Below, one piece after another: positions 1 through 60,630 of a stretch of DNA of 60,630 bases. The notes beneath the pieces are model-generated. The model searched no databases. It was given only the letters and a program-made list of their open reading frames with translations, and was not told the DNA's origin. Source of the DNA: Acidobacteriota bacterium (GTDB taxonomy: Bacteria > Acidobacteriota > UBA6911 > JACQSX01). Both the position numbers and the translations under genes were made by a program. Within the stretch, counting starts at the first letter, position 1, and every line of letters starts with the position of its first letter. The DNA lies in contig DASXQR010000035.1 of NCBI GenBank assembly GCA_036507075.1, forward strand, positions 1 to 60,630, read 5' to 3'.

Positions 1-887
1 GGCCCCGGCCCGTAGAAACGCGGCGCATGGAAGGTAGAGATCGGAACATAAACCACGTCACCTTCCTTCGCCATGATGACGCCCTGGTTTTCGATCGGGT
101 AGCGAATTTGACCGGCCATAACGAGCCAGAACTCCGCGCATTCGGGGTGGTAGTGGCCGCGGTCTTTCGGATTCAGCGGCGGCAGATCTTTCTCGTAACC
201 ATAAATAATGTTGGCTACCGCACGGTCGTCATGCACGAAGCGCCCGCCACGGTATGCGGGCGTTTTTGCCAGCTCATATAAGTTGATGTGTGGCTGGTTG
301 CCGCGGTCATACCCTCCCGGCTTTCGGTTCAGCACCACGGGAATCCACTGAATTCCGGATATTTTGGGAGGTTCCACCTCGCGCGGGTACATTGTCTTGG
401 CTTTGGCGATGTTTACTTCAAACCTCAACGCCGGTTTGTCTCCCAGAGTCTCCATCGAATAGATGGTCTGCATCGGTACTTGAACCATCGATCCTTTGGT
501 TGCCACAAACGGTTCCTGGCCTTCGATGTCAAATCGGATCTGGCCGTCCATTACGATCCACCATTCCCGGGTGTCGGGATGAAAGCGTTTGGGCACTTTG
601 GAGCCGGGTGCGCTGGCAATGTACTCGGCATGAAGATGGCTGTCATCGACGACTACCTCGCGCCAATTGGAGCTACCGCGATATTTGGCCTGAAGATCTG
701 CCAGGCTGGTGTGCGGCTTGTGGGGAGGAACGTATCTACTGGGCTGAATCGGTTTGGGCGCCCAGGATGGCGGCTCCGCCATACGGCCCTGCTGCTGCCC
801 TTGTGCTGCCACCGAAAAAAGAAGGCTGCCAGTGAGAACAGAGAGAAAACTCAAACCTGAACTTGATCGGAATGTTTGCATGTTCAT
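1..887 (-). CDS. Secreted cupin-domain protein (runs off left edge)
   Basis: Manual translation of the minus strand from ATG at 887: MNMQTFRSSSGLSFLSVLTGSLLFSVAAQG (signal-like), then RFHPDTREWWIVMDGQIRFDIEGQEPFVATKGSMVQVP (cupin motif). Absent from the ORF track because no stop lies in the window. Confidence 0.75.
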   Translation of the reverse strand, partial: MNMQTFRSSSGLSFLSVLTGSLLFSVAAQGQQQGRMAEPPSWAPKPIQPSRYVPPHKPHTSLADLQAKYRGSSNWREVVVDDSHLHAEYIASAPGSKVPKRFHPDTREWWIVMDGQIRFDIEGQEPFVATKGSMVQVPMQTIYSMETLGDKPALRFEVNIAKAKTMYPREVEPPKISGIQWIPVVLNRKPGGYDRGNQPHINLYELAKTPAYRGGRFVHDDRAVANIIYGYEKDLPPLNPKDRGHYHPECAEFWLVMAGQIRYPIENQGVIMAKEGDVVYVPISTFHAPRFYGPG

Positions 888-946
888 ACCCTCTTCAGCG
901 AATCCCTTTGTGCCCTTTGTGCCTTTGTGGTGAAATTCAAACATAT

Positions 947-1873
947 ATGAAAACTGCAAACATTGAAAACGGGCTCGTACGTAAACAAACCCGGCGCGCT
1001 TTCGCAAAGACGGTTTCAGCCGCCGCCTTGTCGGCCGGAGTATTCCGTTCGGCTTCCGCGATTGAGCCGGTGCAGCGCAAGGGGACGCACATGAAGCTGA
1101 GCCTGGCGGCTTACTCCTTCCGCCAGTATCTAAGCGGCGCTAAAAAATCGATGACGCTGGAAGATTTCGTCGACCTGTGCGCTCAATACAATCTGGACGG
1201 AACGGAGCCGACCTCCTACTATTTCCCGGAACCGGTCACCACCGAGTATTTGAGGCGCCTGCGCCGGCGCGCGTTCCTTCAGGGACTGGGAATCTCGGGG
1301 ACTGCGGTTGGAAACACGTTTACCCAGCCGCCGGGGCCTGCGCGCGACAAAGAAATCGCTCACGTCAAGAAATGGGTGGATTACGCTGTCGACCTGGGCG
1401 CGCCGGTGATTCGAATCTTCGCGGGAAATTTGCAGAAGGGAACAACCGAGGAGCAGGCGCGCCAGTGGGCCATTGAGGCCATCAATGAGTGCTGCCGCTA
1501 CGCCGGCGAGCACGGAATCATCCTTGCGCTGGAAAATCACGGCGGGATCGTCACAACCGCCGAGCAACTACTGTTGATTGTGAAAGCGGTGCAATCCGAC
1601 TGGTTTGGCGTAAATCTGGACACAGGAAACTTTCGCAGTTCAGACCCTTATCACGAATTGGAAATGGCGGCCCCCTATGCCGTGACCGTGCAGGTGAAGA
1701 CCGAAATATCGCCGAATGGAAACAGGACCGAAGCGAACCTGGCCCGCGTCATCGCCATACTGAAATCGGCCGGTTACCGCGGGTTCGTAGCGCTCGAGTA
1801 CGAAGCCCGAGAAGACCCCAAAACCGCCGTCCCGCGGCACCTGAAGAAGCTGCGGCAGTTGATTGAGTCGTGA
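947..1873 (+). CDS. Sugar phosphate isomerase/epimerase (xylose-isomerase-like TIM barrel) with Tat-like signal
   Basis: TRRAF Tat-like motif; LALENHGG, VNLDTGNF and GYRGFVALEYE metal-binding motifs. Start taken at ATG 947. Confidence 0.85.
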   Translation: MKTANIENGLVRKQTRRAFAKTVSAAALSAGVFRSASAIEPVQRKGTHMKLSLAAYSFRQYLSGAKKSMTLEDFVDLCAQYNLDGTEPTSYYFPEPVTTEYLRRLRRRAFLQGLGISGTAVGNTFTQPPGPARDKEIAHVKKWVDYAVDLGAPVIRIFAGNLQKGTTEEQARQWAIEAINECCRYAGEHGIILALENHGGIVTTAEQLLLIVKAVQSDWFGVNLDTGNFRSSDPYHELEMAAPYAVTVQVKTEISPNGNRTEANLARVIAILKSAGYRGFVALEYEAREDPKTAVPRHLKKLRQLIES

Positions 1874-1910
1874 CCGCGCGGACCAGGAGGGAAGGAGGGA
1901 TGGAGGGCCG

Positions 1911-2044
1911 TCCCTCAGTCTCTCCGTCCCTCAGTCCCTCCCTCCCTCAATCTCTCCCTCCCTCAATCTCTCCGTCCCTCAGTCTCTCCCTCCCTCAGTC
2001 TCTCCCTCCCTCAATCTCTCCGTCCCTCAATCTCTCCCTCCCTG
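1911..2044. repeat. ~8 copies of a 16-bp pyrimidine-rich tandem repeat TCCCTCARTCTCTCCS
   Basis: Directly visible between two convergent genes, preceded by a complementary purine tract GGAGGGAAGGAGGGATGGAGGG. Confidence 0.9.
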
Positions 2045-2058
2045 CTTTATGACGTGCC

Positions 2059-2814
2059 TCACAGCAGCATGTCAGCAAACCAAAACCCATCGCGCTGGCA
2101 GACTTCGCCGGCGCAGATGTTGATCCGTTTGCAAAACATCGGGCCTCCGAAGCAAAGGGTGTGGAATTCGCCGTTTTCTCCGCACGGATCCGCGCTCGAA
2201 GGCAAATCCATCAGAAATCTTTCATCGAACTTTCGGCCGACCAGCCGCGGATCGAGCTGGCGTGGATCGATGCACGTGACAACCGCCTCCAAACCGCCGG
2301 CAATCATGTCGCGCGCTAGCTTAGGTGTCGGCAGACCCCACAACGGGAAGATCGGTTCAATTCCGGTTCCGGCAAGTTTCTCGATTCTGTAGCGCCGGAT
2401 ATCCTCAAGAAACAGATCTCCATATGCAATTTGCTCCACTCCCTTCTGCACTGCTTCGGAAATGACCTGATTCATGCGCGATTCGTATTCGAGATTCGAA
2501 CAGGGCCAGGGGAGAGGCACCGGCCAGAGTGGCAGGTCCAGCGCGTCGGCTTGCGCGCGTAGAATCTCGTGTCGCACACCATGCATGGCCACGCGGTCGA
2601 ATTCCTCGTTGATCGTCGTTACGATTCCGACCAGCTCCAGATCGCCGCTCGCGCGAAGCACGTGTGCCATCCAGGCGCTGTCTTTTCCTGAACTCCAGGA
2701 GATCAGGGTTTTGGGCCGGTGTCCCGCAGAAGGCACGTTATTCCTCCCAGGCAGCTCGCTTCCGGGATCACCTGTACCTCGAACTGGATCGACGCCGGGC
2801 TTGCTTACCCACAC
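2059..2814 (-). CDS. PP-loop ATP pyrophosphatase (diphthine-ammonia ligase/MJ0570-like)
   Basis: SWSSGKDS PP-loop, YGDLFLEDIRRYR and DPCGENGEFHT motifs. Start uncertain. Confidence 0.85.
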   Translation of the reverse strand: MWVSKPGVDPVRGTGDPGSELPGRNNVPSAGHRPKTLISWSSGKDSAWMAHVLRASGDLELVGIVTTINEEFDRVAMHGVRHEILRAQADALDLPLWPVPLPWPCSNLEYESRMNQVISEAVQKGVEQIAYGDLFLEDIRRYRIEKLAGTGIEPIFPLWGLPTPKLARDMIAGGLEAVVTCIDPRQLDPRLVGRKFDERFLMDLPSSADPCGENGEFHTLCFGGPMFCKRINICAGEVCQRDGFWFADMLL

Positions 2815-2970
2815 ATCCAGCAGCGAATCGAATCGCTTTAGCTCGTATGTGCTTTGTGGTTTAATTCAAACACAGAGACACGCTCACAGCCCAAATGAAA
2901 ACCGCAAGCATTGAAAACGGGTTTACCACATTCCAACCCCAAGGAGGTTTGCGATGTGCCGATACGATCC

Positions 2971-3039
2971 GGGACAGTCACCAACCCGCAGGTCAACAGT
3001 GCACGCGAGATCCAGTTCGGCCTGAAATTTTATTTCTAG
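2971..3039 (+). pseudogene. Remnant last 22 codons of a TonB-dependent receptor gene
   Basis: Translates GTVTNPQVNSAREIQFGLKFYF*, matching the C-termini of neighbouring receptors (PRQIQVALKLLF, PRRIQFALKYVF, PRIIQFGLKMLF). Confidence 0.75.
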
Positions 3040-3091
3040 GAAGCGGAAAAATGGCGGTTTAATGTCGTTGGTCCATTCAAGGAGAACGGCC

Positions 3092-6000
3092 ATGAGCAGA
3101 CGTTTGTGCACATCGAGTATTGGCCCGGTTCTTGTCTTTTTGCTTTTCTCGGGCGGTTTGCTGCGCGCGCAGCAGTTCGCCGCGACTCTGAACGGCACCG
3201 TACGCGACCCGGCCGGCGCGGTGGTCCCGGGAGTCGAGATCGTCATCATCCATCAGAGCACCAGCGACACTCGCACCCTGCTGACCAATGATGAGGGCTC
3301 CTATGTGGCGCCGCAGTTGAAGCCCGGAACCTACACGCTGACCGCTCGATTGGCCGGCTTTAAGACTGCGACCATAAAGGAAGTAAAGCTGGATGTGCAG
3401 CAGGTCCGGACCGTCGATTTCAATCTTGAAGTGGGCGAAGTGAGCGAAACCATTAATGTCGTCGCCACTACGGCGGCCCTGGAAACCACCAGCTCGACGG
3501 TGAGCCAGACGATCGAGAACAGGCGCCTGGTAGATCTTCCCTTAAACGGCCGAAATCCGTTCTCGCTGGCCACACTGGTGCCAGGCGTTATCCCGGGACC
3601 TGGAGCTTCCCCCTGGATCAGCAGCGGACGCAACGCCACGAGCGAAGTTACCATTGACGGCGTTTCCAATGTCGGCCCGGAAAACAATTCTTCCATTCTG
3701 GATTTGATCTACACGCCTTCGGTGGATGCGGTCCAGGAGTTCAGCGTACAGACCAATTCTGTGAGCGCGGAATTTGGAAGACTGGGCGGCGGCGTTATCA
3801 ACGTGGTGACTCGCAGCGGCAGCAACCGGTTCCATGCTTCGCTGTTTGAGTTCCTGCGCAACAGCGCATTGGACGCCAATAATTTTTTCAGCAACCGGGC
3901 CGGCATCAAAAAGGGGAGCTTTAAGCGAAACCAGTTCGGAGGTACGGCCGGCGGACCGGTCCTCATCCCCGGATGGTACAATGGCCATGATCGGACTTTT
4001 TTCTTTTTCGACGTTGAAGCGACGCGCCAGCGCTCGGCCAGCGTTTCCACCTTTACCGTTCCCCTTGCCGAGTGGCGGCGGGGCGACTTTTCGAATCTGC
4101 GCAATTCCGGCGGCAATCGCATCATTATTTACGACCCGTTGACAACGCAGGAAGTGAGCCCGGGAACATTCCGTCGCACACCATTCTCGGGAAATATCAT
4201 TCCAGAAGCGCGTATCAGTCCTATTGCTCGAAACCTGATGAAATTCTGGCCCTTGCCTAATACCAACCCGCTGAATCAGTTCACGCAGGCCAATAACTTC
4301 ACCGCCGCCGGAACCAGTGTCAGCGACACGACCAAGTACGACGTGCGTATCGATCACTTCCTGCGAAACAACTGGCGGATGTTTGGACGCTTCTCCCATC
4401 AATGGAGCAGCAGCAGCCCGGTCAACTTCTTTGCGAATGCGGGCACCCCGTCAGGCGACGGCCCAAGTCATGGAAGAACCAACAGCTTTACACTGGATAA
4501 TGCGCTGACGCTCAGTCCCAGTCTGCTGCTGAACATTCGCTACGGCTTCGGACGCCGCTTTTTAAAGCGCGATCCTTTTTCTGCCGGTTTTGACATCGCA
4601 TCCCTCGGGTTTCCCGACTATGTGAAGCGGGCGGCCGAACAGCAGGCGCTGGAGTTTCCGCGATTCGACGTCAACGGCGTTTCTTCCCTGGGCCAGGCTA
4701 CCTTCACCGACCTGGTGATTATCCCGATGACCCACAGCGTAAATACCAACCTGACGAAGACTGCCGGCGGTCACACGTTCAAGTTCGGGATGGATTACCG
4801 CAAGCTGATGATCAACTTCCTGCAGTTGGGACAGCCCTCCGGCCAGTACAGCTTTGACCAGCGCTGGAGCCAGCAGGATCCCAACGCCGCCAGTGGCGTG
4901 GCTGGTTTTGGCCTGGCCTCGCTGCTGATCGGAGTGCCCACCGGCGGCAGCATGAGCCATGATCCCACGCCGGCGTCGGCGAGCTCTTACTGGGGATTCT
5001 ATATCCAGGATGACTGGAAGGTGAGCTCCGCGTTGACGCTGAATCTCGGGCTGCGCTACGACTTTGATGTTCCGCGCACGGAGCGCTTCGATCGGCTCAG
5101 CATTTTCCGCATCGAGGCACCCTCGCCGATCGCGGGCAAGGTTCCGGGTTTTCCCAACCTGCGGGGAGCCATGGACTTTGTTGACGCCAAGCACCGGCGC
5201 CAGGTGCCGGTTGACAAAAACAACTTCGGACCGCGCTTCGGTTTTGCTTACCGCATCGGAAACAATACATCGCTGCGCGCCGCCTACGGAATCTTCTTTG
5301 CCCCTTCGGCAGTACAGGCGGCGGGCCATACCGGGACTGCCGGAATGGAAGGCTTCCGCAATTCGACCGGATTCACTACCAGTCTGGACGGGCGCATTCC
5401 CATTACCTTCCTGGACAATCCGTTTCCCAGCGGGTTTAATTTTCCCACCGGCAGGTCGCTCGGCGCCGCGACTTTTCTCGGTCTGGGAATCAGCGAAAGC
5501 CTCTTTCTCGATGACGCCACGCCCTATATCCAGCAGTGGAACTTGAATGTGCAGCGCGAGCTTCCCGGCGACATTGTTTTCGAAGCGGCTTATCTGGGAA
5601 GCAAAGGAACGCGGCTGATTGACGGAGAAAACGGGGTGGTGCTCAATCAGCTCCGTCCCGAATTCTACGATTTGAAGACTAAGCTGCAGGACCAGGTGCC
5701 GAATCCATTCTTCGGCATCATCACCAATCCGACATCTACGCTCAGCCGCTCGACGGTGCAGCGGGGGCAGTTGCTGCGTCCCTTTCCGCAATATACCGGC
5801 ATGACGGCGTTCCGCAAACCGCATGGGTTTTCGATTTACCACGCTTTGACGCTGCGAGCTGATAAGCGCTTCTCGAGCGGCTTGAGCTTCCTGGCTTCCT
5901 ATACCAAGTCCAAGCTGATCGACGACGTGTCGCAGACTGTGAGTTTCCTCGGACCGGCGGGCAACAAACAGGACGCCTACGATCGCCGCGCGGAAAGGGC

Positions 6001-6580
6001 CGTGTCCACTCAGGACGTTCCCCAGCGCCTGGTCCTCAGCTACGTTTATGAACTTCCGATAGGCAGAGGGAAGCCGTTTTTGAAGAACGTCCGCTCCTGG
6101 TCGAGCTGGCTGGTCAGCGGCTGGCAAATCAATGGGATCACTACTTTCCAAAGCGGGACGCCGCTGGTGATCACCAGCGCAAATAATGCTTTCCTTTTCA
6201 GCCCGGGCCAGCGTCCGAACAATTTTTCCGGACGCAGCGCGCGTATCAAGGGAGGGAGTCGAAGCGACCAGATCGCAAAGTGGTTCGACACGTCGATTTT
6301 CACGTTTGCTCCGGCGTTCACATTTGGAAACGTGGGGCGCACGCTGCCCGACGCCCGGGTGCCGGGGACGCGCAATTTCGACATTTCGCTCTTCAAAAAC
6401 AACAGCTTCCACGAGGGAAAATACAACGCCCAGTTCCGCATCGAAGCGTTCAATGCCTTCAACACGCCGCAGTTCAGTGCGCCCGGGCAGAGTCTATCGA
6501 ATGCGGCCGGCTTTGGCGTGATTGGAGGAACTGCGATCGGACCGCGCCAGATTCAGGTTGCCTTGAAGCTGTTGTTTTAA
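3092..6580 (+). CDS. TonB-dependent receptor with N-terminal carboxypeptidase-regulatory-like domain
   Basis: Signal peptide, GTVRDPAGAVVPG, LPLNGRN, EFLRNSALDANNFF and C-terminal QVALKLLF; AAGGAG RBS before ATG 3092. Confidence 0.92.
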   Translation: MSRRLCTSSIGPVLVFLLFSGGLLRAQQFAATLNGTVRDPAGAVVPGVEIVIIHQSTSDTRTLLTNDEGSYVAPQLKPGTYTLTARLAGFKTATIKEVKLDVQQVRTVDFNLEVGEVSETINVVATTAALETTSSTVSQTIENRRLVDLPLNGRNPFSLATLVPGVIPGPGASPWISSGRNATSEVTIDGVSNVGPENNSSILDLIYTPSVDAVQEFSVQTNSVSAEFGRLGGGVINVVTRSGSNRFHASLFEFLRNSALDANNFFSNRAGIKKGSFKRNQFGGTAGGPVLIPGWYNGHDRTFFFFDVEATRQRSASVSTFTVPLAEWRRGDFSNLRNSGGNRIIIYDPLTTQEVSPGTFRRTPFSGNIIPEARISPIARNLMKFWPLPNTNPLNQFTQANNFTAAGTSVSDTTKYDVRIDHFLRNNWRMFGRFSHQWSSSSPVNFFANAGTPSGDGPSHGRTNSFTLDNALTLSPSLLLNIRYGFGRRFLKRDPFSAGFDIASLGFPDYVKRAAEQQALEFPRFDVNGVSSLGQATFTDLVIIPMTHSVNTNLTKTAGGHTFKFGMDYRKLMINFLQLGQPSGQYSFDQRWSQQDPNAASGVAGFGLASLLIGVPTGGSMSHDPTPASASSYWGFYIQDDWKVSSALTLNLGLRYDFDVPRTERFDRLSIFRIEAPSPIAGKVPGFPNLRGAMDFVDAKHRRQVPVDKNNFGPRFGFAYRIGNNTSLRAAYGIFFAPSAVQAAGHTGTAGMEGFRNSTGFTTSLDGRIPITFLDNPFPSGFNFPTGRSLGAATFLGLGISESLFLDDATPYIQQWNLNVQRELPGDIVFEAAYLGSKGTRLIDGENGVVLNQLRPEFYDLKTKLQDQVPNPFFGIITNPTSTLSRSTVQRGQLLRPFPQYTGMTAFRKPHGFSIYHALTLRADKRFSSGLSFLASYTKSKLIDDVSQTVSFLGPAGNKQDAYDRRAERAVSTQDVPQRLVLSYVYELPIGRGKPFLKNVRSWSSWLVSGWQINGITTFQSGTPLVITSANNAFLFSPGQRPNNFSGRSARIKGGSRSDQIAKWFDTSIFTFAPAFTFGNVGRTLPDARVPGTRNFDISLFKNNSFHEGKYNAQFRIEAFNAFNTPQFSAPGQSLSNAAGFGVIGGTAIGPRQIQVALKLLF

Positions 6581-6661
6581 TCAGCGTAATTTGCGTAAAT
6601 CGGCGGCCATTTCTATCCGTGTCAATTCGTGCAAATCGGCGCCTGGAAAAGGAGATCACTT

Positions 6662-9600
6662 ATGCATGGGACGCCACGCGTTTTGGTTAGCTTGTCCGGC
6701 CTCATGTTGCTTCTGTGCCTGATTGCGTTGCCGGTGCGCGCGCAGGTCACGGGCGCAGCTTCCATTCAGGGCGTCATCACGGACAATACAGGCGCGGTCA
6801 TTCCGGATGCTGAAGTCGAGGCCAGGAATCTGGACTCGGGAGTGACTCTTAAAACGGTGACCAACAGCGCCGGTCTGTATCGTGTGACCGGCCTTGTTCC
6901 CGGCCGATACAGCATCAGGGTCACTGCCGCGGGATTCGACAGGACTGAAACGCCGGAAGTCAGGCTGGAAGTGGGACAGACAGCGCGGCTCGATTACGGC
7001 CTCACGGTCGGCGGTGTTTCGCAGACGATCGAAGTCACTGCATCGGCTGCGCTGCTCAATTCTGAAACCACCGAAGTCGGCCAGGTAATTGACGGCAAGC
7101 GCATCGTTGAAATGCCGCTCAATGGCCGCAACTACCTGCAACTGGCGCAAATGACGGCAGGCGTGCTGCCGTCGGCCAACAGCCGCACCTCGGGCGAAGG
7201 CGGTTTTCTGGCTTTCGGGCAGCATACCTATCAGAACAATGTGCTGCTTGACGGAGCAGACAATAGTTCGCGCGCCAGCGGCGGACCGCTCGGGTTTGAA
7301 GCGCAAGCCGTCAAACCGCCCGTCGATGCCGTGTCTGAATTCAAAGTGCTCACGAATAACACTTCCGCTGAATTCGGCTACAGCTCGGGCGCCAAGGTCC
7401 TGGTCACGACCAAAGCCGGCGCCAATCAGTTTCACGGCTCGGCCTATGAGTTTTTGCGCAACGACGTATTCGACGCGACTAATTTCTTCGCTAATCGCGC
7501 CGGCGCGGTTAAGCCGTCGTTCAAGCAGAACCAGTACGGCGGGACCATCGGCGGGCCGATCATCAAGAACAAATCGTTTTTCTTTTTCAGTTATCAGGGG
7601 ACGCGGCTTCGCATCGGCAGGACTTCCATTTCAACCGTGCCCAGCCGCGACATCAAAGAGCGCGGCGACTTTTCACGACAGCCTGATCAGCGCCGCAATG
7701 TTTTCGATCCTGCGACTGTCACCGGCACCGGAGCGGCCGCTGCGCGGCAGCAGTTTCCCGGCAACATCATCTCGCCGAATCGCTGGGATCCGGTGGCGGC
7801 TGCGCTGGTCAAACTCTACCCTGACCCGAATATCTCCGGGCGCGAGCATCTCACGGAAAACTACTTCTTCTCGCCGACAGCTAAAGACGATGCGAACCAG
7901 TATGACAGCCGCGTGGATTACAATTTCAGCGAGAAACATCGATTCTACGGGCGCTATTCCTACCGCAAACAGGACAAGGTTGATCCCGGCCCGTTGCCGC
8001 TGCCTGCCGATGGCGGCTTGTGGACAACCACGGTGCTGCCCGGGCACAACGCGGCGGCCAACTTGACCAGCACGTTCGGCACCTCGAAAATAAATGAAGC
8101 CCGCTTTGGCATTACGCACTTCCCGACGCGTTTTGACATTCCCTACACAGAAAACATCAACTCCAAGTTCGGCATCAAGAATGCCCCCGGCGACAAGTTC
8201 AATGACGGGCTGGATCACGGATATTCGCGCATGTCGCCGAACGGATATGCGGAAATCGGTTCGCGTTCCTTCTGGCCGAACTTCAACCTGCTGGATAACG
8301 TGACTGGCGCCGACAGTTTCTCCTGGCAGATAAGCAGGCACACGCTTAAATTCGGCACCGAGTACCGACGGGTCAAAGTGTTTCGCGAAGCGCATCGCTT
8401 CCGGCGCGGCAACTTCGTTTTTAACGGTGTCTATACTTCGCAAAGGCCCAATGACGCCGCCAGCCGCGCCAACACCGGCAACGGGCTGGCCGATTTTCTG
8501 CTCGGGTATGTGAGCGCGGGAACGTGGGGCCGGCCGCAGGGCGAAGAGATCGTCGCGCCTTACTATTCAGCATTCGTACATGACGACTGGAAGATCACAT
8601 CGAACCTGACGCTGAACGTGGGCTTGCGCTGGGAAGCGACGCTGGGAGCGTTTTTTCCGAATCCAGACCGGCAAACTGTGGCGCGTTACATACTGCCCGA
8701 ATTTTACGGCCCCGCCCGGGAAGGGATTGAGTTTCCAAAAAGCGACCATGATTGCGGCTGCCGGCCCGATTACAACAACTTTGCGCCGCGTCTCGGACTT
8801 GCCTGGAAGCTGGCGGAAGACACAGTCATCCGCGCAGGATTTGGCGTCTACTATGCCCAACCTGACGGTTTTGATTCACAATTCAGCAATTACTTCACCG
8901 GTCCGCCGAGGGCCAACGAGCTCACCTTTGTCGTTGACCGCATCAATCCGGTCGCGCGCTTGTCCGCCGGTTTTCCCGATCTGCCGGTGGGAACGATGAT
9001 TCCCAACAATTCCTCGATCGACGTTACAAGCATTTCCAGGGTGACTCCATATTCGCAGCAGTGGTTTTTGGATGTGCAGCGCACGCTGCCGTCCGACATC
9101 ATCCTCACGGTGGGCTACGCCGGGTCGGGCACTCGGCATCTGGCCACAACGCGCAATATCAATGCTCCGTCGACGCCCGATCCGGTTGTTCCGGCGGCAA
9201 ACCGTCGCCGGCTGAGAGCAAATTTTAACGCGATCACGGTGCGCGAAAGCTCGATGGGCAGCAACTACAATTCGATGACGGCCAAAGCCGAGCGGCGGTT
9301 CACGCGCGGGTTCACGCTCCTCAGTTCGTTCACCTGGTCGCACAACATTGATTTCGCCGGGGAACTTTTGAACAACGGTGAGCAGATTGCTCCGTGGCGG
9401 GATCACTACAATCCGGGGCTGGAAAGAAGCAGCTCAAATCAGGATCGCCGCCTGGCTTTCGTGACCAGTTATGTTTGGGAGCTGCCGTTTGGCAAAGGCA
9501 AGGCGTGGATGCAGTCGGGACCGGGCGCCTGGGTGCTGGGCGGCTGGCAGACGGGAGGCATTCTGTCGCTGCTGGCAGGGAGGCCGCTCGATCACACGAT

Positions 9601-9979
9601 CAATGTTGACTTGCAAAATAACGCCGGGCGCGTGCGCGGCAACTGGGCCGGCAAGCCCAACCTGCCAAAGGGCGGGCGAACGATCGATCGCTGGTTTAAC
9701 ACGACGTTTGCCGTGCCGACAGCGCCGGGGCAGGTTGGCAATGCGGGACGGAACCTGATTGTCGGGCCGGGAGTGAAGAACTTCGACTTTCTGCTGGCGC
9801 GCAACTTCCCGCTCGCCTGGGAAGGCCATCAGCTTCAGTTCCGCTTCGAGTCGTTCAACTTTACCAACACTCCGAGCTTCGGCAATCCGAACACCGCCCT
9901 GGGCACCGTGAACGCAGGGAAAATTACCGCGGCCGATGACCCGCGCCGCATTCAATTTGCGCTGAAGTATGTTTTCTGA
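6662..9979 (+). CDS. TonB-dependent receptor (same family)
   Basis: MPLNGRNYLQLA, YEFLRNDVFDATNFF and C-terminal QFALKYVF; AAAGGAG RBS before ATG 6662. Confidence 0.92.
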   Translation: MHGTPRVLVSLSGLMLLLCLIALPVRAQVTGAASIQGVITDNTGAVIPDAEVEARNLDSGVTLKTVTNSAGLYRVTGLVPGRYSIRVTAAGFDRTETPEVRLEVGQTARLDYGLTVGGVSQTIEVTASAALLNSETTEVGQVIDGKRIVEMPLNGRNYLQLAQMTAGVLPSANSRTSGEGGFLAFGQHTYQNNVLLDGADNSSRASGGPLGFEAQAVKPPVDAVSEFKVLTNNTSAEFGYSSGAKVLVTTKAGANQFHGSAYEFLRNDVFDATNFFANRAGAVKPSFKQNQYGGTIGGPIIKNKSFFFFSYQGTRLRIGRTSISTVPSRDIKERGDFSRQPDQRRNVFDPATVTGTGAAAARQQFPGNIISPNRWDPVAAALVKLYPDPNISGREHLTENYFFSPTAKDDANQYDSRVDYNFSEKHRFYGRYSYRKQDKVDPGPLPLPADGGLWTTTVLPGHNAAANLTSTFGTSKINEARFGITHFPTRFDIPYTENINSKFGIKNAPGDKFNDGLDHGYSRMSPNGYAEIGSRSFWPNFNLLDNVTGADSFSWQISRHTLKFGTEYRRVKVFREAHRFRRGNFVFNGVYTSQRPNDAASRANTGNGLADFLLGYVSAGTWGRPQGEEIVAPYYSAFVHDDWKITSNLTLNVGLRWEATLGAFFPNPDRQTVARYILPEFYGPAREGIEFPKSDHDCGCRPDYNNFAPRLGLAWKLAEDTVIRAGFGVYYAQPDGFDSQFSNYFTGPPRANELTFVVDRINPVARLSAGFPDLPVGTMIPNNSSIDVTSISRVTPYSQQWFLDVQRTLPSDIILTVGYAGSGTRHLATTRNINAPSTPDPVVPAANRRRLRANFNAITVRESSMGSNYNSMTAKAERRFTRGFTLLSSFTWSHNIDFAGELLNNGEQIAPWRDHYNPGLERSSSNQDRRLAFVTSYVWELPFGKGKAWMQSGPGAWVLGGWQTGGILSLLAGRPLDHTINVDLQNNAGRVRGNWAGKPNLPKGGRTIDRWFNTTFAVPTAPGQVGNAGRNLIVGPGVKNFDFLLARNFPLAWEGHQLQFRFESFNFTNTPSFGNPNTALGTVNAGKITAADDPRRIQFALKYVF

Positions 9980-9994
9980 TTCCGGACGCGGAGA

Positions 9995-10362
9995 GCGGCT
10001 TTGCCGCCGGTTGGTGCGGAAAGGCTTCGTGCCGCGCCAAGCCCGCGGAGCGGGCGAAAAGAATTGTAGCCGGGGCGCGTAAGCCCCCGGCTAGCCGTCC
10101 CGTTATTGGCAAGCCGCGCAGCGGCGGCAGAATTCAGCCTGCGCTGAACGTTACAGCGATTCCTTGTCTGCGGCACACATGATTAAGCTTGAGACCGTGT
10201 GAGCTGGGCAACCAAATCTCTGTCGCCGCTGCGCGGCTTTCTTCTCGTGGTTGCGCCGTTCCGGGGGCTTACGCTCCCCGGCTACAATTCTTTTCGCCCG
10301 CTCCGCGGGCTTCGGAATAGGATCTTTAGGTTCTGAAACGGAAAAGCTGGCGGCAAAGCCGC
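9995..10362. repeat. Nested inverted-repeat REP/MITE-like element
   Basis: 52-bp near-perfect IR 10039-10090/10261-10312; inner 21-bp IR 10111-10131/10219-10239; outer 14-bp IR 9995-10008/10349-10362. Confidence 0.85.
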
Positions 10363-10427
10363 AATCGCTTTACACAGAGGGCACAGAGTTCACCGTATTC
10401 CCGTGTCTCTGCGGCTAAACAACACGC

Positions 10428-11933
10428 ATGAAAAATCTAGCTCTGATATTTTTATTCGCGGCGATTGCTGCGGCCCCTTTGTTTTCGCAAGCCCGCCCGA
10501 ACATTGTTCTCATCTACACGGATGATCTTGGATACGGCGACCTTTCGTGCTACGGCGCCAAGGCACTGAAAACGCCGCAGGTAGATCAGCTGGCGCGGGA
10601 GGGTTTGCGATTTACCGACGGCCATTCGCCTGCTGCTACGTGCACGCCCTCGCGCTATGCGCTGCTCACGGGCGAGTATGCGTGGCGCAGGGAAGGGACC
10701 GGAATTCTCCCTGGCAATGCGGCGCTCATCATAGAGCCGGGACGCACCACGCTTCCTTCGATGCTGCAAAAGGCGGGCTACACGACCGGAGTGGTCGGCA
10801 AGTGGCATCTCGGCCTGGGACGCAAAGGTGGGCCGGACTGGAACAGCGAGATCAGGCCCGGTCCCAATGACATCGGTTTCAGTTATTCGTTCATCATGGC
10901 AGCCACAGGGGACCGGGTGCCGGCCGTCTATGTCGAGAATCGTCGCGTGGTCAATCTCGACCCCGGCGATCCGATCGCGGTCAGTTACGACAAACCCGTC
11001 GGCAACTGGCCCACCGGAAAGGGAAACCCTGAGTTGCTGAGGATGCATCCCAGCCACGGGCACGACCAAACCATCGTCAATGGCATCAGCCGCATCGGCT
11101 ACATGACCGGAGGCCAAACCGCGCTGTGGAAGGATGAAGGGATGGCCGATGTGTTCGCACAGAAAGCCGTTGCTTTCATCCAGCAGCACAAGGACGGACC
11201 TTTCTTCCTCTATTTTGCCACACACGACCCGCATGTGCCCCGCGTGCCGCATCCGCGTTTTTCGGGAACGACAACGATGGGACCGCGCGGTGATGCCATC
11301 GTCCAGGCAGACTGGTGTGTCGGTGAAATCCTCGCCGCGCTGGACAGATTGAAGCTCGCAAGCAACACGATTGTCATTTTCAGCAGTGACAACGGCCCGG
11401 TTGTGGATGACGGTTACCGGGACGACGCGGTTGCCAGACTCGGAAGTCACAGACCCGCCGGTCCTCTGCGGGGCGGCAAGTACAGCAACTTTGAAGGGGG
11501 CACGCGCGTGCCGCTGATAGTTCGCTGGCCCGGCCGCGTAAAACGCGGGATTTCCGATGCGCTGGTGTGCCAGATTGATCTGCTTGCATCTCTTGCCGCG
11601 CTCACCGGACAGCAACTGGCGCCGGGCGACGGTCCCGACAGCCGGAACGTTTTACCCGCGCTGCTCGGCAAAACGAAGGCAGGCCGGGATTACCTGGTTG
11701 AACAGGCGAACGCCCTCTCGTTGCGGTTGCGACAGTGGAAATACATCGAGCCGGGCCGCGGGCGGAAGGTCAACGCGGAAACCAACACCGAACTGGGAAA
11801 CGATCCCGCCGGCCAACTCTATAATCTTGCCGCCGACCCCGGCGAGAGCCACAACGTTGCCGCGCAGCATCCAGAAAAAGTGAAGGAGATGAAAACGTTG
11901 TTACAGCAAATCAAACTGGCCAAGAATCGCTAA
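10428..11933 (+). CDS. Arylsulfatase (sulfatase family)
   Basis: Signal peptide, PNIVLIYTDDLGYGD, CTPSR formylglycine motif, GKWHLG and SSDNG. Confidence 0.93.
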   Translation: MKNLALIFLFAAIAAAPLFSQARPNIVLIYTDDLGYGDLSCYGAKALKTPQVDQLAREGLRFTDGHSPAATCTPSRYALLTGEYAWRREGTGILPGNAALIIEPGRTTLPSMLQKAGYTTGVVGKWHLGLGRKGGPDWNSEIRPGPNDIGFSYSFIMAATGDRVPAVYVENRRVVNLDPGDPIAVSYDKPVGNWPTGKGNPELLRMHPSHGHDQTIVNGISRIGYMTGGQTALWKDEGMADVFAQKAVAFIQQHKDGPFFLYFATHDPHVPRVPHPRFSGTTTMGPRGDAIVQADWCVGEILAALDRLKLASNTIVIFSSDNGPVVDDGYRDDAVARLGSHRPAGPLRGGKYSNFEGGTRVPLIVRWPGRVKRGISDALVCQIDLLASLAALTGQQLAPGDGPDSRNVLPALLGKTKAGRDYLVEQANALSLRLRQWKYIEPGRGRKVNAETNTELGNDPAGQLYNLAADPGESHNVAAQHPEKVKEMKTLLQQIKLAKNR

Positions 11934-12087
11934 GTTTCCGCCGTAGTCGAGGTGAGGCCCGAAGGGCCGCCAGGGAATAGGCCCGGCCGTAAGGCCGGGA
12001 CATGGCTACAAAGGCGGAAGACCACGAAAGTAGTGCCAAGGTTTAGTGGGCGGACACGTTACAGCTTGCTCAAGGGCATGCAGAATC

Positions 12088-12480
12088 TTACAGACGCCGG
12101 CCGGGCGGACTGAAGAAACGGATGTCTTTCATGGGGTAATGCCGGCGGTTGAGCGTCCAGAGCGGGAAATTGTGGGAATGCGCAGTGGCCGCGATCAAAG
12201 CGTCCGCGAGCTCCACGCCGTGAGATTTCGAAAAGCGTCGCATGTAGTAACCCGCGTATCTTCCAATTTCTGCCGTGATCGCCAGTACGTCAAGAATCAG
12301 AAACAGTTTCTCGAGTTCCGGCTCTTCCGACGTTCTTGCTCCCGCGAAGAGCTCCGCCACCGAGATCGGGGTCCAGAAGAGCGAATCGCGCTGCAGCAAT
12401 GCCGGAATCAGCGAGTCATATGGGCTTTCCCCCCTAAGCCACCAGATGATCACATCTGAATCGAGCAGCAACTCACTCAA
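12088..12480 (-). CDS. vapC: VapC PIN-domain toxin
   Basis: LLDSDVII, SVAELFAG, ADALIAATA and TLNRRHY PIN motifs; overlaps the upstream antitoxin gene. Confidence 0.88.
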   Translation of the reverse strand: MSELLLDSDVIIWWLRGESPYDSLIPALLQRDSLFWTPISVAELFAGARTSEEPELEKLFLILDVLAITAEIGRYAGYYMRRFSKSHGVELADALIAATAHSHNFPLWTLNRRHYPMKDIRFFSPPGRRL

Positions 12481-12739
12481 GGCCGAACCTTGTTGAGCGG
12501 GTCCCGCGTCGGAGCCTGCGAACTGTTCTGTCGGGATGCTTCAGATCTTGGCGATTCTTCCAAATTCCCGCGATCTGGCGCGCCAGGGCCGGTCGGTCGA
12601 CGGTTTTACCAGAACCATATACTGCCCGGATACTCTCCCTCACCAGCTCAGAAACCGTCGTTTTCTTTTCCCGGCTGATCGCCGCCAGAGCCCGCGCAGT
12701 CGTCTCATCCAGGTACAACTGAGTGCGCTTCATTGCCAT
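12473..12739 (-). CDS. Ribbon-helix-helix (CopG-like) antitoxin
   Basis: MKRTQLYLDE...TVSELVRESI RHH pattern; coupled to vapC. Confidence 0.8.
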   Translation of the reverse strand: MAMKRTQLYLDETTARALAAISREKKTTVSELVRESIRAVYGSGKTVDRPALARQIAGIWKNRQDLKHPDRTVRRLRRGTRSTRFGLE

Positions 12740-12777
12740 GATGTATATTATACATCGTCAGGTGTTACGGGTAGTCT

Positions 12778-13695
12778 TTACTCTTTCTTCCGAATCGTTT
12801 CAGGCATCGAAGGCCAATCGAATCCTGCCTGAGCAACGCGCATTGCACCGGCGAAGTAGGCCTGGTGACTGCCGGACCGGTGCGCTTTGCGATACCATTT
12901 GCCCGCGTCGGTTTCGTAGAAGGCCAGATATCGCTCGAGGTCGTCGTCGGAGACATCACGATAGACGTATAACAGCGGCCACCAACATCCGTTTGCAATG
13001 CCTTCCCGCATGGAATCACGCATTTCCTTCTCGATGCGCTGAAAGTCGGCCTTGCTCCGTTTCTCTTCGGGCGGCCGACGCTGATTGCGAACCGATTCGA
13101 TGAGCAACGGTGTATTTACAGCTTGATCCAGATTATCCTCCGGACACCTGGACATCTCGGCAAACCTTTTCAGCAGCTCCTTTCGCCGTTCGGATTGTGC
13201 CGGCCATCCACGCGATGAGTTCAGAAATCGATTCAGGTCTTCGTGCATGCCCGGCTGGGTCAAAACGCGTTCAAGCTCGCTGAATTTTCGGACCTGCGAT
13301 GATTCCAGCCACTGGAGCACCGTCCTGGCATGAGTTTCATCGAACGCCTCTAAAAAGCCATGCATGTAGCCATCTGCGAAATCGGGGCCGAACATCAAGT
13401 GAATCCATTTCGCGGCAGCTTGGACATCGGCGGAAGAGAGCCGATCCCGCAAATTCGGATCCGCACGCGCCTGCTCGAAAGCGGCTTCGTGGAAGGCGAT
13501 GGCGTTGTCGAAAGCTTCGCGAGTGCCATCGAGCTTGAAAATCTGCTCGGCGACCGTGCGGAGTCTTGTATGACGCGGCGCCGCTGTCTGCGTCTGGGCG
13601 ACAAGCATCGGCGCCGCAAGAGTTGCGCAAAAAGTGATTACGCGGATAGTTCTTTTCGAGAGCGAAGCGCGATTACCGTGAACCATCTGAGACAT
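12778..13695 (-). CDS. Secreted helical protein, DUF2059-like
   Basis: Signal peptide; YRDVSDDDLERYLAFYETDAGKWY resembles the DUF2059 motif. Confidence 0.55.
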   Translation of the reverse strand: MSQMVHGNRASLSKRTIRVITFCATLAAPMLVAQTQTAAPRHTRLRTVAEQIFKLDGTREAFDNAIAFHEAAFEQARADPNLRDRLSSADVQAAAKWIHLMFGPDFADGYMHGFLEAFDETHARTVLQWLESSQVRKFSELERVLTQPGMHEDLNRFLNSSRGWPAQSERRKELLKRFAEMSRCPEDNLDQAVNTPLLIESVRNQRRPPEEKRSKADFQRIEKEMRDSMREGIANGCWWPLLYVYRDVSDDDLERYLAFYETDAGKWYRKAHRSGSHQAYFAGAMRVAQAGFDWPSMPETIRKKE

Positions 13696-13854
13696 CAGGA
13701 ATCAGTTTGCGAATTTCTCACATCGTGGCGAACCCATCGTTAAAACTCTATGCCACTGAACATCTGCAGCACAATCTTGCTTAAAACTCTGTCAGTTAAG
13801 GGAAACCCGACAGTACAATGTAAGAGGACTGTTTTTCCCTAACCCACGCCCTGC

Positions 13855-14670
13855 ATGGTCACTCGCCGCACTCGGCTTGCTGAATGTGTCGCTCTGATGC
13901 TTCTGGCCGCCTTGATTCTGTGGCTGGCGACCAAAACGGCCCGCCCAGTCCAACGACAGCAGCAGACCTCAATCTCGACGGTCTCAGCCGGGCGAATGTC
14001 CCGGCTGCCGAAGCTATTTCTTTGGGCCTGGGAGCGACCGGAGGACTTGCGATTTATTGATCCGCACCGTGTCGGAGTGGCATACCTTGCCCAAACACTG
14101 CACCTGCGCGGTAAAGAAATGGGGATCAGGCCGCGCCTGCAACCACTGCATGTGCCGCCGGATACTGTATTGATTGCGGTCACACGAATTGAAGCCGATC
14201 GCACTTTTGCGCTATCCACCGATAACGGCCGAGTGGAAGCAATCGCTTCGGCCATACAAAAATCCATCGGCAGCGCTGCGGCAGTTCAACTTGATTTTGA
14301 CGCCAGAAACTCCGAACGGACTTTTTACCTGCAGATCATTGATGCCTTGCGCAGGCAGATGCCGGATTCCGTCGGCTTGTCCATCACCGCCCTGGCTTCC
14401 TGGTGCCTCTTTGATCGTTGGCTCTCCGATGTCCCGGTAGATGAGATAGTCCCGATGATGTTCCGCATGGGGCCTGAAGCGTTCCAGATTCGAACCGATA
14501 TCGCGTCTGGACAAGACTTTCAAGAACCTGACTGCTGCGGAAGCGTCGGCATCGCTACAGATGAGCCGTTCCCAACGCGGACCGCCGTCCGTCGACGGGT
14601 TTACGCATTTAACCCACGCCCTTGGAGCCGCCGCGATTTCGAGAATTTGCTGCTTGGAGTGAACCGGTGA
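13855..14670 (+). CDS. Membrane-anchored DUF3142-like/glycoside-hydrolase-like protein
   Basis: N-terminal TM segment; LWAWERPEDL, VQLDFDA, LSITALASWC and DEIVPMMFRMG. Confidence 0.6.
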   Translation: MVTRRTRLAECVALMLLAALILWLATKTARPVQRQQQTSISTVSAGRMSRLPKLFLWAWERPEDLRFIDPHRVGVAYLAQTLHLRGKEMGIRPRLQPLHVPPDTVLIAVTRIEADRTFALSTDNGRVEAIASAIQKSIGSAAAVQLDFDARNSERTFYLQIIDALRRQMPDSVGLSITALASWCLFDRWLSDVPVDEIVPMMFRMGPEAFQIRTDIASGQDFQEPDCCGSVGIATDEPFPTRTAVRRRVYAFNPRPWSRRDFENLLLGVNR

Positions 14671-16952
14671 GAACTCGACTTTTTAAACTGTGCGCCATTC
14701 CAATACTGCTTGCGTTTTACACGACTACGCTTTCGGTCGACGGTTGCGGACCATTTTATACCGACGTCATATTCACATACCGGCTCCATCCTGATTTTCC
14801 GTTGGGCAGGTTTATCGACGGCCGCCTCGGGGTTGTTCAGTCGACTTACGCTCGCTCCTACCTCATGGTCGCCTACCGGCACCTAATCGGCAAACGTTTT
14901 GATGCGGATGAAAAACGAGCGCTCCTCTCCTATTACCGTGACAAGTTGAATTTCAGGGGCGAGCTGGTGTCCCCCGGGCTCAAAGCCTGGCTGGCGGTGC
15001 GGGCCGAAGCGGCGCCCGTAAACAGCGATTTTGACGTCGGCAGTGTTTACCGGCCCGGAGATTACATGTTCTATCTGAATTGCCCGGATGACGCATTTCG
15101 GACGGCAATACAAACTCTTGAGCAAAGACGGCGGAAGTTTGGTGCCAAAAGTCTTGAGTTTCGAGAATGGTTGGCGGCGCAGGACAAGGTTTTTCACAAT
15201 TGTCCTGGTTACGAAGCAATTCCAGGTCCCGCTGATCCCAAGCTTGATTCCTTGATTAGCGCCGATAGGGAGTACCAGATTGCCACTGCCCATTTTTATG
15301 CAGGCCGTTTTGACACTGCGGCAAAAATATTTACCAGGATATCGCAGGATCGATCGTCGCCGTGGAGGACGCTGGCGCCTTATCTTGTTGCGCGGGTGCT
15401 GGTGCGAAAGGCCACATTGGGAGACAAAAAATGGGAACTTGCGGCTTTGCAGAAGGCTGAATTGCAGTTAAACAGCGTACTGGCCGACAAGACCCTGAAT
15501 CGTATGCACCGTAATGCAAGACGACTCAAAAGGTTCGTGGAATTCAGACTGAACCCGATTAAACGGTTTCAAGACACGGCCAGGATCCTGGCTGCCGGAT
15601 CGCCCAATCCAGACATAGGGGCCGATCTCGCCGATTACACTGGTTTGTTGGACAAGTACTTCGAAGCCAAATGGCAAATTCTCGAACCGGCAATAAAGAA
15701 GGATGCAATGACAGACTGGATCCTGACTTTTCAACGGTCGGGGAACGAAGCTTTGCAGCATTCACTTAGGATGTGGACGCGCACGCGCTCACTGCCATGG
15801 CTGCTGGCATCACTGGCAAAGATCGATTTCGGGAACCCTGAAGTGACGAAGCTTCTGGAGGCCGTTTCCAGTGTTGCTCCGAGTTCTCCGGCGTTTGCAA
15901 GCATCGCATTCCACTCTCTGCGCCTGAAGGCGGATATGGGAAGAGAGGATGAAGCCCGCGCTCAACTGGATGAGATGCTGGACAATTCAAACGGCAACCT
16001 GCCACGCTCATCCAAAAACTTACTTCTGGCATTGAGAATGAAGCTGGCGCGGAACCTGGACGAATTTGTCAAATATGCCCAACGAAATCCTGTTCTGGTC
16101 AGCGCCGATAATCCTGTGGAACTTCCAGACTTTTATCCTGGAGCGAAGATTCAGGATAACGGACCATATCTTGATGTGGATTCAGCGCGGGCGCTGACCG
16201 AATGGATGCCGCTGAGCGCGCTTAAGGTGGTGGTTAAGAATGCGTCCCTTGGCTCCCGTATTCGCAAGGAACTGGCGCAAGCCGTTTGGGTTCGGAGCAT
16301 ACTGCTGGATGATTGGCAAAGTGCTACGGAAGTGACACCAGTGTTGAAGGCCCTGGCTTTGGAATTACAGGAGGATCTGGATCAATTCATGATGGAGAAA
16401 GATCAGGAGGCCATGAAGGCAGACGCCGTTTTGACGATTCTGCGCTTTCCAGGCATGCGACCTTATGTGGGAAGCGGTTTGGACAGGGCCTCAACCCTTG
16501 GGCGTATCGATAATCTTAGAGAGAACTGGTGGTGCCGCTTGCGGCACAGGGATCAGATCAAACCTGACGAAGCTGACTTTTTCGACCATTATCAAAGACG
16601 AACTCAATCGAACGGTCCTGTTGAGATCCTTTATCCACCAGGCAGGCCGGGCCCACCTTTATTTTTGAGCACCCACGAAAAAGAAGAAGCAGAACGGGAG
16701 TGGAAAAAGCTTTCCTCCTTGCCCACAGCTCCCAACTATCTTTGCAGTCATGTTATCGCCTGGGCAAGAAAGAATGCGCGCGACCCACGCGTGCCGGAAG
16801 CTTTGCACCGGGCGATCAAAACTACGCGCTACGGCTGTACGGATGCAAAGACATCAGAGTTGTCACGCGCCGCGTTCGATTTGTTGCACTCCCGGTATCC
16901 TGCCAGTCCCTGGACAAAAATGACGCCTTATTGGTTCGGCCGCCACCGCTGA
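14667..16952 (+). CDS. Large secreted helical-repeat hypothetical protein, coupled to the previous gene
   Basis: GTGA start/stop overlap, signal peptide then CGPF, C-terminal PASPWTKMTPYWF. Confidence 0.7.
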   Translation: MRTRLFKLCAIPILLAFYTTTLSVDGCGPFYTDVIFTYRLHPDFPLGRFIDGRLGVVQSTYARSYLMVAYRHLIGKRFDADEKRALLSYYRDKLNFRGELVSPGLKAWLAVRAEAAPVNSDFDVGSVYRPGDYMFYLNCPDDAFRTAIQTLEQRRRKFGAKSLEFREWLAAQDKVFHNCPGYEAIPGPADPKLDSLISADREYQIATAHFYAGRFDTAAKIFTRISQDRSSPWRTLAPYLVARVLVRKATLGDKKWELAALQKAELQLNSVLADKTLNRMHRNARRLKRFVEFRLNPIKRFQDTARILAAGSPNPDIGADLADYTGLLDKYFEAKWQILEPAIKKDAMTDWILTFQRSGNEALQHSLRMWTRTRSLPWLLASLAKIDFGNPEVTKLLEAVSSVAPSSPAFASIAFHSLRLKADMGREDEARAQLDEMLDNSNGNLPRSSKNLLLALRMKLARNLDEFVKYAQRNPVLVSADNPVELPDFYPGAKIQDNGPYLDVDSARALTEWMPLSALKVVVKNASLGSRIRKELAQAVWVRSILLDDWQSATEVTPVLKALALELQEDLDQFMMEKDQEAMKADAVLTILRFPGMRPYVGSGLDRASTLGRIDNLRENWWCRLRHRDQIKPDEADFFDHYQRRTQSNGPVEILYPPGRPGPPLFLSTHEKEEAEREWKKLSSLPTAPNYLCSHVIAWARKNARDPRVPEALHRAIKTTRYGCTDAKTSELSRAAFDLLHSRYPASPWTKMTPYWFGRHR

Positions 16953-16975
16953 ACGAGAAAGGAGAGGGACGCAAT

Positions 16976-17108
16976 CAAAAACGTGAATTTCATCGCGATG
17001 TCCGGTTGCGGATAGCGGTCCTGGAAATAACGCCAGAAAGGACCAACCGACGTAAGGCACGAGCAGTTCGCGTTCTCAGTTTCTTGGCGGTGAACAGCAA
17101 TATGGAAG
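16976..17108 (-). pseudogene. Truncated copy of the 5' end of the TonB-C gene at 18225-19090
   Basis: Clearly similar to 18956-19090 (LALFPGPLSATGHRDEIHVF vs LALSPGSLSAGGYRDEIHIF); similarity stops at ~16976. Confidence 0.7.
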
Positions 17109-17155
17109 TGGCGGGGCTGACGAGACTCGAACTCGCGACCTCCTGCGTGACAGGC
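17109..17155 (-). repeat. att site: 3' fragment of tRNA-Asp (copy 3, one mismatch)
   Basis: TGGCGGGGCTGACGAGACTCGAACTCGCGACCTCCTGCGTGACAGGC matches 51273-51319 except C>T at 17118. Confidence 0.95.
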
Positions 17156-17272
17156 TTTTCCAACCGCACCAGTCAATCAGCATTCAATCCACAACCAATC
17201 ATTACACAAGTAGATGGGAGTTTTCACCATTCAAGCTGGTGAAGCGATTACCCGTCAACCTGATAGCAAAAA

Positions 17273-17290
17273 GGGCACAAAACGGGCACA
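17273..17290 (+). promoter_or_regulatory. Putative integrase arm-type site GGGCACAAAACGGGCACA
   Basis: Identical to 30681-30698 and 51205-51222; lies in a ~160-bp block (17156-17312) homologous to 30562-30720. Confidence 0.75.
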
Positions 17291-17410
17291 CGTAAATACC
17301 ATTTTCGAAAACCGACTGCAATCTCACAATCCAGGGCAGTCAGCGCGGCGGTTGGATGCCATCGTTAGGCATGAAATTGCATTCTGTCATCTCTTCTCGC
17401 CATTCTGTAG

Positions 17411-17797
17411 TTATGCGATCTCGATGTCGGTGTAGCGAAAATCCGAACCGACACACAGTAAAGGTTGGCGCGCCACCTTGGCGACAGCGTAGGAGAGACA
17501 ATCTCCGAAATTCAGAGCGGCCCGATGACGTCCTTTACCGAATCGACGGTAGGCCTCGAGCGCCTCACGCCAGTGCACGTCGCCGAACGCGATCGTTGCA
17601 ACCCCAAACTCCTGCAGAAACATTGAGAGCAGCCCCAGTGGGTCAGATGCCATTCGGGCAAACAGCACAATTCCCGCCTCCGCCAGAGTGGGCGCCCCGG
17701 TTGCCGTGTTATCCGAAACAATCAGCTTATCCAGCACCAGGCGAAAGCCAGGCTCCTTGAAGAAGACCGCCACTATCGCAGAACTATCCAAGATCAT
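17411..17797 (-). CDS. vapC: VapC PIN-domain toxin
   Basis: MILDSSAIVA and RFGKGRHRAALNFGDCLSYAVA...GSDF motifs. Confidence 0.92.
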   Translation of the reverse strand: MILDSSAIVAVFFKEPGFRLVLDKLIVSDNTATGAPTLAEAGIVLFARMASDPLGLLSMFLQEFGVATIAFGDVHWREALEAYRRFGKGRHRAALNFGDCLSYAVAKVARQPLLCVGSDFRYTDIEIA

Positions 17798-18066
17798 ACG
17801 CCCGCAGGCCCGTAACCCAGAATCCGCTCCTTTTCCCTCTTGCTCAGCTTTCGGCCCAGTCGTCGTCGCGGAATCTTTGGCCAGATGCTTTTTTCCATAA
17901 AACGGATCAGTTGTGGCTCGCGGTGAGCTGAGGGCAGTTGATGCAACAAGCGCTGCTTCCTTTCCTGCAGAGCCCTGTGGATTGCCTCTGTTTTGCTCTC
18001 ACCGGTCAATCTGGAGACCTCGGTAGCGAGAGCTTCCACTTTGTGATTCTTAATGTTGAGCGGCAT
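17794..18066 (-). CDS. vapB: VapB antitoxin (Rv0623-like)
   Basis: MPLNIKNHKVEALATEVSRLTGESKTEAIHRALQER...ILGYGPAGV; 4-bp overlap with vapC. Confidence 0.88.
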   Translation of the reverse strand: MPLNIKNHKVEALATEVSRLTGESKTEAIHRALQERKQRLLHQLPSAHREPQLIRFMEKSIWPKIPRRRLGRKLSKREKERILGYGPAGV

Positions 18067-18224
18067 GAACCCATTTTTCCCATTTTGGTGTAATTTGTCA
18101 ACCATGGTGTAAACAGCCAAATGCCTGCCAGCACCTGGTCACGTAAGCGGTTGGCGCGATTGAATTGTGCTTATCGTAGTGCTGTTTTCTGGTCGTTGAA
18201 GAACTGCGGCAGAAAACTGCGCAG

Positions 18225-19082
18225 TTAACGTTTGACTCTAAACTTGATCTCAAACTGTGCCGGGTATGCAACGGCGGTCTCCTCCATTCTTGCGGGCTCG
18301 AAAATCCAGTCCCGATAAACTGTGTCGACGGCGGAACGTCCAAACCAGTAGTGCGGGCATTCGAGCAGCAGGAGCGAGGACGGCTCTGGCCTTCCGTCGG
18401 GGGTTATGATTCCCGAGATCAAGACCCTTGCCTCGTAGCCTGTTTCCGCAAGGGGTTGCGGATAAGAAGGTAGTGTCTGGCGTACAAGTTTTGGCTGGCG
18501 AGTCACGAAAAGATGGGGTACGCGAGAAAGTTGGCGCAACTGGAGACATGCGCGCGGAGTGATGAGCATAAGAAAACATCGCCTGCCAGAAGTTCTTAAA
18601 ACAACTGCTGTTGTCTCTTTGCGGCCGCCCCTGATGGCAATACCACGAAACGGCGTGTCTTTGATCGTGGCGTCCAGCGTCAGCTCAAACCCGACTTCCG
18701 TCCATGCCAGGTCTTTCAGTTTGTAGGACACGCCGGTGAACTCGTTGGAATGGGCGAATCGGTGCCCACCCGCAGCAGTGTTGAGTGTGTATACGTCCAG
18801 AAAGCCGACCGGGCCCTGCAGTGGCAGGCTGGCAATGTCAGCACGCGGGTTGCCGAGCATTAGCTGCGATAGCTGCTCAGGAACAGAACAGTCGACGGCC
18901 AACGATTTTTTAGATTTGATTCGGTCGCCCGTGTCGGTGAGTTGACCTGCAACTACAAAAATGTGAATTTCATCGCGATATCCACCTGCGGATAGCGATC
19001 CTGGAGATAGCGCCAGAATAAGGACGAGCCGATATACGGCACGAGCAGTTCGTCCTCTGTGTCTGTTAGTGGTGAACAACAA
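18225..19082 (-). CDS. Secreted protein with TonB C-terminal-like domain (start uncertain)
   Basis: Signal-like VYRLVLILALSPG; C-terminal PSYPQPLAETGYEARVLISGIITPDGR...WIFEPAR resembles TonB_C. Confidence 0.6.
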   Translation of the reverse strand: MLFTTNRHRGRTARAVYRLVLILALSPGSLSAGGYRDEIHIFVVAGQLTDTGDRIKSKKSLAVDCSVPEQLSQLMLGNPRADIASLPLQGPVGFLDVYTLNTAAGGHRFAHSNEFTGVSYKLKDLAWTEVGFELTLDATIKDTPFRGIAIRGGRKETTAVVLRTSGRRCFLMLITPRACLQLRQLSRVPHLFVTRQPKLVRQTLPSYPQPLAETGYEARVLISGIITPDGRPEPSSLLLLECPHYWFGRSAVDTVYRDWIFEPARMEETAVAYPAQFEIKFRVKR

Positions 19083-19090
19083 TATGGAAG

Positions 19091-19135
19091 TGGCGGGGCC
19101 GACGAGACTCGAACTCGCGACCTCCTGCGTGACAG
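19091..19135 (-). repeat. att site: 3' fragment of tRNA-Asp (copy 2)
   Basis: Exact 45-bp match to 51273-51317, ending at the anticodon loop. Confidence 0.95.
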
Positions 19136-19252
19136 AGCGGTCCCATTGCCTGTAACAATTCATCAATTTCCCTCAAAAAGTTAGTTTTCAGTGGCTTTGG
19201 TTAATTCTTGGCTTTGGCCCGTCAACTGAGGGGTAGCGCTTTGTTTATGAAT

Positions 19253-19272
19253 ACCGGCACAGGACCGGCACA
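19253..19272 (+). promoter_or_regulatory. Variant arm-type site ACCGGCACAGGACCGGCACA
   Basis: Same 11-bp periodic GGCACA pair and same 121-bp offset from the att core as the other copies. Confidence 0.65.
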
Positions 19273-19877
19273 AACTGGTTGATGATTCCCTATCTTGTTT
19301 GGAAGCGTCACCTACTTTACGCAGGCTATAGTTACCATGTTTACGAGTTTCGTGTTGTCTCCTTGTCTTTCCTCGGTCAATTCGTGTCCCGCCCAAGCAG
19401 GAGTCATTAAATGATCGTGCCCACCAGTCTCCAAAACTCTGGCTGGCTGCTTTGGACGATTTCGAACTATCTTCTAGCCTATCGAGTTTAGAACGATTCT
19501 AGAGAAGATTAAGGGGTTGGTCGAGAGGAAGAGCGAGAAGATGCAAAAGAAGAAGGCTTCCTGATTCCCCTTAGCAAGTCCCCCAAGTCCCCAAATCCCC
19601 GAAGTTTCTCGGTGGATAAGAGACGCGATTTCCCTCGGAGCAACCTGATCAGATCGACCCTTGGATTTTCGTGGGTCCCTGCTTGAAGGATCGTCCACTC
19701 CTCCTGGGTTGGACTTTAACTGAACCACCGCCCAGACCTGTGGCGCCTTCGAGAATTACCAGTAGGCAGTCCCGATTCCTGGTCGAATTCAAATCCTGTG
19801 AATCTTCGATAAGGCCCTTGGGAGCGGGGCGGCGCGGCACATCTTGAATTGGCCCTTTTCTACGACGGGTCTGTTAC

Positions 19878-20699
19878 TTAACGTTCAAAGTCTTGCGTGA
19901 CATGGATTGAGGAGCGCAAGTCGAAGCGCGCTGCTGCCGAGTCCCATGCATATCGATACAACTTATAGGTAAACCCATTCGGCGTTCGGTCCCGATCACT
20001 TGTGGTCTCGATCGTGCCCCCCCCGTATTTCACCTCTGGGCTGTAACCCTTATAGTTGGAGAAAGGAATCTCGGTGAGGCGTCCCTGAATCCCGACTCTC
20101 CACATCTTTAACCATCCCGAAATCCCTGTTTCTCCCATCCCCCCAACTACGACATCTAAAGGGCCATCGTGATCCATGTCTTCAAGAAGGAATTGTCGGA
20201 ACACGAGGTCTCCCTCGTCAGTAACGAGACTCTCGATTTTGCCCTGCGACTCCCTGAGTATGTGTATATTAAAAATACTACCCGGTCTATGGTCGGGCGG
20301 AAGTGCTCTCGTCAAAACAAAATGCACTACCGATTTCCCATCTGGAGAACGGACGCGATTGACTGCAAAAGGCTCTTCGTCCTTTGCTAAGGCGGCAGCA
20401 ACCCCCGGCGCGATCAGACATCGAACGGAGGAACCAAAAACGCGCGTGTCCTTCTTCTCCGTATCTCCGTTTCGCTCGACGTACTGAACCACAATAATGT
20501 TTGCGTCGCGATCCACGGCAAGAAGTAAACCGAAGATGTGGTCGAGTTCCGGGTATCTCTTTTGCGCCACGAGTCGCGCACCGTTTGGCAGCAGTGAGGT
20601 GTCTTGCTGCCGCTCCGCAGTGGCCGCTCGACCTCCGCAGCCACTCCATACCAGCATGGACATTGTCCAGATCACACTCATCGTCAGGTGAGCCTTCAT
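19878..20699 (-). CDS. Putative lipoprotein (possible immunity protein)
   Basis: Lipobox-like LVWSG-C; DMDHDGPLD motif; ATGA overlap with the upstream ORF. Confidence 0.6.
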   Translation of the reverse strand: MKAHLTMSVIWTMSMLVWSGCGGRAATAERQQDTSLLPNGARLVAQKRYPELDHIFGLLLAVDRDANIIVVQYVERNGDTEKKDTRVFGSSVRCLIAPGVAAALAKDEEPFAVNRVRSPDGKSVVHFVLTRALPPDHRPGSIFNIHILRESQGKIESLVTDEGDLVFRQFLLEDMDHDGPLDVVVGGMGETGISGWLKMWRVGIQGRLTEIPFSNYKGYSPEVKYGGGTIETTSDRDRTPNGFTYKLYRYAWDSAAARFDLRSSIHVTQDFER

Positions 20700-21040
20700 T
20701 GCCGATCCTTGGCACCCATACAGGCGAAGAATTTTGCAAAGCCGTCAGAGTACAGCGCATATGCTTTCATCCTTCTGTCACGCGCTTCTTTGCCTTCCGC
20801 GGATTTGCTCCACTTTCCAAAACCTGACCGATACCAACCAGCCAGGACCGCGTTGCCCGCATTTGGCCTGCGAGACATAATATACAGATATATTCGAGCG
20901 GCGCTCATGACGTTCGCATAAGGGTTACCGGTGAATCGCTCAGCCGTAACATCGCCCCAGGCATCGCCCCATATGAGATCGGAGTTCTTCCGGGTATCAT
21001 ATTGCATCGGGCCAACGTCCCACGAGGGCGCCCTTCTCAA
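20696..21040 (-). pseudogene. 5'-truncated lysozyme/transglycosylase-like C-terminal fragment
   Basis: WDVGPMQ...NPYANVMSAARIYL...LAGWY resembles SLT motifs; no good start; abuts a divergent gene. Confidence 0.45.
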
Positions 21041-21064
21041 TGGCCAGGGCGGGGATTCATCGCG

Positions 21065-23449
21065 ATGTCCGTAAAGGTGAAGCTGTGGTCGGTTCTCCTG
21101 CTTTCAATGGTGACTCTTCTGCCGGCGTCGGTGCGTCGCGTCACCAGTGATAAGCAACGTGCAAAGGAGTACCTCGCTGCAGGCGACTACCGCTCTGCTC
21201 TGAACCTGCTTGACCTGCTGACAGCCTCTAATTCAGGGGATTCTGAAATATACGAATGGGCGGGTCTCGCCGCGATGCAACTGCAAGATTACGGCCCGGC
21301 AGCAGCGTATTTGAAAACTGCTCGCAGTCTGAAGCCGGGCGATCCCCAAATTCGTAAGCTGCTGGCTAAGACCTATCTGCTTGCCGAAGAACCGGCTCTG
21401 GCACAGTCCGAGCTCGAATTCTTGATTACGTTGTCACCGAAAGACTGGGAGGCATGGTCGATGCTGGGTCGCCATTACCAGCAGGCAAATCGATTTGACC
21501 GCGCAAAGCCCACTCTGGAGCAGGCGCTGCGTCTGAACCCAGGCGACGTTCTGGCGCTCGCATCGCTCGGATACACGTACTTTGGACTGGGCCGGAACGC
21601 CGAAGCAATCGCGGCATATCGCAAGGCGGTAGAGGTCAACCGAATCCGCCCCCGGCCGTACGCGGAGCCCCACGCTTCGTACGGAATCATCCTATTACGC
21701 CTGGATCGGCCGGACGAAGCGCGCTTGCAAATCGAAAGGGCGGCAGTTCTGGATCCGCAGAACAAATTAGTGCATGAGGCTCAGACGGCGCTGGCTATCA
21801 GGTTTCGTGTATCGGTGGATAATCCCACTGCCGGACAAGCTGGTTTGCGCGCCAGCGCAATAGTGCCGACCTTCCGAGACATCGCGCGCAATTCGGGTTT
21901 GGATTTCATTCTGCAGAATGACCCCACTGCCGAAAAACATCAGATCGAAACCATGCCCGGCGGCCTTGCCGTCCTTGACTTTGACAACGACGGACGGCTC
22001 GATGTCTACCTGACCAATGGCGCTGAAAGCCCCTCGCTGAAGAAGACAAGTCCGCGCTTTTGGAATCGCCTCTATCGCAACATTGGAAACGGGAGGTTCA
22101 GCGACGCGACCGTGCAGGCAGGGGTGCAGGGCCAAGGTTATGCCATGGGAGCTGCGGCAGCCGATTTCGACAATGACGGTTTCACCGACCTGGTGGTTGT
22201 CGGCGTCAACCGCAACACGCTTTATCGCAACAATGGAAACGGCACTTTCAGCGATGTTACCCGCGGCTCGGGTCTCGACTCAAAAGATGACCGGCAGCGA
22301 TGGGGTATCCATGCCGCCTGGATCGACTACGACAATGACGGCTGGCTCGATCTGCTGTTGGTTAACTACTGCGCGTGGAACCCATTGCAGGAACCCTATT
22401 GCGAGTCGGCGGGAGCCGGTCGTTCTTACTGCCATCCGTCAAAATATCGGCCCCTTCCCAACCAGCTCTTCCACAACAACCGCGATGGAACATTTACAGA
22501 CGTTTCCGAGAAGTCCGGCATCGGGCGCTTTCCGGGCAAGGGCATGGGCGCCGCTATTGCTGACTGGAATGGCGACGGTCTCAGTGACATTCTTGTCGCC
22601 AATGACACAGAGCCTAATTTCTTGTTTTGGAACAAAGGCGATGGGAAGTTTGAGGAGATCGCGACGCAGTCAGGCGTCGCTTTCAATCAATTTGGCGGCG
22701 TAGTTTCTTCAATGGGAGTCGATTTCCGGGATTTTGACAATGACGGTCGGCCCGATCTTTTCGTCACGGATCTTTCGAATGAAGGCTTCCTTTTGTTTCG
22801 AAACCGAAGCAAGTGGTTTGAAGATATCGGCGACAGGAGCGGCGTCGCTGTTGCAAGCCTGCCATTCAGCGGGTGGAGCAACGCAATCGCCGATTTCAAT
22901 AATGACGGCTGGAAAGATCTGGTCTCGGTCAATGGACACGCCATCGATAATATCGGATTGACACAGAGCAGAAGCTATAAACAGCGAAACACCCTGTACC
23001 TTAATAATGGCAACGGGAAGTTCACTGATGTGTCCCTCCGGGCAGGTCCGGATTTCCAGCGCGCCGCCGCACACCGGGGCGCGGCCGTTGCAGATTTCAA
23101 TAATGACGGGAAAATGGATCTCGTTGTCACCGCCCTGGGGGATCGGGTGGAGCTGTTTGAAAATACCACGCCGTCGGCAGGACACTGGCTCATCGTTCGA
23201 CTGGTGGGGAGGCGCTCAAATCGCTTGGGACTGGGAGCCGCCCTGGAAATTGTTACCCAGTCGGGCAGCAGACTATGGAACCATGCCACAACTTCAGTCG
23301 GCTACGCCTCCTCGTCAGATCCGCGCGTGCACTTCGGTCTGGGCAGCGCCACTCTGCTCCGCGAGGTAATGATCCGATGGCCCGCGGGCCGCGTCCAGAT
23401 AATAGAAAATGTCAACGCGGATCAAATCCTGACGGTCCAAGAAGAGTAG
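21065..23449 (+). CDS. TPR + CRTAC1-family (FG-GAP/VCBS repeats, ASPIC/UnbV) secreted protein
   Basis: TPR repeats, multiple DFDNDG motifs, HRGAAVADFNNDG and SSSDPRVHFGLG. Confidence 0.9.
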   Translation: MSVKVKLWSVLLLSMVTLLPASVRRVTSDKQRAKEYLAAGDYRSALNLLDLLTASNSGDSEIYEWAGLAAMQLQDYGPAAAYLKTARSLKPGDPQIRKLLAKTYLLAEEPALAQSELEFLITLSPKDWEAWSMLGRHYQQANRFDRAKPTLEQALRLNPGDVLALASLGYTYFGLGRNAEAIAAYRKAVEVNRIRPRPYAEPHASYGIILLRLDRPDEARLQIERAAVLDPQNKLVHEAQTALAIRFRVSVDNPTAGQAGLRASAIVPTFRDIARNSGLDFILQNDPTAEKHQIETMPGGLAVLDFDNDGRLDVYLTNGAESPSLKKTSPRFWNRLYRNIGNGRFSDATVQAGVQGQGYAMGAAAADFDNDGFTDLVVVGVNRNTLYRNNGNGTFSDVTRGSGLDSKDDRQRWGIHAAWIDYDNDGWLDLLLVNYCAWNPLQEPYCESAGAGRSYCHPSKYRPLPNQLFHNNRDGTFTDVSEKSGIGRFPGKGMGAAIADWNGDGLSDILVANDTEPNFLFWNKGDGKFEEIATQSGVAFNQFGGVVSSMGVDFRDFDNDGRPDLFVTDLSNEGFLLFRNRSKWFEDIGDRSGVAVASLPFSGWSNAIADFNNDGWKDLVSVNGHAIDNIGLTQSRSYKQRNTLYLNNGNGKFTDVSLRAGPDFQRAAAHRGAAVADFNNDGKMDLVVTALGDRVELFENTTPSAGHWLIVRLVGRRSNRLGLGAALEIVTQSGSRLWNHATTSVGYASSSDPRVHFGLGSATLLREVMIRWPAGRVQIIENVNADQILTVQEE

Positions 23450-23574
23450 AACGGGGGGGGTGCAAGCCCACAAAAGACGGCCCGCGGGCCGTCTCCAAAA
23501 ATGTCCAAACTCCAGGGCCGCGACATCTTGCGGCGAACTCTGGCGAAGCATGCTGCCTCTTTACAGCTCCGGTT

Positions 23575-25284
23575 TCATTTAAGCCCGGCCAGCATGTCCT
23601 GCGCCGACTGTGAATCCGGGTTGTAGCGCAGTGCTTCCATCAACTGTTCGCGGGCCTCATGCCTTTTGCCTGAACGCAGATAGGCCACTGCCGCAAAGAT
23701 ACGCCCGGTCTCCAGTCCCGGGTTGCGCGACAGCGCGTCCTTCCATAACTTCAACGCTTCCGGGTATTGCCCTTTTTTTGCCAGCATCCCTCCCAGATTG
23801 ACGGCCGCCACGGTTTGCGAAGGATCCTGCTCCAGGCAACGGCGGTAATGAGCCTCCGCTTCCTTTTCCTGCCCGCGTCTGTCGTAAATAAAACCGAGTT
23901 GCAGTAGAACTTGCGCATCCGGTGCTTCTTCTATGGCCGCCTTTCGCAGCAGATCGAAAGCGCGGTCATATAAGGCGTCCTTCTTTAGCTGAGATGCCGC
24001 TTCCGCGTAAGCCAGGCCCAATGCCCGGGTGTCGACCCGGTTTCCCCAGAAACTTTGCAACTGCAGCTTTCCGACGCTCGGCTCGGTCAGATTCGCGCGC
24101 GGACGCACCGGGATGGAGTGATCTGTGTAAACGGTATGTCCGGCATCGATCACTGGAGTCTTTGGCATGTGACAGGCAGCGCAATCATCCTGGTTAGCGG
24201 CTCGCAGGGCGCTTGATAATCTGCAATCCGTTTCACGATGGCAAGTCAAACATTTGGCGCGAAAATATTCCGCTCGTGACTTTTCTGCGGGCACGAAATG
24301 TGGATCATGGCAGGTCCCGCACCAGAGACGGTCACCGCTTTCCTTTTTACATCGGCTTTGCCACAGCTTCTCAAAGTGGCTGGTTGCTTTCATTTCCGAC
24401 GCGGTGGTCGACCAGACAAAGGATGAAACATGATCCGACAGCAAGTCTCCCGGACGAAAAGTAGAGAGGGATCGTCCCGCTCTAAAGATCCGGGCTTCAC
24501 CCGTGAGATGACACTGAGCGCAGACGCTGTCGCGCCGCCCCGGTTCCAGCCTGGCGGGGTTGACGATGCCAGTGTCGCCACTGGTTTGGCCTGCAGTAAT
24601 GCGGGAGACATGCGGCTGCGCGGGTCCGTGGCAGCGCTCGCAGCTCACGCCGTTTTCAAGAAAAGGAATGTTCGCAAAACCGTTTTGCGTGCCGCGAACC
24701 GGTTGCAACTGGCTGGCGTGACATTCCAGACACTCGGGCCCGACGGCACGAATCAGGTTCATGCGAGTGTGCGATTCGTAACCTGGAGACGCTCCCCACT
24801 GCCGGCGCCGCGAGTAATACGATACGGGTGCCTGGAACAAAAAGCCGCCGCTGGAGTACAGGAAGCTGCGGCCCACGGAACCCGAGCCGACAAAAAAATC
24901 GAAGCGGCGTTCTCCGGCAATCGCAGGTCCCCGGTTGAGAGCGTCTCGCGTGAAGTGGAACCAGTAACTCTCTCCTTTGTTCAATATCCGGTACTGCACC
25001 CCCGACGGAGCATGGAAGAAAGCGGCGGGCGCGAGATCGACCGTGAAGGTGGATCTGTCCACAACGCCGCTGCTGTTTGCCATCGCCGTTGTCGCATAGT
25101 TTTTGTAAATGGACGCGTGACAGCCCGCGCATGCGCGACTGCCTGTATGTTCGGCGGCGCGGTCCTGAGCAGGCGCAAGCAGGATCGCCAGGAAGAGGAG
25201 CAACGCGGACAAAATCATGATGCGCGGGAAGAAAATCACAGAGCCTCGCCGGATGCCAACGGGCGTTGCCGGCACGCGAAGCAC
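23575..25284 (-). CDS. Multiheme cytochrome c (c554-like) with C-terminal TPRs
   Basis: Seven CxxCH motifs (CAGCH, CLECH, CERCH, CAQCH, CGTCH, CLTCH, CAACH) plus TPRs; start may be ATG 25218. Confidence 0.88.
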   Translation of the reverse strand: MLRVPATPVGIRRGSVIFFPRIMILSALLLFLAILLAPAQDRAAEHTGSRACAGCHASIYKNYATTAMANSSGVVDRSTFTVDLAPAAFFHAPSGVQYRILNKGESYWFHFTRDALNRGPAIAGERRFDFFVGSGSVGRSFLYSSGGFLFQAPVSYYSRRRQWGASPGYESHTRMNLIRAVGPECLECHASQLQPVRGTQNGFANIPFLENGVSCERCHGPAQPHVSRITAGQTSGDTGIVNPARLEPGRRDSVCAQCHLTGEARIFRAGRSLSTFRPGDLLSDHVSSFVWSTTASEMKATSHFEKLWQSRCKKESGDRLWCGTCHDPHFVPAEKSRAEYFRAKCLTCHRETDCRLSSALRAANQDDCAACHMPKTPVIDAGHTVYTDHSIPVRPRANLTEPSVGKLQLQSFWGNRVDTRALGLAYAEAASQLKKDALYDRAFDLLRKAAIEEAPDAQVLLQLGFIYDRRGQEKEAEAHYRRCLEQDPSQTVAAVNLGGMLAKKGQYPEALKLWKDALSRNPGLETGRIFAAVAYLRSGKRHEAREQLMEALRYNPDSQSAQDMLAGLK

Positions 25285-25559
25285 AGAGCCACGTCCCGCA
25301 AGGGCGTGCCGGAAACAATCTCAGTCGGCTTGCCTTTCACCAGAATGTGCCGCCGCGAAAAACCGGTCACCTCAACATTTAGCGTCTCCGGCCAGGGGCA
25401 CGTCAATGTCTACGCAAGTGCGAAATACGGCCTGCGGCAGACGGCATACTTTTTTCGGGAACGTGAACGTAATCATTGACGTCAATCGTTGAGGTGCACG
25501 TGACCGTCCCCGGCATTTGTTTGGCGTGCCGGGCTCAATCCTGTGGTGAACAACTCCTG

Positions 25560-28500
25560 TCAGAAATCCATTCTCAACCCGAGTTGCCCGGTTCGACTTC
25601 CGCTCACACTGGTGATTTGCCCGAATCTCGGGTCAAGCACATTGGTCACGATGCCGCCGAAGAAATGACGGTTGAACACGTTAAGGAACTCGGCGCGAAA
25701 TTCAACCTTCATTCCTTCCTTAACCCTGAAGTTCTTATGCAGCCCGACGTCTTCTGCGATGCTCCAGGGATTCCGAATATTCGACGTAAAACCGGCGTTC
25801 CCCAGCGTAAAGGGTTTGTGGTCGGTAAAGACTCCGGGTCTCACATACAAATGTGGAGTGTAACCGGCGCGCGACACCGCCGAGGCGTCAAAGCTCTTGC
25901 GGTCAAACCCGGCCAGAAGCGATTGGCCGCCGGGATTGTTCAAGTCTGGACGGTTTGCCCGGCCGTTCCAACCCGGAATGGCGCTGCCGGTAAACCTGAG
26001 CGGAGTTCCGCTGGCATAATTCCCCAGGTAACTGAGTGTCCATCCGCCCAGCGCAAAGTCGGCCGCGCTATGCATTCCGCTGAAGAACTTTCGGTTCGCG
26101 CCAAAAGGAAGTTCGTACGTCACCCCGATTTTATAGACATGCGTCTGGTCGCTGTCCGAAAGGCTTTTTTCCAGTTTCAAATTGTAGTAGTCCAGGGGCC
26201 GGTTTGGATTGTCGTTTCTCAGGCCGCTCTCCATGTTGTGGAGCGTCTTTGAAAAATTGTAATTTGCCAGCAAGCTCAGGCCGCCGCTGTAGCGGCGATT
26301 CACCGCCAGTTGCAGCGAATGGTAATTGGAATGGCCCAAAGGAGACTGGAAGGTCGTTAAACCGATGCCGTTTCTGGCCAGATGAGGGAACGGGACCAGG
26401 GCCTGCCACAATCGCCCGCCCGCAAAGGCGGGATAAGGGAGGCCGGGGAGCCCGAACTTTTGGGCGTCCGCATCGGTTTGCAGCACGCTGTCCAGGCTGG
26501 CGCCGAATTTCAAGTGTTTCGGATCGAGCTGGTTTTTATTCGCCAGGTCGCCGACCCACAATCCTGAAGACTTCGCCCCGACATAACCGATATCCACAAT
26601 CAGATCTCTCATCAGCTCCCGCTGGATGTTGAAATTCCACTGTTGCGTATAAGGCGAGCGCCCGGCGCTCGGATCCCAGTGTGTCACACCGCCGAACTGC
26701 CAGGCTGCAGGCGTAAATGCGGCAGGCACAAAATTCCCCGGATATCCGTTGTCCCAGTTGAACAGGGAAGTGAAATTAAACGGGTTGCTCATGTTGTTGG
26801 TGCCCGCAAAGCCGCGCTGAAACGGCGCGCCCGAAAATCCGTTGAACACTGAAGCGTTGTAGAAAATTCCGTATGCAGCGCGAATTGAGGTTTTCCCGTC
26901 GGGCGAAAACGCAAATCCGAGTCTCGGCCCGAAGTCGTTTTTGTCGCTGTCAACGAACCGCCTCTTGCCGCTTCTGCCCGGACCTTTACCGGCAAATACC
27001 ACCGCGCCCTTCATACCAGTCAAAGGGTCGGTCAGATTCAGGTCGAAGTTTGATGTGCGATCCGTAACTTCCACCATCGGCGGCTGGAATTCGTAGCGCA
27101 GCCCGAGGTTCAAAGTTAATTTTGAGTTGACCTTGAAATCATCCTGCACGTAGCCGGCGTAATAGTAAGTGCGGCCGCCGGAGACCAGCGGCACCCCCAC
27201 GCTGGCGTTGTTCACCTCTCCCAGCAAAAAGGAGGCGAAGGCGTGTCCGACAAAATTCACGCCCGGAATGCCGGTCTGCTGTGACGTGAAGTTGAAGGTG
27301 CCCGAGAGATTCCCCTGAGGCCGGTTATTCTGCTGGTTTCCGCGCAGGTCCAGGCCGAGCTTCAGATTATGCCTGCCGCGCGTCCAACTGATCGAGTCGG
27401 CCGCGCCCCAGGAATTGTAGGTCTGGAAATCGTCCTGCGGATCGCCGATGTTGTCAAAGCTGATCCCCGCCGGGCCCGCGCCCCAGTTGATGCGCGGGCA
27501 GGGGCCGTTCTGCTTCACTCCCTTGATTCCCAGTGTCGCCGCACAGCCTTCGTCCACATGCGCGGAGCGATTTGGATTTGGCATGCGGTTCCACGACACG
27601 ATGAAATGATTCAGCAGCGTCGGCGACAGGATGTAATCGTGCGCGGTCCTGAACAGCCAGGAATTGACCACTTGACGGCGGGCGGTAGACAGCGGTCCCC
27701 CAATCGGATCGGTTGGATCCCACAACCCGCCCTGATCGAGCAAGAGTCGCGGGCGCGTATTGCGCGCCAGGCTGCCGTTTAATTTTTGTTTTTCTGAAAT
27801 GTCGTGATCGATTTTAAAGGACCACTGGTTTTGATCGAATTCAGGTGTATTGGCCAGAGGAAAAAGGCTGTTGGCGGTGAGCGAATTGTTTACCGGGGCA
27901 TAGTGTTTTTTGGCGATCGCGCCGATGTTTCTCGAAACCTGGCTGATCCGGCCGGCGGGGATGATGTTGTTTGGAAAAGGATCTGCCACGAAGCTCGATC
28001 CGACCTGCTTCAGTGTGAGTGGATCGTAAATCGCCCCGCGCAGGATTGGCCTTCCCAGCGCGTCGGTTCCTACCACGGTTGTGGTCAGCAGCCGGCTCAG
28101 GTTTCCTTCATACATTTCCAATTGCGGTACGGTGCGATTGGGAGTACCAAAGGCCAGCTGGCGCTCTTGATATTTCTCGGCCGATATAAAGAAGAATGTC
28201 TTGTCCCTTCCATTGTAAATCTTGGGCAGGACTACCGGGCCGCCGAAACTCCCGCCGTAATTGAAGCGCCTCTCTCTGGCGCGCGGCCGGCCGGCGGCGT
28301 TATTGGCGAACGAGTTTGCGTTGAGCGCCTCGTTGCGAAGCTGCCCAAAAAGGCTGCCATGAAGTTTGTTCTGGCCGGAGCGCATCACAAAGTTGAACAC
28401 GCCGCCTCCGGTTCGCCCGTATTCAGAGGATAAGCCGCTGGTCTGGATCTTGAATTCTTCCAGCGCTTCCATCGAGACGCTGCTTTCTCCAAAATGTCCC

Positions 28501-29084
28501 GCCAGATAAGTGGTGACGGAAGCTCCATCCAGCAGCACCTCCTTGGAAAAGGCCGGGCTGCCATTGATGCGCGACGTCCAGGTGTTCCCTTCAACGCCTG
28601 GAGTCAATTTGTATGCGAAAGCCTCGGGCGATCGGCCGCCCGCAAAAGAGAGCGGGAGCGAGAAGATATCGGAACGGTTGACGGTGGTACCGACCTCGGG
28701 TGTCTCCGTTTGCAGCAGAGGCGCCTGCGCGGTCACGCTGACAACGTCGGCAGGCGAGCCGATATCGAGCCGCACGTCAATTCCCATGACTTGTGACACG
28801 CTCAGCTGAAGATTGTCGCGCACCAGAACCTTGAATCCCGGAGATTCATACTTGATCAGGTACTCGCCTATAGGCAGGTTGGGGACGTTGTACTGCCCCT
28901 GGGCGTTGGTTTCAGTAGTGTACGTACCATTGGTCGCTTTGTTAACGACGGTGATGGTGACGTTGGGCATCGGGGAACCCGAAGGATCTGCAACCGAGCC
29001 GGAGATAGTTCCTCGATCCAATTGGGCCATGGCCGAACCAGCGATCAGAAACAGCAGAGGCAGTACCATCCATTTTGACTTCAT
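25560..29084 (-). CDS. TonB-dependent receptor (carboxypeptidase-like N-domain)
   Basis: Start MKSKWMVLPLL after an AGGAG RBS; RNEALNANSF and C-terminal QLGLRMDF. Confidence 0.92.
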   Translation of the reverse strand: MKSKWMVLPLLFLIAGSAMAQLDRGTISGSVADPSGSPMPNVTITVVNKATNGTYTTETNAQGQYNVPNLPIGEYLIKYESPGFKVLVRDNLQLSVSQVMGIDVRLDIGSPADVVSVTAQAPLLQTETPEVGTTVNRSDIFSLPLSFAGGRSPEAFAYKLTPGVEGNTWTSRINGSPAFSKEVLLDGASVTTYLAGHFGESSVSMEALEEFKIQTSGLSSEYGRTGGGVFNFVMRSGQNKLHGSLFGQLRNEALNANSFANNAAGRPRARERRFNYGGSFGGPVVLPKIYNGRDKTFFFISAEKYQERQLAFGTPNRTVPQLEMYEGNLSRLLTTTVVGTDALGRPILRGAIYDPLTLKQVGSSFVADPFPNNIIPAGRISQVSRNIGAIAKKHYAPVNNSLTANSLFPLANTPEFDQNQWSFKIDHDISEKQKLNGSLARNTRPRLLLDQGGLWDPTDPIGGPLSTARRQVVNSWLFRTAHDYILSPTLLNHFIVSWNRMPNPNRSAHVDEGCAATLGIKGVKQNGPCPRINWGAGPAGISFDNIGDPQDDFQTYNSWGAADSISWTRGRHNLKLGLDLRGNQQNNRPQGNLSGTFNFTSQQTGIPGVNFVGHAFASFLLGEVNNASVGVPLVSGGRTYYYAGYVQDDFKVNSKLTLNLGLRYEFQPPMVEVTDRTSNFDLNLTDPLTGMKGAVVFAGKGPGRSGKRRFVDSDKNDFGPRLGFAFSPDGKTSIRAAYGIFYNASVFNGFSGAPFQRGFAGTNNMSNPFNFTSLFNWDNGYPGNFVPAAFTPAAWQFGGVTHWDPSAGRSPYTQQWNFNIQRELMRDLIVDIGYVGAKSSGLWVGDLANKNQLDPKHLKFGASLDSVLQTDADAQKFGLPGLPYPAFAGGRLWQALVPFPHLARNGIGLTTFQSPLGHSNYHSLQLAVNRRYSGGLSLLANYNFSKTLHNMESGLRNDNPNRPLDYYNLKLEKSLSDSDQTHVYKIGVTYELPFGANRKFFSGMHSAADFALGGWTLSYLGNYASGTPLRFTGSAIPGWNGRANRPDLNNPGGQSLLAGFDRKSFDASAVSRAGYTPHLYVRPGVFTDHKPFTLGNAGFTSNIRNPWSIAEDVGLHKNFRVKEGMKVEFRAEFLNVFNRHFFGGIVTNVLDPRFGQITSVSGSRTGQLGLRMDF

Positions 29085-29658
29085 AACCCACACTCCTGAC
29101 GTGAAATTTGCGGACCGGAAACTGCTGCATTCTAGCCCAATCCAAACTTCTTCGCTACAGAGAGGGAAACGGTGCGAGGGAGACTGGCTGGAAAATGGCA
29201 TCTCCGGCGCGAACCCAGGCGCGGCAATCGTGTCGGCTGACCCAGACGTCTCCGATTCCCCAATGCAGATGGGTGCTGGAGATGCTGGATACATCTCACC
29301 GAAGAACTGATCTCCTGGTGGATTGAGACGTGCGGCTCTTTGAGTTATTTGCCAGCGACTCGAATTTAGTGAAGAGGATTTTGAAATTTTTGCAAAGATA
29401 AATGGCCTGTTTAACATCGATTAGTGCTGATCCGATCTGCGATTGAGGAAATTGGCTTGCTCAGTAACGTGAGCGCGTTTGCGTAATCGTCAGGAACAGA
29501 GATCTCGACGGCCAGCGCTGGACCGTTGTGAAAACGCAATGCGGGATCATGCTGCTTCGTCTGCGGGTTGATCCAAAAACGGTGTAAACCGGCATTCATC
29601 CGACGTGCGAAAGCCGGGATTCGCTACTCAACTCACCCGCGGCGGACGAGGTACCGAG

Positions 29659-29709
29659 CAGGTTGTCCGGTGCCTCTCACCAACAGGTTGTCCGGTGCCT
29701 CTCACCAAC
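29659..29709. repeat. 25-bp tandem duplication CAGGTTGTCCGGTGCCTCTCACCAA x2
   Basis: Directly visible. Confidence 0.9.
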
Positions 29710-29887
29710 GGAGGACGTAAACAGCTGATCGGATTAGATTCTGGCTCGCAACCAGTCCTCAGGTCCAAAAAAGTCCCCACTTTGCTGCCGGGATTATCCG
29801 TAAGGCGACAAAACCAACAGGAGGTTGATATTTTGGAAGGCTGCCCGCAAAATTGAACCATTAAGCTGGAGAACCCTGCGGAAGCTT

Positions 29888-30430
29888 ATGACAATGGTTG
29901 CGTTTCTGTTGCTCACGCTATTTGTGTCCACGGAGCGTCAAGAGCCTCGCTTCACAGATTATCCAGTACGCGATGTTTTTCGCGGCAAGCCAACTCCACC
30001 GCGCTTAGTTAAGCCTTGGGCGAGAATGTATCGAACCTGCATTCGGGAGGGTGTTTCAAAAGGATATGGGGTTGAGCACGGCAAAAGGGAAGGACCTGGC
30101 CCAAACTTTGCCGGGCACTATTTCGTAATCACGTGGGGATGTGGTGCGGGATGTGCCCGTATGGCAATCGTCGACGCACTGACAGGCACGGTTTATCCGC
30201 CTCCATTATCAATCGACAAACGGGACCCGCTTGCGTTGCCGCATTTTGGATTTGTCGGCCATGCTTCCCCCGAGTTCGAATTGAATAGCCGCCTTTTTGT
30301 AATGGAGACTTGTACGTGGCCGGACCCACCGACCCGCAATGAAATCCTCCCTTGTGCCACATCCTATTTCATTATCGAACCGTCAGGTTTCAAACTGGTG
30401 AAACGCGTCGACTGGAAATTTCGCAGGTGA
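29888..30430 (+). CDS. Secreted hypothetical protein
   Basis: Signal-like N-terminus; PRFTDYPV...PNFAGHYFVITWGCGAGC conserved-looking motif. Confidence 0.65.
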   Translation: MTMVAFLLLTLFVSTERQEPRFTDYPVRDVFRGKPTPPRLVKPWARMYRTCIREGVSKGYGVEHGKREGPGPNFAGHYFVITWGCGAGCARMAIVDALTGTVYPPPLSIDKRDPLALPHFGFVGHASPEFELNSRLFVMETCTWPDPPTRNEILPCATSYFIIEPSGFKLVKRVDWKFRR

Positions 30431-30516
30431 TCAGCGAACGAAATTGGTTAGCCTGAGTCCGAGAGGCGGGTAATCCTCTGAACTGCCAAGGTATTGCGCA
30501 CCACCGTGGAAGGAAG

Positions 30517-30561
30517 TGGCGGGGCCGACGAGACTCGAACTCGCGACCTCCTGCGTGACAG
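30517..30561 (-). repeat. att site: 3' fragment of tRNA-Asp (copy 1; distal end of the 20.8-kb element)
   Basis: Exact 45-bp match to 51273-51317. Confidence 0.95.
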
Positions 30562-30680
30562 ACTCTTTCCGATGCATCAGTTAATCAGCATTCAGTCCGC
30601 AACCAATCATTACACAAGCAGATGGGAGTTTTCACCATTCAAGCTGGTGAAGCGATTACCTGTCAATCCGATAGCAAAAA

Positions 30681-30698
30681 GGGCACAAAACGGGCACA
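30681..30698 (+). promoter_or_regulatory. Putative integrase arm-type site GGGCACAAAACGGGCACA
   Basis: Same 18-mer at both ends of the element (also 51205-51222). Confidence 0.8.
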
Positions 30699-30735
30699 CG
30701 CAAATACCGTTTCCGAAAACGACGCCAGGAGAACT

Positions 30736-31971
30736 ATGACGATAAATCCATTTCAACTTCCGCCCATGAACACCCTACAGGATCAGGGCAATATTGGAAT
30801 CCCTGCACAACCAGCCATGCCGGGCCAAGCTGGAAACTCCGGCATGAATCGCTTTCTAGCGCTTATGCAGAACCCGGCCATCCTGAGATTGTTAGGCCAG
30901 GTGGGATCGAATGCGGCAGGCCCGTATGCTGGTCAGGCATTCGCTCAGCAGTTCGCGCAGCAGCAGCAATTGATGAAGGATGAGGAAGACAGAAGGCTCA
31001 GGCGGCAGCTTGCTCTTTCAGGGGAGAAGAGGGCGCAGGATGCGGAAGTCCGAGCCGGCCAGTCGGATCGTCAGCGTCAGGTGGAGCATCTTTACAAGCT
31101 CGCGGTGGAATCCGACGTGGAAGACGCAACGGATCTGGGCCAGTCCTTCGGTATGGATAGGCCGACAATCGCACAGACGAACGCGGCGCTAAAGAAGTTT
31201 CAGAGGGCCAAAAAATCCAAAGAGGTTTTCGTCAATCGCGAGACAGGCGAGGTAGGTCTGCAACCGGGATTCATGCTGAACGAGAACGCCGGGAAGTACA
31301 TCACTCTCCATGATGTTGAGAAAGCGACAAGCCTCAGTGAGAAAATACAGGATCGCAAGTCCCGCGAGCAAATCGCCGCGGTGAGTAGAGCCACCATTTT
31401 ACTTGGGAGAAATAAGGCCGTGCCTGCGAGCTTGGCTAAGGCGGCTGGGCTTGGCGAGGAAGCGATAGATCCGGAAAGAACTCGAGAGATCACGCTCAGG
31501 ATTCCTAAAAAGCTTCAGCCGGTTTTTGCCGGCCACACAGAGCTTTCAGTCCCAATCCAGCAGGCCGATAGCTTTCTGAAGGCTTTTATTGAAAAGCCGG
31601 AACAGGCGCGGGAAATCTACTCATTCATGCAACGGCCGGACGGAAGCATAGTCGTCGGCAATCAGGTCAGCGGCGCGATAAGCTAGAGTGGATTCGGGCC
31701 AGTTGCAAAACCGCCGGCGCCTAAAGAGCAGAATTTGGGCGACGATATGCGGTTGCGGTCCACGGCGGAAAACACGCTGAAGGCAATGATCGCGGATTGG
31801 GCGGACATCTCAGCACAGGAGAAGGCTCAGCAAATCGAGAATTACATCGAGACATTCCGGAAGACTGGGAAGCCCGCGCAGCCTGTTGCAGTTTAGGTTC
31901 CCGGCCGCATCTATGGCACAAATACGGTTTTCCGGATTCCGGCTCCCAATGACCCTGCAGGAATAAGGTAA
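30736..31971 (+). pseudogene. Putative DNA-ejection/internal virion protein 1, interrupted by two in-frame TAGs (31684, 31894)
   Basis: AGGAG RBS + ATG 30736; Q/A/G-rich and coiled-coil N-terminus; frame continues through both TAGs to ...NDPAGIR-TAA, 7 bp before the next ATG. Confidence 0.55.
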
Positions 31972-31978
31972 CCGAACA

Positions 31979-34900
31979 ATGCCAGACGCCAAACCAGCAC
32001 TCACAAAGTTCAGAGCCAAATTCGCAGGCTCATATGACGACATGAGCGACCCTCAGTTGCTATCCGCTCTGAAGAAAAAGTATCCGGGCACTTACGATGA
32101 TCTGACTCTCGGCAACGGATCACAGGTAACCGCCACAGCACCGGCAGCGCCGGAGCCTGAGAGTAGTAGCGGTCCGATGGCTCCTGTCTTTGGTCCGATG
32201 GCTGAGCAATTCTCAAGTGGCCTGGACACTGTCATTGAAGGTCTGAGCGCCAAGAAAGGCGAGTCAGCTCTCAAGTCCGGCCTGATGGCTCCAATCAGAG
32301 CCGGGCAGGCTGCTTTAGGAATGGGCCAGATGGCTCTTACAGGTGCAGCCCCAGCACTGCGAGCCGTGGAAAACTTCGGTATGACGGTTGCCGAGCCATT
32401 CTTGTCTGGGTCCGTACAGATGCCCAACGTCGCGGCGATTTCCAGGAACGTCAGCAGGCTCGGGAATCTATCAGGCCCCGACCGTCCAACAACAGGCAGT
32501 CCCATCGCCGATACGATTGTGGAAGTTCTAGTAGGCTTCCTGCCATTTGAAAGAGCGCTCAAACTCGCCGGCCTTGGCTCAAAAGGAAAGATCCTGAAAG
32601 CAGTGCGGGACGAGTCACCGAAATCTGTCTTGGCGGTACGCGATGCATTGAAGGTAGTTCCCGAAGAAAAGATTCAACAGGCGGCTTCGGAATTAAAGCT
32701 GCTTCCCGCGGGACCGGAATCCACACTCGCAGATAACGCGGGTGTAATGACAGGGCAAATTCTTGGACAGCCCGGAGGACTGGGACCGCGCAAGATTGCC
32801 GACGTGACGCCGATCGAGGTGAACCGTCTGCGCCCCGGCGCTCCTGTTGCCGGAAGACAGCCTACAGGGTTGCGGCCGCAGGATACCGCGATGCTTTCCG
32901 AGCCGATGCCGTTTCAGGACGTCGCCAGAGTGGCGGCACGCAGAGAACAGCAGGAGCGCCAGTTTGGTTCTGTCGTGCCGCAGCGAGTCTTCGGCGCCCA
33001 ACCTGACCCATTTCCCGTCCTGCCGCGGGGCATAACTGGAAAGGTCCAGGAGGTTGAAAGAACACTGGACGCAGCGACACCGGAATCCATCAAACAGGAT
33101 TTGCTGGAAATCAGCGGCTTTCGAACCTATCAGAAACTCGACAATCAATTTGCAGAAGAGGCGGCAAAGCGCCAGAGCCGACCGGCAATTGATACGGCCA
33201 CAGTCGAAGCCAAAGCCGCACAGCATTCAAAACACGATTCTGCTCTGCCCGCGCAAGAGGCGGCATTACAAGAGCAGAAGATGCCGATAGAAATCAGCAA
33301 GCCGCAATACGGCATGTTAAATCGCCTCGCCAAACAGGCATTGCCTGACTTTGACGGCCAGGACATGTCCTACATATCTTCGCGCCTGTTCGGCGAGGGC
33401 AGGACGGCGCCGCGAACCATCCACGAGTTCAAGACGGCCGTTCAGTTCTTCCGGGATCTTGGACAGCAAACCGGCACACTCGATGCTCGTGCTTTAGCGC
33501 TCGGTGGTGACCTTGGGCCTGTAGATCCGGGCCGCATGGCGACAGTTGGCAATCCGAGTTTCCTGCGTCGACTCTATCAGGGAATTGACTCGCGCCTGGT
33601 CAGCAGCGGCCACGTCTACCTTGCCAAGCAGGGAAAGCCGGGCAGACAACTTGCGCTGACAATTGACCAAGTAGACAGTAAATCGGGAATCCGCGCCGGC
33701 AAGGCCGTCAGCGAGCTGGAACAGGTTACAAAGAGATTGACTCCACCACAACTAAGGCAGGTTCACCGTGCCCTGGATTTTGGACACGAGGCTGCAGACC
33801 CGGCCGCAGCTCGAGCCGTCTCGGTGCTGAGGCAGAATTTAGATTCAATGTGGGAAGAGTTTGTTTCCCTTGGCGGCGAAGTCCGGCACACGGACGGACG
33901 CAAGCTCCCGGCCACACTTACAGACGGCAAAGCCTATTTCCCGCACTTCATCAAGCGGTCGTACCTGGAATCAAAGGACGGCTACAACACGGCTCTCACT
34001 CACCTTGTGCAAACCGGACAGGCTGAAAATCTTGGCGAAGCAGATCGCATCTTAAGGAGCTTCATTTCACGGCATACCGTGCGCAGGTTTGGAAACATGG
34101 AAAAGGCCCGCGAGATCAACCTGCCAGAGCAGTTTTATGAGACGGACCCAGTGAAGGCGCTCAAGCTTTACTTTTCCCGCGGGTATCACAGGCTCGAAGA
34201 GATGCGGCACTTCGGGCGCAATGATGAAGTGGCAATCGGCCTTGTCGAGCAGATCCGCGCAGAGGGCCGGGACGCGGATTCAGCGCAGCGGATCTTTGAC
34301 TCGGTAAGGGGCAAAAGCAACCACTCCGAGTTTGCCGAAAATCTTTCGGGCGCACTGCGAAGCTGGAACGTGCTTCGCTCGATGGCTCTTTCGCCCATCA
34401 TCAACAGCACGCAAAGTTTTCAATACCGCTTTTCGGACTAACATCCGCTCGACTGCCGGGGCAATTGCCAGAATGACCAGTCGAGCAGGCCGGGAGGAGA
34501 GTAGGGACTTTGCGCTAAGGGCTTCGGCGACATTGGACGAGGCCATTAACGGAGTTCTCAGGGAGATGGGCGGCTCGGGGAATATCGCTCAGACCTACCT
34601 GAAGATGATCGGCTTTGGGGCAACGGAGCGATTCAACCGGACTGTCTCGGCTGTAGCCGGCAAGAACTACGCCGAGCAACTGGCGGGCACTCTGAGAAAG
34701 AATCCAGCGGACAAAAGCGCATCCTTTCAACTCTCCCGGTTGGGGCTTAATCCAGCGACGATAATGGAACGTGGCCTGTCGGAAGACGATCTGTTGAAAG
34801 CTGCTCAGACGGTGACCCGCGAGACGCAGTTCTCACCTCGACCTCAAAACCTGCCTCTCTTTCTAAACAGCCCATCGGGCAAGGTTCTCTTTCAGTTCAA

Positions 34901-35369
34901 AACCTTTGTCTACAACCAGACCAAGCTGATCAAAAACGAAATCCTCCAGAACGTGAAGTCCGATCCGGCCGCTGCATCAAGAAAGATCCTGATGCTGGTA
35001 GCCGCCGCTCCGGTTGTCGGAGAGTTGGGCCTGGATGCAAAGATGCTGGTGCGAAACTTCGTGGCTGGCGTTCTCAACAACGATGTTCACGTGGACCGCC
35101 CATCAGCCCTTGTAGACCGGATCATTGAGGACTACGCAGCGGTTGGCTCTTTCGGGATCTTTGGCGACATATACCAGTCCGGCAAGTACGGCGAGCGGGG
35201 CATCACGAACCTGATAGCAGGGCCTACCGCCTCAAATCTTATGGAAGCGGCAGTTGCCACAGGAACCGGCAGCACAAAACGCCTGGAAACCTTGGCAAAG
35301 CGAAACACTCCGGTCCTTGGACCCCTGCTGAGCGGCCCAAAGAAGAAACAGCCGCCGGCCCTGTACTGA
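31979..35369 (+). pseudogene. Putative large DNA-ejection/internal virion protein 2 (~1130 aa), split by a frameshift near 34417-34420
   Basis: N-terminal FRAKFAGSYDDMSDPQLLSALKKKYP and C-terminal ETQF...LPLFLNSPSGKVLFQFKTF resemble podovirus internal proteins. ORFs 31979-34441 and 34332-35369 join if one T of AGTTTTCAAT is removed. Confidence 0.6.
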
Positions 35370-35521
35370 GATGGCAGCGTATTGCGTTATTTGACAATAT
35401 GGCATTGTTGAAAAAGCCAAGCATGGGGGTGACAAGCTTCGATGCCAGAAAATCGTTCCTGGGGGCATTTGGAGCGAAATGCGGGGCATTGTAGGCACAG
35501 GATGAGGAAAGGATACTGCTT

Positions 35522-35782
35522 ATGAGAGAGGAGCGAGACAATTCAGGGATTCTCTTTGCCAACAAAAAGCGGACCACCGACAAACACCCGCACTACAAGG
35601 GTACCATCCGGATCAATGGAGCCGATTACTGGCTGTCGGCCTGGGTCAAAAAGGACAAGGACGGGAAGGCGTTCATTACCCTGTCAGTCACCAGTAAGGA
35701 AGACTACAAACCGGCCTCCAAGTCCAGCGCCGATGACCAGCCGGAAAAGGTTGATTGGGGCACCGTCTATGGACAGCGATAA
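35522..35782 (+). CDS. Small phage protein, DUF736-like/SSB-like
   Basis: NSGILFANKKRTTDKHPHYKGTIRINGADYWLSAW...FITLSV with an acidic tail. Confidence 0.65.
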   Translation: MREERDNSGILFANKKRTTDKHPHYKGTIRINGADYWLSAWVKKDKDGKAFITLSVTSKEDYKPASKSSADDQPEKVDWGTVYGQR

Positions 35783-35848
35783 TCCCCAGAATTCGCGCAA
35801 CGTACCTAAGACTGTGTTGATGCCATTTACAAGTCGAAAGAGTACAAT

Positions 35849-36499
35849 TTGCGATCTGTGGGTGCCTCTTGGCTTCTCGACCACCTCCAAAAGGAATGGA
35901 CTGTGATAAGCGCTGCCCCAGGTGCTTTCACTTTGGCTTGCCTTCTATCTGCAATTTTAATTTGGCTTTTCCTGAGACACGTTTATGGCGAAAGGCTGAG
36001 AAACGCTCAAGAACTGAATGCGATTTACAGAGAAAAACTTGGGATGACATCGAAAGATGAAGCCGACATTACCGATTACCTGAAGCAACGGTTTGAGGAC
36101 ATTGAGTCAAGACTTCCGCGCAATTTGACAGAGGATCAGACACACATTCTTATCGCTGAGCTGTCCAAGTTCAAATACGAAGGACGCTTGGTACTTATTC
36201 ATCCAAGCTATCTTGCATTCGACGCGGCGCATTACTGTGACCAGTTTGCAACTGTTTTCGATTTAGCGACGTGGAACATAATCCGCGGAAGAAATGGGGA
36301 CATTCGGGAAAAGGAATTCGACGATCATCCCATCTCTGTAATCGGTAATGATGTCGTTTACAAGGGAACCGTGAGTGCAATTTCTAAAGCATTGCACGCT
36401 GCAAACCTAGACCATTTCCTAAATGCATCTGTGAGCACGACACCGACGCTCATTATTGGAAAGCCGAAAGCTCATTTAGCGTCCAAACGTGATCAGTAA
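35849..36499 (+). CDS. Membrane-anchored hypothetical protein (AT-rich cargo)
   Basis: 216-aa ORF with one N-terminal TM helix and a coiled coil; start uncertain. Confidence 0.6.
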   Translation: MRSVGASWLLDHLQKEWTVISAAPGAFTLACLLSAILIWLFLRHVYGERLRNAQELNAIYREKLGMTSKDEADITDYLKQRFEDIESRLPRNLTEDQTHILIAELSKFKYEGRLVLIHPSYLAFDAAHYCDQFATVFDLATWNIIRGRNGDIREKEFDDHPISVIGNDVVYKGTVSAISKALHAANLDHFLNASVSTTPTLIIGKPKAHLASKRDQ

Positions 36500-36528
36500 G
36501 CTTCCAACCAGCCGAGCCGGCAGAAACA

Positions 36529-36984
36529 ATGGATGACGGTATGACCAGAAAAACCACCACACTGAAGCAGAAAGCCTTTATCGCCGAATATTTAGCTAAC
36601 GGCGGCAATGGTACCCAGGCGGCTCTGAAAGTCTACGGGACGACCGATCCCGGCACTGCTGCCGTAATAGCTAATGAAAACTTAAGAAAACCTAACCTGA
36701 AAAACGAGATTCGGAGACTCATGGGAAAGGTGGAATTACGGGAGGAAGACGCCATGCTGGTGGTCAAGGATGCACTGACAGCCGACAAAACAGACATTGC
36801 GGACCATCCTGTAAGACTCAGGGGCGCCGATATGGTGTTCAGGCTGAAAGGCACTTACCCAAAAGAGCAGCCTCCACCGCCAGCACAAGGCAGTAAGCAT
36901 CTTCATTTACATCTGCAATCGGCTGAGCAGGTAGCCGCGGCGAGAAGGTTGCTGATGGCTGATGTTCCCCCGGCTGACTCATGA
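36529..36984 (+). CDS. terS: Terminase small subunit
   Basis: TLKQKAFIAEYLANGGNGTQAALKVY...AAVIANENLRKPNL, a typical Terminase_2 HTH. Confidence 0.85.
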   Translation: MDDGMTRKTTTLKQKAFIAEYLANGGNGTQAALKVYGTTDPGTAAVIANENLRKPNLKNEIRRLMGKVELREEDAMLVVKDALTADKTDIADHPVRLRGADMVFRLKGTYPKEQPPPPAQGSKHLHLHLQSAEQVAAARRLLMADVPPADS

Positions 36985-37109
36985 ATTCATGAAACCGACG
37001 GCGGTAACCCAGAACACGCTTTTTGCCCGACGACTGGCGATATGCTATTTTCGGCTCATCGCTGTGCCAAAACGTTATATCCTCTCGTGGAAAAAGTCGG
37101 CGAGTGATT

Positions 37110-37472
37110 ATGGAGAAAAAGGCGAAGGTTTCTGGCGTTGATACTAAGGCGGCCCCAGCGAGTGGAAAAGAGGCGGCATCAGCAGGGCGTGTCGTTCGAG
37201 TCAAATGGGGGGCTTCAAGTTCCATTCCGACCATATACGCCAACCATTTGGTGATTACCCATAGTGGGCCACAATTCTATTTGGTATTCGGAGAGCTTGA
37301 GCCACATTCGGAACTCATTGGACAACTGGTTGATGAATTTAAACCTCCTGACCATGTGGAAATCGTCCCAGTAGCTAAAATCGCTGTAACCCCGAAAGCC
37401 ATGCGGCAGTTCGCAAAAATTATCCAAGAGAATGTGACTAAGTTCAGCGAACAAGCTACTAGTGACGAGTAG
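37110..37472 (+). CDS. DUF3467-like protein
   Basis: IPTIYANHLVITHSGPQFYLVFGE...VAKIAVTPKAMRQFAKIIQENV. Confidence 0.6.
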   Translation: MEKKAKVSGVDTKAAPASGKEAASAGRVVRVKWGASSSIPTIYANHLVITHSGPQFYLVFGELEPHSELIGQLVDEFKPPDHVEIVPVAKIAVTPKAMRQFAKIIQENVTKFSEQATSDE

Positions 37473-37510
37473 AACGGACCAAAAATTCACAGTATAATTT
37501 TAGACAGCCT

Positions 37511-37894
37511 ATGTCATATTCGATCGTCTTTAACCCTGCCGATAGTTCCAGTACTGTCCACTCCGCAGAGTCATCTGGTGGATATCGGTCATCCCAAGCG
37601 TCGACAGATGTTCGCGTCTTAACGGATCTTGAAAGCCTAGAATTTAAGTTGCGCACACCTATATGGGTTGAAATCCAGCTTGACGAAAATCATGGGCGGT
37701 TTTTGGCCACTGGGGCAGGAATTCTAGGGCCTTTGGACGGACTCTACGGGGCTGGGGAAACTGCCCAACAGGCAGTTAGCGACTTTGAAAGCATGCTGGT
37801 TGATCTTTTTATCGAATTAAATGAAAGCCAAAACTTGTCTGCGACACTCCAAATACAACTCGCCCACCTGAATCACCTCGTACAGTCACGGTAG
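37511..37894 (+). CDS. HicB-like antitoxin
   Basis: LRTPIWVEI...LYGAGETAQQAVSDFESMLVDLF partial RNase H-like HicB pattern. Confidence 0.6.
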   Translation: MSYSIVFNPADSSSTVHSAESSGGYRSSQASTDVRVLTDLESLEFKLRTPIWVEIQLDENHGRFLATGAGILGPLDGLYGAGETAQQAVSDFESMLVDLFIELNESQNLSATLQIQLAHLNHLVQSR

Positions 37895-37897
37895 ACT

Positions 37898-38179
37898 ATG
37901 CCGCCGTCGATTAGAGAGATGAAACGGTGTCTTTCTAATAAATTTCAGTTTTCTCAAGTGGCTGGAAGTAGGCACGATGCATTATCGCTTGAGATAAACG
38001 GTCTAAAAGTTGCTACCACTCGCTTCTCTAGATCCTACGCTGATCTGGATGATGGAATCCTGAGCAGGGTCGCTCAGCAATTGTGGGTGAATCTTGGGAG
38101 ACTGAAAAAGATGTACGACTGCAGTTTTTCTTACGAAGAATACCTGCAGCACCTCCGCAACATAGGGCGTCTTCAGTAA
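37898..38179 (+). CDS. HicA-like toxin
   Basis: IREMKRCLSNKFQF..GSRH...TRFSR...ILSRVAQQL dsRBD-like HicA pattern with conserved His. Confidence 0.6.
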   Translation: MPPSIREMKRCLSNKFQFSQVAGSRHDALSLEINGLKVATTRFSRSYADLDDGILSRVAQQLWVNLGRLKKMYDCSFSYEEYLQHLRNIGRLQ

Positions 38180-38585
38180 GTGGCCGTTTTCATCACAGGC
38201 TGATCGTAGAAGAAGGATTCGGTGAAGTCCTTCCGGTTGTCATCGGCAAGACAAAGGAAGCTCTCACCAAACTGGAGGCAGTCGAGCAGATGATGCGAAC
38301 TCCATCTGAATAAAAGGATCAAGAGGGAGTAAGGCCGCTGGATGATCCCTCTCTGGCTCTTGGATGCGCCTTCCTGTAATCCTCCATCAACTTACCCACT
38401 GAGACGTGAAGATACTTTTGCGTGGTGGTATGGAGCGCCTCGCTCGGCTTCGATGGATTTCAGAAAAAAGGCCTAACAGTTCACGAATTGTGGATTTACC
38501 GGAAATCACGCTAGAAACTTTCGCTTTAAATGCCCGCTGCTGCATTTTCTCACGCTGCTCCTTATCAGGAGATGGGGGGAGTTGT

Positions 38586-39188
38586 TCACTCCCCACCGCT
38601 AAGGATACGTGCCACAGTACCGTTACCTACGCCAAGCTCCCGGCTGATTTTCCTCTTACTGTAACCCCTGGCAGAAAGCTTGCGGATTTTCCTTTCCACG
38701 TCCCTCGAGATCCTCGGGCGCCCCAAGCGCTTACCACTCGCCACGGCGCGGCGCAGACCGGACTTGACCCTCTCCTGGATGATATTGCGTTCCAGTTCGG
38801 CGATGGCGCTGATAATGGTGAACATCGCCTTGCCCATCGGGGAGCCGGTATCCAAGGATTCCTGGAAACTGACAAAATCAATCCCCACGTGATGGAATTG
38901 CTCAAGAGCCGTCACAAGGTGTTTGGTGCTTCGGGCAAAGCGATCAAAGCGCCAGACCAGCACAACATCAAAGCGGCGCTTGGAAGAATCGGCCATTAGT
39001 TCATTCAACGCCGGACGGGAATCCTTCGAGCCTGAGATTCCGTTGTCCACGTACTCTTTGAAGATGTCCCATCCGCGATCGCCAGCATAGCGGCGCAGAT
39101 CGAGCAATTGATTCTCGCAGGTCTGTCCGCCGTTTGTGGTGCTCACGCGGGCATAGATTGCAACGCGGGATTTTTCCTTTTTAGTCAT
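38586..39188 (-). CDS. Serine resolvase/invertase with C-terminal HTH
   Basis: AIYARVST, GSKDSRPAL, VLVWRFDRFARS, AELERNIIQERVKSGL and GRP. Confidence 0.92.
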   Translation of the reverse strand: MTKKEKSRVAIYARVSTTNGGQTCENQLLDLRRYAGDRGWDIFKEYVDNGISGSKDSRPALNELMADSSKRRFDVVLVWRFDRFARSTKHLVTALEQFHHVGIDFVSFQESLDTGSPMGKAMFTIISAIAELERNIIQERVKSGLRRAVASGKRLGRPRISRDVERKIRKLSARGYSKRKISRELGVGNGTVARILSGGE

Positions 39189-39450
39189 TGCAGGTCTCTC
39201 CCTCCTGGTCATCGGATTCGGACTCGTCTGCTGGATTGGCTTTCACAAGGCGCAACCCGTCAAAGTCGCCAGAGCCTTTTCTTTCCTCCTGGAATTCTTC
39301 GTACAGATCCCAGATTTGACGATTGATCATTTCGAGAATCGTGTGTACTGCTTCCACTTCCTTCGTGTCTTGCACTTCCGTCAGGATCATCAGCGAGTAG
39401 ACACCGCGAACAGCCAGCAACAAACGATCAGATTGCGATTTGGTAATCAT
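39181..39450 (-). CDS. Small helical hypothetical protein
   Basis: ATG 39450 with GGAGAG RBS; overlaps the resolvase start. Confidence 0.5.
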   Translation of the reverse strand: MITKSQSDRLLLAVRGVYSLMILTEVQDTKEVEAVHTILEMINRQIWDLYEEFQEERKGSGDFDGLRLVKANPADESESDDQEGETCND

Positions 39451-39548
39451 TGAAATCTCTCCACTCGGTAAAGGGTTGTGTGGACAACAGGCGAAAAGGG
39501 AGAGCACCCAAGCCGGCGCACTCTCCCCCAGGTGAGAATGGTTAGTTC

Positions 39549-39857
39549 TCAGTCCACCATGTCGTCGCACATCCGGTAGAAGCTATCGACAACCGGGCGA
39601 AGCAGGTAATACAGGTAATCGTAATCCGCCGTTTGCGCGGTGATGTTCAGGAAAGATTCCAGCGCGAAAACCTTCCCCATGAGGTCAACGAACTTGTGAT
39701 GCGGGAAGCAGTGCGGCTCGCCCATTCTCAGGTTCCCTATACGGTCCTGGAATGTCTTTTCCGAGCTGCTCTCGGAAAGAGTTTCCGGCCGAGTGGACTG
39801 CTTTGCTGGTGTTGCTTTCTTGGACTGCTGGCGAGGTGATACTTTAGGTTTAGCCAT
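39549..39857 (-). CDS. Small hypothetical protein with structured leader
   Basis: 102-aa ORF; RBS GAGG lies within a CAACCT...AGGTTG hairpin. Confidence 0.55.
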   Translation of the reverse strand: MAKPKVSPRQQSKKATPAKQSTRPETLSESSSEKTFQDRIGNLRMGEPHCFPHHKFVDLMGKVFALESFLNITAQTADYDYLYYLLRPVVDSFYRMCDDMVD

Positions 39858-40085
39858 CGCAACCTCTTGATAGGTTGTGCTGGTTAGGACTCGCTGTCTG
39901 CGATCAACAGGCGGCGGGTCCGCTTCAGCGGGTTAATTGTTTGCGGCTCTCTTTGCAGGGAACCACGGTTTAGACAACAGGAATGCTATTCCTGTGTTGA
40001 ACGAAAATCAAATGTATTCTGGACGCGAACTTCCTCCTTTCCTGAGCGCTTGGTTCCACCAGTTACGAGCGCTCAAACCGACAGG

Positions 40086-40298
40086 TTATTTGGTCACCTT
40101 TTTGGCGGCCCGTTTCCTTCGCCTTTGACAACTGGGACAGCTCAGGGATTGCACCGCCAGGGCGATGTAGTGCTGTATTTTGAGCCTGTCGCACTCCCAG
40201 GTTGAGACTGTCAGCCTCTTGACTCCTAACGCCTCTGCCAGGGCCTTCTGTGTCATGTCAAGCCGCTCCCGGATCTTTTTCAGTTCTCTCCCTTTCAA
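40086..40298 (-). CDS. XRE-family HTH regulator
   Basis: LKKIRERLDMTQKALAEALGVKRLTVSTWE; AAAGGAG RBS before TTG. Confidence 0.8.
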   Translation of the reverse strand: MKGRELKKIRERLDMTQKALAEALGVKRLTVSTWECDRLKIQHYIALAVQSLSCPSCQRRRKRAAKKVTK

Positions 40299-40376
40299 TT
40301 TGCTCCTTTCTCCTTGCCAGAATTGCAAGGTGGAACCGGCCGAAGGTTTCCCCGGCCGGAACCATCCGGCAACCAC

Positions 40377-41237
40377 TTAAGTTTCTTCCTCGAACTTGCG
40401 ATTAAGGATGAAATCCGCGGCCTTCTGAGCCTGCGCTCCTGCGATCACAACCAGCTTGCTATCCACTCGAAGCCTTGAGAGCCAGCCATTGATGTAGCTG
40501 GCGCTGTTGTCCAGCACAGCGTTTTCAATGCCCGTATGCCCGCAAAGGAAAGAGGCCGTCATTTCGGCTACCAGTTCCTCGCGCGAGTAGTTTGTGCTTC
40601 CAAAAGGGCAAAGGTCCGTAAGGGTCTGCCTGTTTAACCGCGATTCATGCCCGGTTGAATGCGCCAGTTCATGGAAGGCCGTCGCATAAAAACCTTCGTC
40701 TGATTTGAACAGGACACGCTCAGGCATGTTGACGGTATCGGTAGATGGCCGGTAGTATGCAAGCGCTTCCAAGCTGCTCATACGCGGCGGATTTGGCATT
40801 CCTGAGATAACCTGCTCGCATTCCTGAATGGGGGTAAATTCCCGCGTCACTGTCTCAGTCGCTGGCGCTTCGATTCCCTCGCATTGTGCGACATTGAAAA
40901 CCGTGTAATAGCGGCAGAGCGGGATAGTTTTTTCTTCCTGGGTGTCCTTGTCTTCCGCTTTCAGCCACTTCCAGAAGACTACCGGCGAACCCTTTTCACC
41001 CTTGCGAACGTTCCCGCCCAAGTCTTGAGCTTGTTTGTAAGTCAGCCAGTAGGGTGATGCGTATTGCTGGCAACCAAGCAGGAAGACGTTAATCCCGCGA
41101 TACTCTTTCTTGCTGATCAGGTTTTTAGGCATGGAGCCCGCCGCATTCCATGGACGCTGCCAGGGGATTGTTCCCTGTTCCAGTTTTTCGATAATCCGTT
41201 TCGTGATGACGTCATAGACTGTGTTATTCTGAGACAT
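40377..41237 (-). CDS. ardC: ArdC anti-restriction protein (DUF1738 ssDNA-binding + zincin-like domain)
   Basis: IPWQRPW, YRGIN, WLTYKQA..GGNVRKGEKG, YTVFN..Q, HELAHSTGH and YSREELVAE. Confidence 0.92.
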   Translation of the reverse strand: MSQNNTVYDVITKRIIEKLEQGTIPWQRPWNAAGSMPKNLISKKEYRGINVFLLGCQQYASPYWLTYKQAQDLGGNVRKGEKGSPVVFWKWLKAEDKDTQEEKTIPLCRYYTVFNVAQCEGIEAPATETVTREFTPIQECEQVISGMPNPPRMSSLEALAYYRPSTDTVNMPERVLFKSDEGFYATAFHELAHSTGHESRLNRQTLTDLCPFGSTNYSREELVAEMTASFLCGHTGIENAVLDNSASYINGWLSRLRVDSKLVVIAGAQAQKAADFILNRKFEEET

Positions 41238-41332
41238 ACCTTTTTCGCTCCGAAGGTGATTAAGGTTGAGCCCTTGGGACCGTTTGCGCGGTTTCCCAAG
41301 GGCATTTTTATTTGTGGTTTACTTCCCCCTTT

Positions 41333-41803
41333 CTAGGCAAGGTCGAGCTGGTTGAGGATTTTGTCTTCCAGCCGGCAGGGCATGAGCAGGAAGTCTGAAT
41401 CCGCAGAGCGGAAAACGTCAGTAGGCTTTGTGCCAACAAGTGAGAGAATCTCGAATGCCTGGATGTAGTCTTCCCGGAAAACAGCCTTTCCAGAGCAGTT
41501 TTTGAACACGCGCAGAAGGTTGAAATCATCCCCGGCTTTAGAGTGTACCCAATCAGTTTTGACGTAATCTAATTGGGCATCCTTCACAGTGTCGAGGATG
41601 GATTCCACCATTGAATCGTTTTCCTTGACGGTGACACTGGTTTTCTCGCCAAGGAATGCACTAACCGTATCAGCCGATGCGAACACGGCATTGTTCTTTA
41701 TCCAGGTTCGCTTGATCGCCCAATGCCCGTTTGAAATCCAGCCAGGCGTAAGGTAAACCGAACCGCCAGCGAAATGCTTTTTCTTGAGTGTGATCTGTTG
41801 CAT
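41333..41803 (-). CDS. Hypothetical phage/plasmid early protein
   Basis: 156-aa ORF, first gene after a sigma70 promoter; WISNGH...LLMPCR pattern reminiscent of sliding-clamp-like phage proteins (weak). Confidence 0.6.
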   Translation of the reverse strand: MQQITLKKKHFAGGSVYLTPGWISNGHWAIKRTWIKNNAVFASADTVSAFLGEKTSVTVKENDSMVESILDTVKDAQLDYVKTDWVHSKAGDDFNLLRVFKNCSGKAVFREDYIQAFEILSLVGTKPTDVFRSADSDFLLMPCRLEDKILNQLDLA

Positions 41804-41849
41804 GGTACGCTCCGAAGGTTTTTGACTGGCGCTATTGCCAGTTAAAGGC

Positions 41850-41878
41850 AGTATGATTTACCCATACAACATTGTCAA
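41850..41878 (-). promoter_or_regulatory. Sigma70-type promoter TTGACA-17-CATACT for the ArdC operon
   Basis: -35 at 41878-41873 and -10 at 41855-41850; overlapped by imperfect IR 41851-41903. Confidence 0.7.
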
Positions 41879-42313
41879 GAACAATGTGATGGTTAAATCA
41901 TACAAGTTAATACAGCTCGCGCTCAGCAACTAGCAGCCAGGCACCACCCCGGCACCAAGGTCTGGATATGGAAACGGAACGTTTAGGAATCCTGTTTCCT
42001 TCGCCCTATGCCGCCGAGGAACCGCATCGGGGTAGGAGTCCCATCTTCTTGGCGTCCGACCGGCAAGGGTAACTTCCTCAGCCTGCTTACCCGGCTCTGT
42101 TCCTCCGCGCTCTGCCGGCAATGAGACCCATCTACGGGCACATTTACTGCCGGGCAAAAAACGGGTCCCATCCAGGTCATTTCTCAGAAAAAAATTTTGG
42201 AAATTTCAGGCGAATCGTGATGTAAAAAGTGGCAAGTGGCTGGTTCGGAAAGGATTGCCAGGATCAGCTTAAAAAAGCCGTCTTGTGGATGGTTTACTCA
42301 GGAGGAAACGGAC

Positions 42314-43129
42314 ATGAGTGATGAGCAAGGAGCGCGTCTGAGAAGTGACACGGCGCGATTTTACGCAATCGTCAAAAGCTTGAGGGAGTTCGACGATGCC
42401 AAGGTGTACCCAATCGTCACAACACTCATTTCGGTTGCCGGCGACGATGCTTTTGTTCAGGGGCTGTACTGGCGGATTCGTGGAAATACCAATTCGGCCT
42501 TGGCGCTGAGCGACAGCATTCACTTTCAAGCTACCGCAGGAATAGCGCGATCTCTGTTCGAGCTTTCCTTGGACATCTCTTTGATTGACAAGAAAGTCGT
42601 TCCCAACGCTGAGAAGGCGATCCTTCTCTTTGAGGATGCGGAGAAGCTACGAGTGGCAAGGCGTTCCGTGGGATTTAAACAGCGAAATCCGGGCGCCTCG
42701 ATCAACATAACCGAGTACCAGCGGTTCATTACTAAGAATGCCGCGAGAATCGACGCCGAACATCTGGCACTATGGGGACCATGTAAAAATAAAAAACCAA
42801 AGACGCTTACCCATTGGTCAAATCTGGATCTGCCAAGCCGAATTTCGAAAGTCGGCGACCCGTTCCGCGAGTGGCACCTTGAATTCTACTCCCAGTTCAG
42901 TTGGTACAGTCACACTGGTTTTACTGGCTTCAGAAATCTGGCGGCAGAAACGTTCATTGCAGTTCAAGCCTTGGCCTTCGTGTTGTCTGCTTTGTGCTAC
43001 AAGGAATCTCTCATGTGTCTGATCAGGCGCTTCCAAATCGACAAGGCTGACGAGGAAGCTCTGGAGCATTTAGAGATCGCGCATGTCCTGCCGTTTGCAA
43101 CTGAGCAACAAGCTAGAAACCTTCGTTAA
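42314..43129 (+). CDS. DUF5677-like helical protein (HEPN-like)
   Basis: GGAGG RBS; ARSLFELSL...WSNL...FYSQFSWYSH pattern. Confidence 0.55.
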   Translation: MSDEQGARLRSDTARFYAIVKSLREFDDAKVYPIVTTLISVAGDDAFVQGLYWRIRGNTNSALALSDSIHFQATAGIARSLFELSLDISLIDKKVVPNAEKAILLFEDAEKLRVARRSVGFKQRNPGASINITEYQRFITKNAARIDAEHLALWGPCKNKKPKTLTHWSNLDLPSRISKVGDPFREWHLEFYSQFSWYSHTGFTGFRNLAAETFIAVQALAFVLSALCYKESLMCLIRRFQIDKADEEALEHLEIAHVLPFATEQQARNLR

Positions 43130-43229
43130 AACCTGCGCCCTATGGTGCGATTGGCAGTCACGAGACGAGCTAGTTAAAGGGTCAGGAATCCGGGGAACAT
43201 TCAGAGCGGCAGAGCGGCCTTATTAATTA

Positions 43230-44360
43230 TCACTGGTGCCCTACTTGCTCTATTGCCTTTTGCAAGATTCCAGTTTCCAGCGCTTGGCGCGTTCCGCATG
43301 TGATTTCCTTCGGCAATTCTGAATCTCCTCCTGACTTTGTGACGTAGATTAGAATGAGAGGAGATTTGCGCCTATTTACTTCAGCCTCGATGACACTCTT
43401 AAGATATGGTTCGAGGTACCATCGGCAGCCGACGATTACCAAAATTTTAGCCAGGCGAATAGCGTTCAGAAACCTAGCAAACAGGCTGACGTAGGGTTCA
43501 AAGCGGGGAAGCTTGCCGCCTCTAGCAAAAAGCATGGTAGGTGGATTTAAACCTCTCAGTATGCCGTAACTCTGCAGACTAGGATTAATTCCCCGAAACC
43601 CCATTGAGGATTCGTGTGGGGGAAACTCCTCGATTTGGAATTCGGGCGGTGTGTGCAGCCAACTGACTGATCCATGTAGTTTATACAGCATTAGCCGATA
43701 ATCGTGGTTGTCGAATTCGTCTGGCTTCCACCGTCCATGTGAGAAGCCAGTTGTTAATGGGATTCCACCCTTGTAGCAAGCGAGTTCCACTGCCACGTCA
43801 TAATTCAAGGTGAAGACCTGGACGCGCCCTTCGAAGGAAGCGAGTCGCGCGAGGTAAGAAACGTCGTTATGGTTGAGATCGATTTCAAGCCACTGACGCA
43901 GTTCCGACTGGACCCGATTATAAAGCAGATCATATGTGTGGCCTTCTGAGATGGCCGCGTGACTGAAAAAGGCGCGATCCGAGTCCGTAAAAGGTCGTGA
44001 CCATTCCTTCGGTATGTGCTCTAGACCACCATGCTTTGAAGGGAAGCCAGAGAACTCAGCTAATTCTGGGAACCAAGTCTGTACAAATGGGTAAAGTCCT
44101 GATTTGAATCTGAAACGCAAATCGTCGAGCGCAGCGATCACATCCTCGAAATTGTCACCGCTTATGAAAGGGTTATCTTTCTCGACGCTCTTGAGTTTTT
44201 TTCGAATGAGATTAAATAAACGTTGTTCTGGACTCCCGCTTGTGAATGAGCGTTCCAAACGCCTGAAGAAATCCGCGGTAGCCGGGAGACCTGCGTCAAT
44301 AGATGCCCCGGCACCAAGCAAGAAAATCACCCCCGATCTGGTCGGTTCTGGCTGTAACAT
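43230..44360 (-). CDS. SIR2-like (SIR2_2) NAD-binding protein
   Basis: FLLGAGAS, FTLNYD, LYKLHGS and LVIVGC motifs. Confidence 0.88.
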   Translation of the reverse strand: MLQPEPTRSGVIFLLGAGASIDAGLPATADFFRRLERSFTSGSPEQRLFNLIRKKLKSVEKDNPFISGDNFEDVIAALDDLRFRFKSGLYPFVQTWFPELAEFSGFPSKHGGLEHIPKEWSRPFTDSDRAFFSHAAISEGHTYDLLYNRVQSELRQWLEIDLNHNDVSYLARLASFEGRVQVFTLNYDVAVELACYKGGIPLTTGFSHGRWKPDEFDNHDYRLMLYKLHGSVSWLHTPPEFQIEEFPPHESSMGFRGINPSLQSYGILRGLNPPTMLFARGGKLPRFEPYVSLFARFLNAIRLAKILVIVGCRWYLEPYLKSVIEAEVNRRKSPLILIYVTKSGGDSELPKEITCGTRQALETGILQKAIEQVGHQ

Positions 44361-44588
44361 CGAATTATTAATGGGTTCTCTTTATCCCCATATTCGACAT
44401 ATCCATAAAGCACTCCTGACACAGATCCAGCTCGAAAGTTCCGTCCTCATTCGGCGTCCATTCAGGGGGCGCATCAGGTTCCAGGTCTACCCGGCCCGGA
44501 TCGGGCTCAAACACTTCGTGATGAAATCAGGCGCCGGGCGGGATCAGTGAGAAACAGACATTACAGGTACGGGCGCCGGATTTCAGCA

Positions 44589-44900
44589 TTAGAGTTTTGT
44601 CGGCTGCAATCCATCCCATATCTCGTCTTCCGGATCGACCCTTAATGACACTAAAGCGCTTCTCAGTTGCGCATCGTTTACTGGGTAATTAGTCCGGCCG
44701 CTTTGATCGTGAAGGACCAAGGAGATTAGAGTTATTCCGAGGCCTTCGTAATTGTCGAAATCCGGGCGAAAGTTGCGGTGAGTGAGAGTAATTTTCCTGA
44801 GAATTCGCGTTCCGTCAACGTCGGCCATGATCAGGTCAACGAACGATCCATCCCTGTCCAGAGCTTCCTCGCCAACAGTTCCTTGCAACTGCCACGCCAT
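44589..44900 (-). CDS. Hypothetical protein
   Basis: 103-aa ORF with AGGAGGG RBS. Confidence 0.6.
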   Translation of the reverse strand: MAWQLQGTVGEEALDRDGSFVDLIMADVDGTRILRKITLTHRNFRPDFDNYEGLGITLISLVLHDQSGRTNYPVNDAQLRSALVSLRVDPEDEIWDGLQPTKL

Positions 44901-44935
44901 ATTCCCTCCTATTTAACCCGCGAACTGTTAAATTC

Positions 44936-45241
44936 TCACCTCACCTCTTCCGTCGCCGGCCCCAATATCGCCCGGGCTGCTTCAATCAATTTACGCTGTC
45001 CTTCTTCAACGGTCTCCGCTTGTCCCGTAATTCGTGACGGCGGGTCGTCGAGCGCCTGGACCGTCAGTGATACGAATCCATTTTCCTGCTGAACTATTAA
45101 ACGCCAGCACTTGCCGCCAGCTATGTAATCGGCCCGGTATGATTCGCCGGTTTTTAAAACACTCAGGCTCAAGGGGTGGCCGGATTTCCGCATGTGTGCG
45201 ATGGTTGTTGTTGAAGGTGGCCGGATACCCAAACTCGACAA
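44936..45241 (-). CDS. Hypothetical protein
   Basis: Co-oriented small ORF filling the gap; start uncertain. Confidence 0.45.
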   Translation of the reverse strand: MSSLGIRPPSTTTIAHMRKSGHPLSLSVLKTGESYRADYIAGGKCWRLIVQQENGFVSLTVQALDDPPSRITGQAETVEEGQRKLIEAARAILGPATEEVR

Positions 45242-45245
45242 GGTG

Positions 45246-46103
45246 CTAGGGCTGTTTTTCTAGAACTGCCTCCACATTCATGGTGCTGTTGGCGGTCACA
45301 CTGACAGTCTTTTCCCAAGATTTGAATCCTGTCTTGGCAACGATGATCATGTGATCTCCTGGTGCCAATCGAATCGTTGCCGGCGTACTCCCAAAGAACT
45401 TGCCTCCAATCGTAATCTCGGCCGCTTCCGGTGTGGATTTAAGAGTGATCGAAGCGTGGTTTGCATCCGGCGTTGGTGTCGGCCCAAGCGCGGGTGCAGG
45501 CGTCGGGACAATAGCGGCGGCGGGTTTTGGCTGAGGCTGAGACATGAATGAATCGCCACTTATGTAGGCTGTGATTTCCGTTCCTTTTGGCACTGTAATA
45601 TCTTTTCCTTTCATGAACAGAAAAAGCGGAGCTGCCGGGAAAAAAAGAATTCCAGTGGCAACCATTGCCCCGGTCATGCTTCCCACATGACCGCCTCCCT
45701 GATTGTCTTTGATCGCACGCAGTGGTGCTTTCTCACCCGTTGCTAGCTGAACGGCGTCGATATTTACATTCAACTTACCGCCACGCCCCATTCTTCGCTT
45801 CGGATGTGCCTCGGTGACGGTCCCCCAGGCAATTGAACCCTTGGGAATGACGAGTACGTCCGCAGAACGAATCTCTTCTAGAACCTCGAAGTCAACCTTT
45901 TCGTCCACGTGAGCGCTTGCGGACGAGAGCGTCCGGTTCAGCCTCAATTTCACTGGTGTGCCGTCTAGAATCTTCGTCTTGCCTACAGCGCTGCTCTCGA
46001 CGCTCGCGGCGGTTTGTATCGGACTCTGCTGCGGAAAGGATAGTCCTGGAGTTAAAAACAAAAGCACTGCGACAACACAGCGACGTTTTGCGGTCATGGT
46101 CAC
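45246..46103 (-). CDS. Secreted PEGA-domain protein
   Basis: Signal peptide, DGTPVKLRL, KGKDITVPKGT and C-terminal STPEAAEITIGGKFFGSTP (PEGA). Confidence 0.8.
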   Translation of the reverse strand: MTMTAKRRCVVAVLLFLTPGLSFPQQSPIQTAASVESSAVGKTKILDGTPVKLRLNRTLSSASAHVDEKVDFEVLEEIRSADVLVIPKGSIAWGTVTEAHPKRRMGRGGKLNVNIDAVQLATGEKAPLRAIKDNQGGGHVGSMTGAMVATGILFFPAAPLFLFMKGKDITVPKGTEITAYISGDSFMSQPQPKPAAAIVPTPAPALGPTPTPDANHASITLKSTPEAAEITIGGKFFGSTPATIRLAPGDHMIIVAKTGFKSWEKTVSVTANSTMNVEAVLEKQP

Positions 46104-46335
46104 CTCCCAGTTCCCAAAGACCCGAAATTGATAAGGAAATGTGTTGCGATTCTACACCCTGGAGGTTCTCGTCCCCAAAGTTTAAGTGCTACAATCGCAG
46201 TGCAATATTCCGTGGATAGGGTAGCGCGCCCAAAAAGCGCGGCTCCTGACTGGCCGCGCCTGCCCCGGACTTCAAAAACAGTTAGCCCTGTTAGGAGGGT
46301 AAGGTCTGACCGAACGCATTTTTGTTTCTCGAAAG

Positions 46336-47163
46336 TTGCCCCAAGGTCACGAATTCGTCGGACATTGGAATTTCTGCCTTTCCGTTTTATCTCTTGCTGC
46401 CGAGCGACTACCTCGGGACCAGCAGCGAGATCTAGACATGGCCCGACGTATTTTGGGGGATACAGATCAATTTCTTGAAGACGCAGATGAAGCTCGGGAG
46501 TGTACCGGCTGGACAAAGGTCCGCCAGGAGATTTCCAGCATCATCGAAAGTCCAATGACGGTCCGCATTCTTGGTAAAGAGCGCAGTCTGACACTTTTAC
46601 TTACGCGTAACAGGAATCTAGGCATCATTAAGCTCGCCAACTTCGCCTTTCCGAAATTTGTACTGACCTCGCATAAGCCCGCCCTCGACGAAGCCGTAAA
46701 GGAGCTCAGCACAACCAGAGCCTCGCGTAAAAAGCTCGAAGCTGCTTACAAGACATTGGCCGATGTTCCGAAAGAACTAAGTGAACAGTGCCATCTTGCA
46801 CAGTCTCTTACACAGGTCAATCTGGCGCTCCGACACCTATTCAGCTTCGCGCTGAGTCGTCGTGAAGCGCAAAGTGCTACCCGGTTTCTCTTCAAGGACT
46901 ACGCTACGCACCTTTTTGCTGCCAAGGCTGCTGAGACCTTGCGGATTCCCTATTGGTTTTTGACAGCAAATGGTATCGGCACCGAAAGGAAACTTTCCTC
47001 TAATGAGATCCATTCTATTATCGCCCTACTTGAATCGAAGCTTTTCAAGTCAAGCCTTTCGGATGAGGCGGTCAAAAAGCAGATCGTGCGGTGGAATCGG
47101 GGTCTCTTCAAGAAATTCAATCCGAAAAGAGCGGTTGAACGTTTTGTCGCAGATAGCCGCTAA
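46336..47163 (+). CDS. Hypothetical protein upstream of AlpA-like gene (possible regulator)
   Basis: Long ORF (alternative ATG 46438) at the head of the replication operon. Confidence 0.5.
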   Translation: MPQGHEFVGHWNFCLSVLSLAAERLPRDQQRDLDMARRILGDTDQFLEDADEARECTGWTKVRQEISSIIESPMTVRILGKERSLTLLLTRNRNLGIIKLANFAFPKFVLTSHKPALDEAVKELSTTRASRKKLEAAYKTLADVPKELSEQCHLAQSLTQVNLALRHLFSFALSRREAQSATRFLFKDYATHLFAAKAAETLRIPYWFLTANGIGTERKLSSNEIHSIIALLESKLFKSSLSDEAVKKQIVRWNRGLFKKFNPKRAVERFVADSR

Positions 47164-47328
47164 CATCTAGTCGCCACCGGCACTCACCTACTCTAGGGAC
47201 AAACTTTACAAAAAACCTAGCGGATTTCTGCAAACTTTGTCCCTAACGTCGCCGTAGTGCGCTTGGGCACAATGGGGGATCATTGTGAGTTACGACAGCA
47301 CATACCAGTGAAAGACAAAGGGAAGGAA

Positions 47329-47544
47329 ATGAAAACCCAGATACTCAATACGTCACATCTCCTAACTGCCGACGAAGCTGCCCAGTTGACTGGCCTTGCT
47401 CCCACGACAATACGACGCTTGGCGTGGCAGCGTCGGGTTCGCAGTTACAAGATCCTCGGCGCGTTGCGCTTCAGAGTCGAAGACCTCGAAGCTTTGGCCA
47501 TTGAAAGGCCGACAAGAGAAAGGCGCGAAGAAGCCTGCGTGTGA
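47329..47544 (+). CDS. Excisionase/AlpA-like HTH_17 protein
   Basis: LLTADEAAQLTGLAPTTIRRL...YKILGALRFRVEDL. Confidence 0.85.
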   Translation: MKTQILNTSHLLTADEAAQLTGLAPTTIRRLAWQRRVRSYKILGALRFRVEDLEALAIERPTRERREEACV

Positions 47545-47625
47545 CCAAGTGCGATGACTGACAGCAAAAAAAGAAGCCCGGAGCGCTCGCCAAAGCGTCC
47601 GGGCATGAGATTGTGAGGTTACTGT

Positions 47626-47820
47626 ATGGGTCCCAGCAAAAATACACCCGCCGACTTCTCAATGCAACAGTTCCGAAAGAATCTGCACAGGTGGAATTAC
47701 CTTTCGACCATGCAAATCGAGCAGGCCGAACGGGAGCGCAGGCCTGAAGTAGTCGGGAAACTATTTCATCTAAAAGTCCTGCTCAACAAGGTCTCGATGC
47801 TGGCGGAGGAGAACATATGA
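47626..47820 (+). CDS. Small hypothetical protein
   Basis: ATGA-coupled to the next ORF. Confidence 0.45.
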   Translation: MGPSKNTPADFSMQQFRKNLHRWNYLSTMQIEQAERERRPEVVGKLFHLKVLLNKVSMLAEENI

Positions 47821-48143
47821 GCCCGGAGCCGAAGTGTTGGGAAGAGTTTCACGCCAGCGCGATGCGAATGGTCAGCGACACGTTAATTTTGACCGCACGC
47901 CGATTTGAGGATGCGCGGCGCCTGGATCGCGAAGCATATGAAGCCGAACGCCAGAAAGACAAGGAGGCGTTTATTGAGATTTTAGATGCGGCCGCCCGCG
48001 AGATCCGAGCTTCGATTATGACAGCCGCGGCAATCGACTATGTAGAGCAACTCCGAAATCAACTGAAGGCAGGCGACGTGACGGGTCTTCTTGCTCCGGA
48101 GGGTGTGATTAATAACTTGGAAGTACAGCAGGAGAGGGCATAA
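47817..48143 (+). CDS. Hypothetical coiled-coil protein
   Basis: GGAGGAG RBS; in the replication operon. Confidence 0.6.
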   Translation: MSPEPKCWEEFHASAMRMVSDTLILTARRFEDARRLDREAYEAERQKDKEAFIEILDAAAREIRASIMTAAAIDYVEQLRNQLKAGDVTGLLAPEGVINNLEVQQERA

Positions 48144-48146
48144 GCC

Positions 48147-49877
48147 TTGGACGCGAGAAACGCACTCCAGCTCTTCAAATCTCAGAACGGCCAGCCGAGT
48201 ATTAAAGAGCTGTCCGACGAGGCTTGTGGATTGCTCACTGAAGCATCGTCGTTGGATACCGTAACGCAAGCCCTCAGGTCGCTATCGCCGTCAGTTCAAA
48301 ACCTGGACCCACTGACGCGAGCAGCTCTAGAGGCAGAGATTGCCCGCCGGCTCAAAGGGTTAAATGTCCCTAACTCGACTAAACTTGCTTCGCGCGCTGT
48401 CGTCCCTCAAAAACCAGTGCAACCATGCAACCGCGACCAAAATTATGCGAAACATCAAGTACTTAGTGGTTGCACAGAGGATAACAACCGTCCTGCAACG
48501 GAGTCGGATCACGCCACGGACTTGCGCATATGCGAAGCCTTAGCCAAGGGAACGTCGATTCTCGATCGGTTTATCGAAGACCTCAGCCATCAAGTGGCTG
48601 GAGAAGAGAAAGCGGCGAAACTCCTGTTTCTTATATTGATGAGTCGGTTCTTGTCGCGGCCAGTTTCAGCGGCGGTGAAGGGACCATCCAGCGCTGGCAA
48701 ATCGTATTTGCTGGAGTCCGTTCTGGCGTTCTTTCCACGCTCAGCTTATTTCACGATATCGGCGATGTCACCAAAATGGCTCGCATACACTGACGAGCCG
48801 TTTCAAAACCGTTTCATAGTTTTGTTTGAACTGTCTGGAATGGAAGATGAAGATTTAGTCCAATATTTAATCCGGTCACTTTTAAGTGAAGGAAAGATCG
48901 TATATGGCTTCGTTGATAAGGGTCAGAATGGATTGCAGTCTGTGATCAATGAGCGGGAAGGCCCAACTGGGTTTTTGACCACCACGACAGCCATCAGCGT
49001 CCATCCTGAAAATGAAACCCGCTTGCTCTCAATCCCGGTCACAGACACAGCGGCCCAGACCCGCGCTGTGTTGATCAAGATCGCTGAAGCTGACGGATTC
49101 AGACCGGACTACACTCAATGGCACGCTTTGCAGCGCTGGCTTGAAAAGAAAAACCACAATGTGGTGGTTCCCTACGCTCGGGAGCTGGCGGAAAGAATCC
49201 CGTCTGTTGCAACGCGGCTTCGGCGTGATTTCACGGCGATCCTCGGCTTAATCAAAAGTAATGCGATCCTCCATCAAGCGAGTAGGCCGATCGATTCCGA
49301 AGGTCGTATCGTGGCGTCGATCTCCGACTACGAAGCTGTAAAAGAGTTAGTGCTCGACTTAGTGTCGAGCGGCATTGATGCGACCGTGTCCTGTGTTCTG
49401 CGGGAAACTGTAGAGGCCCTGAAGGCGATCCAAAATCCTCATGGAGTCACTGTGGCGGCACTATCAACCAAGCTCGGATTGGACAAATCAACAGTCTGGC
49501 GGCGCGTGCGATCGGGAATAGCGAAGGATTACATAAAAAATTTGGAGGACAAACGGGGTCGCCCGGCCCGCCTCGTTTTAGGAGATGACCCACTGCCGGA
49601 CGATATCGGAATTTTACCGCCTGGTTGCGATCTTGTTGCGAGTGGTTGCACGACCCATGCAACCACTAATCTAAATGAAAATAAAGACGTTAGTTTCTCT
49701 GGTTGCACGGTTGCAGCGGAAACTGGAGGGATTAACAACCCTCCTTGGGTCGAGCCCGAGGTTGGCCCTGGCGGATACCCGGTTTCCTGGGATATCGGAG
49801 GTGGTAACGGTAAGCCTTTCGAGTCTGATCCCGGGTATGTCGCCTCCCTAATTCAGGACCAGGAGTTGGCCGAATGA
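48147..49877 (+). CDS. P-loop (MCM/AAA+-like) replication protein with C-terminal winged helix
   Basis: VKGPSSAGKS Walker A, RSLLSEGKI, EGPTGFLTTTT, ENETR and RLRRDF; C-terminal LSTKLGLDKSTVWRRV HTH. Confidence 0.75.
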   Translation: MDARNALQLFKSQNGQPSIKELSDEACGLLTEASSLDTVTQALRSLSPSVQNLDPLTRAALEAEIARRLKGLNVPNSTKLASRAVVPQKPVQPCNRDQNYAKHQVLSGCTEDNNRPATESDHATDLRICEALAKGTSILDRFIEDLSHQVAGEEKAAKLLFLILMSRFLSRPVSAAVKGPSSAGKSYLLESVLAFFPRSAYFTISAMSPKWLAYTDEPFQNRFIVLFELSGMEDEDLVQYLIRSLLSEGKIVYGFVDKGQNGLQSVINEREGPTGFLTTTTAISVHPENETRLLSIPVTDTAAQTRAVLIKIAEADGFRPDYTQWHALQRWLEKKNHNVVVPYARELAERIPSVATRLRRDFTAILGLIKSNAILHQASRPIDSEGRIVASISDYEAVKELVLDLVSSGIDATVSCVLRETVEALKAIQNPHGVTVAALSTKLGLDKSTVWRRVRSGIAKDYIKNLEDKRGRPARLVLGDDPLPDDIGILPPGCDLVASGCTTHATTNLNENKDVSFSGCTVAAETGGINNPPWVEPEVGPGGYPVSWDIGGGNGKPFESDPGYVASLIQDQELAE

Positions 49878-50128
49878 GCCTTCGTCTCTGTTCGGTTGGA
49901 GAAGTAATGAGTGAGATTCATCCTGCTGTGATGTACGAGAAGGAAGCAGCCAAGTACGTGCGACTCGGGATTCACCAATTTCTGCGCCTCGTCAATGCCG
50001 AGAAGATCCCGTGCCGGAACCATGAGGGCGGTATGCGCAGAATCTACCTCAAAGCGGATCTGGATAATTACCTGCAGGCTCTCCCGAGATGTAAGATTGT
50101 CTCCTCGAAAAGGAGGCTTAGCTTATGA
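49874..50128 (+). CDS. Excisionase-like HTH protein
   Basis: EKEAAKYVRLG...KIP...RIYLKADLDNYL; ATGA-coupled to the integrase. Confidence 0.75.
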   Translation: MSLRLCSVGEVMSEIHPAVMYEKEAAKYVRLGIHQFLRLVNAEKIPCRNHEGGMRRIYLKADLDNYLQALPRCKIVSSKRRLSL

Positions 50129-51225
50129 GTGTAAGAAGGCATCGCGGAAAAACCATCATCGACACGCGCTGGCCGGACGGGACGCGTTCCAGGACAGTGG
50201 CTCTGGATGAAGAAGCGGCAGGCAACCTGGATCTGCGAATTCGTGCGGCGAAGCTCGATGGAAGCTGGCGGGAACTGAGGGACCGGCTTTCGCCAGCTCT
50301 CGACAGATATCTGATCTTCAAGAAGTACGCCAAATTCTACATGCGTGAATACGTGGCTTCTCACAACCGATCGCGCAAGTACAAGCGCCAGCGAATTCGC
50401 CAACTCCTGAAGGTTTTCAGACACCTGAGACTTGATGCGATCGGGCCGCATCACGTCAGCCAGTTCATACGCCGGCGAAAGAAGCAGGGCGTGTCAAACT
50501 CGACCATCAATAAAGACCTCCACGTCCTGCACCACATGTTTGTGTGGGCGGCAAAACAGCGAATCATCAAGCGGAATGTCTTCGAGTGGTTTGATGAAAT
50601 TGACAAGCTCGAAGAAATCGAAGTGAAACGTCCCCGGGCAACCGATGAAGTCCTGGACGCGATCTTTGCCAAGTTGGACAAGCGCGTCTATCCGCTGTTT
50701 ACGTTCATCAGGGAAACGGGGTGCAGGAAGCAAGAGGCATTTGGGCTCAGACACTCGCAGGTTGATTTCGGCCGGCGGGAGGTTACCTTCAGCGGCAACA
50801 CAAAATCCGGCAAAGCCAGACCCGTTCCTTTGACTGAAGACGCTCTGACGGCGATCGAGGCAATGCCTAAAGCGCCGGACTGCCCTTACGTCTTCTATCA
50901 TCCTGAAAGCCTCACCCGTTGGCACGACTGCAGGAAGCCGTGGAACTGCGCAAAGAAGGCGGCAGACGAGGAAGCAATCGAGAACGGAAAGCAGGCCGAG
51001 CATTCCTGGGTGATCGTCAAGGACATGCGGACCGCCTACGGGATCAAGTTGGCCGAAGCGGGCACACCGATGCATGCCATTCAAAAAGTTTTGGGCCATG
51101 CCTCGGTGACAACTACGGAGCGTTACTACGCCAAATACGCTCCCGAATCGGCAAGTGAAGAAGTACGGCGGCGCCTCAATCTGATCAAGGGCGGTAAAGA
51201 CCTGGGGCACAAAACGGGCACATAG
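50125..51225 (+). CDS. Tyrosine integrase
   Basis: ETGCRKQE (R), TKSGK (K), KDMR and LGHASVTTTERYY (H, Y); ends 47 bp from the tRNA 3' end. Confidence 0.93.
   Translation: MSVRRHRGKTIIDTRWPDGTRSRTVALDEEAAGNLDLRIRAAKLDGSWRELRDRLSPALDRYLIFKKYAKFYMREYVASHNRSRKYKRQRIRQLLKVFRHLRLDAIGPHHVSQFIRRRKKQGVSNSTINKDLHVLHHMFVWAAKQRIIKRNVFEWFDEIDKLEEIEVKRPRATDEVLDAIFAKLDKRVYPLFTFIRETGCRKQEAFGLRHSQVDFGRREVTFSGNTKSGKARPVPLTEDALTAIEAMPKAPDCPYVFYHPESLTRWHDCRKPWNCAKKAADEEAIENGKQAEHSWVIVKDMRTAYGIKLAEAGTPMHAIQKVLGHASVTTTERYYAKYAPESASEEVRRRLNLIKGGKDLGHKTGT
51205..51222 (+). promoter_or_regulatory. Putative integrase arm-type site within the last codons of the integrase gene
   Basis: GGGCACAAAACGGGCACA immediately before the TAG stop. 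Confidence 0.75.
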
Positions 51226-51272
51226 GTTCAGAGGGTTAGCATGCTGATTGGCTGTATGTGGTTGGAAACATG

Positions 51273-51349
51273 TGGCGGGGCCGACGAGACTCGAACTCGC
51301 GACCTCCTGCGTGACAGGCAGGCGTTCTAGCCAACTGAACTACGACCCC
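51273..51349 (-). tRNA. tRNA-Asp (GTC)
   Basis: GGGGTCGTAGTTCAGTTGGCTAGAACGCCTGCCTGTCACGCAGGAGGTCGCGAGTTCGAGTCTCGTCGGCCCCGCCA: cloverleaf, GTC anticodon, encoded CCA. Confidence 0.97.
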
Positions 51350-51362
51350 GGTTAGGAGAAAG

Positions 51363-51391
51363 ATTGTACATGCTGGAACCGTTTTGAACAA
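51363..51391 (-). promoter_or_regulatory. Candidate tRNA promoter TTGTTC-17-TACAAT
   Basis: Consensus-like boxes just upstream of the tRNA 5' end. Confidence 0.5.
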
Positions 51392-51600
51392 GAGAAGCAG
51401 TAGTGGGCTAGTTTGGGTGCCATCGAAAAAAGGGGATTTCACCACAGAGTTGTAACTGGATCATAGATCCCAGCACAGCGCATGAAAAAAGGATGCGCCT
51501 GACTCCGGAATTTTCACACCAGTCACAGAGAATCGGTACAGGCCGAGGACGGAAGTAGAAAAGTAGAAATATTTCGTGGAAGCTTGCGCAGTCGAACTGT

Positions 51601-51730
51601 GACGCCGACCACGCCAACGCCTACGACAACGCCCACGAACACGCCCACGGCCACCAACACGTACGACCGTCCTGGTCGTCGTCGTTTGGGTGGTCGTCAT
51701 CGTTGGCGTGGTCGTACGCCTGGTCGGTCT
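51601..51730. repeat. Degenerate 6-mer repeat tract (CACGCC/CACGAC) followed by its inverse
   Basis: Directly visible low-complexity quasi-palindrome. Confidence 0.7.
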
Positions 51731-51820
51731 GGGTGAAGTTGTACTTTTGTTACGCCCCGGAATTTTCATCCGAGGACAGAAAACACAGGAAGACCTTCAG
51801 CTCGCAGTGGTCAGCACCCT

Positions 51821-52075
51821 AGTGATCCCTTACGACAGTGATCCCTTACGACAGTACCGCGGGCGTCAGCCCGCGCACGGCGCATCGACCGGTTTCCTCA
51901 CGGTCAGTACCGCGGGGCATGAGCCCGCGGCGCGCAAATCAAACAGCCTGAGGCTTACGCGTGGCACTGATGGGTCAGATCACGGTGATGAGCGCGCCGC
52001 GGGCTCACGCCCCGCGGTACTGACGTAGTGCAGACAGATTAATGGGCCGTGCACGGGCTGACGCCCGCGGTACTG
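51821..52075. repeat. 16-bp tandem duplication plus four REP-like units (CAGTACCGCGGGCGTCAGCCCGCG) in nested inverted orientation
   Basis: AGTGATCCCTTACGAC x2 at 51821-51852; two forward and two reverse REP-like units at 51852-52075. Confidence 0.8.
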
Positions 52076-52247
52076 CAAAAGACAGAGCTGACTCGGCTTT
52101 TGGTGGCGGCCTTCGGCCGGGCTGTGCCCCTGTGGTGAAGTCGTTTTCCTGATGGCAATCAAACCAGATCAAACCATCACGCTGATTCTGTCATTCGTGT
52201 CGATCTCCTTGCCCTGATCTACGTTGTCCTGCTAAGTTGCCACATCT

Positions 52248-53330
52248 ATGGAACAATCCATCCTGGTTGGAATTGTCACGCCCGCTGAATCGAAGGCGGC
52301 GGCGGCGCAGCATCTGGAGGAGCTGCGCGAGCTGACCTTCAGCGCGGGAGCGGCCGTAAGAGACGTGGTGCTGCAAAGTCGACCGCGGCTGGACCCGGCT
52401 TACCTGATCGGCCGCGGCAAGGCGGATGAAATCGCCGCCCGTGTTCAGGACGAAAAACTGGACCTGGTAATCTTTGATGAGACACTCTCTCCCGCGCAGC
52501 AGCGTAATCTTGAGTCCCTGCTGCAATGCAAGGTGATCGATCGAGCGGCGCTGATACTGGATATCTTTGCGCAGCGCGCTCGAACACGGGAAGGGAAACT
52601 GCAGGTGGAGCTGGCGCAACTCAACTATCTGCTGCCGCGACTGGCGGGTTCCGGCACGGCGCTGTCCCGCCTGGGCGGCGGAATAGGGACGCGCGGGCCC
52701 GGCGAAACCAAGCTCGAAATGGACCGCCGCCGCATTCGCACGCGCATCGCTCGCATCAAGACAGAAATTGAAAAAGTACGCAAACACCGCCAGCTCCATC
52801 GGTCCCGGCGTCAGGGCATCCCGGTGGCGGTAGTCACCATGATCGGCTACACCAACGCCGGAAAGTCGACCCTGTTTTCCGCCCTGACGCGCGCAGAAAC
52901 ATTCCGCTCCGCGCGCATGTTTGCCACGCTTGATCCTCTGGTGAGAAGAATTCATCTGCCGCGCAGCGGCGACGTGCTGCTGACCGACACGGTGGGATTT
53001 GTGCGAAAACTGCCGCCCGATCTGGTGGCGGCCTTCCGCGCCACTCTGGAGGAAATAGGCGAGACCGACCTGCTGCTGCACGTGGTGGATCGAAGCCAAG
53101 AAAATTTCCGGGATCAGATTGCAGCCGTCGACCAGATTCTCACAGAGCTCGGATTTCAGAAGATCCCGATGCTGCTCGTCTATAACAAAATCGATCTGCT
53201 GGACAAAGGCGCAGTGGAGTCGACCGAGAGCGAAATCATCGCAGTATCGGGACTCAGAGGAACAGGTCTGGACGGCTTGCGCGCAGCCATCGATTCGAGC
53301 CTGTCCCCACGGGTAACCGGAGTGCGTTGA
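52248..53330 (+). CDS. hflX: GTPase HflX
   Basis: ILDIFAQRARTREGKLQVELAQ, GPGETKLE, GYTNAGKSTL, FATLDP and DTVGF. Confidence 0.97.
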   Translation: MEQSILVGIVTPAESKAAAAQHLEELRELTFSAGAAVRDVVLQSRPRLDPAYLIGRGKADEIAARVQDEKLDLVIFDETLSPAQQRNLESLLQCKVIDRAALILDIFAQRARTREGKLQVELAQLNYLLPRLAGSGTALSRLGGGIGTRGPGETKLEMDRRRIRTRIARIKTEIEKVRKHRQLHRSRRQGIPVAVVTMIGYTNAGKSTLFSALTRAETFRSARMFATLDPLVRRIHLPRSGDVLLTDTVGFVRKLPPDLVAAFRATLEEIGETDLLLHVVDRSQENFRDQIAAVDQILTELGFQKIPMLLVYNKIDLLDKGAVESTESEIIAVSGLRGTGLDGLRAAIDSSLSPRVTGVR

Positions 53331-53331
53331 A

Positions 53332-54651
53332 ATGTATCAGGTGGCCATCATCGGCAGGCCGAATGTCGGCAAATCAACTCTATTCAACCGTCTTACCGGA
53401 ACGCGGCGGTCCATCGTGGGGGACGAACCGGGTATAACGCGCGATCGCATCTACGGCACGGTGGAATGGCAGCAGAAGAAGTTCGCCCTGGTGGACACGG
53501 GCGGAATGATCCCGCGTGAATCCGAGTTAATCGCATCGGAGATTTTCAAGCAGGCCGCCGTCGCCATCAAGGAAAGCGACCTGGTGCTGATGATGGTCGA
53601 TGCGCAGAGCGGGCCAGCGCCTCTGGACAAAGAGCTGCTTGAGTTTCTGCGCAAGACAGGAAAAGAGATCTGGCTGGTTGTCAACAAAATCGACGTTCCA
53701 AAACATGAAGACCTGAGCAGCTCTTTTTACGAACTCGGTCTGGAACATGTCTATCCGGTTTCAAGCGAACACAAGCTGGGCGTGGACGACCTGATTTCCA
53801 ACATTGCCGGGCGTGTCGCCCCATCCGGCCCGGAAGAGGAGAAGCCGGGTGAAGTCCGCATCGCCATTGTCGGCCGCCCGAACGTGGGCAAATCGTCCAT
53901 TGTGAATCTGCTTTCCGGAGAGCAGCGCGTCATCGTGACCGCCGTGCCCGGCACCACTCGGGATTCGGTCGACACCTTGATCCGGCGCGAAGGCCGGCAA
54001 TTCCGTCTGGTGGACACGGCAGGCATCCGTCGCAAGGGAAAAACCGAAGCGATGGCCGAGAAGTTAAGCGTGGTAATGGCGCGCAAGAGCCTTCACCAGG
54101 CCGAGGTCGCCGTGCTGGTCATCGATGGAACAGAGGGTCCCACCAAGCTGGACGCCGCGATCGCCGGTTATGCACTTGAGGAGGGCTGCTCGGTGCTGCT
54201 GGTGGTCAACAAGTGGGACCTGGTTGAGGATCGCGCCCAGGCAACACTGAAGTATAAGGATGAAATTGCCCGCCGGATGAAGTTTCTTGATTTTGCTCCG
54301 GTTGACTTCATATCGGCGCGAACGGGCCAGCGCGTGGTCAAGATCCTCGATAATGCGGCGCTGGCTGCAGAGTCCAGGCGCAAGCGAATTTCAACCGCGG
54401 AACTGAATGATTTTTTCCATGGCGAAATCCGCAGCTCGCACATGGAGTCGGCATCGGCCGGACGGTTCAGGGTCAAATACATCACCCAGGTCGGCGCGTC
54501 GCCGCCCACTTTTGTCATGTTCGCCAGCCCGCCCAAGGTCCACTTCTCACACCAGCGTTTTGTGATCAATCGGTTGCGCGAACGTTTCGGTTTTTACGCC
54601 ACGCCGATCAGGCTTCTGATCCGCAGCGGCCGCAGGGCAACTTCTTCTTGA
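53332..54651 (+). CDS. der: Ribosome biogenesis GTPase Der (EngA)
   Basis: Two GRPNVGKS G-domains plus a KH-like C-terminus. Confidence 0.97.
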   Translation: MYQVAIIGRPNVGKSTLFNRLTGTRRSIVGDEPGITRDRIYGTVEWQQKKFALVDTGGMIPRESELIASEIFKQAAVAIKESDLVLMMVDAQSGPAPLDKELLEFLRKTGKEIWLVVNKIDVPKHEDLSSSFYELGLEHVYPVSSEHKLGVDDLISNIAGRVAPSGPEEEKPGEVRIAIVGRPNVGKSSIVNLLSGEQRVIVTAVPGTTRDSVDTLIRREGRQFRLVDTAGIRRKGKTEAMAEKLSVVMARKSLHQAEVAVLVIDGTEGPTKLDAAIAGYALEEGCSVLLVVNKWDLVEDRAQATLKYKDEIARRMKFLDFAPVDFISARTGQRVVKILDNAALAAESRRKRISTAELNDFFHGEIRSSHMESASAGRFRVKYITQVGASPPTFVMFASPPKVHFSHQRFVINRLRERFGFYATPIRLLIRSGRRATSS

Positions 54652-54724
54652 CTTCCTGAAGAGGCTATCCTTATCATATTCTCAATTGTGTATCTAAGTA
54701 CTTGCTAAATCTGAGGAAAACGGC

Positions 54725-54991
54725 ATGATAAAGGCAGACCTTGCGCGGCTCGTTTATACAAAACATGGGGGGGTCTCGTACCGCGATGCCAAGCATATTG
54801 TCGAGATCATGATCGACAAGATGAAAGATCGACTGATCGCCGGCGAGAACGTCAAGTTGACCGGCTTTGGTTCGCTCAACGTGGTGAGGCGGCGCCAGAG
54901 GTTGGGTCGAAACCCTCAGACCGGCGAAGTCATTACACTCAAGCCACGAAAATACATCAGCTTTAAGCCCTCCAAGCATCTGAAGTTTTAG
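54725..54991 (+). CDS. Integration host factor/HU family protein
   Basis: VKLTGFGSL...GRNPQTGE...FKPS. Confidence 0.92.
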   Translation: MIKADLARLVYTKHGGVSYRDAKHIVEIMIDKMKDRLIAGENVKLTGFGSLNVVRRRQRLGRNPQTGEVITLKPRKYISFKPSKHLKF

Positions 54992-54997
54992 TGTTTG

Positions 54998-55465
54998 ATG
55001 GAGCAGATACCCAAGAAGCTGTTTTACAAGATCGGGGAAGTCTGCGACCTCTGCCAAATCCAGCCCCACGTCCTACGTTACTGGGAAACGGAATTCTCAC
55101 AACTCTCGCCTTCCAAAAACAGCAGCGGCCAGCGCGTCTATCGCTACCGCGACCTTCAACTGGTGCTGAGAATCAAGCAGTTGCTTTATCAGGAAGGCTA
55201 CACCATCGCGGGAGCAAGCCGAAAACTGGCTGGTGAGGGTTTTGGCGGCGCCGCTTCTGATTCGCGGCGTGAAAAGGGCAGGCTTGACGAAGATGGGATC
55301 GGGCCGGATGCCGCGCTTCCTTTCACACGCAATGAAGGTCGGTCCGGCCGGAACGAGAGCAGCGCAAAAGTAAAGAAGGCCGACCAGGAGAGCGGCGCAG
55401 AACAATTGCTCGATCAGATCCGCTCCGAGCTGCAGGAGATTCTGGATTTGCTTTCCGAGGAATAA
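54998..55465 (+). CDS. MerR-family regulator (IHF-linked type)
   Basis: [12 protein letters not shown]...[10 protein letters not shown]...GQRVYR...[12 protein letters not shown]. Confidence 0.92.
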
Positions 55466-55525
55466 AAAACCACAAAGACACGAAGGACACAAAGATTTTT
55501 TGTGCCCTTTGTGCCTTTGTGGTGC
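55465..55525. terminator. 9-mer-type inverted repeat (CACAAAG/CTTTGTG) between convergent genes, likely bidirectional terminator
   Basis: ACCACAAAGACACGAAGGACACAAAG...TTTGTGCCCTTTGTGCCTTTGTGGT; the same unit occurs at 904-932. Confidence 0.55.
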
Positions 55526-55529
55526 TCTC

Positions 55530-57005
55530 TTATGCCAGCTTCAAATCGCGCACCGCGCGGCCGGCCGCTTTCAGGTTTGCCAGCTTCATCTCTGAGTACT
55601 TGCGCGAGAGAATTACGCCGTGCGCGCCGCCATTGAATGCTGCCTTAACGGCATCGTAGACATCATCCGGCTGTGTTTTCTTTTCGTCACTGCCCGTCGG
55701 AATGTCGATATCGATGCCGGGCCAGACCTTGACGTTGGATCCGACCCCCGCGACGGCTCGCCGCGTTTCCCGCAGGACGTAATCGGCGCTCAAACCTTCG
55801 CGCGGAATTCGATCCAGAGGTTTTTCGTTGGGGTACTGCTGCACTCGATAGATGAACTCCAGTGTCTGCTCCGGCGTCAGGTCTCCGAACAGCGTGGAAT
55901 TGACATTGCGCACATACCGGGCCATGCGCGGCCCGCCGCAGTTGTTGTACATCACCACCTTCAAGTAATCAGAGTACTTGCTGAATTCACCATAATCCTG
56001 CTCGGCGCGATAGAAAGGCGCAAAGGAATTCGTGTGCCAGATGTGCCAGCCGATCGGCTTGCTTTGAACGATGGTATGCGCAAGGCTGTACATGTCGCGA
56101 TAAGTGTCGCGCAATCCTTCGTTCCAGAGGCGTTCCCAGCCGAGCACCTCGGGATGCTCGACAAGAATTCGCCAGAAAGTCACAAACGCGCCGTCCACCG
56201 GCTTTTTGGCTGATTTGCCGCCCAGGATCCATTCCTCCAGAGCAAGGAAACCCTTGCGCGCCCGTTCCACGTTGATTCCCTCCTTGCGGGCGGCATCCAG
56301 GCAGTAATTGCAGAAACAGCCGACGTTCAAAGGGCTGGGCCCGGCGCCATGGCTCGCTCCCAGGGCGTTGTTCAAGGGGCCCTGTCGCTCGCTGCCCCAC
56401 ATCAGGCCGTCCACGTCGTAGGAGCGGAGGTAATCTTCCACCAGTCCTTTCCAGAAATTCCGCGTGTTGGGATTGCGCGTGCATGTACGACCGGTGGGTT
56501 TTCCATGCAAGTCGATTTCAACCGCCTTTTCCAGCCCCGGGACATCCTGGCGAAAGACATCTTCAAACCAGCAGATCACCTGCATCTTTCGCTTATGGGC
56601 CTTGGGAAGAACGTCGGCAATGACGTCGTAGCCCGGATGGTCTTGAGCCTTTTCGGGCTTAATGCTGGTGTTGCGATAATACTGCGGATGCGGCGTGGCA
56701 AAGTTGCCGCCCCGGAAATTATCGTCATATTCCTGCTTGCCGTGATCGGGAAGCGGACTTCCTCTGGGCTGGCGGCCCGCAATGCCGCGGCCGTAAGTGA
56801 AGGTGGCCAGGAACAGCGTGTTGATATTGGCCATTTGCTGGAATCCATCCAGCACGTTGTCGGTTCCTTCGTCCACAAAGGAAATAGCGCCCACCTGGAT
56901 GCCAATCATGGGCTGGGTAGGGGCGGCCCCCGACGGCATTTGCCCCAGCATCACGCCGCCTGCGGCCAGGGCCGAGTTCTCAAGAAATTTTCTGCGACTA
57001 ACCAT
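55530..57005 (-). CDS. Tat-exported hypothetical protein (glycoside-hydrolase-like TIM barrel)
   Basis: SRRKFL Tat signal; YDVDGLMW, CFC..C; downstream of a TonB receptor. Confidence 0.7.
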   Translation of the reverse strand: MVSRRKFLENSALAAGGVMLGQMPSGAAPTQPMIGIQVGAISFVDEGTDNVLDGFQQMANINTLFLATFTYGRGIAGRQPRGSPLPDHGKQEYDDNFRGGNFATPHPQYYRNTSIKPEKAQDHPGYDVIADVLPKAHKRKMQVICWFEDVFRQDVPGLEKAVEIDLHGKPTGRTCTRNPNTRNFWKGLVEDYLRSYDVDGLMWGSERQGPLNNALGASHGAGPSPLNVGCFCNYCLDAARKEGINVERARKGFLALEEWILGGKSAKKPVDGAFVTFWRILVEHPEVLGWERLWNEGLRDTYRDMYSLAHTIVQSKPIGWHIWHTNSFAPFYRAEQDYGEFSKYSDYLKVVMYNNCGGPRMARYVRNVNSTLFGDLTPEQTLEFIYRVQQYPNEKPLDRIPREGLSADYVLRETRRAVAGVGSNVKVWPGIDIDIPTGSDEKKTQPDDVYDAVKAAFNGGAHGVILSRKYSEMKLANLKAAGRAVRDLKLA

Positions 57006-57015
57006 TACGCCTCCT

Positions 57016-60000
57016 TCAGAAAAGCATTTTCAATCCGAACTGGATGATGCGGGGACCGCCCGCCGAAGTGACCACGCCAAAATTACCTCCGCCCAGGTCT
57101 CGCCCCGGCTGGCCCAGATTGGGGTGGTTGAAGGCGTTGAAGAACTCGGTGCGGAATTGGACCCGCATCCGTTCCCGCACTTCGAAATTCTTGAACACAG
57201 CCAGGTCCCATGTCTGTGAGCCTGGCCCTATTACTGTGGAGCGGCCTGCATTGCCGAAACGGTCCGCGGGCGCAACAAAGCAGGACGCATTAAAGAAAAT
57301 CGGATCCCCGGATCTGGGATCCAAGGTCCTTTCGCTCCGTTTCAACGTTGGATCGCAGACCTGGTCGGGACGCGTGGCGCCGTCGGTGCCGATCGCCAGC
57401 GGGTCGCCCTGACGACGGATCGTAATGGGGAATCCGGACTGAAGGGAAACGATCCCGTTCACTTGCCACCCGCCGATAAACTGATTGACCAAGCCGGGCA
57501 CGCCGGAGGCGAACCGCCGGCGGTGCCCGAAGGGAAGATCGTAGATAAAGGAAGAGACGAACCGGTATTTATGATCAAAGGGCGCCAGCGCCTTGTCCGC
57601 CTTCCGGTTGAACATGTCCTGAATGCGGTTTCCCGTATCGTTGTCCCCGCCGCTGAAGGGTTGGGCATCGCTGATCGCCCTGCCCCAGGTAAACGCGTGG
57701 ATGAAAGTGAGACCTCCTGAGTATCGCTTCTCCAGCCTGCCCATCAGGGCGTGATAGTTGGAACAAGCGCTGCTGGTCGTAGTGAACCAGTTGTCCAGCG
57801 TGATCAGTTGCCCGTCAAAAACGGCGAAGGGAAGCAGGCGCCGCAAGTGCGGATGCACGGTGGACGGAATGATGGCGCTGGGGGACCGTGGTTCGCGCGT
57901 GTTCATGTTTTCGCGCCGGTTCAGCTTCGTTCCTTTGTTTCCGGCGTACGCAACTTCGGCGATCAAATCGTTGCCCAGTTGCCGCTGTAGGCTCAGGTTC
58001 CACTGCTGCATGTAAGCGTTGCGGAAACTCGCCTCGTAGGTATTCGGTCCGGGAGTAAACGATCCGATCGGAGGATCATCCAGCAGGTAGCCGATAAAAG
58101 CCTCCGGCGTTGGCGGGCCAAACTGGAAGGAAGACAGGGACTGCTGGTCTTCGCGTACGAACGGCAGATTTTCCACCGCATCCTGGAAGTAACTCGCCGG
58201 TACCGTGTCAAAGAAGATCCCGTAGCCGGTGCGAATCACAGTGTTGGAGCCCAGGCGATATGCAATACCGATGCGCGGACCAAAATCGTTCTTCTCGACT
58301 TCGACCAGAGACCTGGGCAGCTCTCTGCCCGCCAGCGCGATCACCGGCAGTCGCTCGACAAACAGGTCGTTGAGCGTGAGTCCCAGCTTGAGAGGATCGA
58401 GGCTGGTACTGAGACCGGCGCATTTTTTCTGGTCCCTGCAAAAGGAGATGCCGCCTTCGGCAAAGCTGGAAGGGAATTTTGGAACCGTAATGGCAGAGAT
58501 GTGGTTGCGAGTCTCCTTGGGCGGAATATAGAGCTGGTAACGCATACCGTAGTTGATCGTGAGTCTGGAAGTAGCCTTGAAATCATCCTGAAAATACCCT
58601 GCGTACTCGGTGGCTCGCAGGAAGCTCGAGTGGTCGCCGGGACGTCGCGCCTTCTGCCGGGTCAGACCGAGCAGGAAGTTGGCGAAGGTATTGCCTGTTC
58701 CCGGAAATCTTTCCAGACTGGTCCAGGTGGCATCTCCAAAAATGAAATCGCCGCGAGTATTGGCGGGATTGCTGATGACATCCAGGCTGATGCGGCGCAG
58801 TTCAAATCCGGCTTTAAAAAAGTGCCGTCCGTGGTTGAACGAGTACATGTCGATGAACTGCCACGTGTCGTCGCTTCTGCGCGACTCGCTGCCGTCGGCA
58901 AAGCTGGTGAAGCCGCTGACCGAAATTCCCGGAGCTCCCGGCCCCGCAAGAGGCAGCCCGCGGATCCCGAGTTCCTTGACCAGATTCTGGCCGCCCAGAA
59001 TGCGGTCTGCCGCCGACTTTGGCCGTTCGCGCTGGTAACTGGCGCGCAGGTCGTTGATCCGGGTGGGGCTGAGGGTCCTGACATAGCTGCCGCCAAGCAC
59101 CTGCTGGCGATTCAAGCTGAAATTTTCATTTCCCGGAAAATTGCCGGGGCTTTCCGAGGTCGTGTCATTGAAGCCCCATCGAACGTAGAAAGTATCGTTG
59201 ACGGAGAGATGGTGGTCCACTTTCACCATGAACTGATCCCCATCGCTGCGACTGCCGCGATTGTCGAAATAGTTTCGCAGCGGATTGCCGGTGTTGCTGT
59301 CGCGCGCTCCCGGTGAATTCGGATTGGGCCAGAGCCCCTTCTCCAGAATCTTACGCGCCACCGGATCGAATCGATCGATGGGAATCTTGTTGTTGGGGAA
59401 CGGATCGCGCAGGAAACGGCTGGGAGCATTCGGGTCGGGCCTTGAAGTGCGGGGATCGAAAATCTGATTGGCCAGCACGGGACGTCCCAGCGGGTCGGTC
59501 CCCAGTTGTCGCCCCAGAATGGAAGAAAAATCTCCCGATCTGAATGCCGCATCGGGCACGTTGCGCTGGCCGACGCCCGCGTTGACCTGCCGGGAACCCT
59601 GATAATCCGCGAAAAAGAATGTTTTGTCTTTCAGCACCGGGCCGCTCACCGAGCCCCCGTACTCGTTTCGGTTCAGCGGCGGAGCGATGAATTTTCCCTT
59701 TTTGCTCACAAAGAACGGGTTTCGCTGGAACAGATTTCGCGCCTGCACGGCATCGTTGCGATTGAACTCATAGAGCGTTCCATGAAATCTGTTGGTTCCC
59801 GACTTGGTGACGACATTGATCTGTCCACCCGCGCCTTTGCCGAACTCGGCTGAGTAGTTGTTCACCTCGATTTTGAATTCTTCGATTGCGTCAACGGAAG
59901 GACGGAAGGAGATGCCTGTGTCCCATTGATCCGTGTTGGACATCCCGTCCAATTGGAAGGCATTCTGCTCGGACCGCGTCCCGCCGATACTGATACCGCC

Positions 60001-60531
60001 TCCCCTGCCGGCCCCCGGCTGGCCCGTGGTAACTCCCGGAACGAGCAATGCCAGTTGGACGAAGTTCCGCCCGTTTAAGGGGAGATCCTGAATCTTTTTC
60101 GAGTCGATAACACTTCCAATAGTGGAACTTTCGGTGTGAAGCAGTTGGGCTCTGGCCTGGACTTCGACCAGTTCGGACATCTCGCCCACCTGAAGTTGAA
60201 GGTCCAGGCGCGCGATTTGATCGATCTCCACCCGGAATCCGCTTTGTTTCTGCCTGCGAAAACCGGGCAGCTCGGCAGTGATTTCGTAAGTGGATGGCTT
60301 CAAACCGGGGATGTTGTAGTTGCCCGTGTCATTGGTGACCGTTTCCCGCAGAAACCCGGTAGCGGGATCACGGACCGTAAGCTGAACCCCAGGGAGCACT
60401 GCTCCACTTTGATCGGTGACCGTACCGGTGATGGTGGCCGTGCCCGCCTGAGGATAAACCGGCGACAAGGTGAGAAGGAGAAGAATTACAATTGCTGCCA
60501 GGTGTTGCCAAAAAGGCCTGAGATGTGTCAT
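57016..60531 (-). CDS. TonB-dependent receptor (carboxypeptidase-like N-domain)
   Basis: AGGAGG RBS before ATG 60531; LPLNGRNFVQLA and C-terminal QFGLKMLF. Confidence 0.92.
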   Translation of the reverse strand: MTHLRPFWQHLAAIVILLLLTLSPVYPQAGTATITGTVTDQSGAVLPGVQLTVRDPATGFLRETVTNDTGNYNIPGLKPSTYEITAELPGFRRQKQSGFRVEIDQIARLDLQLQVGEMSELVEVQARAQLLHTESSTIGSVIDSKKIQDLPLNGRNFVQLALLVPGVTTGQPGAGRGGGISIGGTRSEQNAFQLDGMSNTDQWDTGISFRPSVDAIEEFKIEVNNYSAEFGKGAGGQINVVTKSGTNRFHGTLYEFNRNDAVQARNLFQRNPFFVSKKGKFIAPPLNRNEYGGSVSGPVLKDKTFFFADYQGSRQVNAGVGQRNVPDAAFRSGDFSSILGRQLGTDPLGRPVLANQIFDPRTSRPDPNAPSRFLRDPFPNNKIPIDRFDPVARKILEKGLWPNPNSPGARDSNTGNPLRNYFDNRGSRSDGDQFMVKVDHHLSVNDTFYVRWGFNDTTSESPGNFPGNENFSLNRQQVLGGSYVRTLSPTRINDLRASYQRERPKSAADRILGGQNLVKELGIRGLPLAGPGAPGISVSGFTSFADGSESRRSDDTWQFIDMYSFNHGRHFFKAGFELRRISLDVISNPANTRGDFIFGDATWTSLERFPGTGNTFANFLLGLTRQKARRPGDHSSFLRATEYAGYFQDDFKATSRLTINYGMRYQLYIPPKETRNHISAITVPKFPSSFAEGGISFCRDQKKCAGLSTSLDPLKLGLTLNDLFVERLPVIALAGRELPRSLVEVEKNDFGPRIGIAYRLGSNTVIRTGYGIFFDTVPASYFQDAVENLPFVREDQQSLSSFQFGPPTPEAFIGYLLDDPPIGSFTPGPNTYEASFRNAYMQQWNLSLQRQLGNDLIAEVAYAGNKGTKLNRRENMNTREPRSPSAIIPSTVHPHLRRLLPFAVFDGQLITLDNWFTTTSSACSNYHALMGRLEKRYSGGLTFIHAFTWGRAISDAQPFSGGDNDTGNRIQDMFNRKADKALAPFDHKYRFVSSFIYDLPFGHRRRFASGVPGLVNQFIGGWQVNGIVSLQSGFPITIRRQGDPLAIGTDGATRPDQVCDPTLKRSERTLDPRSGDPIFFNASCFVAPADRFGNAGRSTVIGPGSQTWDLAVFKNFEVRERMRVQFRTEFFNAFNHPNLGQPGRDLGGGNFGVVTSAGGPRIIQFGLKMLF

Positions 60532-60630
60532 TTGACGCCTCCTATCATTGGAGAATGAAACGGCGCGATAAATCGCGCCTCTCGACCTTGGGCACTTGTA
60601 GCGGCGCGGCATGCCGCGCCAGAGTTGGCC

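Follow-up and report, generated by a model that had tools for sequence, protein, structure and literature searches.

A near-fixed 121-base core-to-arm layout in a tRNA-Asp island stack of a soil acidobacterium looks like a family trait of its integrases and is not proof that one enzyme picks the cargo

The DNA analysed here, a stretch of 60,630 nucleotides that we call the window, comes from a soil bacterium of the Acidobacteriota with an assembly of 6,116,317 bases. It carries the sole tRNA-Asp found in that 6.1-Mb genome, and behind this gene lie a mobile element and two further segments, each bounded by a fragment of the tRNA (Table 1). The part between 30517 and 51273 (20,756 bp) is best read, from its gene content and ends, as one live PICI-like element residing in tRNA-Asp. 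Its composition is atypical, above all 92 windows compared, and there is no host repeat inside it. There are two HTH_17 genes and one HTH_3 gene in the element, and the candidate xis and the NTPase gene are co-directional with int. A frameshift near 34400 has probably divided a single gene into the overlapping pair of virion-protein-like reading frames. We detected no primase domain in the 576-aa NTPase, no AlpA match among the scanned ORFs of the element (Pfam, PHROGs), no conjugation gene among the ORFs scanned, and no capsid, portal or large terminase in the 26 element ORFs (PHROGs) or the Pfam-scanned ORFs, several ORFs being without any match. A search of viral_contigs with the integrase, the core-plus-arm pattern, either arm and the core-plus-trailer gave no match.

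Table 1. Features of the tRNA-Asp locus, in coordinates of the window.
Feature	Position	Strand	Remarks
tRNA-Asp(GTC)	51273..51349	-	Target gene; tRNA-side att site (attL, B-O-P')
P'-type arm pair	51205..51222	+	11-bp period; overlaps last integrase codons; first hexamer 111 nt left of loop end
Tyrosine integrase, 366 aa	50125..51225	+	Predicted N-terminal three-strand plus helix domain; R201, K227, K299-x-x-R302, H325, Y334/Y335
Excisionase-like HTH_17 protein, candidate Xis	49874..50128	+	Abuts int
P-loop NTPase with winged helix, candidate replication protein	48147..49877	+	Like PF27228 domain, which occurs fused to primases
Second HTH_17 / excisionase-family regulator	47257..47544	+
SIR2-like protein, candidate defence cargo	43230..44360	-	Best PADLOC model Aga_SIR2
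ArdC-type anti-restriction protein	40377..41237	-
Small serine resolvase/invertase	38586..39212	-
Terminase small subunit	36529..36984	+
Single-strand DNA binding protein	35522..35782	+
Two overlapping ORFs, 820 and 345 aa	31979..35369	+	Resemble tailed-phage virion proteins
Distal site 1 (attR, resident 20,756-bp element)	30517..30698		Core 30517-30561, 120-nt spacer, type-A arm pair 30681-30698
Segment 2, host-like cluster	19136..30516		11.4 kb; short stub 19136-21040; without integrase
201-aa ORF (segment 2)	29825-30430
TonB-dependent receptor (segment 2)	25560-29417
Multi-copy host intergenic repeat (segment 2)	25264..25354		Up to 64 overlapping genome matches
TPR/multihaem protein (segment 2)	23575-25284
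FG-GAP/ASPIC protein (segment 2)	21002-23449
Distal site 2	19091..19272		Core 19091-19135, unrelated 120-nt spacer, type-B arm pair 19253-19272 (ACC-GGCACA-GGACC-GGCACA)
Intact TonB_C-domain gene	18225..19082	-	Signal-peptide-like start 8 nt after tRNA fragment (start codon inferred)
vapB (Rv0623-like) + vapC (PIN) toxin-antitoxin pair	17411..18120	-
Distal site 3	17109..17312		Core 17109-17155 with G67A (17118), type-A spacer, arm pair 17273-17290
Frameshifted 178-bp remnant, TonB-family gene start	16931..17108	-	Same gene start intact beside site 2

The integrase matches PF02899 and PF00589 above cut-off and is the single one in the window, as a preliminary description of this DNA had claimed; a profile search of all six frames finds no remnant of another. 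Its catalytic set is R201, K227, R302, H325 and Y334/335, with K299 replacing the His of HxxR (KxxR). The AlphaFold2 model has strands at residues 2-6, 9-15 and 21-26 and a helix at 29-45 (pLDDT 76-88 over residues 11-50), and its Foldseek matches include full-length lambda Int. Structurally it comes closest to Tn1549 Int and lambda Int, the identity of the full-length matches to solved structures being at most 21%. In its predicted fold the protein has the N-terminal arm-binding domain of a lambda-type integrase.

The last 45 nt of the tRNA-Asp gene are matched by the cores 17109-17153, 19091-19135 and 30517-30561. The shared core ends in all three at the 5' edge of the anticodon loop CTGTCAC, and the match at 17109 runs 2 nt further; this core also has a single substitution at 17118 (G67A), present in the public runs X1 and X2 too. 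CTTCC follows all three distal cores and is absent after the resident end. Pairs of the form GGCACA-N5-GGCACA begin at 17274, 19256, 30682 and 51206, the first three at core end +121 (120 nt between). Genome-wide, on both strands of the 6,116,317 bases, the pair occurs four times against 0.72 expected from the hexamer frequency, and all four copies belong to att sites of the window. The cores, the longer match at 17109, the +121 pairs and the 18-mer overlapping the final integrase codons had all been described before and were confirmed on the sequence. The anatomy of cores and arms, together with the predicted fold, supports the earlier notion that the sites bear arms and that a lambda-type integrase exchanges strands there within the anticodon loop. 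The attP would be about 250 bp long, with a 7-bp overlap and arm pairs at -111 and +121. A left-end arm pair was looked for in the 200 nt to the left of each distal core and not found, the best candidates having 5-6 mismatches in 14 positions, and the six-frame search of the window gave no integrase beside any of them. A lone GGCACG 53 nt left of the cores 17109 and 19091 was rejected as an arm: it lies in coding sequence, misses the P' register by 3 nt and has no partner.

The three distal sites are not equally informative. Since 17104-17312 and 30512-30720 are identical at 190 of 209 positions (91%), the likeness stopping at 17312, their equal spacing is a matter of homology, and the site at 19091 is the only independent case of the +121 spacing. 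The two type-A copies have identical arms over 31 nt and spacers that match at 100 of 108 positions beyond the first 12, of which 7 differ; their longest exact common stretch is 41 bp. The 19091 spacer, on the other hand, agrees with those of 30517 and 17109 at 44 and 42 of 120 positions, scores reached by 44 and 121 of 500 shuffles respectively, which bears out that it has no clear likeness to either, and the base preceding each hexamer and the linker differ from the other sites as well.

The two outer segments contain no integration or transfer genes (six-frame integrase search; Pfam-scanned ORFs), and segment 2 has a composition typical of the genome (9th percentile, 143 windows). The left flanks of the cores 17109 and 19091 are homologous over 178 bp, with the start of a TonB-family gene frameshifted at one and intact at the other. 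In three genomes of the same family the regions behind tRNA-Asp have no gene in common with the window except a PIN toxin. A tRNA lies nearby in none of 11 loci with TonB-like homologues, the TonB-like protein has no full-length match in four same-family genomes, and the 776-aa protein at 14622-16952 has no match in five relatives. As none of the relatives examined showed the native tRNA-Asp flank, the reading of a host-type flank rests on gene type and composition. Ordinary internal junctions elsewhere (L130, L137, L144, C98:919) keep the integrase gene left of the core. At tRNA-Met, homologous flanks (C7 against C98:919) are the left ends of related elements, one of them without integrase, an observation that counts against a host-flank reading.

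The spacing itself can be followed in other sites. In the same genome a tRNA-Arg site on contig C169 has its pair at +122 and a tRNA-Met site on C98 at +123, both with the 11-bp period; a paralogous integrase (45%) lies beside tRNA-Arg on C88, and its pairing with the C169 site spans a contig gap. The 19091 spacer weakly resembles these C169 and C98 spacers (5 and 6 of 300 shuffles), which is a lead only. In a sister subfamily with 16 motif loci all six attR-type sites are at +112 or +113, at four tRNAs (tRNA-Leu, Arg-tct, Arg-tcg and Cys), and one arm motif is common to integrases just 36-52% identical mutually (one pair 95%). These figures come from motif searches, as 19 stretches beside ten homologous integrases gave only one attR (tRNA-Phe in genome G371), with repeats near +122 to +133 by eye. 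A CAGGA-type motif gave no attR-type site in nine loci, and the P'-side offset varies from -106 to -148 (14 of 25 loci with the tRNA on the P' side). Other genomes were searched for a tRNA-Asp core followed by a GGCACA pair, as had been suggested earlier: such pairs stand at 21 outside tRNA-Asp loci, with offsets of 102-131, and just one of these is 121. An unpublished genome (G015) is counted in the tallies, and none of the claims made here depends on it. In the sequences compared, the near-fixed distance is a trait of the integrase subfamily across different tRNAs; it is presumably kept as the recombination complex of the subfamily needs that geometry, and not as one enzyme services all sites. 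Near-equal spacing thus recurs with other tRNAs and other integrases, and therefore does not show that one Int/Xis acts on all three distal sites.

The explanation we favour, and consider fairly probable, is that the distal sites are right-end scars of related elements together with captured flanking DNA, behind one live PICI-like element. With the adjacent Xis-like protein, Int would join the tRNA-side site to 30517 by crossing over within the 7 nt of the anticodon loop, giving a 20,756-bp circle with a 250-bp attP and one arm pair per side. The sites at 19091 and 17109 would be right ends, each made up of P arm, core and displaced tRNA half, that date from earlier members of this integrase subfamily, 17109 from a close relative (type A) and 19091 from a more distant one (type B). 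In both integrase-less segments the beginning seems to be of host type (tRNA trailer, host-like genes) and the end an element stub, and they are for this reason best read as chromosomal DNA flanking the element in related hosts, attached to an element end, and not simply as decayed islands. Capture could have occurred through aberrantly excised attR-only circles integrated by an Int in trans, or through a transferred fragment recombining into the previous occupant. A bolder and rather doubtful extension is that such pieces are attR-only specialised-transducing units: parts of related hosts' chromosomes, aberrantly excised with the right end and integrated at the tRNA in trans, each bringing its own tRNA 3' half and downstream genes. 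Given the fixed geometry, a distal site could then serve any later member again, the present satellite included, and the whole 34-kb stack could travel with that member; the tRNA would act as a ratchet for cross-species gene capture by a phage satellite.

The preliminary description had instead proposed that one Int/Xis still acts on all three distal sites and that the resulting circles, whose sizes of 20,756, 32,182 and 34,164 bp are arithmetically correct, make the outer cargo selectable. Taken whole, with 20.8, 32.2 and 34.2-kb circles packaged as optional cargo, we think this quite unlikely. The same 7-nt overlap and +121 offset at all three sites speak for it, as do the rarity of +121 at the outside tRNA-Asp loci, the conserved arms and spacer of 17109, and a composite island with very different att sites that is reported to excise whole (PMC5704250, section 2.3); arm motifs are moreover common to distant integrases, so cross-recognition could be wider than our favoured explanation assumes. 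Against it, the 19091 spacer, where Xis and host-factor sites are expected, is unrelated, and even 17109 differs from 30517 next to the core. Excision through 17109 would also leave a C6-A67 mismatch in the sole tRNA-Asp found, a sign of relaxed selection, and the depth in X1 is similar along the stretch. What stands of the proposal is the outermost site: that the resident Int/Xis co-excises everything through 17109 (34,164 bp) is plausible, at slightly less than an even chance, while co-excision through 19091, with its different arm flanks, is unlikely. As an idea, selectable cargo is the cis-mobilisation already described (PMC5704250, PMC3146451).

Plain tandem accretion is the standard route to such stacks (PMC5704250; so also in parts of PMC3146451). 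In this account three complete islands arrived one after another, deletions removed the left ends and integrases of the outer two, and what remains of the distal sites is inert scars. In this genome tRNA-Met, -Val and -Leu also have stacks with several cores, and a tRNA-Asp stack in an actinomycete MAG has four distal cores with offsets of 123, 131 and 109 and one without a pair. Deletion alone, however, does not set two homologous TonB-family gene starts right behind two different cores, nor does it explain why none of the three cores has a left-end arm or integrase trace, or why segment 2 is host-like, and we regard this account as rather unlikely. An assembly artefact from the 45-bp and 209-bp repeats is very improbable. 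The contig is metagenome-assembled, and the public runs, compared over 12001-32000 as four unitig sets with the tRNA side outside that stretch, break inside every core, leaving the order across cores without an independent bridge. But ordinary reads are longer than both the longest exact type-A repeat and the cores. In X1, which may be the source sample, both sides of every junction shown are present at depth 9-13, and the left junctions of 17109 and 19091 are also in X2 (6 letters differ in 3,776). No circle or empty-site junction appeared in these sets: neither the 13 joints nor the 3 bridged joints listed lie at an att site, the unitigs breaking in the cores. The loose ends and pieces considered number 24 (of 405) and 32 (of 928), and the tRNA-like loose ends at 17155 differ from the tRNA of this genome. 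In X3 and X4, whose depth is about 2-5, parts of segment 2 are covered and 30677-32000 is not; as no contig joins across, this gap was given no weight.

The mechanism class, accretion and cis-mobilisation, is already known. As in the CIMEs and tandem accretion of ICESt1/ICESt3 in Streptococcus thermophilus (PMC5704250), integrase-less segments share one att site with an active element, behind which they are stacked, and the CIME mechanism is the very co-excision through a distal site that was proposed for this locus. CIMEs keep both attL and attR, whereas segments 2 and 3 keep a right-end arm only, and the active element here is phage-satellite-like, with no conjugation gene among its scanned ORFs. 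Dehalococcoides ssrA islands are likewise tandem and bounded by target-gene fragments, and 15 of 31 lack an integration module and are proposed to move in cis; they differ in having a serine integrase, 20-bp repeats and a tmRNA target, and the parts of that paper considered describe no arm-site geometry (PMC3146451). The attP of about 250 bp, the 7-bp overlap, the paired 11-bp direct-repeat arms at both ends and the adjacent Xis would place the element with the heterobivalent systems of lambda, mv4 and Tn916/Tn1549; in mv4, attP also has a 7-bp overlap, and its 11-bp arm sites form two direct-repeat pairs (bioRxiv 10.1101/2023.11.06.565760, in part). Unlike these, the present integrase is of an uncharacterised subfamily with KxxR for HxxR, and its arms are known from sequence. 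Like PICIs (PMC6092414, in part) the element has int, xis, a replication-type NTPase, terS and accessory genes, without capsid, portal or large terminase among the scanned ORFs. Unlike them it is 20.8 kb long and has virion-protein-like genes, and xis and the replication genes run with int, whereas in the canonical order they diverge from it around a repressor. Prochlorococcus tycheposon islands, as far as sections of the preprint describe them (bioRxiv 10.1101/2020.12.28.424599), also have a live element adjoining the tRNA, partial tRNAs further out and PICI-like genes (integrase, excisionase, replication, TerS), and the accumulation of flanking DNA from other hosts in tRNA islands is a hypothesis there. 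The live element at the tRNA and the partial tRNAs are seen here too; composition and the duplicated TonB-family start suggest a host origin for the DNA between them, and no empty site was found. In the tycheposon model the flank is left after precise excision, whereas the captured pieces here still end in an element stub with arms.

A literature search for tandem composite genomic islands at tRNAs together with excision and arm-binding found no paper, and we claim no wider absence from print. If co-excision through 17109 is true, a phage satellite would move about 13 kb of host-type uptake genes between soil Acidobacteriota, namely a TonB-dependent receptor, TPR and ASPIC proteins and a TonB-family gene. 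By the near-fixed core-to-arm distance within subfamilies, an orphan att scar can be traced to the subfamily that left it. That homologous gene starts stand behind two cores is probably a trace, at sequence level, of captured flanking DNA; the tycheposon preprint, in the sections considered, proposed such capture from genome statistics.

The tRNA-Asp stack is real and well-formed, and its mechanism is of a known kind. The window is an entire contig (C35) of a 6.1-Mb assembly that is 95.7% complete, and the public runs containing its sequence are soil metagenomes. Misassembly of the stack is unlikely, because no exact repeat is longer than 41-45 bp. In the unitigs of one run (X1) each side of the junctions is present at similar depth (9-13), and another (X2) contains part of the stack with strain differences; in both, the unitigs break inside the cores. 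At position 16235 the window has T and all four runs have C, which may be an error of the consensus or a variant private to this assembly.

The coordinates of cores and arm pairs in the preliminary description were all correct on re-checking. The three distal cores, attR (P-O-B') in our naming as against attL (B-O-P') on the tRNA side, are the 3' 45 nt of the tRNA-Asp and end at the 5' edge of the anticodon loop; the core at 17109 matches 2 nt further and has one difference, at 17118. Integration centred on the anticodon is frequent, with 2083 cases among 3919 Islander islands (PMC4383910). GGCACA pairs occur only four times in the whole genome, with 0.72 expected, and all four (three distal, one at 51206) lie at att sites. 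The distal pairs do begin at core end +121, with 120 nt between, and the 19091 spacer is, as described, unlike the other two (42-44 of 120 identical, not above shuffles). The spacing is real, but it represents fewer than three independent cases, since sites 17109 and 30517 (type A arms; 19091 has type B) are identical at 190 of 209 positions, including 105 of 120 in the spacer. An attP of 250 bp is predicted when the arm pairs at -111 and +121 are brought together, similar to that of mv4 with its two pairs of 11-bp arm sites (direct repeat) and 7-bp overlap (bioRxiv 10.1101/2023.11.06.565760). The type-A spacers also hold TCAATC-like repeats with an 11-bp period, candidate Xis sites, and spacers of a sister subfamily have TTAGGAAA repeats of equal period.

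Features of the tRNA-Asp stack and other att stacks of the same genome
Feature	Location	Remark
tRNA-Asp	51273-51349	
Resident element	30517-51273	
Tyrosine integrase	50125-51225	366 aa
Distal cores (sites 1, 2, 3)	30517, 19091, 17109	
Segment 2	19136-30516	
Segment 3	between sites 17109 and 19091	integrase-less
TCAATC-like repeats	17173-17190, 30581-30598	
Overlapping virion-protein-like ORFs	31979-35369	820 and 345 aa
114-aa and 273-aa ORFs	19878-21040	
Block outside outermost core	12046-16952	5 kb
Second vapBC pair	12088-12739	
Multi-copy tandem and palindromic host repeats	1886-2045, 10040-10312, 51848-52170, 55460-55527	up to 214 overlapping matches
Other att stacks (tRNA-Met, tRNA-Val, tRNA-Leu)	C98:872-919, 18354-18398; C146:62256-62290, 79060-79094; C167:16734-16790; C146:67574-67631	contigs of the same assembly

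From the equal spacing it had been proposed that one Int/Xis may serve all sites, but the spacing looks like a subfamily trait. In the same genome GGCACA arms stand at +122 of a tRNA-Arg site (contig C169) and GGCAAA arms at +123 of a tRNA-Met site (C98), both with an 11-bp period. An integrase 45% identical to the resident one adjoins tRNA-Arg on contig C88, and we infer that it goes with the C169 site, a link that spans a contig gap. In the sister subfamily (16 motif loci) the attR-type sites lie at +112 or +113 in 6 of 6 cases, at four tRNAs. Collection scans for a tRNA-Asp core with a GGCACA pair, permitting offsets of 101-131, gave 124-125 (eight) and 130 (one) at nine metagenome loci, and 113 (four), 102, 118, 120 (two), 121, 123, 125 and 131 at twelve genome loci; the arm period was 12 bp in 18 of these 21 loci, and the matched integrases were 22-33% identical. 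Because of these values the core-to-arm spacing is tight inside a subfamily and loose between subfamilies, and it shows the 19091 site to be a derivative of the same integrase subfamily, not a substrate of the resident enzyme. Integrases adjoining the sister-subfamily arm motif are 36-52% identical among themselves (one pair 95%), and such distant integrases with common arm motifs might use each other's sites, which counts against our reading.

The two outer sites differ in how well they would suit the resident integrase. Site 17109 has an overlap identical to that of the resident element, arms identical over 31 nt and a distal spacer identical at 100 of 108 positions, while 7 of 12 core-proximal bases differ from 30517. 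Its core carries G67A, also present in X1 and X2 unitigs, which in the only tRNA-Asp found would give a C6-A67 mismatch next to a U5-G68 wobble and suggests disuse of the site. The change would not block circle formation, because the circle takes its tRNA half from attL, and we give detectable co-excision through 17109 somewhat less than an even chance. Through 19091 it is improbable, since the arm flanks are different and the spacer is unrelated.

Where islands accrete in the ordinary way, the earlier element's left end lies behind an inner core and retains arms and integrase; L130, L137, L144 and C98:919 are examples. Within 200 nt of the distal cores a left-end arm pair is absent in all three cases, and a six-frame profile search of the window found one integrase and no remnants. 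CTTCC directly follows each distal core. An intact TonB_C gene, beginning about 8 nt past the CCA, is found behind 19091, and a frameshifted 178-bp remnant of that gene start, about 81-86% alike, behind 17109. The arms and flanks are combined in a checkerboard: A goes with flank 1, B with flank 2 and A' with a homologue of flank 2. The switch falls within the core, as expected of site-specific recombination. Segment 2 has a host-typical composition and a multi-copy host repeat, and its receptor and ASPIC protein have 70 and 19 further matches in the genome; the resident element is atypical in composition and has no such repeats. For these reasons we interpret segments 2 and 3 as flanking DNA of host type, each with the right-end stub of an element. 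A counter-example is the tRNA-Met site of the same genome, where a related element's left end forms a homologous flank, and the native tRNA-Asp flank was found in none of the relatives examined. Two routes to such segments both fit: aberrantly excised circles carrying attR only, analogous to lambda dgal/bio, could have been integrated by Int in trans, or a transferred fragment could have recombined into the previous occupant of the tRNA site. Accumulation of other hosts' flanking DNA by such means has been proposed for tycheposons (bioRxiv 10.1101/2020.12.28.424599), and fragments of this sort are known to be carried by PICI lateral transduction (PMC12829572) and when tandems are transferred homologously together with their flanks (PMC13651849).

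Stacks at a single att site, members that lack an integrase and distal-site co-excision have already been described as accretion and cis-mobilisation (PMC5704250, PMC3146451), also for SXT/R391 tandems (PMC5812530). Segments 2 and 3 work like CIMEs at best, and are not CIMEs in the strict sense because no attL arm is left in them. Att stacks are common: the same genome has multi-core stacks at three other tRNAs, and an actinomycete MAG has four distal tRNA-Asp cores spread over 11 kb (L078:8391-19648), with a different arm motif at each, or none. What is worth keeping is the spacing, fixed by subfamily, and the duplication of the gene start. At a tRNA-Asp internal junction in L045 / L144 (G021:C140), a resident-family integrase (46-52%, C-terminal half) is joined to a right arm that belongs to an unrelated family with a 12-bp period.

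Judged by its genes, the resident element would work like a PICI (PMC6092414), but with a non-canonical order. Next to the integrase is an HTH_17 protein, and there are a second HTH_17, a P-loop NTPase resembling those fused to primases, SIR2, ArdC, a resolvase, TerS, SSB and virion-protein-like ORFs; a capsid, portal or large terminase was not detected in the ORFs scanned. The predicted integrase model has a three-strand and helix N-terminus and matches the Tn1549 and lambda integrases. Its HxxR catalytic motif reads KDMR, KDLR or KDFR in the resident protein and 4 of 11 aligned homologues, in several of which the arm pair is translated as the C-terminal residues. The two overlapping ORFs resemble Uroviricota virion proteins (ESM Atlas 0.90-0.93), with one LPD38 cluster at 0.89 and PLxRFG/tail-700 below the cut-off, and look like one gene broken by a frameshift near 34400. 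For a satellite that bears TerS, an ejection-type protein of its own would be unusual, and the pair might also reflect an error of assembly or the decay of a prophage.

In segment 2 a 5'-truncated 114-aa ORF precedes a lipoprotein-like one of 273 aa, with no family match; by eye they may be an orphan toxin tip and immunity pair, a stub of the type-B element. The block outside the outermost core, with the second vapBC pair, a 305-aa ORF, a DUF3142-like ORF and a 776-aa ORF, is lower in GC, is without a host repeat and cuts the TonB-family remnant short, and the variable region probably reaches about 12,000.

Follow-up and report, generated by a model that had tools for sequence, protein, structure and literature searches.

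The window, which is the whole stretch of 60,630 nucleotides analysed here from the Acidobacteriota contig DASXQR010000035.1, contains an island of 20,756 bp (~20.8 kb) that is flanked by an exact 46-bp att repeat and sits in a tRNA-Asp gene of a soil bacterium. The left att core (30516–30561) is an exact 46-bp copy of the 3′ part of tRNA-Asp, while the right core (51272–51317) lies inside the intact tRNA-Asp(GTC) gene on the minus strand (51273–51349). As in a PICI, both an integrase and att sites are present. An 18-bp motif on the plus strand (30681–30698), which probably serves as an integrase arm site, is found at both island ends (30681 and 51205) and again in an older arm (17273). This older left-arm copy, at 17104, matches at 91–92% over 210 bp but is followed by different genes, indicating that the slot next to the arm is variable. 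Elsewhere, the sibling arm sequence gave just one 23-bp match in the 136 other genomes of the class, and the arm motif a single, unrelated match in viral contigs; a promoter and terminator scan gave no signal beyond chance level.

The right part of the island presents a tyrosine integrase in a single open frame with its catalytic motifs (50125–51225, plus strand), an excisionase (49874–50128, plus) and a 576-aa P-loop protein with a Walker A motif (48147–49877, plus; PF27228), likely a replication helicase, without the N-terminal primase region seen in most of the homologues listed, a region absent from the window. An excisionase/AlpA-like HTH_17 protein (47257–47544, plus) is a candidate regulator; neither this gene nor the HTH_3 regulator gene at 40086, which is paired with an ArdC anti-restriction gene (40086–41237, minus), has an AlpA-named match in Pfam, PHROGs or NCBIfam. 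Further island genes encode a SIR2-domain protein, a candidate for defence cargo (43230–44360, minus; PADLOC Aga_SIR2, E 9.7e-32), a serine resolvase/invertase (38586–39212, minus; PF00239, E 7.8e-47) and three low-GC cargo products, a DUF3467 protein and proteins of 127 aa and 93 aa (37023–38179, plus). The left part, all on the plus strand, consists of two long genes (genes 1 and 2, discussed below), an 86-aa phage SSB-like protein (35522–35782; phrog_7364, E 1.8e-13), a low-GC protein of 216 aa with one N-terminal hydrophobic segment and no family match, lying between ssb and terS (35849–36499), and a terminase small subunit (36529–36984). The preliminary description had called the third of these five genes DUF736/SSB-like, of which the SSB half stands while DUF736 is unmatched in Pfam; its terS passes the PF03592 cut-off (E 1.3e-13) and is the sole PF03592 match in the genome, giving the island the small terminase subunit expected of a PICI. 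The GC3 of the ejection/ssb/terS block (0.61–0.65) is close to that of the integrase (0.67) and differs from that of the cargo (0.46–0.51). The gene order departs from the canonical PICI order.

Gene 2 (31979–35369, about 1,130 codons, ~1,128) belongs to the large phage family of T7-gp16-type internal virion or ejection proteins, an assignment for which profile, fold and gene order all speak. Both motifs that had been read in it, FRAKF..YDDMSD..L..AL..K.YP near 32009 and QF...LP...LFQFKTF near 34827–34908, are present. Among its 1,803 homologues there are relatives matching phrog_342, an internal virion protein (E 3.5e-11, one homologue), and phrog_684. The predicted model of the core of one homologue (pLDDT 84) resembles internal virion/core and large polyvalent phage proteins in BFVD (best E 1.8e-11, TM 0.67), with E about 2e-6 for the internal virion/core proteins. 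The PhiM1 ejectosome is the top match in both PDB searches, although these scores are weak when taken alone (E 0.011; Z 7.8, rmsd 8.2, 248 aligned, for a helical protein). In the homologous loci the gp16-type gene is the large final gene of the ejection cluster within a short-tailed virion module, with cluster sizes such as 197/441/1249 aa (L003), 273/452/995 aa (L044) and 278/424/990 aa (L045). Nothing was returned when annotated phages were searched by tblastn with the C-terminal piece or PDB sequences with the profile of the family, nor by a Pfam scan of 33 family members or by single-protein scans of the loci. The C-terminal piece, checked for C-terminal membrane-spanning helices, has a highest 19-residue hydropathy of 1.48. 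The terminal branch of gene 2 is 0.28 against a median of 0.31, and its shortness suggests constraint until recently. The two most informative relatives are P0019, its sister in the tree, and P0025 (MDA2937184.1), the latter encoded on a contig of 22.7 kb that belongs to an Acidobacteria MAG.

Gene 1 (30739–31971, about 410 codons) begins 177 bp from the att site and lies directly 5′ of the gp16-type gene; it likely encodes a gp15/gp20-type ejection (tunnel) protein, as it fits that slot strongly by position and size, with 410 codons against a median of 420 aa for 70 upstream neighbours, and weakly by sequence. Pairwise comparison with gp15/gp20-type proteins gives 9.7 bits against 6.6 for the highest of 1,000 shuffles, a marginal homology, while the score against profiles of three or five members is not above shuffles, and a homologue search among proteins of 173–552 aa recovered only gene 1 itself. 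A further lead from the Atlas is PF16928 at 0.89. A likeness seen by eye between gene 1 after its first stop and the C-termini of the L044 and L045 neighbours was likewise not above shuffles and was rejected. The ejection-protein identity proposed in the preliminary description is thus sustained for gene 2 and only weakly for gene 1.

The two tandem genes described earlier both exist as loci, but neither is intact. The terminal NDPAGIR of gene 1 (31948–31968), found as reported, is reached only across in-frame TAG codons at 31684 and 31894, and gene 2 is divided into ORFs of 820 and 345 aa by a frame break near 34,415, with both frames matched by 126 of 150 homologues. Assembly error is ruled out as the cause of the gene 2 frameshift, since the contigs of two runs, one of them from a different study, are identical there; for the two TAG sites of gene 1, the listed pieces give coverage only from what may be the source run. 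Recoding of TAG is also ruled out: the integrase and two cargo genes terminate in this codon, and among the tRNAs of the genome none was found whose anticodon is CTA or TTA. With both genes broken this copy is a relic in which selection cannot be shown, and to judge from its reading frames the ejection module has lost its function in this host.

The preliminary description saw no capsid, portal, TerL or tail gene, and scans of the island ORFs with Pfam, PHROGs and NCBIfam agree. No capsid, portal, TerL or lysis match occurs in the 27 island ORFs (Pfam and PHROGs), in the 22 of them also scanned with NCBIfam or in 15 further small or alternative ORFs (PHROGs), and none of the scanned ORFs has a PHROG tail match. 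The sole match with ‘tail’ in its name, NCBIfam NF032893 (‘tail-700’, PLxRFG), is below cut-off and falls on gene 2 itself. Nor do the three collections detect stumps of capsid, portal, TerL, tail or lysis genes. As in PICIs, tail, holin, portal and head-tail genes are absent (Pfam, PHROGs). A PICI capsid-morphogenesis gene has no match in the island (Pfam, PHROGs, NCBIfam), and SaPIs and the E. coli element EcCIMP1 likewise lack one (PMC10085698, PMC11773190). PICIs typically have no other phage structural genes, whereas gene 2 is an internal-virion-protein homologue. No helper TerL was found in the 96%-complete assembly, its only match to a TerL profile being PhoH.

The similar capsid-less, att-bounded islands looked for on the strength of the preliminary description did not appear: no sibling island was found. 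The gene 2 family profile has no match in 400 other genomes of the phylum, and a clade profile matches one of 136 other genomes of the class; the locus there is a virion module that includes a major capsid gene and shares the N-terminal region of gene 2. The family is absent from all 40 regions fetched around related integrases, helicase or TerS. Virion or lysis neighbours are present at 14 of 18 scanned homologue loci, this island's layout at none of the 18, and every annotatable locus looks phage-like. Co-oriented coding sequence extends upstream in 42 of the 43 homologue loci with enough flank, where the island has its att site. No match to a TerS family occurs among 150 downstream ORFs from 57 homologue loci, and in 400 phylum genomes TerS gave one short match surrounded by host genes.

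Several known systems bear on this arrangement. EcCIMP1, an experimentally tested, helper-mobilised PICI of 19,963 bp from E. coli MP1, is mobilised by phage Kapi1 (PMC11773190). RefSeq and PHROG annotation gives it gp14-, gp7-, gp20- and gp16-family genes, that is, a P22-type ejection cassette, which its describers treat only as possible packaging genes. The cassette is covered at 80% or more in 72 of 5,426 E. coli genomes; four of six cassette loci opened are capsid-less PICIs, and relatives of EcCIMP1 carry differing gp20/gp16 alleles. EcCIMP1 and the island share a size of about 20 kb, a tRNA gene, an integrase and podovirus ejection genes without a capsid; both also have HTH regulators and a replication gene, candidate ones in the island. 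However, the four-gene P22-family cassette of EcCIMP1 directly follows a primase and comes without TerS, while the island has two genes of a T7-gp16-type family, both broken, together with ssb and TerS, a set that att separates from the integrase. The novelty claimed for this type of satellite is therefore reduced, as EcCIMP1 and its relatives already carry ejection genes, although full-text searches of mostly non-subscription literature found no paper on satellites that use their own ejection proteins. With the SatelliteFinder PICI model (PMC10085698) the island shares an integrase, TerS and the lack of tail, holin and portal genes, and it has a candidate HTH regulator and a likely replication gene, but it differs in having no detected capsid-morphogenesis gene or primase region, in gene order and in coding for virion proteins, typically absent from PICIs. 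Compared with the podovirus ejectosome (T7 gp14-16, P22 gp7/20/16, PhiM1 TEP/OEP/EP3; PMC8954989, PMC11440229), gene 2 shares family and predicted fold, its homologues being third of three, and gene 1 takes the middle slot by size and position; the island has no gp14/gp7-type gene, N-terminal transglycosylase match or surrounding virion module.

The capsid-less, TerS-bearing tRNA island with two broken injection-type genes is likely a degraded leftover of a phage parasite equipped with injection parts of its own. Starting from the directly observed anatomy, att sites, gene families and lesions, we consider the best explanation to be a decayed PICI-like satellite that would have supplied the heads of a helper podovirus with two ejection proteins of its own, one gp15/gp20-type and one gp16-type, with a probability of roughly one half; this satellite reading, already that of the preliminary description, is unproven because the genes are broken, no sibling was found and the relatives of gene 2 lie in virion modules. 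Such an island would depend on a helper, whose induction would set off excision. Circularization would join the HTH-helicase-xis-int run to gene 1, gene 2, ssb and terS on the same strand, about 270 bp across attP, and this junction would turn on the late module. The satellite TerS would then steer the helper TerL to the 20.8-kb genome, both satellite proteins would enter helper heads together with the helper's gp14/gp7-type protein, and at infection the pair would form the section of the DNA conduit in the periplasm and inner membrane. The benefit would probably be entry into cells, chiefly lysogens of the helper, whose envelope or superinfection exclusion stops the pair that the helper itself encodes. 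In PMC10461980, gp20 and gp16 are the minimal swappable pair of P22, which corresponds to the island's two genes; Sf6 gp16 and gp20 function in P22 jointly but neither does singly, and SieA-escape mutations are located in P22 gp16 and gp20. Of four foreign ejection sets in the same source one escaped SieA, partially, and three were still blocked. P22 genetics indicates that the benefits proposed in the preliminary description, namely altered host range, evasion of superinfection exclusion and poisoning of helper virions, would be feasible.

The location of gene 2 relatives in phage virion modules gives some probability to another, unlikely origin. This would be a temperate podovirus from which the genes for portal, capsid, tail, TerL and lysis were lost, with two ejection genes and terS retained close to the att end; it would have gained cargo, and its remaining virion genes would now be decaying. 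The preliminary description had named complete prophages among the close relatives as decisive for this origin; the gene 2 relatives do lie in virion modules, while no close intact relative of the island was found. In its favour are the phage-like appearance of all annotatable gene 2 loci, the sister protein in the tree (P0019), whose contigs of 40.7 and 49.6 kb have the size of phages, the virion module in the same class, and the fact that all three lesions fall in genes 1 and 2. It also has a precedent in the deleted P22-like prophage at argW of E. coli O157:H7, which like the island has an integrase, a few ejection genes (gp14, gp7 and gp20, with a tail-needle gene, next to the integrase) and no capsid; there, however, a truncated tail-needle gene marks the deletion, whereas no such stump is seen in the island, and neither a replication gene nor TerS is annotated. 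Moreover, a deleted prophage requires at least two clean deletions that left no head, tail or lysis fragment. The backbone (xis-int, island-type helicase, ArdC) resembles that of capsid-less tRNA islands, and capsid, portal or tail genes occur in none of the 14 related-integrase flanks scanned (E<=1e-9), albeit with TerL-labelled matches in three. TerS, undetected downstream at the 57 phage loci, is downstream in the island, and the cassette begins at att.

Less likely still, the element is an ordinary tRNA island in which a chance phage fragment, never of use, decays beside the att arm. The variable slot after the older arm, the very diverse islands headed by related integrases and the lack of siblings agree with this, but the block comprises exactly a functionally linked pair with ssb and terS on the strand of helicase-xis-int, its GC3 is that of the integrase and not of the cargo, and the short terminal branch suggests constraint until recently. 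Least probable of all is a satellite using its ejection genes for interference, mismatched subunits making helper virions non-infectious and protecting the host population. A single foreign gp16 does yield assembled but dead P22 virions (PMC10461980, section 12), and the island has defence-type cargo in SIR2; yet one foreign gene would be enough as a poison where the island has a matched pair, E. coli PICIs retain all four ejection genes, and EcCIMP1 does not restrict the lytic growth of its helper (PMC11773190, section 20).

The steps at which satellites are known to intervene are induction of the helper, capsid size and the packaging of DNA. If the satellite reading is correct, control of DNA entry would be a further lever, with hijacking at the entry step, and would change the view of satellite host range and superinfection exclusion. 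More tentatively, and with odds below even, capsid-less satellites of distant lineages may have acquired, each on its own, the gp20/gp15 and gp16 pair from their helper podoviruses, crossing the envelope with their own, frequently swapped conduit. They would then use helper heads and tails and yet gain access to lysogens or hosts from which the helper is shut out. The island would be one such case, of T7-gp16 type, carrying TerS, activated by excision and unrelated to that of E. coli. Since EcCIMP1 has a full ejection cassette and relatives with differing gp20/gp16 alleles, the entry idea lends itself to a direct test in a system that already exists; the value of the island copy, broken and unique, lies in pointing to the strategy independently and from unrelated sequence, and not in use as an experimental subject.

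The element is bounded by an exact 46-bp repeat (window 30516-30561 and 51272-51317, the right copy lying inside tRNA-Asp(GTC)), giving an island of 20,756 bp, and an 18-bp motif just inside each end (30681 and 51205) is probably the arm site of the integrase. Inward from the right end, the + strand encodes first a tyrosine integrase, whose catalytic motifs are present, then an excisionase, a 576-aa P-loop protein and an HTH_17 gene; the middle holds a cargo of a PEGA protein, SIR2, DUF5677, ArdC, an HTH protein, a resolvase and a DUF3467 trio; and the two ejection candidates, gene 1 (30739-31971, +) and gene 2 (31979-35369, +), form the left end, followed on the same strand by an SSB-like gene, a 216-aa gene and terS. 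The P-loop protein, which owes the name helicase to its size, position and motifs and not to any database match, has 3,095 homologues among the matches listed; of 119 examined, the majority exceed it in length, and the ones given in full open with a primase-like stretch for which the window offers no match.

Gene 2 encodes a podovirus internal virion protein. Its homologues match phrog_342 (internal virion protein with endolysin domain; profile positions 1023-1217; E 3.5e-11) and phrog_684, the window piece itself matches NF032893 below the cut-off, and the C-terminal piece has 1,803 representatives, up to 4,448 aa among the matches listed. The structural comparison used a 665-aa core of the homologue in locus L003, not the window protein (pLDDT 84, pTM 0.85). 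In BFVD, 100 matches had E<=0.001; large polyvalent and structural proteins headed the list (TM up to 0.67), which also contained internal core or virion proteins from several podoviruses. Against the PDB a PhiM1 ejectosome chain came first both with Foldseek (E 0.011; T7 core protein 7eyb fifth) and with VIA-align (Z 7.8, rmsd 8.2, 248 aligned; next Z 4.9), scores that are weak by themselves, the protein being helical; from its length and the available part of PMC11440229 we infer this chain to be the gp16-like TEP. In related loci the homologue closes a series of small, medium and large genes next to tail and lysis genes; the names gp14/gp7 for the small upstream genes were assigned by size, position and motifs and not through a database match. 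Virion or lysis neighbours occur in 14 of 18 loci scanned, and major capsid genes lie 3' of the homologue in 6 of 57. Profiles, fold and gene order thus bear out the preliminary description of the large gene as an ejection protein. Seven homologues of 1,600-2,200 aa (P0021, P0029, P0043, P0055, P0078, P0131 and P0159) have a common C-terminal core and very different N-terminal additions, among them a transglycosylase, a DarB-like region and a region matching phrog_21.

The assignment of gene 1 as an ejection protein is more tentative. It suits the middle (gp15/gp20) slot of an ejection run, its 410 codons being close to the median length (420 aa) of 70 genes directly upstream of gene 2 homologues. 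Paired with the neighbour in L086 it scores 9.7 bits, above all 1,000 shuffles (6.6), but with small profiles it could not be told apart from shuffled sequence. In the Atlas it lies closest to clusters of phage hypotheticals (0.91), with PF16928 (phage DNA ejection protein) as a sub-threshold lead (0.89), and the interval from att to gene 1 is too short to hold a gp14/gp7-type gene. Both tandem genes are present as first described, but neither is intact. From its start at 30739, gene 1 reaches NDPAGIR only via TAG codons at 31684 and 31894, sites confirmed only by a run that may itself be the source; recoding is an unlikely account of them. Gene 2 consists of frames of 820 aa and 345 aa split near 34,415, to both of which the intact 1,234-aa homologue P0002 aligns in order (26% and 35%) and both of which are matched by 126 of 150 homologues. 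Because contigs of two runs, one from a separate study, show no difference here, the break is a genuine feature of the DNA. The short terminal branch of the C-terminal piece (0.28 versus a median of 0.31; quick tree, 136 rows) suggests that the decay is recent.

As first described, the island lacks virion partners for these genes: searches of 27 island ORFs against Pfam and PHROGs, of 22 of these against NCBIfam, and of another 15 small island ORFs against PHROGs yielded no capsid, portal, TerL or lysis family, and no PHROG tail family matched the same 27 and 15 ORFs. Across the genome PF03592 matches the island TerS alone, and a TerL-profile search of that genome returned a single match, PhoH. 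The search for sibling islands, the proposed check for further capsid-less att-bounded elements with these genes, found none: 400 other genomes of the phylum held no match to the family profile, 1 of 136 other genomes of the class matched the clade profile, and the ejection profile matched 0 of 658 ORFs in 40 fetched regions. The one class genome (G036) holds a prophage-like virion module (L219/L220, G036:C17:412000-433877) with a major capsid, an adaptor and three ejection-like genes, a candidate for the type of helper or donor. Its large ejection-like gene has only the N-terminal region in common with gene 2, a case of domain swapping. The integrase family is widespread, occurring in 37 of 137 genomes of the class (own genome counted). 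When 14 of the 37 flanks, each of up to 20 kb, were scanned with PHROGs at E<=1e-9, no capsid, portal or tail gene was detected, and TerL-labelled matches occurred in three of the 14. One related-integrase region (L194:6915-8330) has a TerL gene and a DNA polymerase, with no capsid match within the 20 kb fetched. With no capsid, portal or tail gene detected in the integrase flanks scanned and with phage-like homologue loci, the backbone resembles that of a capsid-less island, and the ejection block looks like phage-derived DNA.

A precedent is visible in E. coli. EcCIMP1, a 19,963-bp PICI in tRNA-Thr of strain MP1, excises and transfers only with phage Kapi1, and in the available text its authors remark that genes 017-019 resemble DNA transfer proteins and suggest that they act in packaging (PMC11773190). 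Searched with RefSeq and PHROGs, it holds a complete P22-type cassette (phrog_651, 598, 917 and 770), matched partially in 667 of 5,426 E. coli genomes and over at least 80% in 72. Six loci opened comprise four capsid-less PICIs, none with an annotated TerS, one complete and one deleted P22-like prophage. The three PICIs other than that of MP1 (L139, L221, L222) match the cassette only over its first 1.3 kb, the first two genes; their gp20/gp16 alleles differ from EcCIMP1, with gp16 truncated in one, suggesting that the pair may have been exchanged repeatedly among such PICIs. The available part of the SatelliteFinder paper lists a PICI core, states that PICIs typically lack other structural genes and does not mention ejection proteins (PMC10085698), nor does that of a marine satellite survey (PMC9618062); we found no description of satellites using their own ejection proteins, though such genes are visible in EcCIMP1. 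The present island is likened to PICIs in its way of working but differs in having structural genes and no capsid-morphogenesis gene, and we therefore call it PICI-like, not a PICI. Here an ejection-gene-bearing island of this kind is represented by one decayed copy.

We put the probability that the island was a satellite with its own DNA conduit at about 0.5. From the coordinates, excision would join the + strand HTH-helicase-xis-int genes, across attP, to gene 1-gene 2-ssb-terS, and transcription may then read through attP into the latter. In the available text on P22, whole foreign ejection sets assemble and work, and the Sf6 gp16 and gp20 pair functions with P22 gp7 (PMC10461980). Because that pair swaps together and gp7 is shared, a satellite keeping the two variable partners and borrowing the conserved one would be consistent with P22 genetics. 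The same source reports that Sf6 gp16 or gp20 alone gives dead virions, which bears on a role of the two genes in poisoning the helper, a reading we consider improbable. It also maps escape from SieA, an inner-membrane exclusion protein, to gp16 and gp20, but only one of four foreign ejection sets escaped, at about 10%.

That the island is a prophage reduced by deletion seems rather unlikely beside its capsid-less backbone, even if the E. coli remnant, with ejection genes left beside an integrase, shows that deletions may have this outcome. Chance capture of a phage fragment by an island we hold unlikely, although the presence of other genes after an older copy of the left arm (at 17104) counts in its favour. 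Of 43 distinct homologue loci with sufficient flanking sequence, 42 have co-oriented coding that runs on for 2.4 kb upstream of the neighbour gene, in contrast to the island, where att lies only 177 bp upstream of gene 1. None of 150 downstream ORFs (of 172 listed, 57 of 61 loci) matched a TerS family, but such genes readily escape detection, and in one locus TerL occupies this position. The nearness of att and the placement of TerS argue against a simple phage fragment.

The P22 exclusion gene sieA lies directly after gene 16, and by this positional analogy an exclusion role is possible for the protein with a single membrane segment encoded between ssb and terS (35849-36499, +). A low-GC trio (37023-38179, +), of DUF3467 and proteins of 127 aa and 93 aa without family match, looks by eye like a toxin-antitoxin cassette. 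The stand-alone SIR2 protein (43230-44360, -; PADLOC Aga_SIR2, E 9.7e-32) is a candidate defence gene; scanning of the island ORFs revealed no Argonaute to partner it. A small unannotated ORF family (44936-45241, -) recurs in other island-like regions of this genome (G000:C207 and C167). Two further copies of the tRNA-Asp att core to the left make a tandem array (17099-19135 and 19081-30561). The first, a 2-kb unit, has the left arm of the island (91-92% over 210 bp) and, near 17.4-18.1 kb, a pair called VapBC-like by eye, a label based on size, position and motifs and not on a database match; other genes follow this older arm copy, at 17104. Intergenic host DNA holds an 8-bp-period tandem repeat and two long inverted repeats (1892-2067; 10039-10312; 51852-52075). 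A second xis-int pair of the genome (G000:C88:25-1583; integrase 45% identical) lies at tRNA-Arg, cut by the contig start, with an att copy on C169.
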